Part shown: one piece after another, positions 1 through 64,000 of the stretch
Layout: each line of letters starts with the position of its first letter
Numbering within the stretch: the stretch's first letter is position 1
Source: an uncultured Nitrospiraceae bacterium
GTDB lineage: Bacteria; Nitrospirota; Nitrospiria; Nitrospirales; Nitrospiraceae
Length of the DNA stretch: 64,000 bases
Direction: 5' to 3'
NCBI GenBank assembly: GCA_963730935.1
Contig: CAVSTP010000003.1
Span: 640,001 to 704,000, forward strand
The notes under the pieces: generated by a model
Seen by the model: only the letters and a program-made list of their open reading frames with translations
The model's database searches: none
Told to the model about the DNA's origin: nothing
Position numbers and translations under genes: made by a program

Positions 1-2730
<2,730 letters not shown>

Positions 2731-2733
2731 GCA

Positions 2734-4203
2734 ATGACTCCCTGGTCTCAGCATCCGACGATCTATGAGATCAACACCTGGGTCTGGCTTCACGAGCTGA
2801 GCGAGCAGGCACAGCGTCCCGTCACCCTCGGCAACGTCCCGACGCAGGTCTGGGACGGCCTGGCCTTCTACGGATGTGACGCCGTCTGGTTGATGGGGGT
2901 GTGGGAGCGAAGTCCGGCGGGTATCGCAGTATCCATGCGAAACGATGCGCTTGTGAACGAATTCCGTCGGCTCTTGTCTGATTTTACCGCTCAAGACAAT
3001 GTCGGCTCCGCCTATTGCGTGAAGGATTACCGTGTGGACGCACGCCTCGGCGGTCCGAAAGGGTTGGCGCAGGCCAGATCGGAGTTGGCCGCACGGGGCA
3101 TGCGATTGATCCTGGATTTTGTGCCCAACCATGTGGCGCCGGATCATTCGTGGGCAACGGAACATCCGGAATACTTCATTCAAGGCAGCGCACCCGAGTT
3201 GGCCGAACGTCCCGGCGAGTTCCTCCGGATCGGCGATCATGTGCTGGCTTGTGGGCGGGATCCCTATTTCCCTCCTTGGCAGGACGTTTTACAGTTGAAT
3301 GCCTTCAGGCCGAATCTGCGGAAAGCCACCATCGCGACGGTCCTGTCGATCGCTGACCAGTGCGACGGGATGCGCTGTGACATGGCGATGCTGCTGCTCA
3401 ACCAGGTGTTTGAACGCACATGGGGGCAACGTGCCGGTGCCATGCCGCAGACCGAGTATTGGCGTGATGTGATCGGTGTCGTGAAGCAGCGGTATCCGGA
3501 TGTGCTCTTCATGGCCGAGGCCTATTGGGATTTGGAATGGCAGCTGCAACAGCAAGGCTTCGACTTCTGCTACGACAAGCGGCTCTACGATCGCCTGGAG
3601 CACGACAACCCGGAAGCGATCAGGCTTCATCTCTGCGCCGAGTCCGGGTATCAGCAGAAACTTGTCAGGTTCATCGAAAATCATGATGAGCCTCGTGCCG
3701 CAGCGACGTTCCCTGCGTTAAAGGCGAGGGCGGCGGCCGTCACGGTTTCCACCCTACAGGGCGCGGTGTTGTTCCACGACGGACAGTTCGAAGGGCGGCG
3801 CGTCAGACTTCCCGTGTTCTTGCGGCGTGGTCCGAAGGAGCCGACCGACCGCAACCTCCAGGAGTTTTACACGAAGCTTCTTCGAGCCCTTCGCCGCGAC
3901 GATTTCAGGGAAGGGCAATGGCAGCTCTGCGAGCGGACGGGATGGCCGGATAACCACAGCTATGCCAACCTGGTGGCCTGGTGTTGGACTCATGAAGAGA
4001 CGGGCCACCTCATTGTCGTCAACCTGTCCGACCAGCCGGCGCAGGGCAGGGTCCGGATTCCTGTACCGACTCTTGCCGGGAAAAGCTGGCGCGTGACGGA
4101 TGAATTCAGCGGGACGGTCTTTGAGCGGGAGGGGAATGAGCTGCAGCAAGACGGACTGTACGTCGAGCTCGATGCATGGGGTTTTCATGTGCTGAAGTTC
4201 TGA
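2734..4203 (+). CDS. GH13 alpha-amylase family protein
   Basis: GH13 conserved regions LDFVPNH, DGMRCDMA, AEAYW, FIENHDE. Confidence 0.85.
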   Translation: MTPWSQHPTIYEINTWVWLHELSEQAQRPVTLGNVPTQVWDGLAFYGCDAVWLMGVWERSPAGIAVSMRNDALVNEFRRLLSDFTAQDNVGSAYCVKDYRVDARLGGPKGLAQARSELAARGMRLILDFVPNHVAPDHSWATEHPEYFIQGSAPELAERPGEFLRIGDHVLACGRDPYFPPWQDVLQLNAFRPNLRKATIATVLSIADQCDGMRCDMAMLLLNQVFERTWGQRAGAMPQTEYWRDVIGVVKQRYPDVLFMAEAYWDLEWQLQQQGFDFCYDKRLYDRLEHDNPEAIRLHLCAESGYQQKLVRFIENHDEPRAAATFPALKARAAAVTVSTLQGAVLFHDGQFEGRRVRLPVFLRRGPKEPTDRNLQEFYTKLLRALRRDDFREGQWQLCERTGWPDNHSYANLVAWCWTHEETGHLIVVNLSDQPAQGRVRIPVPTLAGKSWRVTDEFSGTVFEREGNELQQDGLYVELDAWGFHVLKF

Positions 4204-4261
4204 GCGATGTATCATGGCGCAGTGGTCCCGGAGTAGAGCAAATCGGCCCAAGGAGGTGGAC

Positions 4262-4693
4262 ATGTGGCAGAGACGGTCATGGGGTTCGCTTTTGATACTG
4301 ATGGCCATGCTTAATTGGGGCTGCGGAGCACTGCAATCCATGGGCGGGACGGATGTCCTGACGGGGTTGCTGACCAACCAGTTGGGCGTCACGTCGAATC
4401 AGGCGATGGGCGGCGTGGGATCCATTCTCACCCTCGCAAAGGAACGGCTGTCGGGGATGGATTTCACCGCCTTGACCAAATTGATCCCCGGCGCAGATAC
4501 CTACATGAAGACCGCGAAAGACCTGGGTGCCGTGACGGGACCGGTTGGTGATCAGGCGGGGCTAACGTCTGCCTTCTCGCGGTTGGGGATGGGTCCTGAT
4601 ATGGTACCGAAATTCACGCAGACCCTTTCCGATTTTGTAGGGAAAGGGGGAGGAGAATCGGCCAAGAACCTTGTAGCAGCTGCCGTTCGGTAA
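4262..4693 (+). CDS. DUF2780-like lipoprotein
   Basis: RBS AAGGAGG before ATG 4262; lipobox-like LNWGC; L-x-x-QLGVT-x-x-QA-x-GG-x-G pattern. Confidence 0.65.
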   Translation: MWQRRSWGSLLILMAMLNWGCGALQSMGGTDVLTGLLTNQLGVTSNQAMGGVGSILTLAKERLSGMDFTALTKLIPGADTYMKTAKDLGAVTGPVGDQAGLTSAFSRLGMGPDMVPKFTQTLSDFVGKGGGESAKNLVAAAVR

Positions 4694-4712
4694 CGGCAGC
4701 AGGAGTACGATC

Positions 4713-5225
4713 ATGAAGGAAGCCATGGGACGCAGGTGGATAATAATACCGCTGCTCGTGCTGTCGGCATCCTGTGCGACGATGCCGACAGGCTTTGAAG
4801 CGCCGCGCGTCACGATTACCGATCTCACTCCCAAGGAGATGGCGATCTTTGAGCAGAAGTTCGACGTGAAACTGAGGATTCAAAACGCGAATGACACCGA
4901 ACTCAGCATCAACGGTCTTCGGTTTGACATCGAATTGAATGACCGCGAGTTTGCCAATGGTATGTCCGGGCAGCGCGTCACTGTGCCACGGTTTGGATCG
5001 GAAGTTGTGGACGTCGAAGTTTTTACGACGCTTGCCAGCTTTCTGCGTCAAGTCCAAGATCTCAGCGCGGGCGCAGGACAAAAAATCAGATACCGGCTGA
5101 AAGGCACGGCATTCGTTGACTCCCCCGGCACCTTCAAGGCGCCATTCGACGAGAAGGGTGAAATTGACCTGAATCTTGGGACTGGTGCTGAGAAGTCGCC
5201 AGTCGATGGTTCGAAGGGATTTTAA
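4713..5225 (+). CDS. LEA type 2 / WHy domain lipoprotein
   Basis: Lipobox LSASC; beta-rich LRIQNAND..LSINGLRFDIELN..FANG pattern typical of LEA_2. Confidence 0.75.
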   Translation: MKEAMGRRWIIIPLLVLSASCATMPTGFEAPRVTITDLTPKEMAIFEQKFDVKLRIQNANDTELSINGLRFDIELNDREFANGMSGQRVTVPRFGSEVVDVEVFTTLASFLRQVQDLSAGAGQKIRYRLKGTAFVDSPGTFKAPFDEKGEIDLNLGTGAEKSPVDGSKGF

Positions 5226-5240
5226 GAGAAGGACGCTCAC

Positions 5241-5948
5241 ATGAGGGCACGACTCACTACGGCCTTCAGACGCATGTTGGTCGGCATGGGAGTCACCATG
5301 ACGCTGGTCATGGTGACTCCCATGCCAGGGCTCTCGGCCGATGCGACGACACAGCAGCAACTCGTGGACAAGGCGCAACTGACGCTTGAGGCCTTTGCGT
5401 CCGATGGCCAGTTGAAGGATGTGTTCAAACAGCTGAGCAAGGAAGCGAGAGCGCTCTTCATCATTCCGCAGTTCATGCGGGGAGCCTTCATCTTCGGCGG
5501 CGCCGGCGGCAGCGGCGTGTTGATCGCACGGGATGAACGGACGGGAAAATGGGGAGATCCGGTGTTCTACAACATCGGCTCGGCCAGTTTCGGTGCACAG
5601 ATCGGTGCCGATGTCTCTGAAATGGTCTTGGTCGTCCGGACCAAGAAAGGGCTGGAAGAGTTTTTCACAAACGATTTCAAGCTTGGGGCCAATGCCGGGA
5701 TGGCGACCGGTCCCGTCGGCGCAGGCATGGCCACTCAAGGTATCACGGCGGATATCATCTCCTACGCCAGACAGAAGGGCGCATTTGCGGGCATGGCCGT
5801 CGATGGAGCGTTCGTGTCGGTTTCAAATGACTCCAATCAGGCGTATTATGGGAAATCCGTGCGCCCGACCGACATTATTGTGAAGAAGGAAATCGGAAAT
5901 CCCAAGTCACTGCAGCTTCGGGCCGCCGCTGATAAGCTAATGAATTAG
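5241..5948 (+). CDS. Lipid-binding SYLF (Ysc84) domain protein
   Basis: GAFIFGGAGGSGVL, ASFGAQIG, KGAFAG..DG, N.AYYG motifs; signal peptide. Confidence 0.85.
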   Translation: MRARLTTAFRRMLVGMGVTMTLVMVTPMPGLSADATTQQQLVDKAQLTLEAFASDGQLKDVFKQLSKEARALFIIPQFMRGAFIFGGAGGSGVLIARDERTGKWGDPVFYNIGSASFGAQIGADVSEMVLVVRTKKGLEEFFTNDFKLGANAGMATGPVGAGMATQGITADIISYARQKGAFAGMAVDGAFVSVSNDSNQAYYGKSVRPTDIIVKKEIGNPKSLQLRAAADKLMN

Positions 5949-5983
5949 ACGGCGAGCCGGAGATCTGTGAGCGCCACAGCTAG

Positions 5984-6994
5984 ATGAGCGAAAGGCCATG
6001 CGGTCGATCACTGGGCGCAGCAGTGCTGGGCATCTTCCTGATGTTCATGTGGAGTGGCCACGGATCGGCCCATGGGGAAGTCAACGGCACAGATCGCTCA
6101 TCCGAAAGCACGTCGAGCCCGGTGTTGGAGTCGCCGGCAATAGAGAACGAGCCCGAGAGCGAACCCGAGAGCGAACCCGAGGGACCTGCATCACCATCAG
6201 AAAAGGAACCCGAACGCCGGATCTTCAAGCGGATCGGGCCGCAGCCCATGACGCCGGAGCAGCGGGAAGAGGCCGAACGGCTTCGCAAGGTCGCTGCGAG
6301 ATACGGAACGGATCCCACGGCGATCGTGGGACGCATCCAACTCACCAGCCAATACCTCGATCTGACTCAGGGCGCAAACGCGACGGTATCGACGGTGCGC
6401 GTCGATCTCCCGTTTCGGAACGATTTTCTGCTCCGAATGGATATGCCGTTCCTCAGGACGAACGATCCCAATAACCCTGGAATGAGCGGTCACCGTGGCG
6501 TCAGCGATCTTGCCGTTACCGCCGCATGGCGCGCGTATAATACGCCAGAATACGCGCTCCTGGTTGGTGTACTGTCCACGTTTCCAACCGCCGCCCAGGA
6601 CACCCTCGGCTTGGGCAAGTACACGGTTGGCCCCGCAATTGCCACTGCCCGGTTCCTTCCTCGATTGGATTCATTCCTGATCGGCCTCTTGTCATATCAA
6701 ACGTCCGTGGGCGGAGATCCATCCAGAAAAGACGTCTCATTGTTCAACGTGACCGCGCAGGTGAATTCCTTCTGGGGACAGCGATGGTGGACCATCGTTC
6801 AGTCGGTCTGGCAAGTCGATTTCGAACGGAGCGGAAAAAGCAGCATGGTCATGGAATTCGAAGGCGGCAGGAATTTGATCGGGCGGGTAGGAGCCTACGT
6901 CCGGCCGGGCGTAGGAATCTATGGACGTGATGTCGCCGGGGCTTATATCTGGAATATTGAAGTCGGCATCCGCTACATGTTCAAGAGTTTCTGA
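5984..6994 (+). CDS. Secreted/outer-membrane beta-barrel-like hypothetical protein
   Basis: Signal peptide, acidic EPES linker, amphipathic beta strands, LGLGKYTVGP, C-terminal Phe. Confidence 0.55.
   Translation: MSERPCGRSLGAAVLGIFLMFMWSGHGSAHGEVNGTDRSSESTSSPVLESPAIENEPESEPESEPEGPASPSEKEPERRIFKRIGPQPMTPEQREEAERLRKVAARYGTDPTAIVGRIQLTSQYLDLTQGANATVSTVRVDLPFRNDFLLRMDMPFLRTNDPNNPGMSGHRGVSDLAVTAAWRAYNTPEYALLVGVLSTFPTAAQDTLGLGKYTVGPAIATARFLPRLDSFLIGLLSYQTSVGGDPSRKDVSLFNVTAQVNSFWGQRWWTIVQSVWQVDFERSGKSSMVMEFEGGRNLIGRVGAYVRPGVGIYGRDVAGAYIWNIEVGIRYMFKSF
6149..6181 (+). repeat. 12-bp in-frame tandem repeat (GARCCCGAGAGC x2.75, encodes EPES EPES EPE)
   Basis: Directly visible in the sequence. Confidence 0.8.
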
Positions 6995-6997
6995 TCT

Positions 6998-7894
6998 TTA
7001 TTTCAGCGCTTCCGCGCCGCCGACGATGTCCATGAGTTCTTTGGTGATTACGGCCTGCCGGGTTTTGTTGTAGTAAATCGTCAGTTTCTTGATCAGTTCG
7101 CCGGCATTGCGCGTCGCACCGTCCATGGCTGTCATGCGGGCTCCCTGTTCTGCGGCCGACGATTCCAGCAGCATGCGATAGGCTTGGACGTGGAAATTAC
7201 GGTGCAGCAGTTGCTCCAACACTTCGGCTTCGCTCGGCTCGTAGAGATAGCCGCCGGGCATCTGCTCCATCGTGTGTTCAACGTCTTTCACGTCTGCAAT
7301 CTCGACAACCCAATCAATCGGAAGCAGCCGTTCGACGACGACACGCTGCTGAATGGCGGATTTGAACTCGTTGTAGATGGCATACACCGCATCGGTTCGC
7401 CCGGTCACATAGTCGTCGATGGCTTGAAGCTCCGTGCCCAGGAGCATGCCGTGCTCGAACGAGAGCTTGTCGAAGATGTCGACGACTTCGCGGCGGACCT
7501 TCCAGCTGCGTCGTCGGAAGAAATCGCGGCCTTTCTTGCCGATGACCGCCACTTCGACCTCCATCCCTTTCGACTCGAACTCCTTAAGCGCGGCGGCCGC
7601 AGTGCGAAGGATGTTGGCGTTGAAGGCGCCGCATAATCCCCGATCGCTCGTGACCACGGCAATGACGAGGTGATGCTCCTCACGCTTCTTGAGCAAGGGG
7701 TGCGCGTCTCGATTCACGCGCCGGCTGAGCGTTCGAATCGTATCCCGCATCTTGTGAGCGTACGGGCGGGCGGCGAGAATGCGGTCCTGCGTCCGCTTGA
7801 GCTTGGCCGCAGCGACCATCTTCATCGCTTTCGTGATCTTTTGGGTTTTCTTGACGGAATCGATCTTCCGCCTGACGGATTGGAGGCTTGGCAT
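6998..7894 (-). CDS. atpG: F1 ATP synthase gamma subunit (orphan copy)
   Basis: TQKITKAMKMVAAAKL, TSDRGLCGAFNANI, EQGARMTAMDGATRNA, NKTRQAVITKELMDIVGGAEAL; start taken at ATG 7894 (MPSLQS). Confidence 0.95.
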   Translation of the reverse strand: MPSLQSVRRKIDSVKKTQKITKAMKMVAAAKLKRTQDRILAARPYAHKMRDTIRTLSRRVNRDAHPLLKKREEHHLVIAVVTSDRGLCGAFNANILRTAAAALKEFESKGMEVEVAVIGKKGRDFFRRRSWKVRREVVDIFDKLSFEHGMLLGTELQAIDDYVTGRTDAVYAIYNEFKSAIQQRVVVERLLPIDWVVEIADVKDVEHTMEQMPGGYLYEPSEAEVLEQLLHRNFHVQAYRMLLESSAAEQGARMTAMDGATRNAGELIKKLTIYYNKTRQAVITKELMDIVGGAEALK

Positions 7895-8028
7895 ACAGGG
7901 TGATCCGAATGGGGAGCCGCACCGTACCATTTGGCTGCAAGGCAGGTCAAGGCAAGGGACAACGACGTTGCGACCTAACGGATCTCTGTTGTACTGTCGC
8001 GGCGTGGAAGACCATGAGGAGTGTCGAC

Positions 8029-8391
8029 ATGCTCAGCCATGAACTGTTGCGCGACGAGGGGATTCTGATCCTTCGGCCCCAGGGACCCCTTCAGGCGGGC
8101 GATTTCATCTCGCTTGCCACGGTTGTTGATCCGTATCTGCAGGAACACCGCACATTACGAGGGATTATGGTCGACGCGCAGTCTTTTCCGGGATGGGACT
8201 CGTTTGCCGCGCTGGTCTCCCACCTTGAATTTGTTCGCGACCATCATCGCCTGATCGGCAAGATCGCGGCGGTTTCAGATAGTCCGGTCCTTTCCCTGGC
8301 GCCCCAACTGGCCAAGCATTTTGTGAAGGCCGAGATTCGCCATTTCAGCGCGAACGAACGGGCAGCGGCGCTGGCCTGGCTTCGCCAGTAA
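8029..8391 (+). CDS. STAS/SEC14 (SpoIIAA-like) domain protein
   Basis: RBS GAGGAG; FPGWDSFAAL..HL.FVRDHH..I.KIAAVSD and EIRHF..E..AALAWL pattern. Confidence 0.8.
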   Translation: MLSHELLRDEGILILRPQGPLQAGDFISLATVVDPYLQEHRTLRGIMVDAQSFPGWDSFAALVSHLEFVRDHHRLIGKIAAVSDSPVLSLAPQLAKHFVKAEIRHFSANERAAALAWLRQ

Positions 8392-8530
8392 ATCCTTCCT
8401 TCAAGACTTCCTTTCCGGTCTATCGCTCGAAGGTACGGACGTGTATGCGTGTGGGAAACAGCCGTCTTGTGGGAAGGATGCCGAAGGGTCCTGGGGAGGC
8501 TCCTAGGCCATATGTTGCCGCCATAGGGGT

Positions 8531-8546
8531 CTGTCAAATTTGACAG
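8531..8546. promoter_or_regulatory. Perfect 16-bp palindrome CTGTCAAATTTGACAG, putative transcription factor site
   Basis: Intergenic, about 105 bp upstream of fda; related sites at 27274 and 44204; -10-like TAGAGT at 8570-8575. Confidence 0.65.
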
Positions 8547-8651
8547 TGTTCCCGGCAAAGTTGGCGTTGTAGAGTGCGTTTCCGACTGCGCAGTGTTCGT
8601 ACAGACAATGATGACGACTGACTGGCAAGAATTGCAGGGGAGGCTTCCACC

Positions 8652-9554
8652 ATGAACACTCTCAGCTCTCACGAGCAACAACAGCGGCAGATGAAGACAC
8701 ATCCCGGTTTCATTGCGGCACTGGACCAAAGCGGGGGCAGCACGCCCAAGGCGCTGCATCAATATGGAATCAAGGAAGGAGCATGGTCCAACGACAATGA
8801 AATGTTTACTATCGTACATCAGATGCGCGCGCGCATCATTACCAGTCCCGGTTTTTCCGGCAAGCGGATCATTGCCGCCATCTTGTTCGAAGACACCATG
8901 AATAGGGAGATCGCGGGGAAACCTACTGCGGACTATCTTTGGAATGAGAAGCAAGTGGTCCCTTTCCTCAAAGTGGACAAAGGCCTTTTGCCTGAAGAGA
9001 ACGGGGTTCAGTTGATGAAGCCCATCTCCGGACTTGCCGCACTGCTCGACAAAGCCAAAACGAAAAACATCTTCGGGACCAAGATGCGTTCTGTCATCAA
9101 GGAAGCCAATGGAGCCGGCATCAAGAACATCGTGAATCAGCAGTTCGAGATTGGGGGGCAGATCATCTCCGCTGGCCTCGTACCGATCCTCGAGCCTGAA
9201 GTTGACATTCGCTGTCCTGAGAAGGGCAAAGCCGAAGGGCTGCTCAAGGACGCCATCCTGAAGCAACTCAGCGAACTGCCGGCGAATCAATTGGTCATGC
9301 TCAAGCTCACAATTCCGGATCAAGACGACTTCTACCTTGATTGCATTCGACATCCTAAGGTGTTGAGGGTCGTCGCGCTGTCGGGCGGTTATACGAGGGA
9401 AGAAGCCAACAACCGTCTGCGGCGGAATCATGGACTCATCGCGAGCTTTTCGCGGGCACTGGTAGAAGGGCTGTCGGCCCAGCAATCCGATGCTGAGTTC
9501 AACGCCATGCTGGATAAATTCATTCAGAGCATCTTTGATGCGTCCAATACTTAA
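8652..9554 (+). CDS. fda: Fructose-bisphosphate aldolase class I (bacterial Fda type)
   Basis: [50 protein letters not shown]. Confidence 0.92.
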
Positions 9555-9621
9555 GATAAGCGGTCTGCTCTACTCGGACTGATGATAACTGAGGCGCAGG
9601 CCCTGACACTTCAGCGTTGAC

Positions 9622-10842
9622 ATGCGGATCCTGGTGATTAATAGCGGAAGCTCATCGATCAAATTCCGGCTCGCAGAGGTCGTAGAGGAAAAGGGCACAC
9701 TGGCAACGCGACCGGGCCTGCTCGAAGGGGCCGTCAAAGGGATTGGAGGCGCGCCGAGCGTCGACATGACTGGACAACTGGTGAGCCGTTCAACGACCAA
9801 GATAGAAGCTCGAGACCATACCCAGGCCATGCGTGTGCTCATGAATCAGCTTGGCAATTCGCTGAGCAGCATCCAAGCCGTGGGACACAGGGTGGTGCAC
9901 GGCGGAGACCGCTACGTCGAGTCCACTGTGATTACCGACCAGATTGAAGCTGGAATCGATGCGCTATCCGAATTGGCGCCGCTCCACAACCCTGCCTGTC
10001 TCGCGGGCATTCGGGGGGCGAAAGCGGCCTTGGGATCAACCGTTCCGATGGTGGCTGTCTTCGATACGGCGTTTCACCGAACGATGCCTGAAGTCGCCAG
10101 GCACTATGCGATCTCAACCGAGCTCGCCGATCGCCATCACATCCGCCGATATGGATTTCACGGGATCGCGCATGCGTCGCTCGCTAACGGCTACGGGGTC
10201 TGCACTGGAAACTCGTTGAAGCAGGCGCGCATCATCACGCTTCAGTTGGGCAACGGCTGTTCGGTCGCCGCGATTGCAGAAGGGAAATCGATCGAGACTT
10301 CGATGGGGTTTACTCCGTTGGAAGGCTTGGTTATGGGGACACGCTCGGGAGATATCGATCCTTCCGTCGTCAGTTATCTTTCCGAGCGGGAAAAAGTCGA
10401 ACCGGCCGAAGTGGAACGATGGCTCAACCAGCGATCCGGCCTCCTGGGACTCTCAGGACGATCCAATGACATGCGGGAGCTCTTGCGCGCCGTCGAGCAG
10501 GAAGGGGACCAGCGCGCCGAGTTCGCCGTCGATCTCTTTTGCTACCGGGTGCGTAAATATCTGGGCGCCTACCTGGCCGTATTGGGTGGCGCGGATGCGA
10601 TCGTCTTTGGAGGCGGCATTGGGGAAAACGCGCCGGAGGTTCGGAAACGAATCTGCCGGAACATGGAGTGGTGCGGGATGAGTGTTCATCCAGACCGCAA
10701 TCGGACTGCCGTAGGACTCAGCGCGGGGTCGGCGGGGAAGATCAGTACGGATGATTCGCGGGTGGCGGTGTACGTCGTGGCGGCCGACGAAGAAACATGG
10801 ATTGCAAAAGAAACGGCTCGCTGTGTGCGGGCGATCAATTGA
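9622..10842 (+). CDS. ackA: Acetate kinase
   Basis: ILVINSGSSSIKF, GHRVVHGG, LAPLHNP, FDTAFH, RRYGFHG, TSMGFTPLEGLVMGTRSGDIDP. Confidence 0.95.
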   Translation: MRILVINSGSSSIKFRLAEVVEEKGTLATRPGLLEGAVKGIGGAPSVDMTGQLVSRSTTKIEARDHTQAMRVLMNQLGNSLSSIQAVGHRVVHGGDRYVESTVITDQIEAGIDALSELAPLHNPACLAGIRGAKAALGSTVPMVAVFDTAFHRTMPEVARHYAISTELADRHHIRRYGFHGIAHASLANGYGVCTGNSLKQARIITLQLGNGCSVAAIAEGKSIETSMGFTPLEGLVMGTRSGDIDPSVVSYLSEREKVEPAEVERWLNQRSGLLGLSGRSNDMRELLRAVEQEGDQRAEFAVDLFCYRVRKYLGAYLAVLGGADAIVFGGGIGENAPEVRKRICRNMEWCGMSVHPDRNRTAVGLSAGSAGKISTDDSRVAVYVVAADEETWIAKETARCVRAIN

Positions 10843-10896
10843 TTATTTTGCAGGCGCCATCCATGAATCGGGGTGGCGGCAGGGAGGGAACGCCTC

Positions 10897-13302
10897 ATGG
10901 GAAATGCACTTTCGGATAAAGAGCTGAAGCTGATTGATGCGTATTGGCGGGCGGCGAATTATCTCTCCGTCGGTCAGATCTACTTGTTCGACAACCCGCT
11001 GTTGAAACAACCGCTGAAGAAAGAGCACATCAAACCCCGCCTGCTCGGCCACTGGGGTACGACGCCGGGGCTGAATTTTCTCTATGCGCACTTGAATCGA
11101 GTGATCAAGCAGCGGGACCTGAACATGATGTACATCATCGGTCCAGGGCACGGCGGTCCCGCGATCGTGGCCAACGCTTACATGGAGGGGACCTACTCGG
11201 AAGTGTATCCGAACATGGCTCAGGACGAAGAGGGCATGAAGCGGCTGTTCAAGCAGTTTTCATTTCCGGGCGGCATTCCGAGTCACGTGGCGCCGGAGAC
11301 TCCCGGCTCCATCCATGAGGGCGGTGAATTGGGCTACGCGGTGTCGCATGCCTATGGCGCGGCGTACGACAATCCCGACCTGATCGTCGCCTGCGTCGTC
11401 GGAGACGGGGAGGCCGAAACCGGTCCGCTGGCGACGTCGTGGCACTCGAACAAGTTTCTCAACCCACTCACCGACGGCGTCGTGCTCCCGATTCTGCATT
11501 TGAACGGCTACAAGATCGCCAACCCCTGTGTGCTGGCCCGCATCAGCCATCAGGAGTTGGACCAGCTCTTCCGGGGCTACGGCTACACCCCGTATTTTGT
11601 CGAGGGAAGCGATCCCGAGAAGATGCACCAGATCATGGCGGCGACGCTCGACACGATCATTGAAGACATACACCGCATCAAGACTGAGGCGCGGCGGACG
11701 GGTGCCAAGAAGCGGCCGCTGTGGCCGATGATCATTCTTCGTTCTCCCAAAGGATGGACCTGTCCAAAAGAAATTGACGGGAAACGGTGCGAGGACTACT
11801 GGCGGAGCCATCAAGTGCCGATGGGCGACATGGAAAAGACAGAACACGTCAAGATCCTCGAAAAATGGATGAAGAGCTACAAGCCGGAAGACCTCTTCGA
11901 CAAGACCGGCCGCCTGAAACCTGAGTTGGCGGAGATGCCGCCGAAGGGTGATCGCCGCATGAGTGCTAATCCGCATGCCAACGGCGGGCTGCTGCTCAGG
12001 GATTTGCGGTTGCCCGACTATCAGGACTATGCGGTCCAAGTCGTCAAGCCCGGCGCGACGACGGCAGAATCCACCCGCCACATGGGAAAGTTCTTGCGCG
12101 ACACGATGAAGCTGAATCTGGAAAGCCGTAATTTTCGTCTGTTCAGTCCTGACGAGAACAACTCAAATCGCTGGCAGGACGTGTTGGAAGTCACGAATCG
12201 CGCTTGGATGGCGGAGAGTTTTCCATATGATGATCACCTGGCGCCGGATGGCCGCGTGATGGAAATGCTGAGCGAGCACCAGTGCCAGGGATGGCTGGAA
12301 GGGTATCTCCTGACGGGTCGGCACGGGTTCTTTTCCTGCTATGAGGCGTTCATCCACATCATCGATTCCATGTTCAATCAGCACGCCAAATGGCTGAAGG
12401 TCTGTAACGAGATCCCCTGGCGGAGATCCATCGCCTCGCTCAACTATTTGCTGAGCTCTCATGTGTGGCGGCAGGACCACAACGGATTCAGCCATCAGGA
12501 CCCGGGCTTCATCGATCACGTCGTCAATAAGAAAGCCGACGTCGTGAGGGTCTATCTGCCACCCGATGCGAACACGCTCTTGTCCGTGACCGATCACTGC
12601 CTGCGCAGCAGGAACTACGTCAACGTCATCGTGGCGGGTAAGCAGCCGGCACCGCAATGGCTGACGATGGACCAGGCGATCAAGCATTGTGCGGCCGGTA
12701 TCGGCATTTGGGAATGGGCGAGCAACGACAAAGGCTCAGATCCCGACGTCGTCATGGCGTGTTGCGGGGACGTGCCCACGCTCGAAACACTCGCCGCCGT
12801 GGACATTATCCGGCAGTACGTTCCGGCTTTGAAGATCCGCGTCGTGAACGTGGTAAATCTCATGAAATTACAGCCGCCCAGCGAGCATCCGCACGGTCTT
12901 TCGGACTTCGATTTCGATGCACTCTTTACGAAAGACAAGCCCGTGGTGTTCGCCTTCCACGGCTACCCGTGGTTGATTCATCGTCTCACCTATCGAAGGA
13001 CCAATCACAAGAACCTCCACGTGCGTGGGTACAAAGAGGAAGGCACGACCAGCACGCCGTTCGACATGGTCGTCATGAACGATCTCGACCGGTTCCACCT
13101 CATTGGCGATGTCGTGGACCGCTTGCCGCAACTTGGGTCTCGGGCTGCCTATGCCAAACAGGCGATCCAGGAGAAGCTGCTCGAGCACAAGCAATACATT
13201 GCCAAATACGGCGAGGACATGCCCGAGATCACCAATTGGCAATGGGGGCAGGGAAGTGGCAAGACGAAGCGCACAAGCTCAACGGAAGGCGACAACGTCT
13301 AG
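10897..13302 (+). CDS. xfp: Xylulose-5-P/fructose-6-P phosphoketolase
   Basis: [23 protein letters not shown], ThDP motif [34 protein letters not shown]. Confidence 0.96.
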
Positions 13303-13333
13303 TTGCATCTTCTCCTTGTCGGAGGAGGGTTAA

Positions 13334-15808
13334 ATGACACAGGAACAGCTCCAACACTTGCTGCAGCAATACGGCGTGGGGCCCATCCAATTTTCCGGCA
13401 ATCACGACGCCCTGTATGAACGGCATTTGACCTTCGATAACGTCGTTGATCTCAAGAGCGCGACCATGCGGGAACGGTTTGAAGCGGCGGCGCATGCCAT
13501 CCGCGACATCGTGTCGCAACGCTGGCTGCTGACGGAGAAAACGTATGCCGAGAAGAATCCGAAGCGGGTCTATTACCTGTCGATGGAATATCTCCTGGGG
13601 AGGTCGTTTGCCAACAACATGACGAATGCGCTACTCCGCCCATTGGCAGCCGAACGTCAAAAACACCTAGGTCTAGATCCATTTGCATTGATCGAAAGTG
13701 AGCCGGATGCCGGACTGGGCAACGGCGGCCTTGGCAGATTGGCCGCCTGTTTCATCGATTCGATGGCGACGATGGAGATTCCAGGCATGGGGTACGGCCT
13801 GCGCTATGAGTACGGGATTTTCAAGCAAACGATCCAGGACGGGTGGCAACGGGAGCAGCCGGATAACTGGCTTCGGAGACCGGATCCTTGGGAGGTCGTG
13901 CGGCCGGATGATGCGGTCGAGGTGAAACTGAATTGTACGTTCGAACTTCGGGAAGGCATGCTGCGTCCCATCGTCGGTCGGCCTTCGGTTCTCCTCGGCA
14001 TCCCGTTCGATCGTCCGGTCATCGGTTACGGGGGCAAAACCATCAATACGCTGCGGCTCTGGGCGGCGAGCACTCCGGATTTTTTTGATTTTCAGCTGTT
14101 CAGTCGAGGGCATTTCGTGGGGGCGTTCGCAGAGATGCTTGCTGCGGAATCACTCACGCGCGTGCTCTACCCCGATGACTCGACAATCAGGGGGCAAGGT
14201 TTGCGATTTTTGCAAGAGTATTTTTTGGTGGCCTGTTCGCTGGGCGATCTGGTTCGGCGCTTTCGTCGTGGCAATCAAGATTGGAATGCTCTTCCGGAAA
14301 AAGCCGCCATCCAGTTGAATGACACCCATCCCACCATGGCCGTTCCCGAACTCATGCGTATCCTGCTCGATGAGGCCCATCTGGGATGGGATCAGGCCTG
14401 GGATCTCACACAACGGACGCTTGCCTATACGAACCATACCCTGTTGCCGGAGGCGTTGGAGACATGGCCGCTCGAATGGTTCGACGATATGCTGCCGCGG
14501 CATCTTGAAATTATTCTCGAGATCAACCGCCGCCTGCTGGAGGTGGTTCGAAACCGTTTTCCCGGAGACGACGGACGGCTAGCACGCGTCAGCCTTGTCG
14601 AGGAAGGGCAGCGGCGCAAGATCCGTATGGCCAACCTGGCGATTGTCGGGTCGCACAGCACCAACGGTGTGGCCGCCATCCATTCCAAGCTGCTCCGGAC
14701 GATGACCGTCAAGGACCTGGCCGACCTCTATCCCGAGCGGTTCAACAACAAGACCAACGGCGTTACCCCGCGGCGATGGCTGCTCCTGGCGAATCCGGCC
14801 CTCTCATCTGTGATTACCGAGGCCATCGGCGACGGATGGATTACCGATCTGAGCAAGCTTGCGCAGCTCAAGAAATTGGCCGACGATCCTCAATATCAAG
14901 AGGCGTTCCGCAAAGCAAAACGTGAAGCGAAGACGGCCTTTGCCCAGTGGCTTAAGACGACGTCCGGTCAATCCGTCGATCCGGACAGCATGTTCGATTG
15001 CCAAGTCAAACGCATTCACGAATACAAGCGGCAGCTGTTGAACGCGCTGCGCATCGTCGTGCTGTACAACCGCCTCCGTGAGAACCCCAACATGAGGATG
15101 GCCCCTCGAACGTTCTTTTTTGCCGGCAAAGCCGCGCCGGCCTATCACCTGGCCAAGGTCATCATCAAGTTCGTGAGCAATCTCGCCGGCACCATCGACG
15201 GGGATCCGAACGCTCGGGGAAAGATCAAAGTGGTATTCCTGCCCGAGTATTGCGTTTCGCTCGCCGAGCGGTTGATTCCCGCCACCGATGTCTCCAATCA
15301 GATTTCGACGGCCGGGTATGAGGCCAGCGGCACGAGCAATATGAAGTTCATGATGAATGGCGCGTTGACCTTGGGGACGCGAGACGGCGCTACGATCGAA
15401 ATGGCGGAGGAAGCGGGGGAGGATAACTTCTTTCTCTTCGGCCTCACGGCGGACCAAGTGGCGGGGAGCCGAGGTTGGTACGACCCATGGTGGCACTATG
15501 AACATGAGCCGCAAACGAGAGCGGCGCTCGATCTGATCTTCTCCAACTACTTCAGCCGGAATGAACCGGGAGCCTTTGCGCCGCTGGAACATGCGTTGCT
15601 GACGGGCGGGGATCATTACATGCATTTGGCCGACTTGACGTCCTACGTGAACGCCGACCGCGACGTCACCGATCTGTACGCCGACGCGAACGGTTGGGCG
15701 CGCAAGGCGATCTTGAACATTGCGGCCTCAGGGAAGTTCTCCAGCGATCGGACGATCGCCGAATATGCCGCGGGGATTTGGAATGTAAAGCCCTGTCCCG
15801 TTTCCTGA
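13334..15808 (+). CDS. glgP: Glycogen/starch phosphorylase
   Basis: GLGNGGLGRLAACF, IQLNDTHP, VKRIHEYKRQ, PLP site EASGTSNMKFMMNG. Confidence 0.96.
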   Translation: MTQEQLQHLLQQYGVGPIQFSGNHDALYERHLTFDNVVDLKSATMRERFEAAAHAIRDIVSQRWLLTEKTYAEKNPKRVYYLSMEYLLGRSFANNMTNALLRPLAAERQKHLGLDPFALIESEPDAGLGNGGLGRLAACFIDSMATMEIPGMGYGLRYEYGIFKQTIQDGWQREQPDNWLRRPDPWEVVRPDDAVEVKLNCTFELREGMLRPIVGRPSVLLGIPFDRPVIGYGGKTINTLRLWAASTPDFFDFQLFSRGHFVGAFAEMLAAESLTRVLYPDDSTIRGQGLRFLQEYFLVACSLGDLVRRFRRGNQDWNALPEKAAIQLNDTHPTMAVPELMRILLDEAHLGWDQAWDLTQRTLAYTNHTLLPEALETWPLEWFDDMLPRHLEIILEINRRLLEVVRNRFPGDDGRLARVSLVEEGQRRKIRMANLAIVGSHSTNGVAAIHSKLLRTMTVKDLADLYPERFNNKTNGVTPRRWLLLANPALSSVITEAIGDGWITDLSKLAQLKKLADDPQYQEAFRKAKREAKTAFAQWLKTTSGQSVDPDSMFDCQVKRIHEYKRQLLNALRIVVLYNRLRENPNMRMAPRTFFFAGKAAPAYHLAKVIIKFVSNLAGTIDGDPNARGKIKVVFLPEYCVSLAERLIPATDVSNQISTAGYEASGTSNMKFMMNGALTLGTRDGATIEMAEEAGEDNFFLFGLTADQVAGSRGWYDPWWHYEHEPQTRAALDLIFSNYFSRNEPGAFAPLEHALLTGGDHYMHLADLTSYVNADRDVTDLYADANGWARKAILNIAASGKFSSDRTIAEYAAGIWNVKPCPVS

Positions 15809-15837
15809 CAAGCGCGTGCACCGAACAGGTAGGTGTC

Positions 15838-16449
15838 ATGAACGAACATCTTCCCATCGTCTATCTCGCGAGGCACGGTGAAACGGCATGGACGATTTCG
15901 GGGCAGCACACAGGGCTGACCGATCTGCCGTTGACCGAACGCGGTGAGCGCACAGCCCGCAGACTAGGCGAACGGCTCAAAGGGTTGACGTTTGACTTAG
16001 TATTGACCAGTCCCCTGCAGCGGGCGGCCAGGACCTGCGAGCTTGCCGGCTTCAAGTCGGCGGCTGAAGTCGATAAAGACCTGGTGGAATGGGACTATGG
16101 TCAATATGAGGGACGCCGGACGGCCGACATTCTCGCGGAACGCCCGGGCTGGGAGTTGTTCCGCGACGGCTGTCCCGGAGGAGAGTCACCTCAACAAGTC
16201 AGCGTACGGGCCGACCGGGTGGTGAAGCGAGTGCGTGAGGTGGACGGAGACGTTCTCATCTTCACGAGCGGACATGTCATGCGAGTGCTCGCGGTGCGCT
16301 GGCTGGGGCTTGAGCCCTCGGTCAACTGCAAGTTCTTCATGCTGAGCACGGCGAGCCTGAGCGCCTTGGGGTATGAACACAATCGGTCCCGGCCGGTGAT
16401 ACGACTCTGGAACGAAACTCGTCACGTCGAGATGGGGCAGAACGATTGA
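15838..16449 (+). CDS. Histidine phosphatase (phosphoglycerate mutase family)
   Basis: RHGETAW, SPLQRA, EWDYGQYEG motifs; ATG at 15838. Confidence 0.88.
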   Translation: MNEHLPIVYLARHGETAWTISGQHTGLTDLPLTERGERTARRLGERLKGLTFDLVLTSPLQRAARTCELAGFKSAAEVDKDLVEWDYGQYEGRRTADILAERPGWELFRDGCPGGESPQQVSVRADRVVKRVREVDGDVLIFTSGHVMRVLAVRWLGLEPSVNCKFFMLSTASLSALGYEHNRSRPVIRLWNETRHVEMGQND

Positions 16450-16477
16450 ACGATCATAGCGAAAAGGGACGGCAATC

Positions 16478-18154
16478 ATGACCACGACCGCACGCAGCGC
16501 TCGCCCGAAGCTCAAGCGAATGACATTTCTCCCACGGCGGAAAGCCTGGAAGGCGCTGCAAGCTCATTATAAGGCTATGCAGGAGGTGCATCTGCGCACG
16601 TTGTTTGCGGAGGATGCTCAGCGAGGCACACGCTTGACCGCTGAAGCCGCAGGACTGTTTCTGGATTATTCCAAGAACCGGGTGACAGACGAGACCATCC
16701 GGCTGCTCGTACAGCTGGCCGAGGAGTCCGGGCTGCGCGACCGCATCGAGGCCATGTTCAGAGGCGACAAAATCAATGTGACGGAACATCGAGCGGTCCT
16801 GCATGTCGCCTTACGCGCACCGCGTGAAGCGTCAATTATGGTCGATGGTGAGAATGTGGTGCCCAAAGTCCATGCGGTGCTGGATCAAATGACCGTCTTT
16901 GCGAACCGTGTGCGGAGCGGCGATTGGAAGGGCCATACGGGCAAGCGGATCAAGAACGTCGTGAATATCGGCATCGGCGGATCGGACCTGGGACCGGTCA
17001 TGGCTTATGAGGCGCTCAAGTACTACAGCGAGCGGTCCATGACGTTCCGGTTCGTTTCAAATGTCGACGGGACCGATTTCACAGAAGCCGTCCGTGATCT
17101 CCAGCCCGATGAGACCTTGTTCATCGTGTCCTCAAAAACGTTCACGACGCTCGAAACCATGACCAACGCCAACAGCGCGCGCGAGTGGTCGCTCGCGGGC
17201 CTGGGCGGCGAACCGGCCGCAGTGGCGAAGCATTTTGTTGCGGTCTCCACGAATGCGGCGGAAGTCGGAAAGTTCGGCATCGACACCGCGAACATGTTTC
17301 CATTCTGGGATTGGGTGGGCGGCCGCTACTCGATGTTCTCGGCGATCGGACTCTCGACGATGCTGGCGATCGGTCCCGAGCAGTTCCGCGCCATGCTCAA
17401 TGGCGCTCATCAGATCGACGAGCATTTCCGCACCGCGTCCTTGGCAGAGAATCTCCCGGTACTCATGGGATTGCTCACGGTCTGGTACGTCAATTTCTTG
17501 GGGGCTGAGACCGTCGGGGTATTGCCCTATGAGCAGTATTTGAAACGATTCCCCGCCTATCTGCAGCAATTAACGATGGAGAGCAACGGCAAACACGTCA
17601 CCATCGACGGCAAGGGGGTGTCCTACGACACCGGCCCCGTGTTTTGGGGAGAGCCTGGGACCAACGGGCAACATTCGTTTTATCAGCTCATCCATCAGGG
17701 CACGAGGCTGATTCCTTGCGACTTCATCGCCTTTCACCGGTCGCTCAATCCGCTCGGCCGACACCACGAGTTGTTGGTGGCCAATGTCTTCGCGCAAACC
17801 GAGGCGCTGGCATTCGGCAAGACGGCCGAGGAGGTAAGAGCGGAGGGGACGCCGGAGTGGCTCGTGCCGCACCGGGTGTTCGAGGGAAACCGTCCCTCCA
17901 ATACGCTGTTCGCCGAGAGGTTGACGCCCGAGATGCTCGGCAAACTGGTCGCGCTGTACGAACACTCCGTGTTCACGCAAGGCATCATTTGGACCATCGA
18001 CTCATTCGACCAGTGGGGGGTCGAGCTGGGCAAGGTGTTGGCTCAACGCATCATTCCGGAGCTCGAAAGTCAGGAAGAGCCTGCGCTCAAACACGATAGT
18101 TCAACGAATCATCTGATTGGACGCCACCGTGCAAGGGCCCGCTCCAAGACGTAG
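16478..18154 (+). CDS. pgi: Glucose-6-phosphate isomerase
   Basis: [49 protein letters not shown]. Confidence 0.96.
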
Positions 18155-18170
18155 CTGAGTCTCGTCAAGC

Positions 18171-20294
18171 ATGAATGACAGACCACGCACTCTGCGCAGC
18201 GATTCTCCCGCTCGTTCAGAACGATCAGCCCTGTGGTCTCAAGGCGCGAGTGCCCCTCTCGGCGCGACCGTCACGGAAGGCGGTGTCAATTTCAGCATCT
18301 CCTCACGCGACGCCACCCACCTCGAACTGCTCTTCTTCGATCAGGCGGATGACCCGAAGCCATCGCAGATCTTCGAACTGGATCCGCGCGGGCACCGCAC
18401 GTATCACTACTGGCATGTCTTCGTGCCGGGCGTTTGCCCAGGACAACTCTACGGCTTCCGCGCTCACGGTCCCTTCGATCCCGCGCGGGGAATGCGTTTT
18501 GATCCTACTAAAGTGCTGCTCGATCCCTATGGTCGCGGTGTCGTCGTTCCGGAACAATACAGCCGTATCGCTGCCGGTCAGGATGGCGACAATGCTGCGA
18601 CAGCGATGAAGAGTGTGGTGGTGGATCCGTCCGCATATGATTGGGAGAATGAGCTGCCGCTCAGGCATCCTGACGCTCGGACCATCATCTACGAGATGCA
18701 CGTGCGCGGCTTTACGCGGCACCCAAGGTCGGGAGTCGCCGAACACGAGCGCGGCACCTATGCCGGCCTGATCGAAAAGATTCCCTATCTGCAGGAGTTG
18801 AGCATCACGGCCGTCGAGCTGCTGCCGATATTCCAGTTCGACGCTCAGGACTCCCCGCCGGGCAAAGTCAATTATTGGGGTTACGCACCGGTGTCCTTCT
18901 TTGCGCCCCATCAGGCCTATAGCTCTCGTCGAGAGCCTCTCGGGGCGGTCAACGAATTTCGCGACATGGTCAAAGCGCTCCATCGAGCCGGCATCGAGGT
19001 CATTCTCGATGTCGTCTTCAATCACACGGCCGAAGGAGACGAATGCGGGCCAACCCTCAGTTTCCGCGGCCTGGACAACAATGCGTACTACATCCTCGAG
19101 GAGGACCGATCGCATTACGCCAATTACACGGGCACCGGCAACACGCTGAATGCGAACCATCCCGTGGTCCGCCGCATGATCGTGGACAGTCTGCGTTATT
19201 GGGTGCAGGAGATGCACGTGGATGGATTCCGGTTCGATCTCGCGTCGATCCTGACGCGTGATGAGAACGGTCAGGTGATGCCAAGTCCACCGGTCTTGTG
19301 GGATATCGAATCAGACCCGTCGCTCGCCGGCACGAAACTGATTGCGGAAGCCTGGGATGCCGCCGGCCTCTACCAGGTCGGCAGTTTCATCGGAGATTGC
19401 TGGAAGGAATGGAACGGGCGCTTCCGGGACGACGTCCGCAGTTTCTTCCGCGGCGAAGAGGGATCGTTGGGCCGGTTTGCCGATCGCTTGGTCGGCAGCC
19501 CGGAAATTTACGCGCACAAGCAGCGCGAGCCGGAGCAAAGCGTAAACTTCGTGACCTGTCACGACGGCTTCACGATGAACGACCTGGTCTCCTACAACGG
19601 AAAGCACAACGAGGCGAACGGTGAAGGCAACCGCGACGGCGCCGACGACAACCGGAGCTGGAATTGCGGCGTTGAAGGGCCGACCGATGATGCGGCCATC
19701 GAAGAGCTCCGAAACCGCCAGGTAAAGAATTTCCTCACTGTCACGCTGCTCTCGATCGGCGTCCCGATGATTCTGATGGGCGATGAGGTGCGAAGGACGC
19801 AGCATGGCAACAACAATGCCTACTGCCACGATAACGAGCTCAACTGGTTCGATTGGACCCTGGTGGCCAAACATGCCGATGTCCATCGGTTTGTGACACT
19901 GCTCAACCAACGACGGATTTTGCGGCCTGTCGAGCACGAACGCCAACGGATGACTCTCGCTCAGCTCATCCAGCAGGCCAATAAATCGTGGCATGGAGTG
20001 AAAGTTGGGCAGCCTGACTGGAGTCCGACTTCTCACAGCGTGGCGCTGAACGCGGAGATCAAACACGAAGGATTTGTAGGGTATTTTATCTTCAACGCTT
20101 ACTGGGAACATCTGGAATTCGAGCTGCCGATGCCCCCTGGCAGCCCATGGCGCCGGTGGATTGATACCGCGCTCGACTCGCCGATGGATATTGTTCCGTG
20201 GCGGACCCTGGTTCCCGTTACCGGTCTTGCCTATCAGGTCCAACCGCGGTCGGTGGTCGTATTGGTTGCCGACCTCACGGGCACTTCAAGATGA
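18171..20294 (+). CDS. glgX: Glycogen debranching enzyme (isoamylase)
   Basis: NYWGY, DVVFNHTAEG, DGFRFDLA, IAEAWD, NFVTCHDGFT, GNNNAYC. Confidence 0.94.
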   Translation: MNDRPRTLRSDSPARSERSALWSQGASAPLGATVTEGGVNFSISSRDATHLELLFFDQADDPKPSQIFELDPRGHRTYHYWHVFVPGVCPGQLYGFRAHGPFDPARGMRFDPTKVLLDPYGRGVVVPEQYSRIAAGQDGDNAATAMKSVVVDPSAYDWENELPLRHPDARTIIYEMHVRGFTRHPRSGVAEHERGTYAGLIEKIPYLQELSITAVELLPIFQFDAQDSPPGKVNYWGYAPVSFFAPHQAYSSRREPLGAVNEFRDMVKALHRAGIEVILDVVFNHTAEGDECGPTLSFRGLDNNAYYILEEDRSHYANYTGTGNTLNANHPVVRRMIVDSLRYWVQEMHVDGFRFDLASILTRDENGQVMPSPPVLWDIESDPSLAGTKLIAEAWDAAGLYQVGSFIGDCWKEWNGRFRDDVRSFFRGEEGSLGRFADRLVGSPEIYAHKQREPEQSVNFVTCHDGFTMNDLVSYNGKHNEANGEGNRDGADDNRSWNCGVEGPTDDAAIEELRNRQVKNFLTVTLLSIGVPMILMGDEVRRTQHGNNNAYCHDNELNWFDWTLVAKHADVHRFVTLLNQRRILRPVEHERQRMTLAQLIQQANKSWHGVKVGQPDWSPTSHSVALNAEIKHEGFVGYFIFNAYWEHLEFELPMPPGSPWRRWIDTALDSPMDIVPWRTLVPVTGLAYQVQPRSVVVLVADLTGTSR

Positions 20295-20324
20295 ATATTC
20301 GTAGTGTTTTGAGAGGAGTGAGCT

Positions 20325-21140
20325 ATGGCAAAAGACGGTAAGGGAGACGGCAACGGCAATTCCAAACTCAAGCGCAAGGAATACGAGAAGGAGCTGCGCC
20401 GGCTGCAGGCCGAATTGTGCCACCTTCAGGCCTGGGTAAAGCACAAGGGGCTTCGAATCATTATCCTGTTCGAAGGCCGCGATGGCGCTGGGAAAGGGGG
20501 GACCATTCGCGCCATTACCGAGCGTGTCAGTCCCCGTGTGTTCCGCGTGGTGGCGTTGCCTGCCCCCTCCGATCGCGAAAAGACGCAGATGTACTTACAA
20601 CGCTACATGACGCACTTCCCGGCGGCGGGTGAGATCGTGATTTTTGACCGGAGCTGGTACAACCGGGCAGGAGTCGAACATGTCATGGGCTTTTGCACCA
20701 AGGAGCAGTACAAAGCCTTTCTCGAACATGCGCCGACGGTCGAGGGCTACATCACCAAGGCAGGCATCCGACTGGTCAAGTACTGGCTCGAGGTCAGCAA
20801 TGACGAGCAAGAACGGCGCTTCCAGGCTCGCCTCGATGACCCGTTACGCCAGTGGAAACTCAGTCCGATAGATCTTCCTTCGCGGGAGAAATGGTACGAG
20901 TACTCGCGCGCACGCGACCGGATGCTGGAGGCCACGGACTCGAAGCACGCACCCTGGCATCTCGTGCGGTCGGACAATAAGCGAAGGGCGCGATTGAATA
21001 TTATCAAACACTTCTTGAGTTCTATCCCCTACAAAAAGATGCCCTATAAGAAGGTCAAGCTGCCCAAGCGATCGCACAAGCATGAATATGACGACCAGGC
21101 GACGCTGAAGGGAAGGAAGTTCATTCCCGAGGTGTACTGA
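20325..21140 (+). CDS. ppk2: Polyphosphate kinase 2
   Basis: FEGRDGAGKGG (Walker A), FDRSWYNRAGVE, WKLSP.D. Confidence 0.94.
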   Translation: MAKDGKGDGNGNSKLKRKEYEKELRRLQAELCHLQAWVKHKGLRIIILFEGRDGAGKGGTIRAITERVSPRVFRVVALPAPSDREKTQMYLQRYMTHFPAAGEIVIFDRSWYNRAGVEHVMGFCTKEQYKAFLEHAPTVEGYITKAGIRLVKYWLEVSNDEQERRFQARLDDPLRQWKLSPIDLPSREKWYEYSRARDRMLEATDSKHAPWHLVRSDNKRRARLNIIKHFLSSIPYKKMPYKKVKLPKRSHKHEYDDQATLKGRKFIPEVY

Positions 21141-21150
21141 GGAGGCGCAC

Positions 21151-23958
21151 ATGCCTACACGAGCGACAGGAAGGGAGCAGGCCACGAAGGGGAAGCAGAC
21201 GTACCTGACCGTCGAGCATGAACGGTTGTCCACCGATGGACAGGCATGGAAACGCTGGGGCCCCTACCTGAGCGAGCGTCAGTGGGGAACGGTCCGGGAG
21301 GACTACAGCGAAGGCGGGGACGCCTGGAATTATTTTACCCACGACCACGCCCGCTCGCGCGCCTACCGCTGGGGCGAAGACGGCCTCGCCGGTTTGTCCG
21401 ACGAAGAGCAGCGACTGTGCTTTGCCCTGGCCCTCTGGAACGGCAGGGACCCCATTCTCAAGGAACGCCTCTTCGGCTTGACCAACAGCGAAGGCAACCA
21501 CGGAGAGGATGTCAAAGAATACTACTTCTACCTCGACAGCACGCCAACGCACTCCTACATGAAGTTTCTCTACAAGTATCCTCAGGCCGCCTATCCCTAT
21601 GATGAGCTGGTCCACACGAATAGGCAGCGGAGCCGGGAGATACCGGAATACGAATTGCTCGATACCGGGGTCTTCAACGACGACCGCTACTTCGACGTCT
21701 TCGTCGAATATGCGAAGGCTGGACCAGATGATGTTCTCATTCAGATCACGGCAGCGAACCGGGGGCCGGAGGCGGCTGATCTTCACATCTTCCCGACGTT
21801 GTGGTTCCGGAACAATTGGGCTTCTTGGCAATCCAGGCCTGTCGAGAAACCGTCATTGAAACAGGTGAAGGGACCCAGAGGGACCAAGATCGTAGCGGCC
21901 ACCCATCCAACTTTGGGCGAATACCTGCTGTACTGCGAGGGGGAAGCGCCGCTGCTCTTTACCGACAACGAAACCAACAACGAACGGCTCTTTCCTGAAT
22001 ATCCCAACGCCAGTCCCTATGTGAAAGACGGCATCAATAATTACGTCGTCCAAGGTCAACAGCATGCCATCAATCCCGACCAAACCGGCACGAAGGTCTC
22101 GGCGCACTACCGGTTCAAGATTGCCCCCGGCGGGACCGCGACGGCGAAACTGCGTTTGGTTCGGCAGAACGTGCCGGCGGCCAAAGGCGCCAATCCCACA
22201 AAGGCAGCAGAAAAAACGAAGGTGGCCTCCCCATTCGGCCAAGGCTTTAATGACATCATGCAAGATCGGTTGCGGGAAGCCGATGAGTTCTACCGCGCGG
22301 TGACCCCTCCTTCGGTCACGCCCGATGAGGCGAACGTCATGCGGCAGGCCTTGGCCGGCATGCTCTGGAGCAAGCAGTTCTACTATCTCGATGCCGATCA
22401 GTGGTTGGAAGAACATTTTGCGCATCCTCTTCACAGCGGAAGCCGAGAGTTTCGAAACCGCGAGTGGTTTCACATGGTCAACCGCGACATCATTTCGATG
22501 CCGGACAAATGGGAATATCCCTGGTATGCCGCCTGGGATTTGGCGTTTCATACGCTGCCGATTTCGATTGTGGATCCCGAGTTCGCGAAGCACCAGATGA
22601 AATTAATGTTTCACGGGTATTACCTCCATCCGAGCGGCCAGATTCCGGCCTATGAGTGGAACTTCAGCGACGTGAATCCGCCTGTGCACGCCTGGGCCAC
22701 CCTGTTTCTGCACCGGACCGAGCAGGCCCTGCGCGGCGAGGGGGACATTGATTTTCTCAAGTCGGCCTTCAACAAGCTCCTGCTCAACTTCACCTGGTGG
22801 GTGAATCGGAAAGATCGTTTCGGCAAGAACGTCTTCGAGGGCGGCTTTTTAGGTCTCGACAACATCGGTGTGTTCGACCGAAGCGCTCCCTTGCCGACGG
22901 GCGGTCACCTCGAACAGGCAGACGGCACCGCGTGGATGGCCTTGTTCAGTCAGAACATGCTCGAAATCGCGGTAGAAATTGCCCCTCATGACCGCACATA
23001 CGCCGACATGGTCGAAAAATTCGTCGAGCATTTTCTCTACATTGCTGCGGCCATGAATGGGTCCGGCTCCGACGGCATGTGGGACGAAGAAGATGGGTTT
23101 TACTACGATCTCCTGCGATTGCCCGATGGACACTCCACCAGACTGAAAGTCCGCTCCATGGTGGGTCTGCTGCCGCTTTGCGCGACCACCGTCGTTGAAG
23201 ACTGGCAGCGAGAGCGGGTGCCCGAGGTGGCCGCCACGCTTCAGCAGCGTATGGAACAGATGCCTGAACTCCTGACGTTCATCCACAAGACAGGGCGGGC
23301 GCACCGTGGAGTGGCCGACCGCGGCATTCTGGCGCTGGTCAATGAAGAGCGGTTACGTCGCATTCTCTCGAAGATGCTGGACGAGAACGAGTTTCTGAGC
23401 CCCTACGGCATTCGCTCGCTCTCCAAGTTTCATCAACAGCATCCGTTCGTATTTCATGTCGGGGGGCAGGTCTACCGAGTGGACTACCTTCCGGCCGAAT
23501 CCAACACGGGGATGTTCGGCGGCAACTCCAACTGGCGTGGGCCCGTTTGGATGCCAGTGAATGCCATGATCATCCGGGCGCTGCTGTCGTACTACCTCTA
23601 TTATGGTGACAACTTCAAAATCGAATGCCCCACTGGGTCCGGCCGGATGATGAACCTGTTCGAGGTCAGCAAGGAAATTGCCAACCGCCTTACGGGAATT
23701 TTTCTGCGGGACGCACAAGGCAAGCGTGCGGTGTACGGTGGAACGGAAACATTCCAGTCCGATCCGCATTGGCGCGATTATCTTCAGTTCTACGAGTACT
23801 TCCACGGGGACAACGGCGCCGGGCTGGGCGCCAACCATCAGACCGGCTGGACGGGTTTGGTCGCGAAGATGATCGAACTCTACGGCCGACTGGATCCACA
23901 AATGCTGCTCAAGGAAGGAAAACGCGGCGCGCATGCAGGAGGAAAAACGGGAAAGTGA
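21151..23958 (+). CDS. GH63-like/MGH1-like glycoside hydrolase, paralog of 1..2730
   Basis: Same motifs as the first gene; long identical peptide stretches. Confidence 0.85.
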   Translation: MPTRATGREQATKGKQTYLTVEHERLSTDGQAWKRWGPYLSERQWGTVREDYSEGGDAWNYFTHDHARSRAYRWGEDGLAGLSDEEQRLCFALALWNGRDPILKERLFGLTNSEGNHGEDVKEYYFYLDSTPTHSYMKFLYKYPQAAYPYDELVHTNRQRSREIPEYELLDTGVFNDDRYFDVFVEYAKAGPDDVLIQITAANRGPEAADLHIFPTLWFRNNWASWQSRPVEKPSLKQVKGPRGTKIVAATHPTLGEYLLYCEGEAPLLFTDNETNNERLFPEYPNASPYVKDGINNYVVQGQQHAINPDQTGTKVSAHYRFKIAPGGTATAKLRLVRQNVPAAKGANPTKAAEKTKVASPFGQGFNDIMQDRLREADEFYRAVTPPSVTPDEANVMRQALAGMLWSKQFYYLDADQWLEEHFAHPLHSGSREFRNREWFHMVNRDIISMPDKWEYPWYAAWDLAFHTLPISIVDPEFAKHQMKLMFHGYYLHPSGQIPAYEWNFSDVNPPVHAWATLFLHRTEQALRGEGDIDFLKSAFNKLLLNFTWWVNRKDRFGKNVFEGGFLGLDNIGVFDRSAPLPTGGHLEQADGTAWMALFSQNMLEIAVEIAPHDRTYADMVEKFVEHFLYIAAAMNGSGSDGMWDEEDGFYYDLLRLPDGHSTRLKVRSMVGLLPLCATTVVEDWQRERVPEVAATLQQRMEQMPELLTFIHKTGRAHRGVADRGILALVNEERLRRILSKMLDENEFLSPYGIRSLSKFHQQHPFVFHVGGQVYRVDYLPAESNTGMFGGNSNWRGPVWMPVNAMIIRALLSYYLYYGDNFKIECPTGSGRMMNLFEVSKEIANRLTGIFLRDAQGKRAVYGGTETFQSDPHWRDYLQFYEYFHGDNGAGLGANHQTGWTGLVAKMIELYGRLDPQMLLKEGKRGAHAGGKTGK

Positions 23959-23984
23959 AAGAGCGATCACGCCGACGAGGGTGG

Positions 23985-25302
23985 ATGCTCGACCACTGCG
24001 TGCACTTGTGGGCCGTCGCCATGCTCATCCTGACGGGTTGCGTGTTTCAGGAGGTGCGCACGCAACAGTCCAAGATGGAGACGTTTTGCCGAATAGACGG
24101 CTCCGTGAGCGCTCGGCAGGAGACACCGAGCCCGCTGCTGGTTGGTTTAGTGCGGCACAACGGCGGCGTCTTGGAGGATCAGGCGAATTGGAGCCTGATC
24201 GACCACTTTGTGTTGGAGTCGCCAGGGCGTTGGATGTTCCGCGCCGGCCCCGGCACGTACGGGCTTGTCGCCTTCAAGGATGTGAATGCCGACGGCGTGT
24301 ATCAACCAGGTGAACCGTTCCTGCCCGTCGACGCGAGCCAACTGGTGACCTGCGACAGCAGTCACCCCCACACCGAACTGGCGCTCCTCATCCCGGCGGA
24401 AGGTCGTTCGCGGGTTGAAGGAGAGATCGATTTCTTGAAGTTCCAGGCTCGTTCCGCGAGCGCCCAACTCCAACAGACCCTCGGAGCCGCGACCGCGTAT
24501 GGTGTGGTGACAACGCTCGAATGATCCGCGCTTCAGTGAGGAACATGCGACCAAAAGCCTGTGGCGACCGTATGACTTTATTTTCGATGTCGGCCCCGGC
24601 GTCTATTTCCTCGAGCCTTACGATGCCCGAAAGATTCCCGTGCTGTTCGTCCACGGCATTAATGGCACGCCAATAAACTTTCGTTTTCTCATCGAGCATC
24701 TCGACCGGACGAAGTATCAGCCCTGGCTGTACTATTACCCATCCGGAGTCCGTCTTGCCGGCCTGGCCGACCATCTCGACCAGACGATGAAGACATTGCA
24801 ACTCGAGCACGGCTTCACCCAGTACCACGTCATCGCCCACAGCATGGGTGGGCTGGTGTCGCGCGGGTTCCTCTTGAGAAATCAGTCGGGCGGAAGTCGT
24901 GCGCGCGTCCCGCTCTACATCACAATCTCCACGCCGTGGGCTGGGCATAAGGCTGCACAGGCGGGAGTCGATTATGCGCCGGCGGTGGTCTATGTCTGGA
25001 ACGACATGGTTCCCCGCAGTGCCTATCTTACCGATCTGTTCTTCACGGAGAGTGACGGCGAGCCAGTCCATCGACGGTTGCCGGATGGCGTCAAGCATCA
25101 TCTGCTATTTGGTTTCAAGCATCGCGGAAACGGCATCGGGGAAAGTTCTGACGGCACGGTCACTCTGGCGAGTCAACTGTATTCGGGTGCACAGGAGGAC
25201 GCCAGCCGGCTCTACGGTTTCGACGAGACACATATGAGCATCCTGGGCAGCATGGAAACCTCCCGATTAGTCAATCGTCTACTCAATGATGCGTCGCCTT
25301 GA
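23985..25302 (+). pseudogene. Alpha/beta hydrolase (lipase-like) lipoprotein, one frameshift near 24520 (probably a sequencing indel)
   Basis: Lipobox LTGC; removing one base joins ..VVTTL to NDPRFSEEH..PVLFVHGING..IAHSMGG (nucleophile elbow)..H. Confidence 0.75.
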
Positions 25303-25352
25303 GAAAAAGAGGCTTGAAGATCACTCAGACCTCGCTACCAGTACACGAGAAA

Positions 25353-26349
25353 ATGACTATCAGACTCTGGTCTATAGTCGCCTTGGTTCTCAGTACTGCG
25401 GCGAGTCCGGTCACTTGCCGAGACGATGATCGAGGGCCGTGGCAATGTGTTCTATACGGATGATGTGGGCATCTTCTCAGCCACCCGGCGGCTGACCCGC
25501 GACGGCGACCCGACCCAGCCTGCCCTCGATACCAACCTTACCAACAAGGGATCCGATGTAGTGTTCGAGCCGGATGCCAAACTAGCGACCACGTTTGACA
25601 ATCGGTTTGGGAAGACCGAGTTGAACGTACGCGGGCAAGGCTTCATCTATGCGGACAACCCGCGTTTCAATCATGGAACCATGAGGGTTGAGGCCATCCA
25701 GGCCTTCGCGCCAGCCACACGTGTCCGGCTTCGGTACTACTATGCGCCGAACCTGTTTCTTGGCGAAAATGAAGACAGGCAACCAGGTGCAGAGGGGTTG
25801 GTGGATGAGACCGTCACCAGCCATATCTGGTCCGCGCGGGTGGAGCAGCGCCTGACGCAGACCGTAGAAGTGCGCCTCATGACGAGATATGGGATTCGCC
25901 GCTACAACGATGCGTTTGCCCAGCGGGACGTGGATTTCTGGACCATCGGTCCCCATCTCGAATGGCGTGTCTCCAAGCGGCTCACGCTAGGCCTGAGCTA
26001 CCATTATGAGCGCGGCCTCGCCGAGGGCCGGAACCAACCTCAGCTCAGGGACGACGTCTCGTATATTAATAATTACGTAAGCGCCGATGTGGACGCCGAG
26101 CTCATGGAGCGATTGTCGTTGTCGTTGGCCTTCCATTATGAACGAAACAATTGGACGAGCGGGATTCTTGGAGATGAGCGCAGGGGCGCCCACGAGGACG
26201 TCATTCAGGGGGACGTCGTGCTGATCCGCGAGTTAACGGATACGCTGCGCGTGTATGTGGGATTCCAAAGATCGAGTCGCAAACAGAGCTTCGAAGCAGA
26301 AGCCATCAAGAATACGAATGTCGGCATCGGAATTGGTAATCTCTTCTAA
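25353..26349 (+). CDS. Outer-membrane beta-barrel protein; signal peptide separated by a +1 frameshift near 25413
   Basis: MTIRLWSIVALVLSTAASPV joins LAETMIEGRG after one base is removed; alternating beta strands; C-terminal Phe. Confidence 0.65.
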
Positions 26350-26358
26350 CTCCCTGCT

Positions 26359-26934
26359 TCACATGCCGAGCATGCCCTTCTTCAGATCCTCTGTGGGTGG
26401 CTTCGGCCCCAGGAAGATTGAGAAGACAGCATCGCTGAAGCCCTTCCCTCCGAAGGCGCCCAGCTCCTTGTTCCCGACCTGTAGCATTGTGCCCTTTCCT
26501 GGCAGGTAGGTAAACGTCACCGTGTCGCCTTCCTTCACGTCGGGGATGAGCGCGAGCATCTTATCGAACGCAGCCTTCTGTCCGGTCTTGTCTTTCGCGT
26601 TCCCCTCGAAGCCAGATTGGAGGGCCTCCACGAGCTGCGCCTTGGTCAGGTCGCGCAGGAAATGCATGCGGATGGCCTTCGCCTGGTCGGCCGCCAGGAT
26701 CGCGCCTGCGTCCTTCGAGGGCGATTCGAGGTAGAGCCCCCCTACGTAGACCTTGAACACGGACTTTTTCCTGAGGCCCAAACCGTTCAGCTTCAGTGTC
26801 AAATCGCCGGACTTGAGCGTGTCAGGAAGCGTTGCGCCCGCCAGTTCGCCGGCCAGGGCGGTGTCGAGCATCGATACGGCCAAGATAAACGGGACAGCGG
26901 CGCGAAATAGTCTCGTCACGGTACAGCTTTTCAT
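26359..26934 (-). CDS. Chalcone isomerase-like (Chalcone_3) secreted protein
   Basis: Signal peptide; LNGLGLRKK..FKVYVGGLYL; F..AVFSIFLG.KP....LKK.MLG. Confidence 0.82.
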   Translation of the reverse strand: MKSCTVTRLFRAAVPFILAVSMLDTALAGELAGATLPDTLKSGDLTLKLNGLGLRKKSVFKVYVGGLYLESPSKDAGAILAADQAKAIRMHFLRDLTKAQLVEALQSGFEGNAKDKTGQKAAFDKMLALIPDVKEGDTVTFTYLPGKGTMLQVGNKELGAFGGKGFSDAVFSIFLGPKPPTEDLKKGMLGM

Positions 26935-27273
26935 GGTTCTGCTCTCCTTAATGTGATGTTTGCCTTGGAGGCCCCTTCCAGTGGTGTAAAAGCGAAACCT
27001 TGCCCTCACTCACTTTCCCGTAAAAGCTGTCAGTAGGAAAGGAAACCCTTGAAGAATGTCTGGGCGGGGTTCCGGTGCCTAGAATTCATAAGGCAGGCAC
27101 GCTAACAAGAAATGTCGTGAAATGGCAATCACACCCAACGGCTTCATGTATTGGTCTACGCCAATGGGAAAATACGGCAAGATTAGTTAAAACCGGGCGA
27201 TGCGGTGCGCCAGCACGATATCTTCCTCAGAACTCCTTCTTAGGGTAGCCGGCCGATCCGCTTACGGGACCCA

Positions 27274-27289
27274 CTGTTACTTCTGACAG
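27274..27289. promoter_or_regulatory. Palindromic site CTGTTACTTCTGACAG
   Basis: Lies in the divergent intergenic region; matches the 8531 and 44204 motif. Confidence 0.55.
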
Positions 27290-27417
27290 TACACACAAAC
27301 CTACTATTGTGGGAAAAGGTGCCCACAATAGGGAGAAGAGACATGACGAAACTGTTGAAAAGTTGGTGCACGTGGCTGGTGCTCTTGTTGTCATCGACAT
27401 ATCACAGTGAGGATTGT

Positions 27418-28878
27418 ATGGCGCCTCGAAACCGGTTCTTAATCAACGTTGATGCACCACACAGGGTAACAGCCCGGGTCGCCGTCGGGATGCTCCTGTC
27501 AATGCTAGTCCGGATGCGTGAGTTCTCCAGTCCATACACTTCCCCCGCCAAAGCCGGACCAGGCATCCTGCACCCATCCGATGAAACCGAGTGACACGCT
27601 GATCGGGATCGCCATATCGGGCGGGGGGAGTCGAGCGGCATTGTTCGGAGCGGCCGGCCTCGAAGCGTTGGCGAAGGTGCAAGTGGGACAACCTGCACAT
27701 TCTCTGTTGGAAGATGTCTCGCTGATCTCCAGCGTGTCTGGCGGCAGCATGGCGACGTCGTACTTTGCCTCTGTGAAACCTCAAAAGGACGTGCCGATCT
27801 TGACCTCGTCAGGTGAACTCAGCGCGGAATACGAGGCTTTTTTTGCACAGTACAAAAAAACCATGAACCAGGATTATGAGGATCCCCTCTTTTGGCGGAA
27901 CATGACGCGCTTGCGCTGGTTCAATCCGGCCTGGACGGCCAAGTCCCTCACTGAACATCTTAATAATCAGTTCTTGAACGGCCTGACATTTAAAAGTGTT
28001 CGAGAGCGGGAATTGAGCGGCGATATTCCTAGACTTCTTATCAATACCACCTTGTACAACGATGGGCGTCGTTTCGTGATCACGACGTTGCCGTCTTGAG
28101 CAGACCCAATACGACTTATTGAAAGATGTGAGTCGATCGGTCGGTACCGTCTCGATCGAAGGAATCCGTCGAATTGATGAAAGTCAAATGGGCATCGCTG
28201 CAGTCCGTGACTCCTGAAGCGCTGAACCTCGACCTGTGCCCCATTCAATTAGCCGGGGCAGTTGCGGCATCCATGTCGTTCCCTCCGGTGATCGGCCCCA
28301 TTACCTTCAAGGTTGAGGGAGAGGATCGGTACTTCCATGCAGGGGACGGGGGATTGTCCGACAATATGGGCCTGGAATCGTTGGCGACGGTTGCGTTCAA
28401 CGCGCTTCAGAAGAATGCGGCCCGTCGGGTCCTCATCATCGCGTTCGACAGTTCGTTCCCCTTCCAGATAGGGTCAGATCGACTGGATCATTTTCCGGAG
28501 GGATTTACATTATTTAATTACGACTATGGCCGCATCCCGGGAATCATGGAAGAACGGGCGTTAGCGTACCGCATACTCTATTTTCGAACGATGACGGAGC
28601 AAGGCGTGATGCCAGACGAGAGTCGATTGAAATTCCTTCAACTGAGACACATTGACGCGGTGTGGAAGGACGATCTGAGTGATCTCCCAGAATCATGCAA
28701 GAAGGAGAAGGTGAAGTTGGCAAACCCAGTGATGGTCACAAAGCGTCTCGCGAGCGTCGTGACCAGGCTCTGGCTCGAATCCGATTGCGATCGTGATTTG
28801 GTGGCCATGGCAGCGGTGAAGCTGGTGGAAGCGAAAAAGGATGTGATCCTGAAATTCTTGCAGGAGCCGCGACCATAG
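27418..28878 (+). pseudogene. Patatin-like phospholipase lipoprotein, frameshifts near 27510, 28097 and 28155
   Basis: ISGGGSRAA oxyanion hole, SSVSGGS nucleophile, DGGLSDN; lipobox MLVGC restored by removing one base. Confidence 0.75.
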
Positions 28879-29054
28879 CAACATTTGCCATCGTTTGTTC
28901 CGATCCGGCACTACATGTTCGGTGCCCAATACCCAAGATGTGGGGCTGTGTAATGAAAAACATCATGTGGTGGGGTTGGACAATAGGAGGATGAGCTAGC
29001 GGCTGAACGACTGGAACGAAATAATTCTGCAGCCAGTACAAGGGAGGAGAGAAC

Positions 29055-31482
29055 ATGCGAAAACATGTCATCCCGGCGACATTGAGTGCGCGCTCAACTG
29101 TAATTGGCTACGGCCGTTGTCGCCATCGATGGAGTTGCAGACAAGGCCGCCGACATCCCCACCCAACTGTCTGGGGAAATAGATCGAACGGTGCTTCCGA
29201 TCCCAGAACCAGACTATCCGCTCGCCACTGAACTCGACGCGCGTGATGCCACGGCGCCGCCAAGGTTCGAGGTGAAGCCGCCCAAGGGCGCGCCGAACGT
29301 CATCGTCTTCCTAATCGACGATATCGGATTCGGACATGCCAGCACGTTCGGCGGCGCCATTCCCATGCCGACGCTCGATCGTCTCGCGCGCCAGGGACTC
29401 AAGTACAACCGCTTCCACACCACGGCCCTCTGCTCGCCCACACGCGTGGCCCTCCTGACCGGTCGCAACCATCATATGAACAACGCGGGCGCGATCATGG
29501 AAGTGGCGACGGCATTCCCCGGTAATACCGGCGCGCGCCCACTCAGCGTCACGCCGCTGGCGGAGATCTTGCGCCAGAACGGCTATAGCACGGCCGCGTT
29601 CGGGAAATATCACGAAACTGCCCCATGGGAAGTGAGTGTGTCTGGACCGTTCGATCGATGGCCGACGCATTCAGGATTCGACAAGTTCTACGGCTTCATC
29701 GGCGGCGAAACCAACCAGTGGGCACCCCTCATCTTCGATGGCACGATTAAGGTCGAGCCGCCGCACGATCCAAAGTACCACTTCACGACCGATATGACGA
29801 ACCAGGCGATCCAATGGATCCGTAGTCAGCAGTCACTGACGCCGGACAAGCCCTTCTTCACCTATTTCGCCACCGGCGCCACCCACGCCCCGCATCACGT
29901 GCCCAAAGACTGGATCGCCAAGTTTAAGGGCAAGTTCGACGGAGGCTGGGATAAGTACCGCGAGGAGACCTTCGCCCGGCAAAAGCAGATGGGGATCATT
30001 CCTCAGGAGGCGAAGCTTGCGTCGAAACCTGAGGCGATCAAGGATTGGGACAAGCTGACGGCCGACGAGAAAAGGCTGTTCGCGCGGCAAATGGAGGTGT
30101 TCGCGGCGTTCGCGGCGCACACCGACCATGAGATCGGCCGGGTCGTGAAGGCCGTCGAGGACATGGGCAAGCTCGACAACACGCTGATCCTCTACCTCGT
30201 GGGCGACAATGGCTCCAGCGCCGAAGGCGGCATGGTCGGCATGTACAACGAGATGACGTACTTCAACGGGGTCGCCGAAAAGGTGCCTGACATGCTCAAG
30301 AACATCGACAAGTGGGGCGGGCCTGAGACCTTCCCGCACATGGCGGCCGGTTGGGCGGTGGCCGGCAACACGCCGTTCATGTGGACGAAGCAGGTCGCTG
30401 CCAACTTCGGAGGCTCCCGCAATCCGCTGGTGATTAGCTGGCCGGCACGCATCAAGGCCAAGGGCGAAATGCGCAGCCAATTCCAGCATGTGGTGGATAT
30501 CGCGCCGACCGTGCTCGAGGCCGCCGGCATTCCCGAGCCGAAGACGGTCAATGGCATTGAGCAGACCCCGATGGAAGGCGTCAGCATGGTGTACACCTTC
30601 GACGATGCCAAGGCCGCGGGCCGGCACAAGACACAATACTTCGAGATTTTCGGTAACCGCGCCATCTACCACGAAGGCTGGGTGGCGGCGACCGTGCATA
30701 AGGCTCCGTGGGAAGCGGCGCCAAGACACAAGCTCGCTGAGGACATGTGGGAGCTTTACAACGTGGACGAGGACTTCAGCGAGACGAACGACCTCGCGGC
30801 GAGCAATCCAGACAAGCTAAAGGAGCTGCAGGCGCTCTTCATGAAGGAAGCCGAGCGCTACCGCGTGCTGCCAATTGACGACCGAGTGATCGAACGGTTC
30901 GACCCCGCCATGGCGGGCCGTCCGGACCTCATGGCCGGCCGAAAGTCCTTGACGGTCTATGCGGGCATGACCGGCATGATGGAGAACGCCTTCATCAACG
31001 TGAAAAACCAATCGAAGACCATCACCGCCGACGTCGAGGTTGCTTCCAACGCCAATGGCGTCATCCTCTGCCAGGGCGGACGCTTCGGCGGGTGGAGCCT
31101 GTACGTGGTGAACGGCAAGCCGGCGTACACCTACAACCATGTGGGTCTTCACCAGTACACGATCAAGTCTACCGAAGCGCTTGCGCCAGGCAAAGCGACC
31201 ATCAAGCTCGAGTTCGCCTACGACGGCGGACGCGGCAAAGGCGGAACGGCCACCCTCTTCATCAATGGCAAGAAGGTCGGGTCCGGGCGCGTGGAGCAGA
31301 CCAACGCCAACATCTTCTCGGCCGACGACGCCGCCGATGTGGGCGTGGACGAAGGGACCAACGTGAGCTCGGCGTACAAGCAACACGGGAACAAGTTCAC
31401 CGGCAAGATCGAGAAAGTTCGAATCGACACCAAAGTGACAGCGATCCGAATGGCTGGAATTCGCGGTACTGTCAAAGACTAG
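29055..31482 (+). CDS. Arylsulfatase (Cys-type, formylglycine dependent) with C-terminal LamG-like domain; indels at both ends
   Basis: [14 protein letters not shown] (CxPxR), [18 protein letters not shown] and ATG at 29055 are out of frame with the 792-aa ORF; the true stop is probably near 31438 (ACC AAaG TGA). Confidence 0.88.
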
Positions 31483-31533
31483 AAGGCTGGTGATTGCCTC
31501 GCTGCGTCAAGAGCCGGAGTTGGTACCTGCGTG

Positions 31534-32513
31534 ATGCGTCTCAGCCTCAAGATGTGCGCGTCTCACGCTGATCGTTCCTGGTGATCGTTGAGTCGTGGGC
31601 GTGCCCGGCCGCGCAGGCAGCCGAAGGCGCGAGCAGCAACTACACGCCAGGAACGTACGGCAACCTTGGCCGTGGCACATGCAGCCAAAGCCGGGCTCTT
31701 TCGGGGTGATCAACTATCTGGGCTATGTGTCGAGCAGTGTAGATAGAGCCGTGTTGAACAACAAGGCGGCGACCAATGTCGACAGTAAACAAGTGTTTGA
31801 CGCGCCGCTGGGCCTGTACACCTTTAAGACTCCGGTCCTGGGCGGTGCTCTGTTCTCTGTCGGTGGCTGGCTCGCCTTTCCCTGGGCGTCTTTGGATACG
31901 ACGCTCACCACCGCCGGCGGGTCGGCGCAGTCGAGCAAGACCAATTTCGGGATCGGCCAGTCGGGCCTGATCCCGGCCTACCTGTCCTGGAAACTGGGCG
32001 GGAACTTCTCTTTCGCGGCGTACGAAGCGATCTATATTCCTACCGGTCCTTACAGCACCACCAACCCGCTCAATCTCAACCGGGGATACTGGAGCTTTGA
32101 CACGAATGTCGCATTGACCTGGTTCAATGAAAAGTCAGGGACGGAACTTTCTGCGACGGCTGGCCTGATGGCCAATACCGAGAATACGCACACCGACTAC
32201 CACACCGGCACCGAATTCCACCTCGAATACGTCCTCAATCAATTCGTGACCGATTTCCTGTCCGTCGGTCTGCATGGCTACTACTATGACCAGATCGCCG
32301 ATGACCGGCCGGGTCCCTCGACAACCGCCGCCCTCAACCTACTGAATCTGAGCGCAAGCGACCTGAGGAGCACGTCTCATGGACTCGGTCCCCAAGTCAA
32401 CTGGGTCGTGAATGACAAGCTTCATCTTATCCTTCTCATGGATCCATGACCTCTACACTCACTACCGTATGCCGTCGGACTACTTCTACCTCAATACGTA
32501 CATCACATTTTGA
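31534..32513 (+). pseudogene. SphA/MetA-pathway-like outer-membrane channel, frameshifted at both ends
   Basis: AEGASSNYTPGTYGN, IYIPTGPY..LNLNRGYWSFD, NTHTDYHTGTEFH, GYYYDQI; alternative frame ends ..YFYLNTYITF*; start approximate. Confidence 0.65.
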
Positions 32514-32574
32514 TACGTAGGTGATTGGATGATGACCTGGGCCATCACGTTGCGGATCGAGCTCAAGGAGGATT

Positions 32575-33361
32575 GTGCCACAGATCTGCGACCTGCGCGG
32601 GGCTGCTGTGTCCTGTGTCTGCATGCTGTCGGGTTGCCCCGGGGCGGAATATCTCTGGGAAGTCAGAACCGAGTCCACGACAAGGCCCCCTTCATTCAAT
32701 CCCGCCGTCTTCGAGCAACAACCTGTGGCGGTGCTGGAAGCGCTTACCTGCACCGGGTCTCCATGGTAATGAGGTCGGTCTCACGCTCTCCCTCAGTCGT
32801 AGTCTGAAACAGAATCGAACCGAAGTGGAAACTGGTGTACCCCCAAGAGACAGCGACCCGAATCAATCAGGAGGGATTGGCGGCCGAGTACACGCGCATG
32901 AGGACGGATTACGAGCGAAGTGACATCCTGGATCGTGAGCCACTGCGGAAAATCGGGGCCGCGCTCGGGGCGCGCTACGTCTTCCAACCCCGGTTGGCGT
33001 CTTTCACTCAGATGCTCTACGAGCGTTGGGAATTTCCAGGACTGAATGTGAAGGTCTTGCGAACTCGCGTCGAGCATCCTACGCATGTCATTACAGTTGT
33101 GGGACACAGAAACTGGCGAGTTGATATGGGCTTCAGCAGCGGAGGCCGCCTTCCAGGAGGAAGCGTTATTTGATGGCCCAGTATACCTTCGGGAGGCGGG
33201 ACTCAATTACCTGGGGCAGCATTATCTCAGATTTAACGCATAACAGGACGGCCTTCCGGTACACGCCGGCGGACGCCCTACTTGATGCGCTGAGTGGACC
33301 AGATGGTGTCGACGAGGACTCAGCTAGCAACAACCCTGCAGAGTCCTCGGGAGGCAAATAG
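32575..33361 (+). pseudogene. Lipoprotein, fragmented paralog of 45789..46565
   Basis: Fragments LSGC, PGLHGNEVGL, GLAAEYTRMR, RYVFQPRLASFTQMLYERW align with the intact copy. Confidence 0.72.
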
Positions 33362-33496
33362 AATGTTCTCTGACGGTGCGCTCGCATGACGAAGGTTCAC
33401 TTCACCCCTGTCCCACTACATGGAAAAGATTAAACGCAGGATTGCGGACGAACAGCAACTTCAAATCAAACACCATCCACGAAAGAGCAAACGACT

Positions 33497-33586
33497 ATGC
33501 ACCCCATGAATCGTCGCGATGCGACGCCGCAAGAAGAGGCTCTAGGCGGCAAATGGGCCGCGCCGAAGGTAAAGGGAGCTGAGTGA
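33497..33586 (+). pseudogene. 29-aa remnant: Tat-like start fused to a DUF1214-like C-terminus
   Basis: Translates as MHPMNRRDATPQEEALGGKWAAPKVKGAE*. Confidence 0.45.
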
Positions 33587-33624
33587 AATACCCGGATCAA
33601 ACGACGACCCATAGGAGACCGATC

Positions 33625-35115
33625 ATGAACATTAAATACCCAAAACACTTTATCACCGGAGCTGCAGGGCTAGGGCTCGTCGTCACGCTCGTAGCCGCCA
33701 ACGCGCTGGCGCAGACGCCCGAGACGCGTCGAAACCCGCATCGGCGAGCTGAAGTTCGAGCGGGGCTACCCCACCGAAGAGACCACGCGAAAAGTCTTCG
33801 ACGAGATGGACTACCAGCGGCCGTGCAAGCCTACTTGTGGGCCTACCCGGCCGTTTCGTTCGAGTCGATCCGGATTGGAGTCAAGCGGGACCTCGGCCTC
33901 GACTACAACGAATTCACCATCGCCGACAAACTCGCCGACGCCAAGTCCGTCTGGCTCACGGCGAACGACAGCACGGTCTATGCCTTGACGCTCGTCGATC
34001 TTGGGAAATCTGGACCGATGGTGGTTGATGTCCCGCCCGGCGCCATCGTGGGCCTGATCGACGACTACTGGCAGCGCTCGCTCACCGACCTGGGCCTGCC
34101 CGGTCCCGATGGCGACAAAGGCGGAAAGTTTCTCCTCCTGCCCCCCGGCTACAAGGGCGAGGTTCCCGAAGGAAGGCTACCACGTCCTGCAGGGGACGAT
34201 GAACGACTACAACGTCATGGTCCGCGGCATCGCGGTGAAGGGCGACTTCGCCGGTGCGGTGCAGGTCGTCAACAAGATGAATGTCTACCCGTGGAGTGAA
34301 CGCGACAATCCCAAACCGGCCAAGTTCGTTTCCTTCTCGGGGAAGGTGATGGATACCCTTCCGCCAGGCGGCATCGAATACTGGGCGCGGCTTTCTGCGT
34401 TCATCAACAACAACCCCGTTCAGGAGCGCGACCGTTTTTTCATGGCGATGCTCAAGCCGTTGGGCATCGAGAAAGGCAAGCCGTTCAAGCCCGACGCGCG
34501 GCAGCGAGCATCCTCGAAGACGCGGCCCGGATCGGCGACGCCATGGGCCGCGTGATGCTCTTCGAGGGAGAGCAGCGCATCAACAGGGCCAACGCCTTTC
34601 GCGGCACTAAGTGGAACTGGGTGGTCCTCAACAGTCCCGACCAGGAAACCGAAAACTACAGCCAGCTCGACGAACGGCTGCACTACACCTACGGTGCCAT
34701 CTACACGTCGCCCTACATCGGAGTCGAAGAAGCCCGGCCCCGGGTCGGAGTACGTCCAGGCCTTCAAGGACAAGGACGGCAATCGCCTCGACGGCGGCAA
34801 GTCCTACCGCCTGCACGTGCCGGCGAACGTACCGGCCGCGACCTTCTGGTCGCTGACGATCTACGACACCGCGACTCGCTCCATGCTTCAGAACCCGAGC
34901 GGTGACGCCGCCCACTCGTCCTACGACAAACTCAAGACCAACGCGGACGGCTCGATTGACCTTTACTTCGGGCCCAAGGCCCCCGCCGGCCAGGAGAGCA
35001 ACTGGACCGAGACGGTTCCCGGCAAAGGCTTCTATCCGATGTTCCGCTTCTACACCCCAAAGAGGGCGTGTTTGACGGGACATGGAAGCTGCCGGACGTC
35101 GAGTTGATGAAATAA
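33625..35115 (+). pseudogene. DUF1254/DUF1214 periplasmic protein, about 6 frameshifts
   Basis: ETRIGELKFERGYP, LTANDSTVY, GPDGDKGGKFLLLPPGY, LDGGKSYRLHVPANVPAATFWSLTIYD, NADGSIDLYFGP. Confidence 0.8.
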
Positions 35116-35266
35116 CGAAGACGAAACGACAGCCATGAAGTGCAAGTAGGCACCGAACCCACTATTAAAAAAGGAGACCCGGAAAATCGCACAACATTCA
35201 GTTCAGTCGGCAGTCGCTGGTGCTGCCAGTTACGCCCATGTCGAGCGGATCGGCTTTGGTATCTGC

Positions 35267-35887
35267 ATGATCGTAGCGCCCATCTTTATGCTCGGAGCGG
35301 CATTCCTTCACCCAGCGCATGGGATCGAGGGTACGCAGTACTACCACGCCGCGCATGACTATTCCCCGCGGTTCTACGTGGCCCACACGCTGTTCTTCCT
35401 CGCAGCGGTCCTCTTCGTGCCCGCTATCGTCGGGCTGGCGCGCTTGGTGCACGCCCGCCATCCCAAGGCGGCCTTTTGGGGCTGCACGCTTTCGCTCATG
35501 GGCTTCATCGGCTTTGGGGCGTTGGACGGCGCGGACTACTTTGCCTGGGTGGCTGGGAATCCGGACAATGCGCTGGACCCAGCAATGATGCAAAAATTCA
35601 TCGAGACCGCGCTGACCAGTATGTCCATCCTGATCCCGATCATGCTGGTCTTCAGCCTGCTCCCGATCGGTCTTGGTGTGCTCGCTGTCGGAACGGCCCG
35701 AGGAGGCATCCTTCCCACCTGGCTCGCTGTGTTGATGCCGGTAGGCATGTTCGGCATAGCATCTTTTCTTGAATATCCGATCCCGCTGGTCCTGTCAGGC
35801 CTCGCCCTGCTCGCGAGCTTCGGGACGGTCGGTGTGAGGCTGCTGAAGGATTCGAATGGGATGCAATCTCAGGCGGCCCCGGTCTGA
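35267..35887 (+). CDS. Integral membrane protein (about 6 TM); frame is open upstream to about 35180, start codon possibly damaged
   Basis: Hydrophobic helices; AAGGAG RBS near 35171 without an in-frame ATG. Confidence 0.6.
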   Translation: MIVAPIFMLGAAFLHPAHGIEGTQYYHAAHDYSPRFYVAHTLFFLAAVLFVPAIVGLARLVHARHPKAAFWGCTLSLMGFIGFGALDGADYFAWVAGNPDNALDPAMMQKFIETALTSMSILIPIMLVFSLLPIGLGVLAVGTARGGILPTWLAVLMPVGMFGIASFLEYPIPLVLSGLALLASFGTVGVRLLKDSNGMQSQAAPV

Positions 35888-36009
35888 AGAGCCCTGCAGC
35901 GGATTTCCGAAAGGGCCTCAACGCTTGCCGGCGTGAAGAGCGTTACAGCTTTTATGCGAAGGCCGGTCCGCCAAGGGAGCTCTCGAGCTGGTCAATCAAA
36001 GGTGAGATT

Positions 36010-37012
36010 ATGAAGATCAAACACGCTCATTCCATCATCGCCGCCGCTCTCTTTTGCGGGCTGGCTGTCACGACGAACGTCGCGCAGTCTGCCGACCCGC
36101 TGCCATCCTGGAACGATGGCAAGTCGAAGCAGTCCATCCTGACTTTCATATCAAAGGTCACCGAGAAGGGCTCGCCGGATTTCGTCCCGCCCGCCGAACG
36201 CATCGCCACGTTCGACAACGACGGCACGCTGTGGACCGAGCAACCCTTGTATTTCCAGCTTCAATTCGCGCATCGACCGAATCAAGGAGCTGGCTCCGCA
36301 GCACCCCGAGTGGAAGGACACAGAGCCTTTCAAATCGGTCCTCGCGGGGGATCTCCAAGCCGCGTTTGCGGGCGGTGCAAAATCGCTGGTCGAGATTGCG
36401 GGTGCCGGTAATGCAAACATAACGCCCGAAGAGTTCGATCGAATCGTAAAAACATGGGCCGCGACGGCAACGCACCCGAAGACGGGGCGGCTATATACCG
36501 AGATGGTGTATCAGCCGATGCTCGAAGTGCTGGCCCACCTTCGAGCCAATGGTTTCAAGACGTACATCACCTCAGGTGGCGGTGTCGATTTCATGCGCGC
36601 GTTTGCGGAACGCGTGTATGGCATTCCGCCCGAACAGGTGATCGGCAGTGTGGGCGAGGTCAACTTTGAGATGCGCGACGGCAAGCCCGTGCTGATCAGG
36701 CAAGCGGCCCTGGCTTTCTTTGACGACAATGTATTCAAACCCGTCGCGATACACCGGAACATAGGCCGGCGGCCGATCGCCGCGTTCGGCAACTCTGACG
36801 GCGACCTGCAGATGCTGCAGTGGACGTGTGCTGGTTCTGGCACGCGTTTTTGCCTTTTTGTTCGCCATACGGACGGCGATCGCGAGTGGAACTACGACGT
36901 CACGCCGCTTGGCCGTCTTGAAAAGGGCCTGGAAGAAGCCAAGGCGAAAGGCTGGACCGTCGTCGATATGAAGAACGACTGGAAGGTAATTTATCCGTTC
37001 GAGAAAAAGTAG
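36010..37012 (+). pseudogene. Secreted HAD-family hydrolase (acid phosphatase-like), +1 frameshift near 36271
   Basis: DPLPSWNDG, FDNDGTLW (DxD), TYITSGGG, AAFGNSDGDLQML, GWTVVDMKNDW. Confidence 0.82.
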
Positions 37013-37049
37013 ATCACGTGAGTAGATCGCTGCATTTAGCTCAAAACGC

Positions 37050-37180
37050 GGCGAAGGCTTTCTACCCAAAGATGCGGTTCTGCAGCCCCAAAGAGAGCGT
37101 GTTCGACGGGAGATGGGAGCTGCCGGACGTCGAGTTGATGAAGGAATGAAAGACGAAACGACGACAACCATGAAGTACAA
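37050..37180 (+). repeat. Degenerate copy of 35021-35145 (3' end of the DUF1214 gene plus downstream spacer)
   Basis: Shared GCTGCCGGACGTCGAGTTGATGAA and AAGACGAAACGAC; translates as GFYPKMRFCSPKESVFDGRWELPDVELMKE*. Confidence 0.8.
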
Positions 37181-37246
37181 GGAGCCATAATAAAAACCAC
37201 ACAGCCCCATCCTGATGACCACTGGCGCAACAAGGAGAAACCTTGT

Positions 37247-37783
37247 ATGAAAACAACAGAGCCACACACACTCGCCCAGCTTGGGTGGAAATACATCGTT
37301 TGGGGTCTGGGCCTGTTCCTCACAGGGTTTCTGACTGGCTTCATCCCGATCCTCCATTACGTGCCCGGCGCACAATCGGGAGATGTCGGCCCGGTTTTTC
37401 TCAAGAACGTGACACTGTGGTGGGGTTGCCCGGCGGTGCTGGCGGAGCTCACGCTGAAAACCGGCAGTTTGGGCATGATGGCGATCGGATTCGCTTATCT
37501 CGCAATGGGCCAGCAAGGTCCGACAGCACTGACAAGTCGCGAGCGAATCGCCCCGACGCTGTGTGGGTACGGGCTCATCGCTGAACTCGTGACCGCTGGC
37601 GTCTTCTTTGTCGTGTGCAACCTCATCTGGCCGAACTTCTATTTCGAGCCCGTTCAGGCGGGAAAGAATGTATGGCTCGTGGTGCAGGGCATCAGCATTG
37701 CCGTCTATGTTGTGGGTGTTATGTTTGCTTTTTCTAGCATCCGCAATCGGTCGACAGCTCTTGTGCCGGCTATGGCCCGGTGA
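37247..37783 (+). CDS. Hypothetical membrane protein (4 TM)
   Basis: RBS AAGGAGA; four hydrophobic segments; intact ORF. Confidence 0.65.
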   Translation: MKTTEPHTLAQLGWKYIVWGLGLFLTGFLTGFIPILHYVPGAQSGDVGPVFLKNVTLWWGCPAVLAELTLKTGSLGMMAIGFAYLAMGQQGPTALTSRERIAPTLCGYGLIAELVTAGVFFVVCNLIWPNFYFEPVQAGKNVWLVVQGISIAVYVVGVMFAFSSIRNRSTALVPAMAR

Positions 37784-37897
37784 GGTTTAGAGATGATCGA
37801 CCGTACACTTAACTGTTCACGAGTCTTGCAACCACGTCTGAAACGACTGTGGTCTCGACGTTGACTAGTCCTATCGACGATCCATAGGAGACCGATC

Positions 37898-39525
37898 ATG
37901 AAGATTAAACACAAAAACAGCTTTATCCCCGCCACCGCGCTGTCGCTCATCGTCACGGCAATGACTGCCGGCGCACAAGGGGCGGACATCCCAAGTCCGT
38001 CACCACGCCGGACACCGTCGAGACGCGCCTCGGCACGCTCAATTTCAAGGACGGCGTGCCCGACGCCGCCACGACACAAAAACTATATGACGAGTTGGAT
38101 TACATCCATGCGGTGGATGCCTTTATCAACGGATACCCGTTGGTGAACCAACTGGCCCTCCGCAAAGGATTCATCGCGGCAGGCATCAACGACAACGAAT
38201 TCATGGTGACGCCGAACTTGATGGATTCAAAGTCGCTGTTTCTGACCGCCAATGCCGACACCTACTATTTCTGGGGTTATCTCGATCTGACCAAGGGACC
38301 CCTGGTGGTGGAAACGCCTCCCGGCGCACTGGGTATTTTCGATGACATGACCTGGAAATGGATTTGTGATTTTGGATTGCCCGGCCCCGACCGGGGCGAA
38401 GGTGGAAAATATCTGCTGGTTCCGCCGGGCTACGACGGCGCGCTGCCCGAAGGCGGCTATTTCGTCGGCCACTCGAACACCTGGCAGGTCTCCTGTTTGG
38501 GCCGCTTGTTTCTGCAGAACAACGATCCCAAGCCGGTCGATGACGATCGTCAAGAAAACGCTCAAGATCTATCCCTATGTGCCCGGCGGCATGGGATCGA
38601 GCATCGGCAATTATTTGAACGGACAAGGCGAGCTGGGACCACTCAGCACACCGGTGTCGCCGAGGTTCGTGGATGGCACATCGAAAGTGATGAACACCAT
38701 CCCGCCGGCTGACGATACCTATTTTGAATTTCTCAACGAAGTGATTCAAACGCAACCCGCGGGAGCGGTGGACCCTGAAATCGCCGGACAATGTGCGGCC
38801 ATCGGGATTGTCAAAGGCAAACCTTTCAATCCGGATGCCCGGATGAAGAAAATTCTCACCGACGCGGTCGCCGTCGCCAACGCCGCCAGCCGTGCCGTAA
38901 CCTTCAATGCGCGCGCACGAAGAAGGCTTCAATTATTACGGCGCCGACATCCAACTGGGTGAACTCCCTGTTCACCGGCGGTTATGAATTCATGACGCCG
39001 CCACCCGAAGTCACCGAAGGAAGGCGTCAAGCCCTATCCGAGCGATGGCGCCCGCAAGCTCAATGCCCGCATCTGGTTTTTCTATCTGGCCACCGGCATC
39101 ACGCCGGCGATGTGCATGCGACTCGACCAACGTCGGTTCGCAATATCTGGCGGTCTATCTCGATAGCAAGGACGTGCCCTTTGATGGCGGCAAGACCTAT
39201 CAAGGTCACGCTGCCGAAGGACATTCCCGCTGCCAGGTTCTGGTCGTTTACCGTCTATGACAATCAAACGCGCTCGATGCTGGACACACCGCAGCGCTAT
39301 CCGCGTGCAGGCAGCCAGAGCTATCCTTCGCCCGCAGCAAAAGCCAATGCCGATGGATCGACGACGGTATACTTTGGTCCCACGCAGCCCAATGGTGTCG
39401 ATCGCGGCAACTGGATTCAAACCACACCCGGCAAAGGCTGGTGTGCGTTGCTGCGGTTGTACAGCCCGCTGAAGCCATTCTTCGACAAGAGTTGGCGGGC
39501 AGGAGAAATTGAATTTGTCAAGTGA
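37898..39525 (+). pseudogene. DUF1254/DUF1214 periplasmic protein, about 6 frameshifts
   Basis: FLTANADTYY, GPDRGEGGKYLLVPPGY, IPAARFWSFTVYDNQTRSML, NADGSTTVYFGP, LRLYSPL..FFDKSW. Confidence 0.8.
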
Positions 39526-39747
39526 GCAGTCGCGATTAGCCAAGGAAGCGATCATTGGCAAGCTTCGATGAAAGCATCGAATTCGACAACCGAATAAGTG
39601 ATGCTGTGCTTCGCATAGACAGTCAAAGGTATTCCTGTAGACTCGCGGCCGCTGTAATTCCGTTAAGGCAGAACCGCCTGTTCAAAAGTGACGCCCGAGA
39701 GAACCGCGCCCGAAAGACATCCATTAATTCAATGAGGAGGAAAGCTC

Positions 39748-40634
39748 ATGAATGAGTCGGCGTTGCTAAGAGCGGCACTGGTGCTGCTCATCGCCTCGAT
39801 AGGCTACTGACGTTTTCCTCGACCCCTGAAGGCTGAAGAAAAAAAAGCGGAAGAAAAAAGCGAAGCTCATTCCAGGATAAACTCATGATCCGCGGCGGTT
39901 GGGCCTATGTCTTCGGGGCCACCGCCAACGTGGCGGTTGGTGGTCCTCTCTTAGGGGTTGGGGCGAGCGTTGACTTCACGCAGACGTTGGGCGGAGACAG
40001 CAGCACCGATGCCTTCCGAATTGATACCCTCTACCGCTTCAACGAACGTCATGCTCTCGGATTTTCCTGGTATCGAGTGGGGTTGAGTGGAGATAAGCTC
40101 CTCACCCAGTCAATTCAAATTCGCGACCAGATTGTCTCAGCCGGTGCTGCGACCCAAACCAGCTTGAGTTTTAACACCTATCGGCTGATTTATAACTACT
40201 CGTTCTACCGGAACGACAAGGTCGAATTGGCGGTGTCGCCTGGGCTTTACATGATGAAAACAAATTTTAATTTCGCAGGACAGGGCGCCATTACTCCGCC
40301 AGGAGGAGGTACTGCTACGCCTGGTAGCGTCATCATCGTGAATGAACAACTGACGCTTCCGCTTCCATCCATTGGTCTGGTCGCGAACTACAACATTACG
40401 CCGAAATTGCAATTTCAAAGCCGCTACGACGTTTTCTACCTGTCAATCGGCAATTACGCCGGCTCGATGTTTGAGTTCTACGCCGGTCTCGAATATCGGA
40501 TCGTTCAACATTTCTCTATGGGCGCTGCCTATGACCGTCTGCAGGCCGAGTTGAGAGGCAATGGGCATGAAGGCTTTAGCGCGAACTTCAGCTATAACCT
40601 GTTGTACCTGTATGCAACCGTTTATCTGTTCTAA
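39748..40634 (+). CDS. Outer-membrane beta-barrel protein; 5' end disrupted by indels
   Basis: RBS GAGGAGG plus ATG 39748; main ORF 39885-40634 is beta-rich with a C-terminal Phe. Confidence 0.6.
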
Positions 40635-40866
40635 CCGGCGTTTAATGGGCGCCGCTATGATGGCGGTCCGGAGGTCGAGAGGAAGACTCTGGTGATTCTC
40701 ATTTTATGGTGCAAGAGAGAGCGAACATAGACGCTCTGCCGGCTCGGTGTCCTGAGTATCCACTACCATCACACGTCAGCTTGCGGCGTCCCTCTTCCTT
40801 CCATTCGCCTACATCAATTCCGAAACAACACACAGGTGCGTCATGAATGTAAAAGGAGGGCGGGTC

Positions 40867-42678
40867 ATGAAACACTTTCAGCTCCATGTGCGCCTTGTCG
40901 TAATCATAGCGCTCGTTGTGGCAATTGGCGCTCTGTGGTCAGCCCCGTTGCAGGCAGAATCGGATACCGCACAGCCGACCTTGAAGGAGATCCTCGAGAA
41001 GAGATCGAAGGACAAGGGTGGGATAGATACCGCTGCGCCTAATGTCCCGGACGATCCACTGGGCCGCGGGACGCCGCGGTCGAGCGTGAGGGGGTTCCTC
41101 GCAGCGGCGAAAGACCGCAACTATGTTCAAGCCGCCGAATACCTGGATCTCCGTAACCTGCCGCCGAGTCTCACTGAAAGTCAGGGACCTGAATTGGCAC
41201 GTCAGCTGAGAATCGTCCTCGACCGAACACTCTGGATCGACCTGGAAGTGCTGAGCACAAACCCTGAGGGAGAACAGAGCGATAATCTGCCTGTCGTTCG
41301 GGAACGGATCGGACGGATTTCGGCCGAAGGTAAAACCTATGACCTCCTCTTGCAACGTGTTCCGCGAGGCGACGGTGTGTACATCTGGAAATTCGCCGAC
41401 GTGACCGTCGCAGAGATCCCCGACCTCTATCAGCAGTTCGGATATGGCCAGCTCGAACGGTTCTTCCCGCCGTGGATGTTCGACGTGTCGATCCTCGGCA
41501 TTAACCTCTGGTTGTGGGCTGCGGTCATCGGCCTGGCAATCGTACTCTACCCGGTTGCGATGCTCGTGACCAGGCTGGCCGCCAGCGTCCTCCGTCTCGC
41601 CAATGCCGACCTGGCGAATCAGTTTGAGCGGCTCTTCAAAGGACCGGTCACGCTGTTGATTTGGACCGTCATGGTGAGGAACGCCGGCACTTTCCTGGGG
41701 TCGTCGATCGGGCTCAGCGCGCTTAATCAAGCCCGGACTGTTCAGGTGATCGGCCTTGCATGGTTATTGATGCGCGTCGTCGATTTTATGGCTCAGCGCG
41801 CTGGTGCCAACCTGGAACGGAAAGGTCTTGGAGGATCTCGGGTTCTGTTGATGCCTGTTGCCAGGTTGATCAAGTTTGTCGCCCTTGCCGGTGCCGTACT
41901 CCTGTGGCTGGACAACGCCGGTTACAAAGTGACCACTCTTTTGGCCGGCCTGAGCATCAGCGGCGTCGCCGTGGCCTTGGCGTCGCAAAAGAGCCTGGAA
42001 AATCTTTTCGGCGCGGTGACGCTCTTTACATCGAGACCCGTGAAGGTCGGAGACTTCTGTCGCTTCGGCGATACGATCGGTACGGTCGAAGAAATCGGCC
42101 TGCGCGCCACCAAGGTCCGGACCTTGGACCGGACGGTCATTACGGTCGCTAATGCGGAGTTTGCCAATCTTCATCTCGACAATTTCTCAGCCCGCGACCG
42201 GTTCTGGTATCATCCGACGCTCCAGTTACGGTACGAGACAACGCCCGATCAGATCCGCTACATTCTCGTGGAAGTCCGCAAAATGCTCTATGCACATCCT
42301 AAGATTGTGGCGGAGCCGCTCCATGTGCGCTTTAAGAGTTTCGGACAGTACTCATTGGATGTGGAAGTGTTCTCCTATATCGGAGTGACGGACTACGGCG
42401 AGTCGTTGGAAGTCGCCGAAGATCTGAACCTCAGAATCATGGACATCGTGAGCGCGTCAGGATCTGACTTTGCATTTCCGTCGGAAGTGCAGTACTCGTT
42501 GCCCGGGAAGCCGCTCGATGAGGAGCGCGCTAAGGCCGTCAGTCAGCAAGTTAAGGAGTGGAAAGCGAAGCGGGAACTCTATTTGCCGAACTTTCCTGCC
42601 GAGAAGATCGCGGCCATCAAGAACTCATTGGAGTATCCGGGCGAGGGCTCGCCGCAATTTTCACAGACGCGGGGTTGA
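40867..42678 (+). CDS. MscS-family mechanosensitive channel with periplasmic N-terminal domain
   Basis: TPRSSVRGFL; LLAGLSISGVAVALASQKSLENLFG; PVKVGDFC..GTVEEIGLRAT. Confidence 0.9.
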   Translation: MKHFQLHVRLVVIIALVVAIGALWSAPLQAESDTAQPTLKEILEKRSKDKGGIDTAAPNVPDDPLGRGTPRSSVRGFLAAAKDRNYVQAAEYLDLRNLPPSLTESQGPELARQLRIVLDRTLWIDLEVLSTNPEGEQSDNLPVVRERIGRISAEGKTYDLLLQRVPRGDGVYIWKFADVTVAEIPDLYQQFGYGQLERFFPPWMFDVSILGINLWLWAAVIGLAIVLYPVAMLVTRLAASVLRLANADLANQFERLFKGPVTLLIWTVMVRNAGTFLGSSIGLSALNQARTVQVIGLAWLLMRVVDFMAQRAGANLERKGLGGSRVLLMPVARLIKFVALAGAVLLWLDNAGYKVTTLLAGLSISGVAVALASQKSLENLFGAVTLFTSRPVKVGDFCRFGDTIGTVEEIGLRATKVRTLDRTVITVANAEFANLHLDNFSARDRFWYHPTLQLRYETTPDQIRYILVEVRKMLYAHPKIVAEPLHVRFKSFGQYSLDVEVFSYIGVTDYGESLEVAEDLNLRIMDIVSASGSDFAFPSEVQYSLPGKPLDEERAKAVSQQVKEWKAKRELYLPNFPAEKIAAIKNSLEYPGEGSPQFSQTRG

Positions 42679-42684
42679 CAGAAA

Positions 42685-44149
42685 ATGAGGACGACAATGC
42701 AAGGACGGTTCAGACCTCCATGTGCCTACCTACTGCTTTTCGTAATGTCGGTCATGGTCGGATGCGAATATGTCCGTCCGACCCTCAACGCCCCCTTGGA
42801 AAAATGGGTGCCTGACGGCGGATATCGTTTCGTCAATGTCGCTCGGCCAGAGGCGGACAACACGGATAGTTTGCTCTTTGTCGCCGCCTTTTCGGGCGGC
42901 GGAACCCGCGCCTCAACCCTCGCATTTGGTGCTCTTCGAGAGCTCGCGCACCAGCAGATCGTTTGGGAAGGCAAACAGAAGCGGCTGCTCGATGAACTCG
43001 ACCTGATCCATGCCTTATCCGGAGGCACGTTTACCGGCGGCTACTATGCGCTGTATCGCGACCAAATCTTCCATGACTTTGAATACCGCTTTCTTCGGAA
43101 GGACTGGGAGACCGAATTGAGACACCGGGTATTTCGGTCCCCCAGTAATTGGGTTCGGCTGTGGTCGCCCTATTTCGGCCGGGCGCATCTGATGGCCGAA
43201 CTGCTGAATGAAGCGTTGTTCGATCATAAAACCTATGGGGACCTGGCTGCCCTCCAACAACGACCGATGCTCATCATTCACGCCTCGGACATGGCCACTT
43301 TGGCTCGGTTTGAATTTACGCAATTTCAGTTCGATTTCCTCTGTTCGGATCTTAGCCAATTGCCGATCGCTGACGCCTCTGCGGCCTCTGCTGCCCTTCC
43401 TCTTGTGCTGAGTCCGATCTCCTTAAAAAATTACGCAGGCAAGTGCGAGCTTTGAAGCGCCGGCCTGGTTGGCTCAAGCCAAGAGGGGAGGCCGAATCGG
43501 TGCACAGCGCGCCAACGAAATGCTCTCCTTCATGGACGCGGAAAAACGTCCTTATATTCATCTGCTCGATGGAGGCCTCTCGGACAATCTCGCGCTCCGA
43601 GGAATTATCGAAGGCAGCGGTCTGCAAGGATCATTTGAAAAGTTACTCGTTATGGCCCGTGTGAAGAATGTGAAGAAATTGGTGATTCTCGCGGTCAATG
43701 CCGAAACCTCTCCTGACGTCCTCGAATTCCGTAGCGACCATGTCCCCGTCATCTCCAAAGCGATGAGCTCCATGATCGATATTCCGATCAACCGGTATTC
43801 TTTTGATACGACCACGCTCATTAGTATGGGAGTGGAGAAGTGGAAAGCGGAGCTAAAAGCAAAACCAAGAGGTCCGGACAGTCCCTGGGCGAAGGATGCC
43901 GAGATTTATTTCATCAACGCCAGCTTGAGTGAAATAGAGGATCCCGACGAGCGTGTGTCGCTGATGAAAATCCCGACCACGCTGTATCTGAACGATGAGC
44001 AGATCGACCGGCTGGTGATGGCGGCATCCAAGCTGATCCGCGGCAACAAGGAGTTTCAGAGGCTGATGAAGGATATCAAGGCTCCCTCCGATGGTTCAGT
44101 GACAGCGCTTGAGAATGAAAAGCTTGATAAGGGGCAGACAGCTCACTAA
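42685..44149 (+). pseudogene. Patatin-like phospholipase lipoprotein, one frameshift near 43449
   Basis: Lipobox MVGC; FSGGGTRA, ALSGG, LLDGGLSDNL; frames join as ..GKC-x-FEAPAWLAQA. Confidence 0.8.
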
Positions 44150-44203
44150 TAGAGATGCAATCAATGGTTCAGGGGCCGGTCACCCGCCGCCGCTTTCCAT
44201 GCC

Positions 44204-44219
44204 CTGTTACTTTTGACAG
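44204..44219. promoter_or_regulatory. Palindromic site CTGTTACTTTTGACAG
   Basis: 86 bp upstream of ATG 44306; matches the 8531 and 27274 motif. Confidence 0.6.
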
Positions 44220-44305
44220 TTCCAGGAGCCGGCGAATGGTGATATGCATGCCGCTCGCTCAAGCGGTAACCAGGGGTGTGTGACCTTCAACTGAAAGGAT
44301 GCGTC

Positions 44306-44782
44306 ATGACGATCAGGTTGATTTTGTGTGTATTTACCGGCATTTTCCTGCTGGCGGTTCCCGCCTTTGCTGAGCCGGCCTCAGATACGAACATGGAGAT
44401 CCTGAAGGAAAAACTTAAAGCCGACAAGAAACTGCTGATTGCCGGCAACATGGACCTTACCGACGCCGAAGCCAAACAGTTCTGGCCGCTGTACGACGAC
44501 TATCAAAAAGATCTTGAAGGCATCAACAAGCAGCTTGGTCAAACGATCAAGGAGTATGCGGATGCCTTCAACAAGGGGACGATTTCAAATGACACGGCAA
44601 AAAAGCTGCTCAACGAAGCCCTAACGGTCGAGGAGCAAGAGGTCAAGTTGAAACGCTCTTCTGCCGAGAAGCTTGGCAAGGTGCTGCCCGAGACTAAGGT
44701 TGCCCGCTATATCCAATTGGAAACCAAAATCCGGTCCCTGATCAAATTCGAGATGGCGCAACAAATTCCGCTGGTCTACTAG
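44306..44782 (+). CDS. Helical periplasmic hypothetical protein (Spy/CpxP-like)
   Basis: Signal peptide ..AVPAFA; NMDLT.AE..QFWPLYDDY motif. Confidence 0.65.
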   Translation: MTIRLILCVFTGIFLLAVPAFAEPASDTNMEILKEKLKADKKLLIAGNMDLTDAEAKQFWPLYDDYQKDLEGINKQLGQTIKEYADAFNKGTISNDTAKKLLNEALTVEEQEVKLKRSSAEKLGKVLPETKVARYIQLETKIRSLIKFEMAQQIPLVY

Positions 44783-44804
44783 GCCCAAACTAGCATACGT
44801 TTGA

Positions 44805-44837
44805 CCGTGACCCCTCGCTCGATCGGAGGGGTCACGG
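44805..44837 (+). terminator. GC-rich stem-loop (12-bp perfect stem): weak terminator or mRNA-stabilising hairpin
   Basis: CCGTGACCCCTC-N9-GAGGGGTCACGG; only a poor U-tract follows. Confidence 0.5.
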
Positions 44838-44869
44838 CGGTTTGTGTCGTGACGTCGGAGGGGAGCGAT

Positions 44870-45742
44870 ATGCCGGCAACTGATTCCAGCACTGTTCCAC
44901 TCATTCAACAGATATTTCATCCATCCGATTTCACTCCTGCCAGCGATAGTGCGTTTGTACACGCGCTGAAAATTGCACTGCTGGCGAAGGCCGAGTTGAC
45001 CATTCTCCATGTTTCGCCAAAACATGAATTAGAATGGACGGAATTCCCCGGCGTCCGATCGACGCTGGAACGCTGGAGACTCCTGCCCAAGAACAGTTCC
45101 CAGGCGGACGTGCTAAGGCTCGGCATCAACGTCAAGAAGGTTCAGGCCAAGCACGACGATCCCGTAACATCTGTCACGGGTTATTTGAGCACGCACAACA
45201 CAGATCTGATCGTCCTGGCCACCGACCAGCAGAAAGGACGGGTGCAGTGGCTGAGCCAGTCGATCGCCGCTCCCATCGCGCGCAAATCCCGTCAAATGAC
45301 ACTCTTCATGCCCAAAGGCGTTGAAGGATTCGTGTCAGCGCGGGATGGATCCATTTCGCTCACGAGCATCCTGATCCCCGTGGCGGAAACCCCGCCGGCG
45401 CAGCCGGCGATTCAGGCTGCCGCGCGAATGGCCAGCGGGCTGAATAGCTTATCGGGGGTATTCACAATTCTTCATGTCGGAGAAAAAACGGCTATGCCTG
45501 AGGTCCAGTTCACGGATGTGTCTGGTTGGAGTTGGAACACCGTGGTCCAGTCGGGCGACGTCGTCGACGTCATCAGCGAAACGGCAGCGGCAGTCAAAGC
45601 CGGACTGATCGTCCTGACGACAGAGGGGCGAAATGGGTTTCTCGATGCTCTACGTGGAAGCCATAGCGAACGAATTCTTCAACGAACTCCTTGTCCGCTG
45701 TTGGTGATTCCTGCGAGCGGCTTCATGGCCTCTGTGGTCTAG
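44870..45742 (+). CDS. Universal stress protein (tandem USP domains)
   Basis: IFHPSDF; DLIVLAT; LIVLTTEGRNGFLDALRGSHSERIL..TPCPLLVIP. Confidence 0.88.
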   Translation: MPATDSSTVPLIQQIFHPSDFTPASDSAFVHALKIALLAKAELTILHVSPKHELEWTEFPGVRSTLERWRLLPKNSSQADVLRLGINVKKVQAKHDDPVTSVTGYLSTHNTDLIVLATDQQKGRVQWLSQSIAAPIARKSRQMTLFMPKGVEGFVSARDGSISLTSILIPVAETPPAQPAIQAAARMASGLNSLSGVFTILHVGEKTAMPEVQFTDVSGWSWNTVVQSGDVVDVISETAAAVKAGLIVLTTEGRNGFLDALRGSHSERILQRTPCPLLVIPASGFMASVV

Positions 45743-45788
45743 GGGCACTTGTCCGTTGGAAGCACTGGTAGTGAAGAACGCAGGGCGC

Positions 45789-46565
45789 ATGACTCGATCG
45801 GGAGCCCACATAAGTCTTGTGCTGATGATTGCGTTGGCGACGGGTTGCTCCAGTTCAATCTATGGCTGGCAGGTGCGAACCGGTTCTGCAGAGTTCGCGC
45901 CCTCGTTCGATCCGGCAAGACTTACACAAGAGCCAGCCGCAGTGTTCGGGGCTCTTACGATGCCAGGACTCCGCGGAAATGAGGTAGGTTTGGACTTCAT
46001 GCTCGCTCAAGTGCTGCATCGAGTCGCCCCTCAGATACAGATTGTCAGCCCGCAGCGCAGCATGTCGAAAATCAATGAACTGGGTCTGGCATCGGAATAC
46101 ACGCAGATGCGGGCGGATGCGGAGCAGAGCCATATTCTCAATCGTGAAACCTTGAAAAAGCTTGGAACGGCAATTGGCGTTCGGTATGTCTTCCAGCCCC
46201 GTTTGGCTGCTTTCACCCAAACCATGTACGATCGCTGGACTTTTCCCGGTTTGGGAGTGCTCCTCATGCAGGTTCGAACGAGCAACTTGCGAATGTCACT
46301 CCAGCTGTGGAATACGGAAACCGGTGAGCTGCTGTGGGCCTCGATAGCGGAAGGGACCATGCAGAGTGAAGCCGTGTCGAAGGATCCCGTCTATTTTGAG
46401 GATGCGGCACGGGTTGCGTTGGGCAGCATCGTCTCAGACTTTCTGAATCGCCAGACGGCGTCAACCTACACTCCACTGGATAAGCTCCTCGACCAATTAA
46501 TTCAGGTTCCGTCGCCGGAAGAAACAGCGAGGAGCACGAACACAAATCCCCCACGGAGTCAATAG
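45789..46565 (+). CDS. Hypothetical lipoprotein
   Basis: Lipobox LATGC; LQLWNTETGELLW (CsgG/LpoB-like fold pattern); paralog at 32575. Confidence 0.7.
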   Translation: MTRSGAHISLVLMIALATGCSSSIYGWQVRTGSAEFAPSFDPARLTQEPAAVFGALTMPGLRGNEVGLDFMLAQVLHRVAPQIQIVSPQRSMSKINELGLASEYTQMRADAEQSHILNRETLKKLGTAIGVRYVFQPRLAAFTQTMYDRWTFPGLGVLLMQVRTSNLRMSLQLWNTETGELLWASIAEGTMQSEAVSKDPVYFEDAARVALGSIVSDFLNRQTASTYTPLDKLLDQLIQVPSPEETARSTNTNPPRSQ

Positions 46566-46569
46566 ACCT

Positions 46570-47019
46570 ATGAAGGCCGTCCGGAAGCATCAATCGCGCA
46601 CATCTCTTCGATGGTCGATGGCAGTGCTGGCCCTCTTTTGCCTCGCAATGAGCCCTGCCTGTGAAACGACGGATCGTTCCGAGCCGCCGCAATGGGTGCA
46701 GTTCCCCATTACCGACGTCTCCGAGGTTGCGGGAAAGTGGGATGGCCTCATGCGTCGAATACCGCCCGATCGAAGGGACGACTGGGTCACGGTCGCCATC
46801 GGCCCTGATGGAAAATATGAGTTCAGTAGCCTCCGAACCATCGGAGTCTTCAGCGGCCATGGTGAGTTTGCCCTCAACGAGGGAAGATTAGTCTCGAAAT
46901 CCGAACGAGGGACCGTCGAAGCGGTCCTCTATCAGGACGGTACCCACCGCATGCTCAAGGCCAAAGGCCGCGCTGCCGATGGAATGGAGTACACAGCAGA
47001 GGTAAAACCAGCCAAATGA
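46570..47019 (+). CDS. Hypothetical lipoprotein
   Basis: Signal peptide ending SPAC; operon spacing. Confidence 0.65.
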   Translation: MKAVRKHQSRTSLRWSMAVLALFCLAMSPACETTDRSEPPQWVQFPITDVSEVAGKWDGLMRRIPPDRRDDWVTVAIGPDGKYEFSSLRTIGVFSGHGEFALNEGRLVSKSERGTVEAVLYQDGTHRMLKAKGRAADGMEYTAEVKPAK

Positions 47020-47065
47020 ACGCTACCACACGATTCACCGGGTACGACCCATCGGGAGAACGACT

Positions 47066-48562
47066 ATGATGATTCGCGCTCTGACATTGGCTCGACAGCC
47101 TGTGAAGAATCTCTTTCTAGTGATACTGCTGGCAGCGGCAGCCGGCGCCTGCTCGATTAATCCTGTCAGCAACCTTCCAGAGGTCACTCTCATCACCGTC
47201 GAGCAAGAGAAGAAAATTGGCGAAGAGGAATCGAAGAAGGTTGAGCAGGAAATGGGCTTGCTCGATGACGCCGCTTTAACAAGTTATGTTGACGCGGTTG
47301 GCCAACGGCTTGTCAAGGAATCGCCACGACACGACCTGCCACACCAATTCCATGTCGTGGATATGGTCGAGCCGAACGCCTTTGCGCTTCCCGGCGGCTA
47401 TGTGTACGTCACGCGCGGGTTACTGGCGTTGGTCAATACTGAAGACGAGTTGGCCGGGGTAGTCGGCCATGAAATTGGGCACGTCGCTGCGAGGCATACA
47501 GTCCAGAGGATATCCCGCCAAGGGCCGTTCGCGCTCATCACCAATCTCGTGTCAGGCGTGACCGGCTTTTTTGTTCCGGTCGTCGGAAATATCGTCGGAG
47601 GCGTGGGCAATTTCGCCCAGAGTCTCGTGTTTTCTCCGTATAGCCGGTCCCAGGAGAGTCAGGCGGATGAAGTCGGACAGGAGATGGCGGCCAAGGCCGG
47701 CTGGGATCCTGTTGGACTCGCCACCTTTTTGGCCACCCTGGGGCGTGAGGAAGCGCTATTAAGCGACGGCCCACGCAAGCCCAGCTTCTTCGACTCCCAT
47801 CCTGCCACGCCGGATCGAGTCAAGAATACGACGAAGCACGCGAAGGGTCTCACACAGGCCAAGCGAGAACCAATTTCGCCTTCACATGACGCCTTCCTTG
47901 CGAGGCTTGACGGTCTCGTCGCGGGTCAGCGGGCCGCGAACGGCATTATTCAGGGATCGACCTACCGCCACCCTGATTTGAACTTTTTTGTCCAGTTCCC
48001 GGCCTCGTGGAATGTAGACAATACGCCCGTGCAATTGGCCGCGGCGCCGAAAGATGGGGGCACAGCAGTCGTCCTCCGTGCTGTCGCCCAGGGGAATGAT
48101 CCTCTGGACGGGGCCCGCGCCTTGGAAAAGGCCAGCAAGTCCACGCTCCCCAGAACGGAGACGACGACGATCAACGGGCTGCCTGCAGCCCGCACGCAGG
48201 TGGGCGACTCCAGGTTGAAGGTCGATCTCACGTGGATCGCCCATGGCGGCATGATTTACCAAATCGCGGGCATCGGGGAGACCAGGAATTTTGACACCGT
48301 TCGCCCGGTGTTCCAGACGGTCGTTGAGAGTTTCCGCCCTCTGTCTCCTGACGAGCGAAAGAACATCCGTGAAAAACGGATTCGTCTTGTAAAAGCGAAA
48401 GAAGGGGAAACGGTGAAGGAATTGACTGCCCGCTCGCAATCGGCCTGGAAGGCCAATCAAGTGGCCGTCGCGAATAATCTCGAGGAATCGGACCGTCTGC
48501 GGGAAGGACAGTTGATCAAAATCACCGTCGAAGAACCCTATGCCGGAAAACAACAGCGATGA
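47066..48562 (+). CDS. M48 family zinc metalloprotease lipoprotein with C-terminal LysM-like domain
   Basis: Lipobox AGAC; NAFALPGG; HEIGH; YSRSQESQAD; SHP.TPDR; LysM-like tail. Confidence 0.88.
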   Translation: MMIRALTLARQPVKNLFLVILLAAAAGACSINPVSNLPEVTLITVEQEKKIGEEESKKVEQEMGLLDDAALTSYVDAVGQRLVKESPRHDLPHQFHVVDMVEPNAFALPGGYVYVTRGLLALVNTEDELAGVVGHEIGHVAARHTVQRISRQGPFALITNLVSGVTGFFVPVVGNIVGGVGNFAQSLVFSPYSRSQESQADEVGQEMAAKAGWDPVGLATFLATLGREEALLSDGPRKPSFFDSHPATPDRVKNTTKHAKGLTQAKREPISPSHDAFLARLDGLVAGQRAANGIIQGSTYRHPDLNFFVQFPASWNVDNTPVQLAAAPKDGGTAVVLRAVAQGNDPLDGARALEKASKSTLPRTETTTINGLPAARTQVGDSRLKVDLTWIAHGGMIYQIAGIGETRNFDTVRPVFQTVVESFRPLSPDERKNIREKRIRLVKAKEGETVKELTARSQSAWKANQVAVANNLEESDRLREGQLIKITVEEPYAGKQQR

Positions 48563-49107
48563 GCTCTTCTTCTGACTCGCATGCCTCGGCGGGAGTCTCC
48601 ACCGGTCCAGACGGCGGGCGCCGACGGTTTTTTCAGTTGGTCATCAAGGCGTCGGCCGGCTTGATCGGGCTCAGCCTTGCGGTTCCTTTGGTCGGCTACC
48701 TCGTCTCTCCGGCATTCAAGCGGCGGGCGCAGCAGTGGGTGGACGTGGCCTCTGCGGGCGAGCTGCCGGCCGGCGTTCCCAAACAGTTGGAGTACGTAGC
48801 GACTATTCAGGACGGCTATCTCGAAACCAAGACGCAAAAGGCCGTCTGGGCGGTGAAACAGGCCAACGGAGAAGTCACGGTGTTTTCTCCCATGTGCACT
48901 CACCTGGGGTGCGGCTATCACTGGGACGGCGCAGGGCAACAGTTCAAGTGTCCCTGCCATGGCAGCGTGTTCGACATCTCGGGACGTGTCGTTGCGGGAC
49001 CGGCGCCGCGGCCGCTGGATGCCTTGCCTACAAAGATCGAGAACGGTCGTCTCCTTGTGGTGTTCAAGGAGTTCAAGTCGGGAGTTGCGAAACAGCTCGA
49101 ACTGTAA
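48559..49107 (+). CDS. qcrA: Rieske iron-sulfur subunit of a cytochrome bc complex
   Basis: Tat anchor GRRRFF plus TM helix; CTHLGC and CPCHGS boxes; GPAPRPL. Confidence 0.92.
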   Translation: MSSSSDSHASAGVSTGPDGGRRRFFQLVIKASAGLIGLSLAVPLVGYLVSPAFKRRAQQWVDVASAGELPAGVPKQLEYVATIQDGYLETKTQKAVWAVKQANGEVTVFSPMCTHLGCGYHWDGAGQQFKCPCHGSVFDISGRVVAGPAPRPLDALPTKIENGRLLVVFKEFKSGVAKQLEL

Positions 49108-49145
49108 TGGGCAAGGTGAGTCACGCTTGTGCGTGAGGAGGGGCT

Positions 49146-50666
49146 ATGGATGAGGTCGACGGACGACGCGCCCGGAACGCCATGACCCCTGACGCGCGGT
49201 TGTTCAACCGATGGTTTCTCTGGACGCTGTGGTGTGCGCTGGCCATGACGTCGACCACCGTCATGACGGTCGATGCCGCTCCAGCGACGAAAGCGCACAG
49301 TGCGAAAGCCAAGGGCAGCTCGTCTCAAGGGAAATCGGCTGCCCAAAAGGGCGGCACGATTCCGGCCATCCTGACGGATGCTCCCAAAGTACCGCCGCGT
49401 ATCACGCGCCGTCACCCAAGCAAGGTCGTCGTCGAACTAGAGGTGAGCGAGGTCAACCTGTCGATGGCCGACGGCGTCGAATACACCTTCTGGACCTTCG
49501 GCGGAAAAGTTCCCGGAAAATTCATTCGAGTGCGGCAAGGCGATACGGTCGAATTCCACCTCATGAACCATCCCGACAGCCGGTTCCCTCATAACATCGA
49601 CCTCCATGCGGTGACCGGCCCAGGCGGTGGAGCTGCCAGCAGCAACACCGCACCAGGGCGCCGCACGCAATTCACGTTCAAGGCGCTCAATCCAGGGCTC
49701 TACGTCTATCACTGCGCGACGGCGCCGGTCGGCGAGCACGTCGCCAATGGCATGTACGGACTGATCCTGGTCGAGCCGCCAGGGGGATTGGCTCCAGTGG
49801 ATCGTGAGTATTATGTGGTGCAGAGCGATTTTTATACCAAAGGACCGCACCATGAGAAAGGTCATCAACCCTTCGACATGGAAAAAGCCATCGAGGAACA
49901 TCCCACCTATGTCGTGTTTAACGGCGCCGAAGGGTCCTTGTTGGGTGACAAGGCGCTCAAGGCCAAAGTCGGGGAACGTGTCCGTCTGTTTGTAGGAAAC
50001 GGCGGACCGAACCTCGTCTCCAGTTTCCATGTCATCGGCGAGATCTTCGACCGGGTCTATGCGGAAGCTGGTACCCGCTACTCTGAGCACATTCAAACCA
50101 CGCTTGTCCCGGCAGGAGGAGCAGCCATCGTGGAGTTTAAGGTGGAAGTTCCCGGTTCCTACAAACTCGTGGACCATTCCATTCTGCGCGCGTTCAACAA
50201 AGGGGCGCTTGGGGAGTTGAAGGTCGAAGGGCCGGAGGCAAAGGGAACTTATTCAGGGAAGCAGGCGGAATCGGACTATCAGCCGAAAGTCGGCGTGACC
50301 GGCAAGCCTGCCATGGCGGCCGCGACGATGACCTCCGGAGTGGGTGGTCAGCGCCTCTATCAAACCTACTGCATGGGATGTCACCAGGCCGAGGGACAGG
50401 GGATTCCGGGCACGTTTCCGCCACTCGCGAAATCGGACTACCTCTTGGCCGAAACCTCCCGATCAATCGACACGGTTGTCAACGGTCTTCACGGACCCAT
50501 TGAGGTGAACGGGCAACCGTACAATGGGACCATGCCGCCGATGGGGCATCTGAAGGATGAAGAGATTGCCGATATTTTGACTTACGTACGGAGTTCATGG
50601 GGCAACGAGGCCAATCCCATTTCGGCGGCGGAAGTGGCGGCCGTGCGGGCGAAGATTTCTCATTGA
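49146..50666 (+). CDS. nirK: Copper-containing nitrite reductase with C-terminal fused cytochrome c
   Basis: [36 protein letters not shown]-terminal CMGCH..GTFPPLA..MP. Confidence 0.95.
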
Positions 50667-50679
50667 AGAGGACCTGACC

Positions 50680-51030
50680 ATGAATCGGGGGCTGTTTGCA
50701 GCGTTATGTGCAGGACTGGTTCTTGGACTACTGTTGTGGGGCACCCGGGTCGTCGATGCCGGCGATCCTGCAAAGGGTAAGGCGCTCTATGAGAAGCACT
50801 GCCTCGTCTGTCACGGGCCGCAAGGCAAGGGAGACGGACCGGCAGGAAAAGCCCTCAAGCCGCCCGCCGCCGACTTCACGAGTCCGGAAAGTAAAAAGAA
50901 GCCCGAGGCCGACTTGAGGCAAGTGCTCGAAAACGGAAAACCTGGTACTGGCATGGGTCCGTGGAAGAGTCAGCTGCGCCAATCTGAGCTGAACGAACTG
51001 ATGGGCTATGTCATGACTCTGAGAGAATAG
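50680..51030 (+). CDS. Monoheme class I cytochrome c
   Basis: Signal peptide; CLVCHG..GKGDGP; GKPGTGM axial Met. Confidence 0.9.
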   Translation: MNRGLFAALCAGLVLGLLLWGTRVVDAGDPAKGKALYEKHCLVCHGPQGKGDGPAGKALKPPAADFTSPESKKKPEADLRQVLENGKPGTGMGPWKSQLRQSELNELMGYVMTLRE

Positions 51031-51059
51031 CCGTTTATCAGTGGCAGGAGAAGCGTGCG

Positions 51060-52388
51060 ATGACATCCCGCATCTATGAGTGGCTGGATAGTCGGCTGAA
51101 GCTCAAGTCTCTCGAAAAAACATTGTTAGACGAGCCGATCCCCGGCGGAGCCAGCTGGATCTACGTCTTTGGCTCGGCCACGCTCTTCCTCTTTATTCTC
51201 CAAGCGGTCACCGGCATGTTCCTGGCCGTCTATTACGCGCCGACCCCGGACCATGCGTACGACAGTGTGCAGTTCATCGAGCAGCAGATTACGTTTGGCT
51301 GGTTCGTCCGCGGCCTTCACCACTGGGGTGCGTCAGGGATGGTGATCGCAGTCGGCCTGCACATGCTGCAAGTGTTTCTCTACGGCGCGTTCAAGCCGCC
51401 GCGCGAATTGATGTGGATGGTCGGCGTCGCATTGTTCTTCCTCGTCATGGGGTTCGCCTTTACCGGCTACCTGCTCCCCTGGGACCAAACTGCCTACTGG
51501 GCCACACAGGTGGGCATCAACATGGTGGGCACGGTTCCGCTCGTCGGTGACTTTCTGGTGAAGGTCATGCGTGGCGGAGAGACGCTGGGTGCTCTGACGC
51601 TCTCACGGTTTTTTGCGGTTCATGTGCTGTTTCTTCCGGCGCTCATTGTCACGGGGATTGTCGTGCATCTCTTCATCCTTCGGCGGGTCGGACCGGCCGG
51701 TCCCTGGGATGAACGCAAAGCGGCGGCCGTCCGTGAACCTTTTTATCCTCGCCAAGTCTACATGGATGCGGTGGTGATGGTGGCGGTCTTTCTTGTCCTG
51801 GTCTTCTTGGCGACCTTCGTACCGTTTCCGCTGGCCGACAAAGCCAACCCCGCGGATACCAGTTTTGTGCCGGTGCCGGAATGGTATTTTCTCTTCTATT
51901 ATGAGTTACTGAAGCACGTCCATGGTCCGCTGGAACCGTTGGCCACGTGGGTACTACCGGCAATTGCGATTGCAGTGATGCTGCTCTGGCCGTTTCTCGA
52001 CTGGCAAAAAAATGTCCGGGCTCCGGCCTCGCGCCCGGTGGGTATGGCCGTCGTCGCCGTGTTTCTCATCACAGTCTTTTCTCTCCTAGGCATCTCGTTG
52101 AAAAGCCTATACGGCATGAAGCGAACGGATCCGGCGATTGTGCACGGTCAGTCGCTGTATACGAATCTCGGTTGCTTGGGGTGTCATCGCATCCATGGCA
52201 ACGGTGGCGCGATCGGACCGGATCTCTCTTATGAAGGGGACGCCCGTCCGGATCGGGAATGGCACATCAAGCATTTCCATGATCCGCAATCGGTGTCGCC
52301 GGGATCGATCATGCCGAAATTTCCATTGACCGAGGCGGAACTGCAAGATCTGACGAGTTACATACTGAGTCTCAAGCGGACGACGTAA
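51060..52388 (+). CDS. qcrB: Cytochrome b (N-terminal part plus subunit IV) fused to a C-terminal cytochrome c
   Basis: RGLHHWGAS..GLHM, FTGYLLPWDQ, RFFAVH..VVH, PEWY; C-terminal CLGCH..IGPDL..MP. Confidence 0.92.
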   Translation: MTSRIYEWLDSRLKLKSLEKTLLDEPIPGGASWIYVFGSATLFLFILQAVTGMFLAVYYAPTPDHAYDSVQFIEQQITFGWFVRGLHHWGASGMVIAVGLHMLQVFLYGAFKPPRELMWMVGVALFFLVMGFAFTGYLLPWDQTAYWATQVGINMVGTVPLVGDFLVKVMRGGETLGALTLSRFFAVHVLFLPALIVTGIVVHLFILRRVGPAGPWDERKAAAVREPFYPRQVYMDAVVMVAVFLVLVFLATFVPFPLADKANPADTSFVPVPEWYFLFYYELLKHVHGPLEPLATWVLPAIAIAVMLLWPFLDWQKNVRAPASRPVGMAVVAVFLITVFSLLGISLKSLYGMKRTDPAIVHGQSLYTNLGCLGCHRIHGNGGAIGPDLSYEGDARPDREWHIKHFHDPQSVSPGSIMPKFPLTEAELQDLTSYILSLKRTT

Positions 52389-52412
52389 TATCCATGCTAG
52401 GGCAAGCCCTGC

Positions 52413-52442
52413 TTGACGATGTCGGGAGGGCAATTGTATAAG
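52413..52442 (+). promoter_or_regulatory. Putative sigma70 promoter of the RND operon
   Basis: TTGACG-18 bp-TATAAG, 30 bp before ATG 52473. Confidence 0.45.
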
Positions 52443-52472
52443 AAACACCCTTCCTCGTTTGCCGGAGGACGT

Positions 52473-53657
52473 ATGGATCATGCGCTCAAAGGGCGATTCC
52501 TGGTCCGATCAGCGGCATCGGTCCTGTGGATGAGCCTGTCGGCACTGGCGCTGGTTCACTGTAAGGGTGAAACGGCTTCCGCTCCTCCCCCTCCCTTAGT
52601 TCAAGTCGAAGTGGCCGACGTCCTTCAGAAAGATGTGCCCATTCAAATGGAGTGGGTCGGGACCACGGATGGTTCGAACAACGCCCTCATACGGGCGCAG
52701 GTCAGCGGCTATCTCCTGAAACGGCCCTACGTCGAAGGGGCCTTCGTGAAAAAGGGCGACCTGCTGTTCGAGCTCGACCCGAGCAAGTTCCAGACGGTGC
52801 TTGATCAGGCGTTGGGTGATCTGGCGAAAGCCCAAGCGCAATTCACGAAAAGTAAACAGGACGTTGATCGCGATACGCCGCTTGCCAAGGAAGGCGCCAT
52901 CAGCCAGAAGGAACTGGATGATTCCGTCCAATCCTATGCGGCGACGAAAGGGACTCTTGCGACTGCGAAAGCCGCTGTCGAACAGGCGAAACTCAATCTT
53001 GGATGGACAAGGATCACGGCTCCGATTGACGGCGTCGTCGGCATTTCAAAGGCTCAAATCGGCGATCTCATCGATGCCAGCACTGAGTTGACGTCAGTGT
53101 CGACGCTGGATCCGATCAAGGTCTATTTTCCTGTGAGTGAACAAGAATACTTCGAGGCCGCGGATAAGATCCAGCAAGGCTACAAAGACCGGCAAGAGGG
53201 AAAAGAATACAGCTTGGCATTCCTCGAACTCGTTTTAGGCGGGGAGAAGGTGTATCCGCACAAAGGACAATTTCATCTTGTCGATCGGCAAGTCGATACG
53301 AAGACCGGCACCATTCGCGTGGCAGCACTCTTTCCTAATCCCAACAATCTGCTGAGGCCCGGACAGTTCGCCAGGGTACGGGCGGTGACCAAGACCAAGG
53401 AGAAGGCCATCTTAGTTCCACAGCGGGCCGTGACGGAGATGCAGGGCAGTTACCAGGTGGCCGTCGTCACTCCGGAGAACAAGGTGGACATCCGTCCCGT
53501 CAAGGTCGGTCATCGGTCCGGCAGTCTGTGGATCATCGACCATGGGCTCAAGCCGGGTGAGCGTGTCGTGGTCGAAGGGCTGCAGAAAGTCAAAGCCGGG
53601 ATGACCGTCGATCCCAAACCGTTCCAAGAGCAGCAGCCAGAACAGAAAATCGGATAA
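52473..53657 (+). CDS. RND efflux membrane fusion protein
   Basis: IRAQVSGYL, TRITAPIDG, LRPGQF, GLKPGERVVVEG; RBS GGAGGA. Confidence 0.92.
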   Translation: MDHALKGRFLVRSAASVLWMSLSALALVHCKGETASAPPPPLVQVEVADVLQKDVPIQMEWVGTTDGSNNALIRAQVSGYLLKRPYVEGAFVKKGDLLFELDPSKFQTVLDQALGDLAKAQAQFTKSKQDVDRDTPLAKEGAISQKELDDSVQSYAATKGTLATAKAAVEQAKLNLGWTRITAPIDGVVGISKAQIGDLIDASTELTSVSTLDPIKVYFPVSEQEYFEAADKIQQGYKDRQEGKEYSLAFLELVLGGEKVYPHKGQFHLVDRQVDTKTGTIRVAALFPNPNNLLRPGQFARVRAVTKTKEKAILVPQRAVTEMQGSYQVAVVTPENKVDIRPVKVGHRSGSLWIIDHGLKPGERVVVEGLQKVKAGMTVDPKPFQEQQPEQKIG

Positions 53658-53710
53658 AGTTGACGCTGGTCTGATCGTTTCCACTGCCTGTAGCGTAATC
53701 CTTCAATCCT

Positions 53711-56700
53711 ATGGCGAAATTTTTCATCAATCGGCCGATTGTTGCCATGGTGATCTCCATCATCATGGTGATTCTCGGCGTGATTGCAATGGTGCAACTG
53801 CCGATCGCGATGTTTCCGAACATCGCGCCGCCGGAGATCCTGCTGCAAGCCACGTATGTCGGAGCCGATGCCGTCACACTGGAAAAATCGGTTGCCACTC
53901 CCATCGAGCAATTGATGAGCGGCGTGGACAACATGATCTACATGTATTCGGTGAACGCGAACAACGGCCAAATGTCATTGCGAGTCAACTTCGACATTAA
54001 CACGAGGCCAAACGACGATCAGATCCTGGCGCAGATGCGGTATACCCAGGCGGAATCGCAACTGCCTGCCGATGTCAAGAATTTCGGGGTCACCATTAAA
54101 AAGGCCACGACCAGCCCCCTCGCCCTGTTCTCCCTCTACTCTCCGAACGGCACCTACGACGCGACGTTCTTGGCGAATTATGGCTACGTCAACATCAATG
54201 ATCCGATGACGCGCGTGCCTGGGATTGGACAGGTACAAATCTTCGGCGCCGGGCAATATGCCATGCGATTCTGGGTCCGGCCCGACCACCTCGCCAAGCT
54301 AGGCATCACGGTGACTGAAATTACGAATGCCATTAAGGCTCAGAACACGGTGAATCCTGCCGGCCAAGTGGGTGCCGAACCGGTGCCGCCCGGACAAGAG
54401 TTTACGTACAGTGTGCGTGCCCAGGGCCGCCTGGAGTCGGAAGAAGAGTTCGGGAATATCGTGATCCGTGCGAATCAGGACGGATCCATGGTCCGGCTCA
54501 AGGACGTCGCCCGCATTGAGCTCGGCGCACAGATGTACAACATCATCGGCAGGATGAATGGCAAGCCTGCTGCCCTCATCGCCATTTATCAGCTTCCAGG
54601 CTCCAATGCCATTCAAACCATGGATGAGGCGACCAAGCTGATGGAGGAGATGAAAGCCAGGTTCCCGGCCGATCTCGACTACGTCATCTCGCTTGATACG
54701 ACACAGGCCGTGCGGGAAGGCATCAAGGAGATCGTTCACACCCTCTTTGAAGCCCTCATCCTCGTCATCATCGTCGTCTATATTTTCCTTCAAGGGTGGC
54801 GCGCCACGCTAATTCCGCTGCTCGCCGTGCCTGTCTCGCTGATCGGCACGTTCACACTATTTCCGTTGCTCGGGTTTTCCATCAACACCTTGTCACTCTT
54901 TGGTCTCGTGCTGGCGATCGGCCTGGTGGTCGACGACGCCATCGTGGTCGTCGAAGCGGTTGAGCATCACATCGAGCACGGGATGTCGCCGAAGGACGCC
55001 GCTCTCAGGGCCATGGAGGAAGTCTCTGGACCGGTGATCGCGATCGCACTCATCCTTGCGGCGGTCTTTGTCCCGACGGCATTCATCCCTGGTATTACCG
55101 GGCGGCTGTATCAGCAATTTGCGGTGACGATCGCGCTATCAGTGGTGATCTCAGCGTTCAACGCGCTGACGCTGAGCCCTGCCCTCTCGGCGCTCTTACT
55201 ACGGCCGAGAACACCGGCGCGTGGGCCGCTTGGTCTCTTCTTTGCTTGGTTCAACAAATGGTTCGGGCGCGCGACAGACGGGTATGTGAATGTATGCGGC
55301 CACCTGATTAGAAAGGCTGGCCGCTCGATGTTGCTTCTTCTGGTGGTGACCGTCGTCGCGGGCTGGCTTGGTTTACAATTACCGAGCGGTTTTCTCCCGA
55401 TGGAAGACCAGGGCTATGTCTATCTCAATGTGCAACTGCCGGAGGCCTCATCGCTCCAGCGCACGGATGAAGTGTGCAGGAAGATCGAGGCGATCCTGAA
55501 AGCGACTCCTGGCGTCAAGTATGCCTCCACGATCGTTGGGTTCAGTCTGTTGAGCACGGTGAGCACCACCTACAATGCGTTTTTCTTTGTCACCCTGGCT
55601 CCCTGGGAAGAACGGAAGAAGTCCGAAGAACAGCTTCTTGCCATTTTTCAGAGTGTGAATGGGCGTCTCGCCGGTTTGCCCGAGGCCAAAGCCTTCCTGT
55701 TTCCCCCGCCCGCAATCCCGGGAGTCGGCACGTCCGGCGGCGTGTCCTTTGTCTTAGAGGATCGAGCGAGCCGAGATATCGAATTCCTCGCAACCAACAC
55801 GCAGAAATTCATGGAGGCACTCAGGAAACGTCCGGAAATTGCGCGAGTCGATACGACGTTTATTCCCGCCGTACCTCAAGTCTTTGCGAGGGTGGATCGT
55901 GAGAAGGTCTTGAAGCAAGGTATCAATCTGTCAGATGTCTACCAGACGCTGCAGTCGTTCATGGGCGGCGTCATGGTGAATTTCTTTAACCGGTTCGGGC
56001 GTGTCTGGCAGGTCTACGTGGAGGCAGAAGGGGATTTCCGCACACAGGCAGAAAATGTCGGACAATTTTATGTGCGGAACGCGAACGGCGATATGGTCCC
56101 GCTTTCCGCATTGGTGACGATGGACATCTTTCATGGCCCGGAGTTCACGATGCGCTATAACGAGTATCGTGCGGCGCAACTGATGGCAGCCGCGGCTCCC
56201 GGCTACAGCTCGGGACAGGCCATGAAGGCCGTTGAACAAGTATTCGCAAGCCAAATGCCTGATGGGATGGGACTCGAGTACATGGGCATGTCGTTCCAAG
56301 AGAAAGTGGCCTCGGAAGGCGTACCTGCGACGGTGATTTTCGGTTTCTCGCTCCTCTTTGTGTTTTTGATTCTCGCGGCGCAGTACGAGAGCTGGGCCTT
56401 GCCGTTCAGCGTGCTGCTCGGAACGCCGATCGCCGTGTTCGGCGCCTTCGGCGCACTGTGGCTGCTGAAGCTGGTGGCGCCTCAGGCAAGCGAGAACGAC
56501 GTCTTCACTCAGATCGGGTTGGTGATGCTGATCGGATTGGCGGCGAAGAATGCCATCCTCATTGTTGAGTTCGCGAAGGTGGAGTACGAGAAAGGGAAAT
56601 CGATCGCCGATGCCGCTTTGGCCGGAGCCAGATTGCGGCTCCGCCCCATCTTGATGACGGCCTTTGCATTCATTCTCGGCGTGCTCCCGCTCGTCATGGC

Positions 56701-56965
56701 GACCGGCGCCGGCGCGCACGGCCGGGTGTTGCTTGGTCTTGCCGTGTTCGGTGGGATGCTGGCCGCAAGCCTGATTGCGATCTTTCTCATTCCGGTCACC
56801 TTCTACGTCGTCGAGAATTTCGTGCATCGGGGAGGGCAACATACTGCGCCGCCTCCAACGCCGCCCTCAGAACCGGCTCAGAATCCAGGGGATGGAGAAT
56901 TGTCCCGAGGAGTGCCGCAGCCGGCGCTGACACCGACCCATGTGCGTGAAAGCGAAAGCTATTGA
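53711..56965 (+). CDS. RND efflux permease (HAE1/AcrB family)
   Basis: [43 protein letters not shown]. Confidence 0.95.
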
Positions 56966-56976
56966 GGAGGCATGAC

Positions 56977-64000: not shown

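Follow-up and report, generated by a model that had tools for sequence, protein, structure and literature searches.

The gamma subunit, the shaft of the F-type ATP synthase, is normally encoded together with alpha and beta in one operon. The stretch of Nitrospiraceae DNA analysed here (64 kb, hereafter the window) carries an F1 gamma gene that stands alone (atpG2, encoding gamma2; 6998..7894, minus strand), which raises the question of which enzyme such a subunit could serve and why it is kept. The initial annotation, made from the sequence alone, took it for a swappable alternative rotor that alters synthesis and hydrolysis when ATP comes from substrate-level phosphorylation.

The 298-aa frame at 6998-7894(-) has no internal stops, and its product exceeds the cut-offs of both F1 gamma profiles (TIGR01146, 322.2 bits against 194.45; PF00231, 327.3 bits against 39.9), in keeping with the intact AtpG with hallmark motifs originally described. 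All rotor motifs are intact, including TSDRGLCG and the Met that corresponds to M23 of E. coli. The ORF finder proposed a longer frame from 7930, but that position falls within the promoter discussed below, and MPSLQS, at the 7894 position, is the start of nearly all gamma2 homologues. The AlphaFold model has a normal gamma fold (pLDDT 85), with helices 4-59 and 222-297 forming the antiparallel coiled coil and five strands in the alpha/beta globular domain; residues 196-215 (pLDDT < 50) lack strands, leaving this loop unresolved in the model. In Foldseek comparisons, the top structural matches were F1 gamma chains throughout (TM 0.81-0.87 for the six best chains and 0.81 for 3oaa_G, the E. coli gamma), and a protein atlas search recovered gamma clusters only. 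On the N-ATPase gamma model TIGR03323, the protein scores 107.5, below the cut-off of 282.35. Gamma2 belongs to AtpG and is neither an N-ATPase nor a phototroph-type gamma. Its gene is one of two credible minus-strand genes in the window, as first proposed: the other is a chalcone-isomerase-like gene (26359-27009), and none of 17 further minus-strand ORFs matches Pfam.

The genome (99.89% complete, six contigs) encodes a second gamma, gamma1, 64% identical to gamma2, on contig C2 in the main operon atpH-atpA-atpG-atpD-atpC, while the Fo a and b genes lie on C1. Profile searches with PF00006 and PF00119 recovered one gene each for atpA, atpD and subunit a: genome-wide, PF00006 matched only the two genes on C2 and a weak locus at C3:194608, which may be FliI or Rho, and PF00119 matched only C1. 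None of the 47 other ORFs scanned in the window is an ATP synthase gene, so the reported absence of atpA, atpD and Fo genes there stands. With single genes for atpA, atpD and subunit a, there is no second complete atp operon of the N-ATPase kind, and the only catalytic and membrane partners available to gamma2 are therefore those of the main enzyme; the proposal of an extra, alternative gamma fits this gene complement. An N-ATPase remnant is ruled out by the TIGR03323 score, the PF00006 and PF00119 counts and the position of gamma2 in the gamma tree. A split operon with atpG2 as the only atpG is likewise rejected for this genome, where the operon copy is present, and is the situation in 14 relatives.

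On the low-coordinate side of atpG2, beyond its 3' end, a plus-strand run convergent with it (13..6994) ends 3 bp from its stop and encodes an MGH1-like hydrolase, an amylase-family protein, DUF2780, LEA_2 and Ysc84 proteins, and a 336-aa protein (5984-6994, +) without a Pfam or NCBIfam match. On the other side, the STAS/SEC14 (SpoIIAA-like) gene from which atpG2 had been said to diverge is confirmed by a PF11964 match (8029..8391, +). It is followed on the plus strand by class I fructose-bisphosphate aldolase (fba, 8652..9554; NF003784), acetate kinase (ackA, 9622..10842; TIGR00016) and phosphoketolase (xfp, 10873..13302; NF003619), all above cut-off, and by glgP, a histidine phosphatase gene, pgi, glgX and ppk2 (13334..21140), assigned by profile matches. 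The label "fermentation operon" given to these genes is fair for the route from glycogen through phosphoketolase to acetate kinase, but the wider cluster looks like one for general stress survival; it extends to an rRNA operon (16S, tRNA-Ile, tRNA-Ala, 23S; 59738-64000).

Across relatives, at least one of xfp, ackA, ppk2, fba or the histidine-phosphatase gene lies within 6 kb of gamma2 at 38 of 44 loci, so that the glycogen/phosphoketolase setting is conserved well beyond this genome. The six remaining loci are short or belong to G075, G242 and G291, and in G075 a pgi fragment adjoins gamma2. Gene order and orientation around gamma2 vary widely, and none of the 38 intact genes adjoins atpA or atpD, the usual AtpG position; placement between these two is a habit of the AtpG family, not part of the definition of the protein. 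The 336-aa gene, sometimes as two paralogues, and Ysc84 often flank gamma2. The STAS gene adjoins it at only 9 of 44 loci and is lineage-limited, which leaves a functional tie between the two weak. The linkage is also one-way: of the 219 genomes (out of 284) that have xfp, most lack gamma2, and no gamma was present in the 16-20 kb read around similar clusters in G245 (single-contig), G073, G084 and G035.

Elsewhere in the window, positions 48559-53657 encode a Rieske protein, a copper-oxidase/cytochrome c fusion (NirK-like), a cytochrome c and a cytochrome b-cytochrome c fusion, followed by an RND pump; similar genes also occur near gamma2 in G128 and near a stand-alone gamma remnant in G085. 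Positions 23625-25302 and 32449-39525 hold fragmented, overlapping ORFs (pieces of patatin, HAD, DUF1254/DUF1214 and hydrolase genes) that represent either decayed genes or assembly indels. A search of the genome for amoA returned no match, and the control gene likewise gave no signal.

To define the spread of gamma2, we surveyed 284 Nitrospiraceae genomes of at least 85% completeness. Matches of at least 74% were recovered from 36 of them (genus g1, 16/23; g20, 2/3; g33, 1/34; g34, 5/110; g35, 3/4; g36, 9/62), and four further genomes (G292, G293, G300 and G301) carry a gamma2 split by a frameshift, giving 40 of 284. G259 and G206 hold another type of stand-alone gamma, for a total of 42 carriers. 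Outside the family, 117 genomes of the same phylum were surveyed and none had two canonical gammas; a plasmid search gave no match above 60% identity. Among cultured organisms, Nitrospira japonica encodes a protein (P0044) that is 86% identical to gamma2 and carries its signatures. Both copies are present in the single-contig genomes G001, G009 and G031.

In a quick-search protein tree of 125 gammas (20 distant operon sequences out of 145 were excluded), the 38 intact gamma2 sequences form one clade, separate from the operon copies (SH-aLRT 100) on a stem of 0.5 changes per site, and this clade is nested inside the family's own F-type gammas. Within g1, the dS values of gamma1 and gamma2 between genomes are similar, a sign that the two have long been inherited together by vertical descent. 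A recent foreign origin of gamma2 in this lineage can be set aside, as its dS tracks that of gamma1 and the GC (0.582) and GC3 (0.755) of the two genes are the same. Across genera the picture is different. Monophyly of the g34 gamma2 sequences was rejected (p-AU 1.5e-123): that of G223 nests among g1 and that of G198 among g36, whereas both atpD sequences group with g34. By these phylogenies, gamma2 has been transferred across genera. Its distances correlate about equally with those of xfp (r 0.47) and atpD (r 0.53) in 19 genomes, which indicates mixed inheritance.

The fate of the operon copy bears most directly on whether gamma2 works as a rotor. In 25 genomes, gamma1 has been deleted or reduced to scars between intact, adjacent atpA and atpD; the status of G287 could not be judged. 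In the 12 gamma1-deleted genomes measured, the atpA-atpD spacer is 94-589 bp, against 1004 bp here. The scars differ between lineages, and five separate assemblies (G275, G291, G297, G298 and G300) have one common junction, a fusion of the N- and C-terminal ends that has since decayed; together, the shared decayed junction and the differing scars indicate that the deletions are real. G128 appears to show the process under way, with a decaying gamma1 that bears frameshifts and substitutions in the SDRGLCG motif beside an intact atpD. On an atpD tree (840 nt; 74 genomes picked for interest and not at random, with G247 and 35 titled loci left out), gamma1 loss requires 12 changes, nine of them forced by starred branches. 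Within the 284-genome set, loss is recorded for 15 of the 42 carriers of a stand-alone gamma and for at least 8 of the other 242 genomes, the latter figure being a lower bound because not every operon was read. In a separate case, the G247 locus (L236) is missing atpA altogether, along with the end of atpH and the greater part of atpG, which reflects either a larger deletion or an assembly collapse.

In 15 of the 25 gamma1-deleted genomes, no F-type gamma was found other than a stand-alone one: the one in G259, and gamma2 in 14 (G006, G027, G075, G076, G185, G186, G223, G243, G244, G256, G291, G295, G300 and G301). In the other ten, all drafts (G007, G011, G029, G074, G156, G275, G283, G296, G297 and G298), no F-type gamma was found. 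On the atpD tree, most of these fall together with carriers; in the five that were tested, the cluster is missing or fragmentary, and the G156 contig ends inside ackA; incomplete assembly is the likely explanation. Genes of the N-type ATPase are present in at least G007, G029, G156, G283 and G297. With gamma1 gone and gamma2 as the sole F-type gamma, gamma2 can serve as a general rotor. Given the many genomes with no other gamma, gamma2 is very likely a functional rotor of the main ATP synthase. The swap with the operon copy thus goes further than had been guessed, gamma2 having replaced gamma1 in many relatives.

Selection on the two copies is closely matched. Among 20 two-copy genomes, median dN/dS is 0.056 for gamma2 and 0.054 for gamma1 (30 of 190 pairs, those with both dS < 1.5; the pairs are not independent), and among genomes with gamma2 as the only gamma found, it is 0.079 for gamma2 (60 pairs, likewise not independent). 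For gamma1, the median is 0.059 in 25 carriers and 0.050 in 28 other genomes, some of them of unknown status. By this measure gamma2 is under strong purifying selection, the same as gamma1, and both copies are intact and selected within one genome, as in a paralogue pair of the ATPC1/ATPC2 kind; a pseudogene or relaxed selection is excluded for atpG2. A low dN/dS alone is not decisive on tuning, since faulty subunits would poison the complex.

The differences between the two proteins are unevenly placed. In this genome, they agree at 44/50 and 46/53 positions in the two helices but at only 76/142 in the globular domain, 8/30 in the loop 193-222 and 14/23 in 223-245. Gamma2 is longer by +2 and +4 residues and lacks the 30-39 residue phototroph insertion; no phototroph hairpin is predicted in the AlphaFold model, in which the loop has low confidence. 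Derived and near-fixed in gamma2 are K16, R135, D139, W195 and H231-R-N-x-H235, together with a two-residue insertion at 157-158 that is absent from all 106 operon gammas; position 231 is Pro in 103 of these 106 and His in gamma2. Conversely, S13, V14, A90, Q250 and E266 are common to gamma2 and basal relatives, and there the change is derived in gamma1. Position 12 is D in 28 of 38 gamma2 sequences and position 16 is K; as these are opposite in charge direction, the sign of any effect is unpredictable. Gamma2 has one Cys in 32 of 38 sequences and two in the other six, without the redox cysteine pair of chloroplasts. The gamma foot and the 193-235 region presumably face epsilon and the c-ring. 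A comparison by eye of the epsilon C-terminal halves between genomes that lost and genomes that kept gamma1 revealed no evident change.

A standard promoter and terminator scan at atpG2 gave nothing, and a promoter pattern emerged only from comparing relatives. The predicted sigma70-type promoter (7921..7950, -), conserved in relatives, consists of TTGACC, an 18-nt spacer ending in TGG, and TACGGT. The general pattern (TTGAyn, 17/18 nt ending TGn, TAnnnT) lies within 150 bp upstream of 31 of 38 gamma2 genes against a shuffle mean of 0.005, having been derived from the same upstream regions in which it was counted. The genome holds 53 such sites, 45 of them outside long ORFs, including one upstream of atpH and one of this extended -10 type about 240 bp before the 16S gene in the window (59467-59496, +). 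We infer from these motifs that the atpG2 promoter is of the housekeeping type and that the gene is transcribed. RNA contigs with pieces of atpG2 at about 92-97% identity were recovered in 4 of 4 runs, in which an intergenic stretch is covered too, so that DNA carry-over may account for these contigs; shares in the seven RNA runs were small throughout (0.05-0.12).

The cluster itself has a different candidate signal. The palindrome TGTCA-N4-TGACA, upstream of fba at 8532..8545, recurs in the clusters of relatives and has 20 copies in the genome (including G000 C1:12797, C3:628333, C3:632655, C4:910813 and C4:1509035), with others near catalase, YihY/BrkB, SDR, transaldolase, BON and glyoxalase genes, a gene set that we take to suggest a stress regulon. 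The motif is thus a candidate operator of a Nitrospira stress regulon that does not obviously include atpG2: with up to one mismatch, it lies upstream of only 2 of 38 gamma2 genes.

Further cases suggest that gamma is exchanged as a unit. In G259, the stand-alone gamma (L264:6270-7133) occupies the gamma2 site behind the gamma2 promoter. Its ends are gamma2-like (89% nucleotide identity in the first window and 81-86% in the last, to L037 and L162), whereas its middle is closer to the G085/G206-type gamma (68-80% versus 49-69%); by sequence, it is a mosaic of gamma2 ends and a foreign middle. G206 carries the second-type stand-alone gamma at L255:7782-8621, and among the matches read in context (371 genomes, E<=1e-125), no stand-alone gamma of the G259 type was found beyond it, those in G003, G020, G085, G095, G097 and G034 being operon copies. 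Over its whole length, the operon gamma of G003 (L131) shares 80-97% identity with that of G073 (L307), a member of another genus, with that of G020 (L130) a close sister, whereas the atpD of both genomes nests in the main group. This suggests that their operon atpG was replaced in place by an allele of another genus beside a native atpD. G085 retains the remnant of a deleted stand-alone gamma. Separately, an additional complete F1 operon (atpH-A-G-D-C) is present at L256 in G097, and its gamma is G073-like.

From these observations, gamma2 would be made in trans during ordinary growth and would compete with gamma1 for alpha3beta3/epsilon, so that two-copy cells would hold a mixed enzyme population. 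The weakest step is that gamma2 would tune coupling or hydrolysis latency differently from gamma1. Such tuning would most likely be useful when glycogen-derived ATP (ackA, ppk2) must sustain the cell, and the operon copy would be deleted where it adds too little. A difference in tuning would explain the persistence of both copies and the continued association of gamma2 with the cluster. It would also explain the distribution of the changes fixed in gamma2, which avoid the coiled coil and lie instead in the globular foot, in 193-235 and at position 16. We consider the chances about even that gamma2 is an exchangeable rotor tuned differently from gamma1. A stronger form, which we put forward tentatively as a rather unlikely one, holds that gamma2 complexes are a reversible (hydrolysing, proton-pumping) form and gamma1 complexes a latent synthase, with the gene acting as a mobile single-gene rotor cassette. 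If true, this would put into genetically encoded form the hypothesis of 'two forms of F1Fo', as far as that is set out in the part of PMC10049701 available to us, the two forms would support survival on glycogen and polyphosphate, and gamma alleles would be exchanged and recombined independently of alpha and beta.

The alternative that survives best, though we think it somewhat unlikely, makes gamma2 a spare with the same function as gamma1 and no difference in regulation. The two would stem from an old duplication, with gamma2 carried in a mobile stress cluster; either copy could be lost, through reciprocal loss or displacement by a gene from elsewhere than the operon, and any benefit would be one of dosage at most. 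The frequent clean deletion of gamma1, the housekeeping-type promoter of gamma2, its patchiness even within g1 (16/23) and the deleted remnant in G085 are all as such a duplicate would predict, as are the different alleles seen in the stand-alone slot (the G259 mosaic, G206) or the operon slot (G003, G020); the low dN/dS could reflect the purging of missense changes. Yet both copies have been kept across dS of about 1-1.5, with gamma1 in carriers showing no marked relaxation, the long stem (0.5 changes/site) is followed by near-invariant gamma2-specific residues, and the linkage to one cluster persists through many rearrangements.

Less probable still is the regulated swap of the initial annotation, here in the form of gamma2 being induced under anoxia or starvation and replacing gamma1 to yield an ATP-driven proton pump. 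The link to xfp, ackA, ppk2 and glgP at 38 of 44 loci makes this idea attractive, as does the fermentative persistence proposed for Nitrospira (PMC7078480, seen in part). In G283 (L229) and G300 (L230), N-type ATPase gamma genes sit directly beside ppk2-like genes, which echoes the gamma2-ppk2 adjacency in g36. The promoter class, however, is common to atpH and rRNA, the cluster palindrome marks only 2 of 38 gamma2 genes, the orientation of gamma2 to the cluster varies, and gamma2 has to function during normal growth in the 14 genomes where it is the only gamma found; with xfp in 219 of 284 genomes, mostly without gamma2, these points speak against a gamma swapped in specifically under substrate-level phosphorylation.

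A further possibility is that divergent alleles are exchanged because they resist an inhibitor, whether endogenous, an antibiotic, a toxin or a phage protein, that targets the exposed gamma foot. This would accommodate the swapping of gamma alone while alpha and beta stay, the foreign middle of the G259 mosaic, the in-place replacements in G003 and G020 and the cross-genus transfer, but we regard it as very improbable, given that gamma2 is strongly conserved within its clade instead of diversifying, that no inhibitor was identified and that the neighbourhood is metabolic, not defensive. A role outside ATP synthase, or a binning or assembly artefact, can be all but dismissed: the ten gamma1-deleted drafts without a gamma show that assemblies do lose the region, but two copies occur in single-contig genomes (G001, G009 and G031), the rotor motifs are intact, the deletion scars are common to, and decayed across, assemblies, and the GC and GC3 of gamma2 match those of gamma1.

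The reading of gamma2 as a differently tuned, exchangeable rotor has partial parallels in known systems. Compared with canonical bacterial F1 gammas (E. coli 3OAA, C. thermarum 5IK2), gamma2 is alike in family, fold, N- and C-terminal helices and TSDRGLCG, but it is encoded alone, with its own predicted promoter, as an additional copy that has moved between genera and repeatedly replaces the operon copy. By analogy, it would work most like the Arabidopsis ATPC1/ATPC2 pair, which, in the portion of PMC5522872 seen, are likewise two gamma paralogues for one enzyme, the second able to replace the first when expressed; the same source offers a plant precedent for gamma tuning hydrolysis. The plant second gamma differs in thioredoxin regulation and tissue, whereas the Nitrospira gamma2 lacks the phototroph insertion and Cys pair and is bacterial and mobile. 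Aquifex aeolicus, a bacterium that likewise has a duplicated gamma, carries a second, very divergent one; it is one sequence from one species, for which the sections of PMC4154653 consulted describe no conserved clade, no linkage and no case of the main copy being replaced, and the other two gamma duplications there (Table 2) belong to species with a doubled full locus. The N-type ATPase of Nitrospirales (PMC12342949, in part) also involves extra ATP synthase genes at an accessory locus, sometimes near ppk2-like genes, but it is a whole second enzyme whose gamma is 23-37% identical, while gamma2 is a single subunit nested in F-type gammas.

Particular regions of gamma are known to set hydrolysis. 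On the evidence of the excerpts seen, these can be the hairpin of cyanobacterial gamma (PMC8390522), the mycobacterial loop (PMC5990651, PMC10049701) or the N-terminal 8KRRIR12 of C. thermarum (PMC5990651). The hairpin and the loop are non-coiled-coil parts, and gamma2 likewise differs most from gamma1 in such parts, although the cyanobacterial/phototroph and mycobacterial inserts measure 30-39 and 14 residues (PMC8390522, PMC10049701), against +2 and +4 in gamma2 with no predicted hairpin. A literature search, with subscription papers mostly outside its reach, returned no description of a stand-alone Nitrospira gamma or of operon-copy loss. In the portions seen, the Nitrospirales survey (PMC12342949) covers only enzymes of the F, N and V/A types, and its supplementary file 5 gives two AtpG locus tags for strains Nam74 and Nam80 without comment.

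In this family, then, gamma has been duplicated, moved across genera, recombined and, on many occasions, substituted for the native copy, with alpha and beta remaining in place, which makes atpG unreliable as a single-copy marker in Nitrospiraceae. The result is a set of natural gamma1-only, gamma2-only and two-copy backgrounds on near-identical stators, which allow one to ask how gamma sets hydrolysis latency and coupling, and whether a cell runs two forms of ATP synthase. This bears on how nitrite oxidisers and their comammox relatives survive gaps in their energy supply.

Follow-up and report, generated by a model that had tools for sequence, protein, structure and literature searches.

DosR/DevR of Mycobacterium is a NarL-family master regulator that acts at tens of palindromic sites, regulates itself and has a USP among its targets. 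The system described here resembles it in its NarL-family regulator, its tens of palindromic sites, its predicted autoregulation and a USP among the targets, and differs from it in the box itself, in a kinase with no evidence of a haem ligand, and in targets that are mostly envelope or exported proteins. At the level of a single promoter, the accessible part of PMC10853779 describes how E. coli NarL binds the yeaR promoter at a 7-2-7 site of 16 bp centred at -43.5. Our system shares with it a NarL/FixJ receiver joined to a GerE-type domain, a HisKA_3 kinase partner and one palindrome of 16 bp that immediately precedes a weak -35, here with a predicted centre at about -43.5, whereas the DNA sequence and recognition helix are different, a PAS kinase stands in place of NarX, and the targets are not those of nitrate respiration. 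As far as the available sections of PMC6599016 go, the targets also recall the EcfG regulon of Sphingomonas melonis (GlgX, catalase, MscS, DUF3597, Zn alcohol dehydrogenase, single-domain receivers), an overlap by family name only in which some genes are distal to, or merely near, a box; EcfG, however, is an alternative sigma factor with its own -35/-10, and here a response regulator apparently works at sigma70-type promoters.

The palindrome, CTGTCA-N4-TGACAG, lies in a 64,000-nucleotide stretch (the window, starting at G000:C3:640001) of the genome of an uncultured, nitrifying Nitrospiraceae bacterium (GCA_963730935.1, here G000; contig CAVSTP010000003.1, here C3). A first-pass annotation had placed three copies in the window, with coordinates and letters that we confirm; 0/100 window shuffles match them, all three are intergenic, and each is followed by a T and has an ATG downstream (at 105, 128 and 86 nt), also as described. 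Exact copies number 16 in the G000 genome against 0.12 expected, and the exact palindrome at 12 alternative spacers occurs 0-1 times each. With at most one mismatch there are 33 palindromes, 32 of them intergenic by the gene calls made in this analysis. A matrix trained on other genomes, applied at a threshold of 18 bits, likewise found 33 sites scoring at least 18 bits, 33/33 of them intergenic, which is the genome-wide enrichment expected of a regulon by the earlier annotation. With the spacer extended by 1 to 3 nt the same matrix found 0 sites, in counts from which shortened-spacer controls were excluded because they reuse positions. An unbiased scan for dyads in intergenic DNA ranks the palindrome third, and it makes up 28 of the 60 CTGT-N8-ACAG cores in G000. 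It would thus mark about 33 promoters predicted to respond together and, since it also travels with one regulator across soil groups, it is very probably the docking site of that regulator, a NarL/FixJ-family response regulator; we put the probability of this operator assignment at roughly 0.87.

Within the window, the perfect copy at 8531..8546 (+ strand, CTGTCAAATTTGACAG) precedes fda, the gene with the 105-nt ATG. A -10-like hexamer, TAGAGT, was correctly reported 23 nt past it (8570..8575, +), a gap that accommodates a non-consensus -35 hexamer and a further 17 nt. The box is kept upstream of fda in G030, G013 and G006 and upstream of xfp in G022. Behind it, a predicted target operon (8652..23958, +, gaps 10-67 nt) encodes class I aldolase, acetate kinase, phosphoketolase, glycogen phosphorylase, a histidine phosphatase, PGI, isoamylase, PPK2 and a large protein, matching no family, that we read as glucosidase-like. 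The second box (27274..27289, +, CTGTTACTTCTGACAG, one mismatch, 24.3 bits) has no -10 at gap 23 and has a second ATG only 53 nt away; the expected -10 place is occupied by an inverted repeat at 27306..27329 (ATTGTGGG-N8-CCCACAAT) that occurs once in the genome. A chalcone-isomerase-like gene diverges from its other side, and the patatin-like gene downstream is broken in this assembly; the gene block behind this box is partly decayed. The third box (44204..44219, +, CTGTTACTTTTGACAG, one mismatch, 23.1 bits, TATGCA at gap 23) stands 86 nt upstream of an exported-looking hypothetical gene that is followed by a USP gene, and the homologue of the gene behind it has a perfect site 82-142 nt upstream in G013, G005, G001, G025 and G032. 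It may head an operon (44306..59370, +, gaps -4 to 87 nt, the distal members presumed) of a hypothetical, the USP, two hypotheticals, an M48 peptidase, a Rieske protein, a Cu nitrite reductase-cytochrome c, a cytochrome c, a cytochrome b-c, an RND efflux set and a hypothetical. The nitrite reductase gene lies 4.9 kb and six genes past the box, and its control would therefore follow only from membership of that operon.

With a score below 0 bits, the degenerate fourth copy suspected near 39678 is no site. The true fourth site is 234 bp upstream of the window (C3:639767-639782), with TAAAGT at gap 23 towards the first gene block of the window, which it heads (1..6994, +: a glucosidase-like protein, alpha-amylase family, DUF2780, LEA_2, Ysc84 and a hypothetical). 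The glucosidase-like label is again a reading made in this analysis. The proposal that one regulator co-controls the three annotated blocks is partly supported: a regulon is, nitrite reduction would come in only through operon structure, and the patatin gene is broken. Overall, most predicted targets are proteins that are exported or belong to the envelope, enzymes of glycogen and pentose-phosphate metabolism, and stress proteins.

A TAnnnT -10 lies exactly 23 nt from the box at 14/33 G000 sites (14/66 flanks), in 18/118 flanks in other Nitrospira and in 77/362 flanks in other phyla, where gap 24 adds 26 more and other gaps give 0-6; the other 19/33 G000 sites, including two of the three in the window, are without it. 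The gap-23 peak in these three independent sets places the palindrome (16 bp) just 5' of the -35 position, and an activator site centred near -42/-43, as first suggested, agrees well with the centre of about -43.5 that the peak gives if the -10 has its standard place (-12 to -7). If the right half (TTGACA) were instead the -35, the -10 would be 24 nt away; that spacing is too long for sigma70, and this reading was therefore rejected.

The candidate regulator is encoded outside the window, as had been predicted, in a group of genes 0.4-2.7 kb upstream that also includes a kinase gene and one for a lone receiver. On the - strand of C3 are the PAS-HisKA_3 kinase (638492-639583), the NarL-family response regulator (637811-638467) and the lone receiver (637295-637636, with a frameshift near its end in this assembly); a weaker box lies at C3:637704-637719. 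The regulator consists of Pfam Response_reg and GerE domains, the latter in keeping with the LuxR-family helix-turn-helix regulator that had been proposed, and its D10, D54, T82 and K104 are invariant in 12 orthologues, indicating an intact receiver. It scored below the NCBIfam cut-offs of the named NarL-family equivalogs (NarL, NarP, UvrY/GacA, MctR, RcsB, FixJ, UhpA): 94 bits against 250 for NarL and, as its best score, 147 against 300 for MctR, with all 25 families listed below cut-off. DevR is a PDB match to it (E 3e-28). The adjoining kinase is PAS-HisKA_3-HATPase, with no membrane sensor domain detected, and a similar core occurs in 38/68 non-Nitrospira regulator loci.

What supports the operator assignment is the motif, its intergenic placement and the fixed 23-nt distance to the -10; in addition, the box co-occurs with, and lies physically close to, one regulator clade in several phyla. 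The helix signature T[VI]AFHKY is present in 21/25 box-positive vs 0/7 box-negative genomes of the genus, counts in which related genomes are not independent and the regulator sits in the same island as many targets; it is found in 0/28 other relatives, and the four box-positive genomes without it are 59, 74, 76 and 96% complete. A site follows the regulator in 19/20 orthologous loci; among loci of weaker matches, 0/10 contain a site with at most one mismatch. In 68 non-Nitrospira loci (1.198 Mb, mostly Acidobacteriota) we counted 75 exact and 109 one-mismatch boxes, with 0-1 and 0-6, respectively, at other spacers; a Nitrospira-only matrix found 268 sites in 60/68 of these loci vs 1-3 in controls, and within 300 bp of the regulator a site lies upstream in 21 loci and downstream in 25. 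Loci without a site were 15/68 at one mismatch or fewer and 8/68 at 14 bits, and the regulator of one genome (G065) is unaccompanied by an exact box. Among Acidobacteriota drawn evenly, exact boxes occur in 5/5 signature-positive vs 11/155 signature-negative genomes; in the 8 of these 11 that were opened, six matches fall within ORFs and two are central to a long inverted repeat, and an alignment search of five signature-negative genomes returned one ordinary paralogue only. Exact sites number up to 18 in an acidobacterium. Among 120 genomes from the phylum of the planctomycete locus, the sole signature-positive one has a site beside the gene. In a quick tree, box-linked regulators form one clade separate from Nitrospira paralogues (SH-aLRT 99). 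The regulon is conserved in relatives, with boxes kept upstream of orthologous genes, as the first-pass annotation had anticipated.

By analogy with NarL at yeaR, the co-transcribed PAS kinase would phosphorylate the regulator, a dimer of which would then occupy the 16-bp site (7-2-7-like, just 5' of a weak -35 hexamer) and, centred near -43.5, recruit sigma70 polymerase. The regulator would activate its own genes in a positive loop, as well as the lone receiver, which probably drains or relays phosphate. Judged by target content, the signal may be general stress or energy limitation, at a little short of an even chance; envelope or surface state and low oxygen are each rather unlikely, and the chance of any other signal is slight. 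More tentatively, and at odds well below even for the whole, the clade could be an undescribed master switch for a stress/survival programme of Nitrospira and Acidobacteriota that was passed to other soil phyla, in which response regulator, autoregulatory loop and lone receiver take the role that an alternative sigma factor has in other bacteria, and in which some Nitrospira couple envelope remodelling to glycogen breakdown via phosphoketolase. One might even speculate that acetyl phosphate from phosphoketolase feeds back on the regulator.

The same regulator could more specifically be a DosR/FixK-like oxygen-sensing dormancy switch, a variant compatible with the operator assignment that we consider unlikely. 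The phosphoketolase-acetate kinase genes of Bradyrhizobium diazoefficiens are FixK2-dependent and microoxia-induced, according to the accessible parts of PMC9104804 and PMC6515984; their counterparts here are in a boxed operon, and a USP, a hemerythrin-domain gene and the bc-nirK block lie near boxes. However, the hypoxia or dormancy response suggested earlier draws no support from the sensor, since the shared PAS, the domain checked (apart from extra GAF/PAS domains of some orthologues), shows no invariant His or Cys and no conserved haem, flavin or FeS ligand in 18 aligned copies, and the closest PAS domains of known structure are sensory boxes that are themselves uncharacterised. Sensor regions also vary across lineages, no site lies near xfp in G001, G025 and G031, and the 68 non-Nitrospira loci include USP homologues in none, xfp in two and nirK in one.

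It is improbable that a different transcription factor reads the box, with the response regulator a conserved target inherited in the same island. The regulator is indeed located among its own putative targets, Crp-like and other LuxR-family genes also stand behind boxes in some acidobacterial loci, G000 has 21 GerE-type matches of which few were profiled (cross-genome profiling covered the regulator, one other transcription-factor family and LuxI), and the signature is missing from the four box-positive genomes noted above. Yet the box accompanies the regulator clade into several phyla despite different kinases and neighbours, and paralogous regulators are present in box-negative genomes. As box reader, the three-copy Crp family covered by our Crp/Fnr profile (two further Crp-like genes of G000 fall outside it) was rejected, since three closed box-positive genomes lack it and two box-negative ones have it. 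The BirA and ModE sites in the accessible part of PMC545781, in which the half-site recurs with 14-nt spacers, are unrelated to the box.

It is very improbable that an AHL-responsive LuxR reads the palindrome as a lux box, in the quorum-sensing response raised by the first-pass annotation. The afe-box of Acidithiobacillus ferrooxidans has an identical core (GCTGTCAA-NN-TTGACAGC), a similar promoter position at the -35 region and a reader with the LuxR-family DNA-binding fold (PMC3759942, in its accessible part); the regulator here, unlike an AHL-responsive LuxR, bears a phospho-receiver and no autoinducer-binding domain. No LuxI and no autoinducer-binding domain above cut-off was found in G000 (99.89% complete), whereas the same LuxI search succeeded in 8/22 relatives (6/16 box-positive, 2/6 box-negative). 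Of the luxI loci that were opened, 6/6 have another box, the NspR1 lux box of Nitrospira, ACCTGGCG-N4-CGCCAGGT (PMC8553950), and 0/6 have the palindrome within one mismatch, and the accessible part of PMC12342949 describes Nitrospirales quorum-sensing genes and no such regulon. The core of the afe-box is probably also recognised here by a regulator with a phospho-receiver, so that scans for lux boxes in Nitrospira and Acidobacteriota can mistake this regulon for quorum sensing. A LexA (SOS) operator is barely credible: the box does contain CTGT-N8-ACAG, the core of the LexA consensus, but it is placed upstream of the -35, which fits an activator, the targets examined include no repair genes, and the reading is refuted in G000 by a missing LexA (no DNA-binding domain found, with 10/14 controls positive) and a bare region ahead of recA (600 bp searched at up to 3 mismatches, no site).

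The mechanism is a textbook one, an ordinary kind of switch; for the pairing of box and regulator we found no description in the literature searched. No published account of the motif or regulon was found in a search that covered sources other than subscription papers, supplements and RegPrecise-type databases, and the motif is absent from the accessible main text of PMC8510549. Few regulatory circuits have been described in Nitrospira and Acidobacteriota, and the analysis offers a candidate regulator identified by name, a sharp motif and, in one genome, about 33 target promoters, bringing many hypothetical exported proteins into one programme under an assignment that is testable without growing the host organism. 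Two side searches may be recorded: five soil/rhizosphere RNA runs matched 7-11% of words, the four viewed being contigs of other strains that carry no information on start, strand or level, and a plasmid search gave one 45% match.

The three palindromes at 8531, 27274 and 44204 of the window are as the first-pass annotation described them, and none arose in shuffles of the window. The source genome (G000; 4.05 Mb, 99.89% complete, closest relatives titled Nitrospira), in which the window is C3:640001-704000, holds 16 exact copies of CTGTCA-N4-TGACAG against 0.12 expected from half-site counts, and each of 12 other spacers tried between the half-sites gave 0 or 1; by our own gene calls, 32 of the 33 sites with at most one mismatch are intergenic. 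When G000 was scored with a matrix built from 229 sites of other genomes, 33 sites reached 18 bits or more, every one of them intergenic, and none did so with a spacer 1-3 nt longer; the window boxes score 27.2, 24.3 and 23.1 bits, respectively. The degenerate fourth copy that had been suggested near 39678 scores below 0 bits; the real fourth box lies 234 bp upstream of the window and heads its first gene block. Of the intergenic dyads tested in G000, the box comes third in rank; first is GATTGC-N3-GCAATC, found 20 times where 0.08 would be expected. Another intergenic dyad, ACTAGG-N6-CCTAGT (10 exact copies, 27 within one mismatch, for example at C4:250575, C3:872540 and C4:142394 of G000; 0 in the window), precedes a paralogous NarL-type regulator in one instance, and is possibly the box of such paralogous regulators.

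Just before the window, on the minus strand, lie genes for a PAS-HisKA_3 kinase (G000:C3:638492-639583), a receiver-GerE regulator (G000:C3:637811-638467) and a lone receiver (G000:C3:637295-637636). The kinase and the receiver are each preceded by a box, and this cluster recurs in relatives. Of 20 orthologous loci, 19 have a box site 22-112 nt past the regulator gene and 12 have one about 1.3 kb upstream of that gene, preceding the kinase; ten loci of weaker matches have no site with at most one mismatch. Of 32 genus relatives, 25 carry exact boxes (2-16 copies each) and 7 carry none; among 28 more distant genomes, two have a single copy each. The signature T[VI]AFHKY in the regulator's helix is present in 21 of the 25 box-positive genus genomes, 0 of the 7 box-negative ones and 0 of the 28 others; the four box-positive genomes without it are 59, 74, 76 and 96% complete. 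The G000 regulator falls below every named NCBIfam cut-off, and its closest solved relatives are VraR, NarL, DesR and DevR. A HisKA_3-like His-box pattern is found in 23 G000 proteins, at least one of which may be false, vs about 20 LuxR-type domains.

Promoter geometry was assessed by counting gaps to a TAnnnT -10 element on both flanks of every box site. In G000 this element begins 23 nt past the box on 14 of 66 flanks; the figure is 18 of 118 for other Nitrospira and 77 of 362 for other phyla, where a gap of 24 adds 26 more and other gaps give 0-6. A 23-nt gap leaves room for a six-base -35 position, mostly non-consensus, and a 17-nt spacer; the box would be centred at -43.5 if the -10 element is in its standard position. 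In E. coli, the 16-bp 7-2-7 site through which NarL activates yeaR is centred at -43.5 and adjoins a weak -35 (excerpt of PMC10853779). Among the window boxes, a clean -10 follows 8531 alone; the corresponding sequence at 44204 is TATGCA, and 27274 lacks a -10. The boxes mark a real and conserved regulon, and the receiver-GerE protein is very probably (roughly 0.87) its cognate regulator, which would act by a known mechanism of a textbook kind. No description of the motif (in six spellings) or the regulon was found in the open-access main texts searched.

Several AHL-type LuxR proteins carry RTVxFH in the recognition helix, which the regulator's own helix presumably resembles. The resemblance of the box to a lux box lies in its core, which is also contained in the A. 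ferrooxidans afe-box, GCTGTCAA-NN-TTGACAGC (excerpt of PMC3759942). A search of G000 gave no LuxI and no autoinducer-binding domain above cut-off; the same LuxI search matched in 8 of 22 relatives irrespective of box presence, and all six luxI loci opened carry instead the published Nitrospira NspR1 box (excerpt of PMC8553950). A three-copy Crp family (three near-identical genes and a fragment, at G000:C3:71358, C3:851570, C4:1427694 and C4:1794732) is patchily distributed in the genus at no more than 8 matches per genome, and was rejected because three closed box-positive genomes lack it and two box-negative genomes have it. LexA was dismissed, with no LexA domain found in the 99.89% complete G000 (10 of 14 controls registering) and no box site upstream of recA.

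Outside Nitrospira, an alignment of 12 regulator orthologues was used as query and the best 78 of 582 loci were taken; removal of 9 Nitrospiraceae loci and 1 duplicate left 68 (1.198 Mb), mostly Acidobacteriota, with further records titled Planctomycetota, Gemmatimonadota, Chloroflexota, Binatia, Eisenbacteria and Alpha-, Gamma- and delta-proteobacteria, some of which bins may be misassigned. These contain 75 exact and 109 one-mismatch boxes (0-1 and 0-6 for ten other spacers); 53 loci have a box within one mismatch and 15 do not. A Nitrospira-only matrix found 268 sites in 60 of the 68 loci, against 1-3 in controls; the regulator has a site no more than 300 bp upstream in 21 loci and no more than 300 bp downstream in 25. 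In a quick tree the 89 regulators form one branch separate from the Nitrospira paralogues (SH-aLRT 99). Among 160 evenly drawn Acidobacteriota genomes, all five signature-positive ones have an exact box, four having two or more, vs 11 of 155 signature-negative genomes with at least one and 3 with at least two; a reversed-pattern control matched in 6 of 161. Of the eight sites in those three signature-negative multi-box genomes, six are within ORFs and two centre long, near-perfect inverted repeats with arms of about 34 bp (L174:3763 and L175:3284, loci of a genome without the regulator). A draw of 120 genomes around the planctomycete locus gave a single signature-positive one, and in it a box adjoins the regulator gene. 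Five carriers have 18, 1, 1, 1 and 0 exact boxes per whole genome, so regulon size varies widely. This spread across soil phyla, together with regulon size, raises the box above a local operator.

In other phyla the first gene behind a box is often the regulator itself or a lone receiver, and candidate first genes are largely exported or envelope proteins (73 of 154 scanned). The 94 proteins scanned beside G000 boxes include Ysc84, DUF4136, BON, beta-barrel porins, RND sets, sulfatases, a catalase-like protein, hemerythrin, DUF3597, LEA_2, USP, transaldolase-gnd-zwf, the glycogen-phosphoketolase run, and urease together with a urea transporter. Several target families overlap by name with those of the EcfG-controlled general stress regulon in Sphingomonas (excerpt of PMC6599016). 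The box at G000:C3:537924 separates urease-gamma and urea-transporter genes that diverge from it, each side having TAnnnT at gap 23, and the urease gene of relative G025 is also preceded by a box, which suggests that the regulon extends to urea use. Low oxygen is a possible signal of the regulator because phosphoketolase and acetate kinase of Bradyrhizobium are FixK2-dependent and microoxia-induced (excerpts of PMC9104804 and PMC6515984); against this, no His or Cys is common to 18 aligned PAS domains, the structures nearest to the kinase PAS domains are uncharacterised sensory boxes, and kinase sensor regions differ among lineages.

Among relatives, the box before fda is retained in G030, G013 and G006, and in G022 it stands before xfp; xfp of G001, G025 and G031 has no near box site. 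The 44204 box is retained in five relatives, and patatin homologues in four have a box site 157-158 nt upstream. In the window, the patatin-like gene behind 27274 is broken by frameshifts and a stop, and a second patatin gene has a frameshift; broken genes in 27343-39525 and 42685-44149, also including a lipoprotein-like gene near 32600-33300, DUF1254 pieces and a HAD-like gene near 36000-37000, reflect either decay or assembly error. The nirK gene is 4.9 kb downstream of its box within a tightly spaced gene run; for the Rieske gene, G013 shows the same layout and G009 another. An FNR/DNR-type site with one mismatch (TTGATCAAAATCAC, 48512-48525) lies 33 nt before the Rieske start and could provide the bc-nirK unit with a promoter of its own, but it is one of three such matches in the window. 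The window end, about 59400-64000, looks like an rRNA region whose ORFs are probably spurious. Within the island, divergent from fda, is a lone minus-strand gene (6998-7930) that by our own reading resembles ATP synthase gamma, and whose homologue adjoins xfp in G025.

Follow-up and report, generated by a model that had tools for sequence, protein, structure and literature searches.

Nitrospira are soil and water bacteria known for oxidising nitrite to nitrate. A second complex III of Nitrospira (CIII_2, encoded by qcrA2/qcrB2) has been described, in which a Rieske protein is paired with a fused cytochrome b/c subunit (PMC6606698, PMC5767232). As presented in the sections of these papers cited here, CIII_2 comprises an additional dihaem cytochrome c but lacks nirK, including in N. 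moscoviensis (PMC6606698). Dedicated electron delivery from a Rieske/cytochrome b complex to nitrite is already a known concept in two other systems, again following the cited sections. The octahaem nitrite reductase (ONR) of Nitrospira, an assimilatory, ammonium-forming haem enzyme of the periplasm, is proposed to be fed from quinol by its own Rieske/cytochrome b pair (PMC6606698, PMC12342949). The anammox complex Kuste4569-4574 is proposed to reduce nitrite to NO via a subunit associated with Rieske/cytochrome b, and has a HAO-like octahaem acceptor, a NAD(P) oxidoreductase subunit and menaquinone (PMC12954380). In generic denitrifiers, electrons pass from bc1 through a cytochrome c or cupredoxin to NirK, with a shared bc complex, a diffusible carrier encoded elsewhere and a downstream NO reductase (cited parts of PMC3475470 and PMC6349771). 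What NirK does in nitrite oxidisers of the genus Nitrospira is stated as undetermined in the cited parts of PMC6606698 and PMC3578206.

Here we describe a locus in a 64,000-nucleotide stretch of DNA (the window) from an uncultured Nitrospiraceae bacterium (GCA_963730935.1, contig CAVSTP010000003.1), in which the two core genes of a complex equal in size to CIII_2 are separated by nirK and a gene for a monohaem cytochrome c (Table 1). The first-pass annotation had given the gene order as Rieske, nirK, cytochrome c and cytochrome b, all on the + strand with gaps of 38, 13 and 29 bp, and haem c motifs CMGCH in NirK, CLVCH in the small cytochrome c and CLGCH in cytochrome b; ORF coordinates and translations bear this out, and the cofactor ligands are intact in all four proteins. 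Unlike ONR, the nitrite reductase here is a copper enzyme, predicted to form NO, and is associated with another bc paralogue; the locus has no octahaem HAO-family subunit, and the source genome carries its ONR module elsewhere. The acceptor, NAD(P) oxidoreductase and menaquinone of Kuste4569-4574 have no counterpart in the module, and no NAD(P) oxidoreductase or multihaem subunit gene occurs among 17 neighbours scanned. The chemistry and carrier order are those of generic denitrifiers, whereas the module has a separate bc paralogue, is arranged in one predicted operon or (in relatives, where NirK is fused to the b/c subunit) one polypeptide, and comes without a detected NO reductase. A literature search turned up neither the NirK version nor the fusion. 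The first-pass annotation knew of no report of this arrangement. N. japonica NJ1 has the same order (NSJP_2511-2514), listed unremarked in a supplementary table of PMC5767232.

Table 1. Features of the window discussed in the text (positions counted from its first nucleotide).
Feature	Position	Strand	Details
Exact copy of palindrome	8531..8546		~105 bp before sugar-catabolism operon
Predicted co-regulated stored-carbon catabolism operon	8652..23958	+	
Operator-like palindrome, CTGTCA-N4-TGACAG, one mismatch	44204..44219		~100 bp before first gene of packed run
First four genes of predicted operon	44306..47019	+	Exported protein, universal stress protein, two lipoprotein-like genes
M48 peptidase	47066..48562	+	4-bp overlap with Rieske start
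Rieske [2Fe-2S] subunit, qcrA2-type	48559..49107	+	182 aa, PF00355
NirK, three-domain, C-terminal tethered cytochrome c	49146..50666	+	506 aa, TIGR02376 + Cytochrom_C
Small exported monohaem cytochrome c	50680..51030	+	116 aa, Cytochrom_C; CLVCH, M92
Fused cytochrome b6 + subunit IV + cytochrome c, qcrB2-type	51060..52388	+	442 aa, Cytochrome_B + Cytochrom_B_C + Cytochrom_C
RND efflux trio (membrane fusion protein, AcrB-type pump, outer membrane factor)	52413..58512	+	

The module is not free-standing but part of a tightly packed + strand run (44306-59370, gaps of -4 to 87 bp). A promoter/terminator scan, at chance level overall, gave no terminator-like or sigma70-like consensus site between the four genes and one weak terminator-like match inside the start of nirK. 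Metatranscriptome contigs of relatives (X1-X4, shares 0.09-0.13) include listed pieces spanning M48-Rieske, cytochrome c-cytochrome b and cytochrome b-membrane fusion protein; none joins nirK to a neighbour, and contigs this short show neither a single transcript nor expression. The M48 peptidase flanks the module only in the closest relatives, and the RND trio is frequent downstream in relatives, not universal. The first four genes of the run belong to the variable flank outside the conserved core, and the exported protein and the two lipoprotein-like genes lack a functional assignment. The locus as a whole belongs to an accessory island of shuffled gene content, and the remaining genes there have no relation to respiration.

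The window NirK scores 357.4 bits against TIGR02376 (cut-off 296.3) and carries a C-terminal haem c domain (PF00034, residues 401-485; CMGCH at 409, ligands C409/C412/H413/M463). Alignment to PDB 3ziy (residues 65-503, E 2e-184) matches all ligands and the linker tyrosine, giving type-1 Cu ligands H149/C190/H198/M203, type-2 Cu ligands H154/H189/H344 and catalytic D152/H295; the copper, catalytic and haem residues presumably have the roles generally known for the family. The copper ligand and catalytic Asp/His motifs are kept in all 14 intact genes, and the closest solved structures are nitrite reductases. Its sequence identifies the protein as a predicted cytochrome c-tethered copper nitrite reductase. 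The same three-domain architecture is found in PDB 3ziy/4ax3 and 2zoo, which we take to be from Ralstonia pickettii and Pseudoalteromonas haloplanktis, respectively; those NirKs are not known to be encoded inside a bc operon. Outside Nitrospira, 77 of 78 tethered NirK loci (from the best 80 of 594, often with short flanks) have no Rieske/cytochrome b match and the remaining one matches only to the cytochrome c domain, so tethered NirK normally works without a bc neighbour. In quick maximum-likelihood trees (SH-aLRT support only), the NirKs of this module form one clade (support 99) nested among tethered NirKs from other phyla, and no tethered NirK was detected at E<=1e-115 in a phylum-wide sample of 250 further genomes. 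The gene appears to have been acquired horizontally from outside the phylum.

The Rieske protein has a RRRFF export motif, one membrane helix (24-42) and the cluster boxes CTHLGC and CPCHGSVF; the pattern CxHLGC and CPCHGS, including the disulfide cysteines, is kept in 14 of 14 cases. The cytochrome b/c subunit has seven predicted helices, haem b ligands H87/H101/H188/H203, a PEWY motif (273-276) and a haem c site (CLGCH at 372, M418); the four histidines and PEWY are invariant in 16/16 aligned sequences. Its histidine spacing is b6-type, with a b6-like Arg after the last haem ligand. As a fused chain with Val in place of the haem ci Cys, it does not fit b6f or other haem ci-containing complexes, and neither the PRK03735 nor the PetC cut-off was reached. 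The small cytochrome c (CLVCH at 41) is dispensable in relatives: where nirK is retained in the locus, 5/21 informative genomes and 11/24 metagenome contigs lack it.

Members of this tethered NirK clade were found in 23 of the 371 family genomes. Of these 23 copies, 22 are situated in this locus, spread over six genera (19 have the two flanks on a single contig, three are interrupted by contig ends; G017, with its genes on two contigs, was marked as module-bearing by hand). The position of nirK between Rieske and cytochrome b is fixed while the flanking genes vary. This outcome of a neighbourhood search of the kind the first-pass annotation had called for speaks against a chance insertion. The annotation had also taken nirK to be inserted into the usual Rieske-cytochrome b pair, and insertion into an older pair is supported. 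Matches to cytochrome b/c at E<=1e-105 occur in 167/371 family genomes, and the module partners form a single clade (SH-aLRT 97; two short rows, G114b and G071n, were dropped from this tree, and seven proteins were skipped in a further analysis). Within the same clade, nirK is absent from 12 of 34 cytochrome b/c rows, 11 of them with upstream DNA visible, including G013 (91% identity). Among metagenome contigs (80 kept of 329 loci, redundant), nirK is inside the locus in 24/39 informative contigs with cytochrome b >=79% identical, absent from the other 15, and found in none of 36 below 79%. The nirK-bc link is thus facultative, and with at least 11 close cytochrome b/c relatives lacking nirK, the bc complex is independent of it. 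In G087 this nirK is kept without Rieske or cytochrome b within the 15 kb fetched. dN/dS values of 0.05-0.17 across five pairs (two cytochrome c values saturated) indicate purifying selection on all four genes. NirK distances track those of cytochrome b (Mantel rho 0.64, n=14), a pattern that kinship alone would also produce. Frameshifts in G006, G030, G364 and G267 extend through neighbouring genes and look like assembly errors, and an apparently decayed nirK in G016 proved to be a scaffold gap.

A second, independent pairing is found in relatives. In G286, G271, G317, G144 and G390 (candidates chosen from listed coordinates, the five being those among the matches listed), a nirK of another clade, encoding a two-domain enzyme (support 100), immediately follows a cytochrome b/c gene that is likewise of another clade; the two genes overlap by 4 bp in three of the five. 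Furthermore, cytochrome b, cytochrome c and NirK are encoded on one chain in G114, the only such case among the 371 family genomes, and in six 90% clusters (P0001-P0006, 48 member sequences), four of them with full-length representatives of 784-817 aa that are 66-88% identical. A linker of 41-69 residues rich in Ser/Thr/Pro/Ala is present, and haem and copper ligands are retained; in these relatives bc and NirK are, as predicted from the open reading frames, covalently joined. The fused NirK belongs to the second clade, not that of the window, and the fused cytochrome b parts fall in at least two separate places in the tree. A weak search among 20 longer relatives found no window-type NirK fused to cytochrome b. 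The fused architecture is absent among PDB sequence matches, and an AlphaFold2 model of P0002 (6-row alignment) was unusable (pLDDT 39.6).

The palindrome upstream of the run also heads an operon encoding aldolase, acetate kinase, phosphoketolase, glycogen phosphorylase, a phosphoglycerate mutase-like protein, PGI, isoamylase, PPK2 and GH63. Within the window alone, four matches at two mismatches against 2.2 expected are not significant; the support is genome-wide, with 16 exact sites in the source genome and 0-1 for controls. It recurs at the matching position in G013 (exact), G012, G030 and G006, and immediately upstream of Rieske in G085, G088, G153, G083, G086 and G293; near the module it was not found in G001, G009, G016, G102, G364 or G267. 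Another site stands at the start of transaldolase-gnd, and gnd, xfp/ackA or glgP adjoin related cytochrome b/c genes in six genomes and ten contigs. The putative regulon is mixed, including urease, sulfatases, a catalase-like protein, haemerythrin and many uncharacterised exported proteins. The candidate regulator is of the NarL type (contig C3, 637814-638467 of the source genome) and would act together with a kinase bearing a PAS sensor. No FNR, CRP or sigma-54 consensus occurs in the 350 bp upstream of Rieske in 13/13 genomes scanned, and the far promoter at 44.2 kb has a different palindrome, unlike FNR/CRP-controlled denitrification operons. Readings of the palindrome as a LexA box (no LexA domain in the source genome, controls positive) or as an AHL quorum-sensing site (no Autoind_bind match over cut-off) were rejected.

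The host, a nitrifier according to the first-pass annotation, is most probably a nitrite-oxidising Nitrospira. Its genome also encodes the core complex III, next to bd-like oxidases, and has a third Rieske/cytochrome b pair beside an octahaem cytochrome, leaving the window copy free to specialise; the only PF13447 match (contig C3, 556 kb) lies beside another Rieske/cytochrome b pair than that of the window. Searches of this genome for a NO reductase, a globin and a hybrid cluster protein were all negative; a search for AMO, as a test for comammox, gave no match, nor did its control. According to the cited parts of the sources, the quinone of aerobic Nitrospirota is a high-potential one (bioRxiv 10.1101/2024.07.27.605408), a Rieske protein that shares the Ser/Phe pair was measured at +335 mV, and the nitrite/NO couple lies at +380 mV (PMC12954380); electron flow to nitrite would be downhill.

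We consider it reasonably likely that the module is a forward branch from quinol through Rieske/cytochrome b and haem c to NirK, making NO and probably draining electrons from stored glycogen. In this pathway, the accessory complex III would have taken on the acquired NirK as a terminal acceptor of its own. At the Qo site quinol would be oxidised, and the high-potential electron would pass from Rieske to the haem c on cytochrome b, optionally to the small cytochrome c, then to the NirK-tethered haem c, type-1 Cu and type-2 Cu, where nitrite would be reduced to NO in the periplasm. With no NO reductase found, the NO may exit the cell or act as a signal. The electrons would most likely come from glycogen breakdown when the oxygen-consuming route is limited, a source proposed because the conserved palindrome heads both the module operon and the glycogen/phosphoketolase/acetate-kinase operon. 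We infer which way the electrons run, that they pass directly between haems, that the low-potential arm translocates charge, where the electrons originate and what induces the module. The branch would serve survival or redox overflow, not growth by denitrification. A point against the reading is that in N. moscoviensis on formate, nitrate was reduced only to nitrite (cited part of PMC6606698, section 21), which argues against major denitrification in that strain, although its described CIII_2 lacks nirK. Of the hard-wired chain put forward in the first-pass annotation, the dedicated coupling of Rieske/cytochrome b to NirK holds up, given the conserved order, the second independent pairing and the gene fusions; the small soluble cytochrome c as an obligatory link does not. 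The fuller picture, in which physical complex III-NirK assemblies evolved repeatedly in Nitrospiraceae, up to a single cytochrome b-cytochrome c-NirK chain, and allow supposed nitrite oxidisers to respire stored glycogen on nitrite with NO release under a dedicated two-component regulon, is doubtful, and is offered tentatively.

It is unlikely, in our view, that nirK is co-regulated rather than wired, i.e. switched on with a spare complex III and fed by the periplasmic cytochrome c pool (with electrons e.g. from nitrite oxidation), NO being a signal or oxidase inhibitor. The frequent loss of nirK and the small cytochrome c, the shuffled island of non-respiratory genes and the tethered NirKs elsewhere without a bc neighbour (best 80 of 594 loci) would fit such a role, as would the model of NO as a regulator, published for Nitrobacter and raised as a suggestion for Nitrospira (cited parts of PMC6606698, section 21, and PMC3578206). 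The constant position of nirK among varying flanks argues against it, as does a second NirK clade that paired with cytochrome b/c independently and came to be covalently attached to it after the haem c domain.

In vitro, copper nitrite reductases can work in both directions. A wired module could accordingly run uphill, with NirK oxidising NO to nitrite (or sharing haems reduced by NXR) and a reversed bc complex reducing quinone for NADH and CO2 fixation. Fusion and gene order are silent on direction, a NO sink would be useful given the negative searches for NO reductase, globins and hybrid cluster proteins in the source genome, and Nitrospira, which has several paralogues of complex III, depends on reverse electron transport (cited parts of PMC6606698 and PMC3578206). 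Uphill flow is nevertheless decidedly unlikely, as the genes nearby and those under shared control (glycogen, phosphoketolase, gnd) serve catabolism instead of anabolism, the nearest solved relatives are nitrite reductases, and the core complex III is the more highly expressed copy in N. moscoviensis (cited part of PMC6606698). That nirK is a functionally unlinked passenger is scarcely credible: its patchy distribution and apparent origin outside the phylum would allow this, but 22/23 copies at one position in six genera, purifying selection, the independent second pairing and the fusions largely refute it.

As a forward branch, the module would assign a particular chain of electron donors to Nitrospira NirK, together with candidates for the electron source and the regulator, and its presence in cultured N. 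japonica NJ1 makes the role of NirK directly testable. As families, bc complexes are dimers and NirKs trimers. If the reading is correct, the cytochrome b-c-NirK fusion would give this much-studied enzyme a membrane-integral architecture not known before, in which the two-fold/three-fold mismatch would have to be solved, e.g. by a larger membrane assembly, and some soil Nitrospira would be sources of NO at falling oxygen.

The four open reading frames of the module are separated by 38, 13 and 29 bp and carry three haem motifs, as described in the first-pass annotation, and sit within a longer packed run. By Pfam and NCBIfam, they encode a Rieske protein, a NirK (scoring over the curated cut-off, with a cytochrome c domain at its C-terminus), a small cytochrome c with one haem, and cytochrome b, subunit IV and cytochrome c as one fused chain. 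The NirK can be aligned along its full length to three-domain enzymes of known structure (3ziy, E 2e-184), and all copper ligands and catalytic residues are kept in the alignment to 3ziy. The cytochrome b contains the four haem b histidines and PEWY and lacks the haem ci cysteine; its seven predicted helices would place the haem c domain outside, on the same side as NirK. Purifying selection acts on all four genes.

Tethered NirK (the three-domain enzyme with C-terminal cytochrome c) is present in 14 of 33 genomes of the genus and 23 of 371 of the family, the latter including G267 through its tree placement. The gene-neighbourhood check suggested for relatives bore out the gene order: 22 of the 23 loci are Rieske-nirK-(cyt c)-cyt b (19 of them flanked on both sides within a single contig), the sole exception being in G087. 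Of these 22, 16 carry the small cytochrome c, five lack it and one is uninformative. In a cytochrome b tree of 86 rows, every module-bearing copy falls in one 34-row clade; both of its basal branches carry nirK and 12 rows lack it, a pattern that fits one gain and several losses or transfers. The module NirKs group as a single clade that branches within tethered NirKs of Myxococcota, Methylomirabilota and Pseudomonadota; among such non-Nitrospira loci of tethered NirK, 77 of 78 (from the best 80 of 594, flanks often short) lack a Rieske or cytochrome b match. The module occurs in lone genomes within genera that are negative otherwise, and G153 and G083 carry another cyt b/c paralogue in addition to the module copy, which suggests that the module may have been transferred as a unit. 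Metagenome contigs (80 loci kept out of 329, redundant) repeat the genome-based picture, with nirK inside 24 of 39 informative contigs whose cytochrome b is ≥79% identical vs 0 of 36 below 79%.

In relatives the Rieske-cyt b/c gap also holds other genes, at L068 (G020), L077 (G035) and L071 (G036): a 121-128 aa gene in two cases and a 369 aa gene in one; the gap thus tolerates insertions. That nirK is co-regulated with complex III but not wired to it is an unlikely reading that retains some weight.

The strongest evidence for wiring, indirect for the window's own proteins, is a second, independent pairing and a fusion. In five genomes (picked from listed coordinates), a gene of a second NirK clade, two-domain and with lipoprotein-like N-termini, immediately follows a cyt b/c gene of a different clade, with nirK overlapping the cyt b/c stop codon in three; two other members of this NirK clade (G394, G071) lack an intact cyt b alongside. 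In G114 the two share a single reading frame, and protein searches gave six fusion clusters with 48 member sequences (full length 784-817 aa, 66-88% identical, Nitrospiraceae wherever named). The linker is hydrophilic with no signal peptide, which excludes stop read-through as the origin. The fused cytochrome b portions fall in at least two separate places in the tree, and the NirK portions group inside the second clade. Pairing and fusion argue that the haem c domain of this type of complex III hands electrons to NirK. Source annotations name these proteins as cyt b or NirK only. Separately, many genomes of genera g40 and g42 have tandem two-domain nirK pairs ∼150-200 bp apart, and in P0210-P0228 a NirK-like copper domain is joined to a P-type copper ATPase, with Patescibacteria named for some of them.

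The Rieske-nirK-(cyt c)-cyt b arrangement is real, conserved, facultative and convergent. Its parts and concept are already known; the NirK version and the fusion appear undescribed. Full-text searches of the literature found nirK described neither inside a bc complex nor as a fusion to one; subscription papers, further supplements or the first genome papers on N. moscoviensis and N. defluvii might carry such a remark. For N. japonica NJ1, the supplement of PMC5767232 gives qcrA2 (NSJP_2511), nirK2 (NSJP_2512, 492 aa) and qcrB2 (NSJP_2514) consecutive positions, in separate table sections; the main text names NirK once, in a legend.

The palindrome CTGTCA-N4-TGACAG lies ∼105 bp ahead of the Rieske start in genomes where Rieske opens the operon, and is missing in the fetched DNA of six module-bearing genomes. 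The source genome has 16 exact sites (0-1 for control spacings) and 33 near-exact sites (2-8); of the 33 genomes in the genus, 26 have exact sites, and the reversed control hardly occurs. A PAS-HisKA_3 kinase and a NarL-type regulator, with the palindrome in their promoter region, lie at the island edge. An orthologue of the regulator occurs in 20 of the 26 site-bearing genomes vs one of the seven that lack the site (kin not independent). The kinase, the regulator and a lone receiver likely control a putative mixed regulon of sugar catabolism, urease/urea transporter, catalase-like, haemerythrin, Usp and many exported proteins, apparently undescribed so far in Nitrospira.

Features of the island, its regulation and related loci
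Feature	Location	Strand	Remark
Aldolase-acetate kinase-phosphoketolase-glycogen phosphorylase-PGI-isoamylase-PPK2 operon	window 8652-23958		
Packed run	window 44306-59370		holds module
Palindrome, one mismatch	window 44204-44219		ahead of packed run
Palindrome, exact	window 8531-8546		ahead of sugar-catabolism operon
Regulon-marking palindrome site	window 27274-27289		
Candidate regulator region	G000:C3:637300-639600		source genome
Cytochrome b-cytochrome c-NirK fusion	L223:2107-3780	-	also P0001-P0006
ATP synthase gamma subunit gene	window 6998-7930	-	alone inside the island, apart from other ATP synthase genes
DUF1254/DUF1214/HAD pieces	window 33583-39525		several, short, resembling fragments of longer genes
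Patatin-like gene	window 42685-44149		two ORFs 13 bp apart
rRNA operon (16S, two tRNAs, start of 23S)	window 59738-64000		right behind island
Octahaem-module Rieske	G000:C3:554070-554447		CTDLGC, first cluster histidine replaced by Asp

The patatin-like gene is a single 462-aa ORF in G087 (L201) and is thus probably broken in the window. The sugar operon is a complete glycogen-to-acetate route (phosphoketolase, acetate kinase, PPK2) in a nitrite oxidiser, a candidate source of substrate-level ATP during survival.

Named records sharing the module gene order (L098, L105) are Nitrospira sp. The source genome encodes two NxrA-sized genes (one compared with 7b04), a second nirK of the ordinary kind, and three Rieske/cyt b pairs: the core pair adjoining bd-like oxidases, another adjoining an octahaem cytochrome, and the module. 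Searches of this genome found no haem-copper oxidase/NO reductase family member, globin or hybrid cluster protein, with controls matching; AMO gave no match in a search whose control also gave none.

In the proposed mechanism, quinol electrons would pass Rieske and then the haem chain to nitrite. This direction is thermodynamically downhill on published values (PMC12954380, bioRxiv 10.1101/2024.07.27.605408), and a wired module run uphill is improbable. Judging by the catabolic neighbours, the electrons for the forward direction may come from stored glycogen. The end product would be NO, since no NO reductase was found, and the role of the module would be confined to survival, overflow or signalling.
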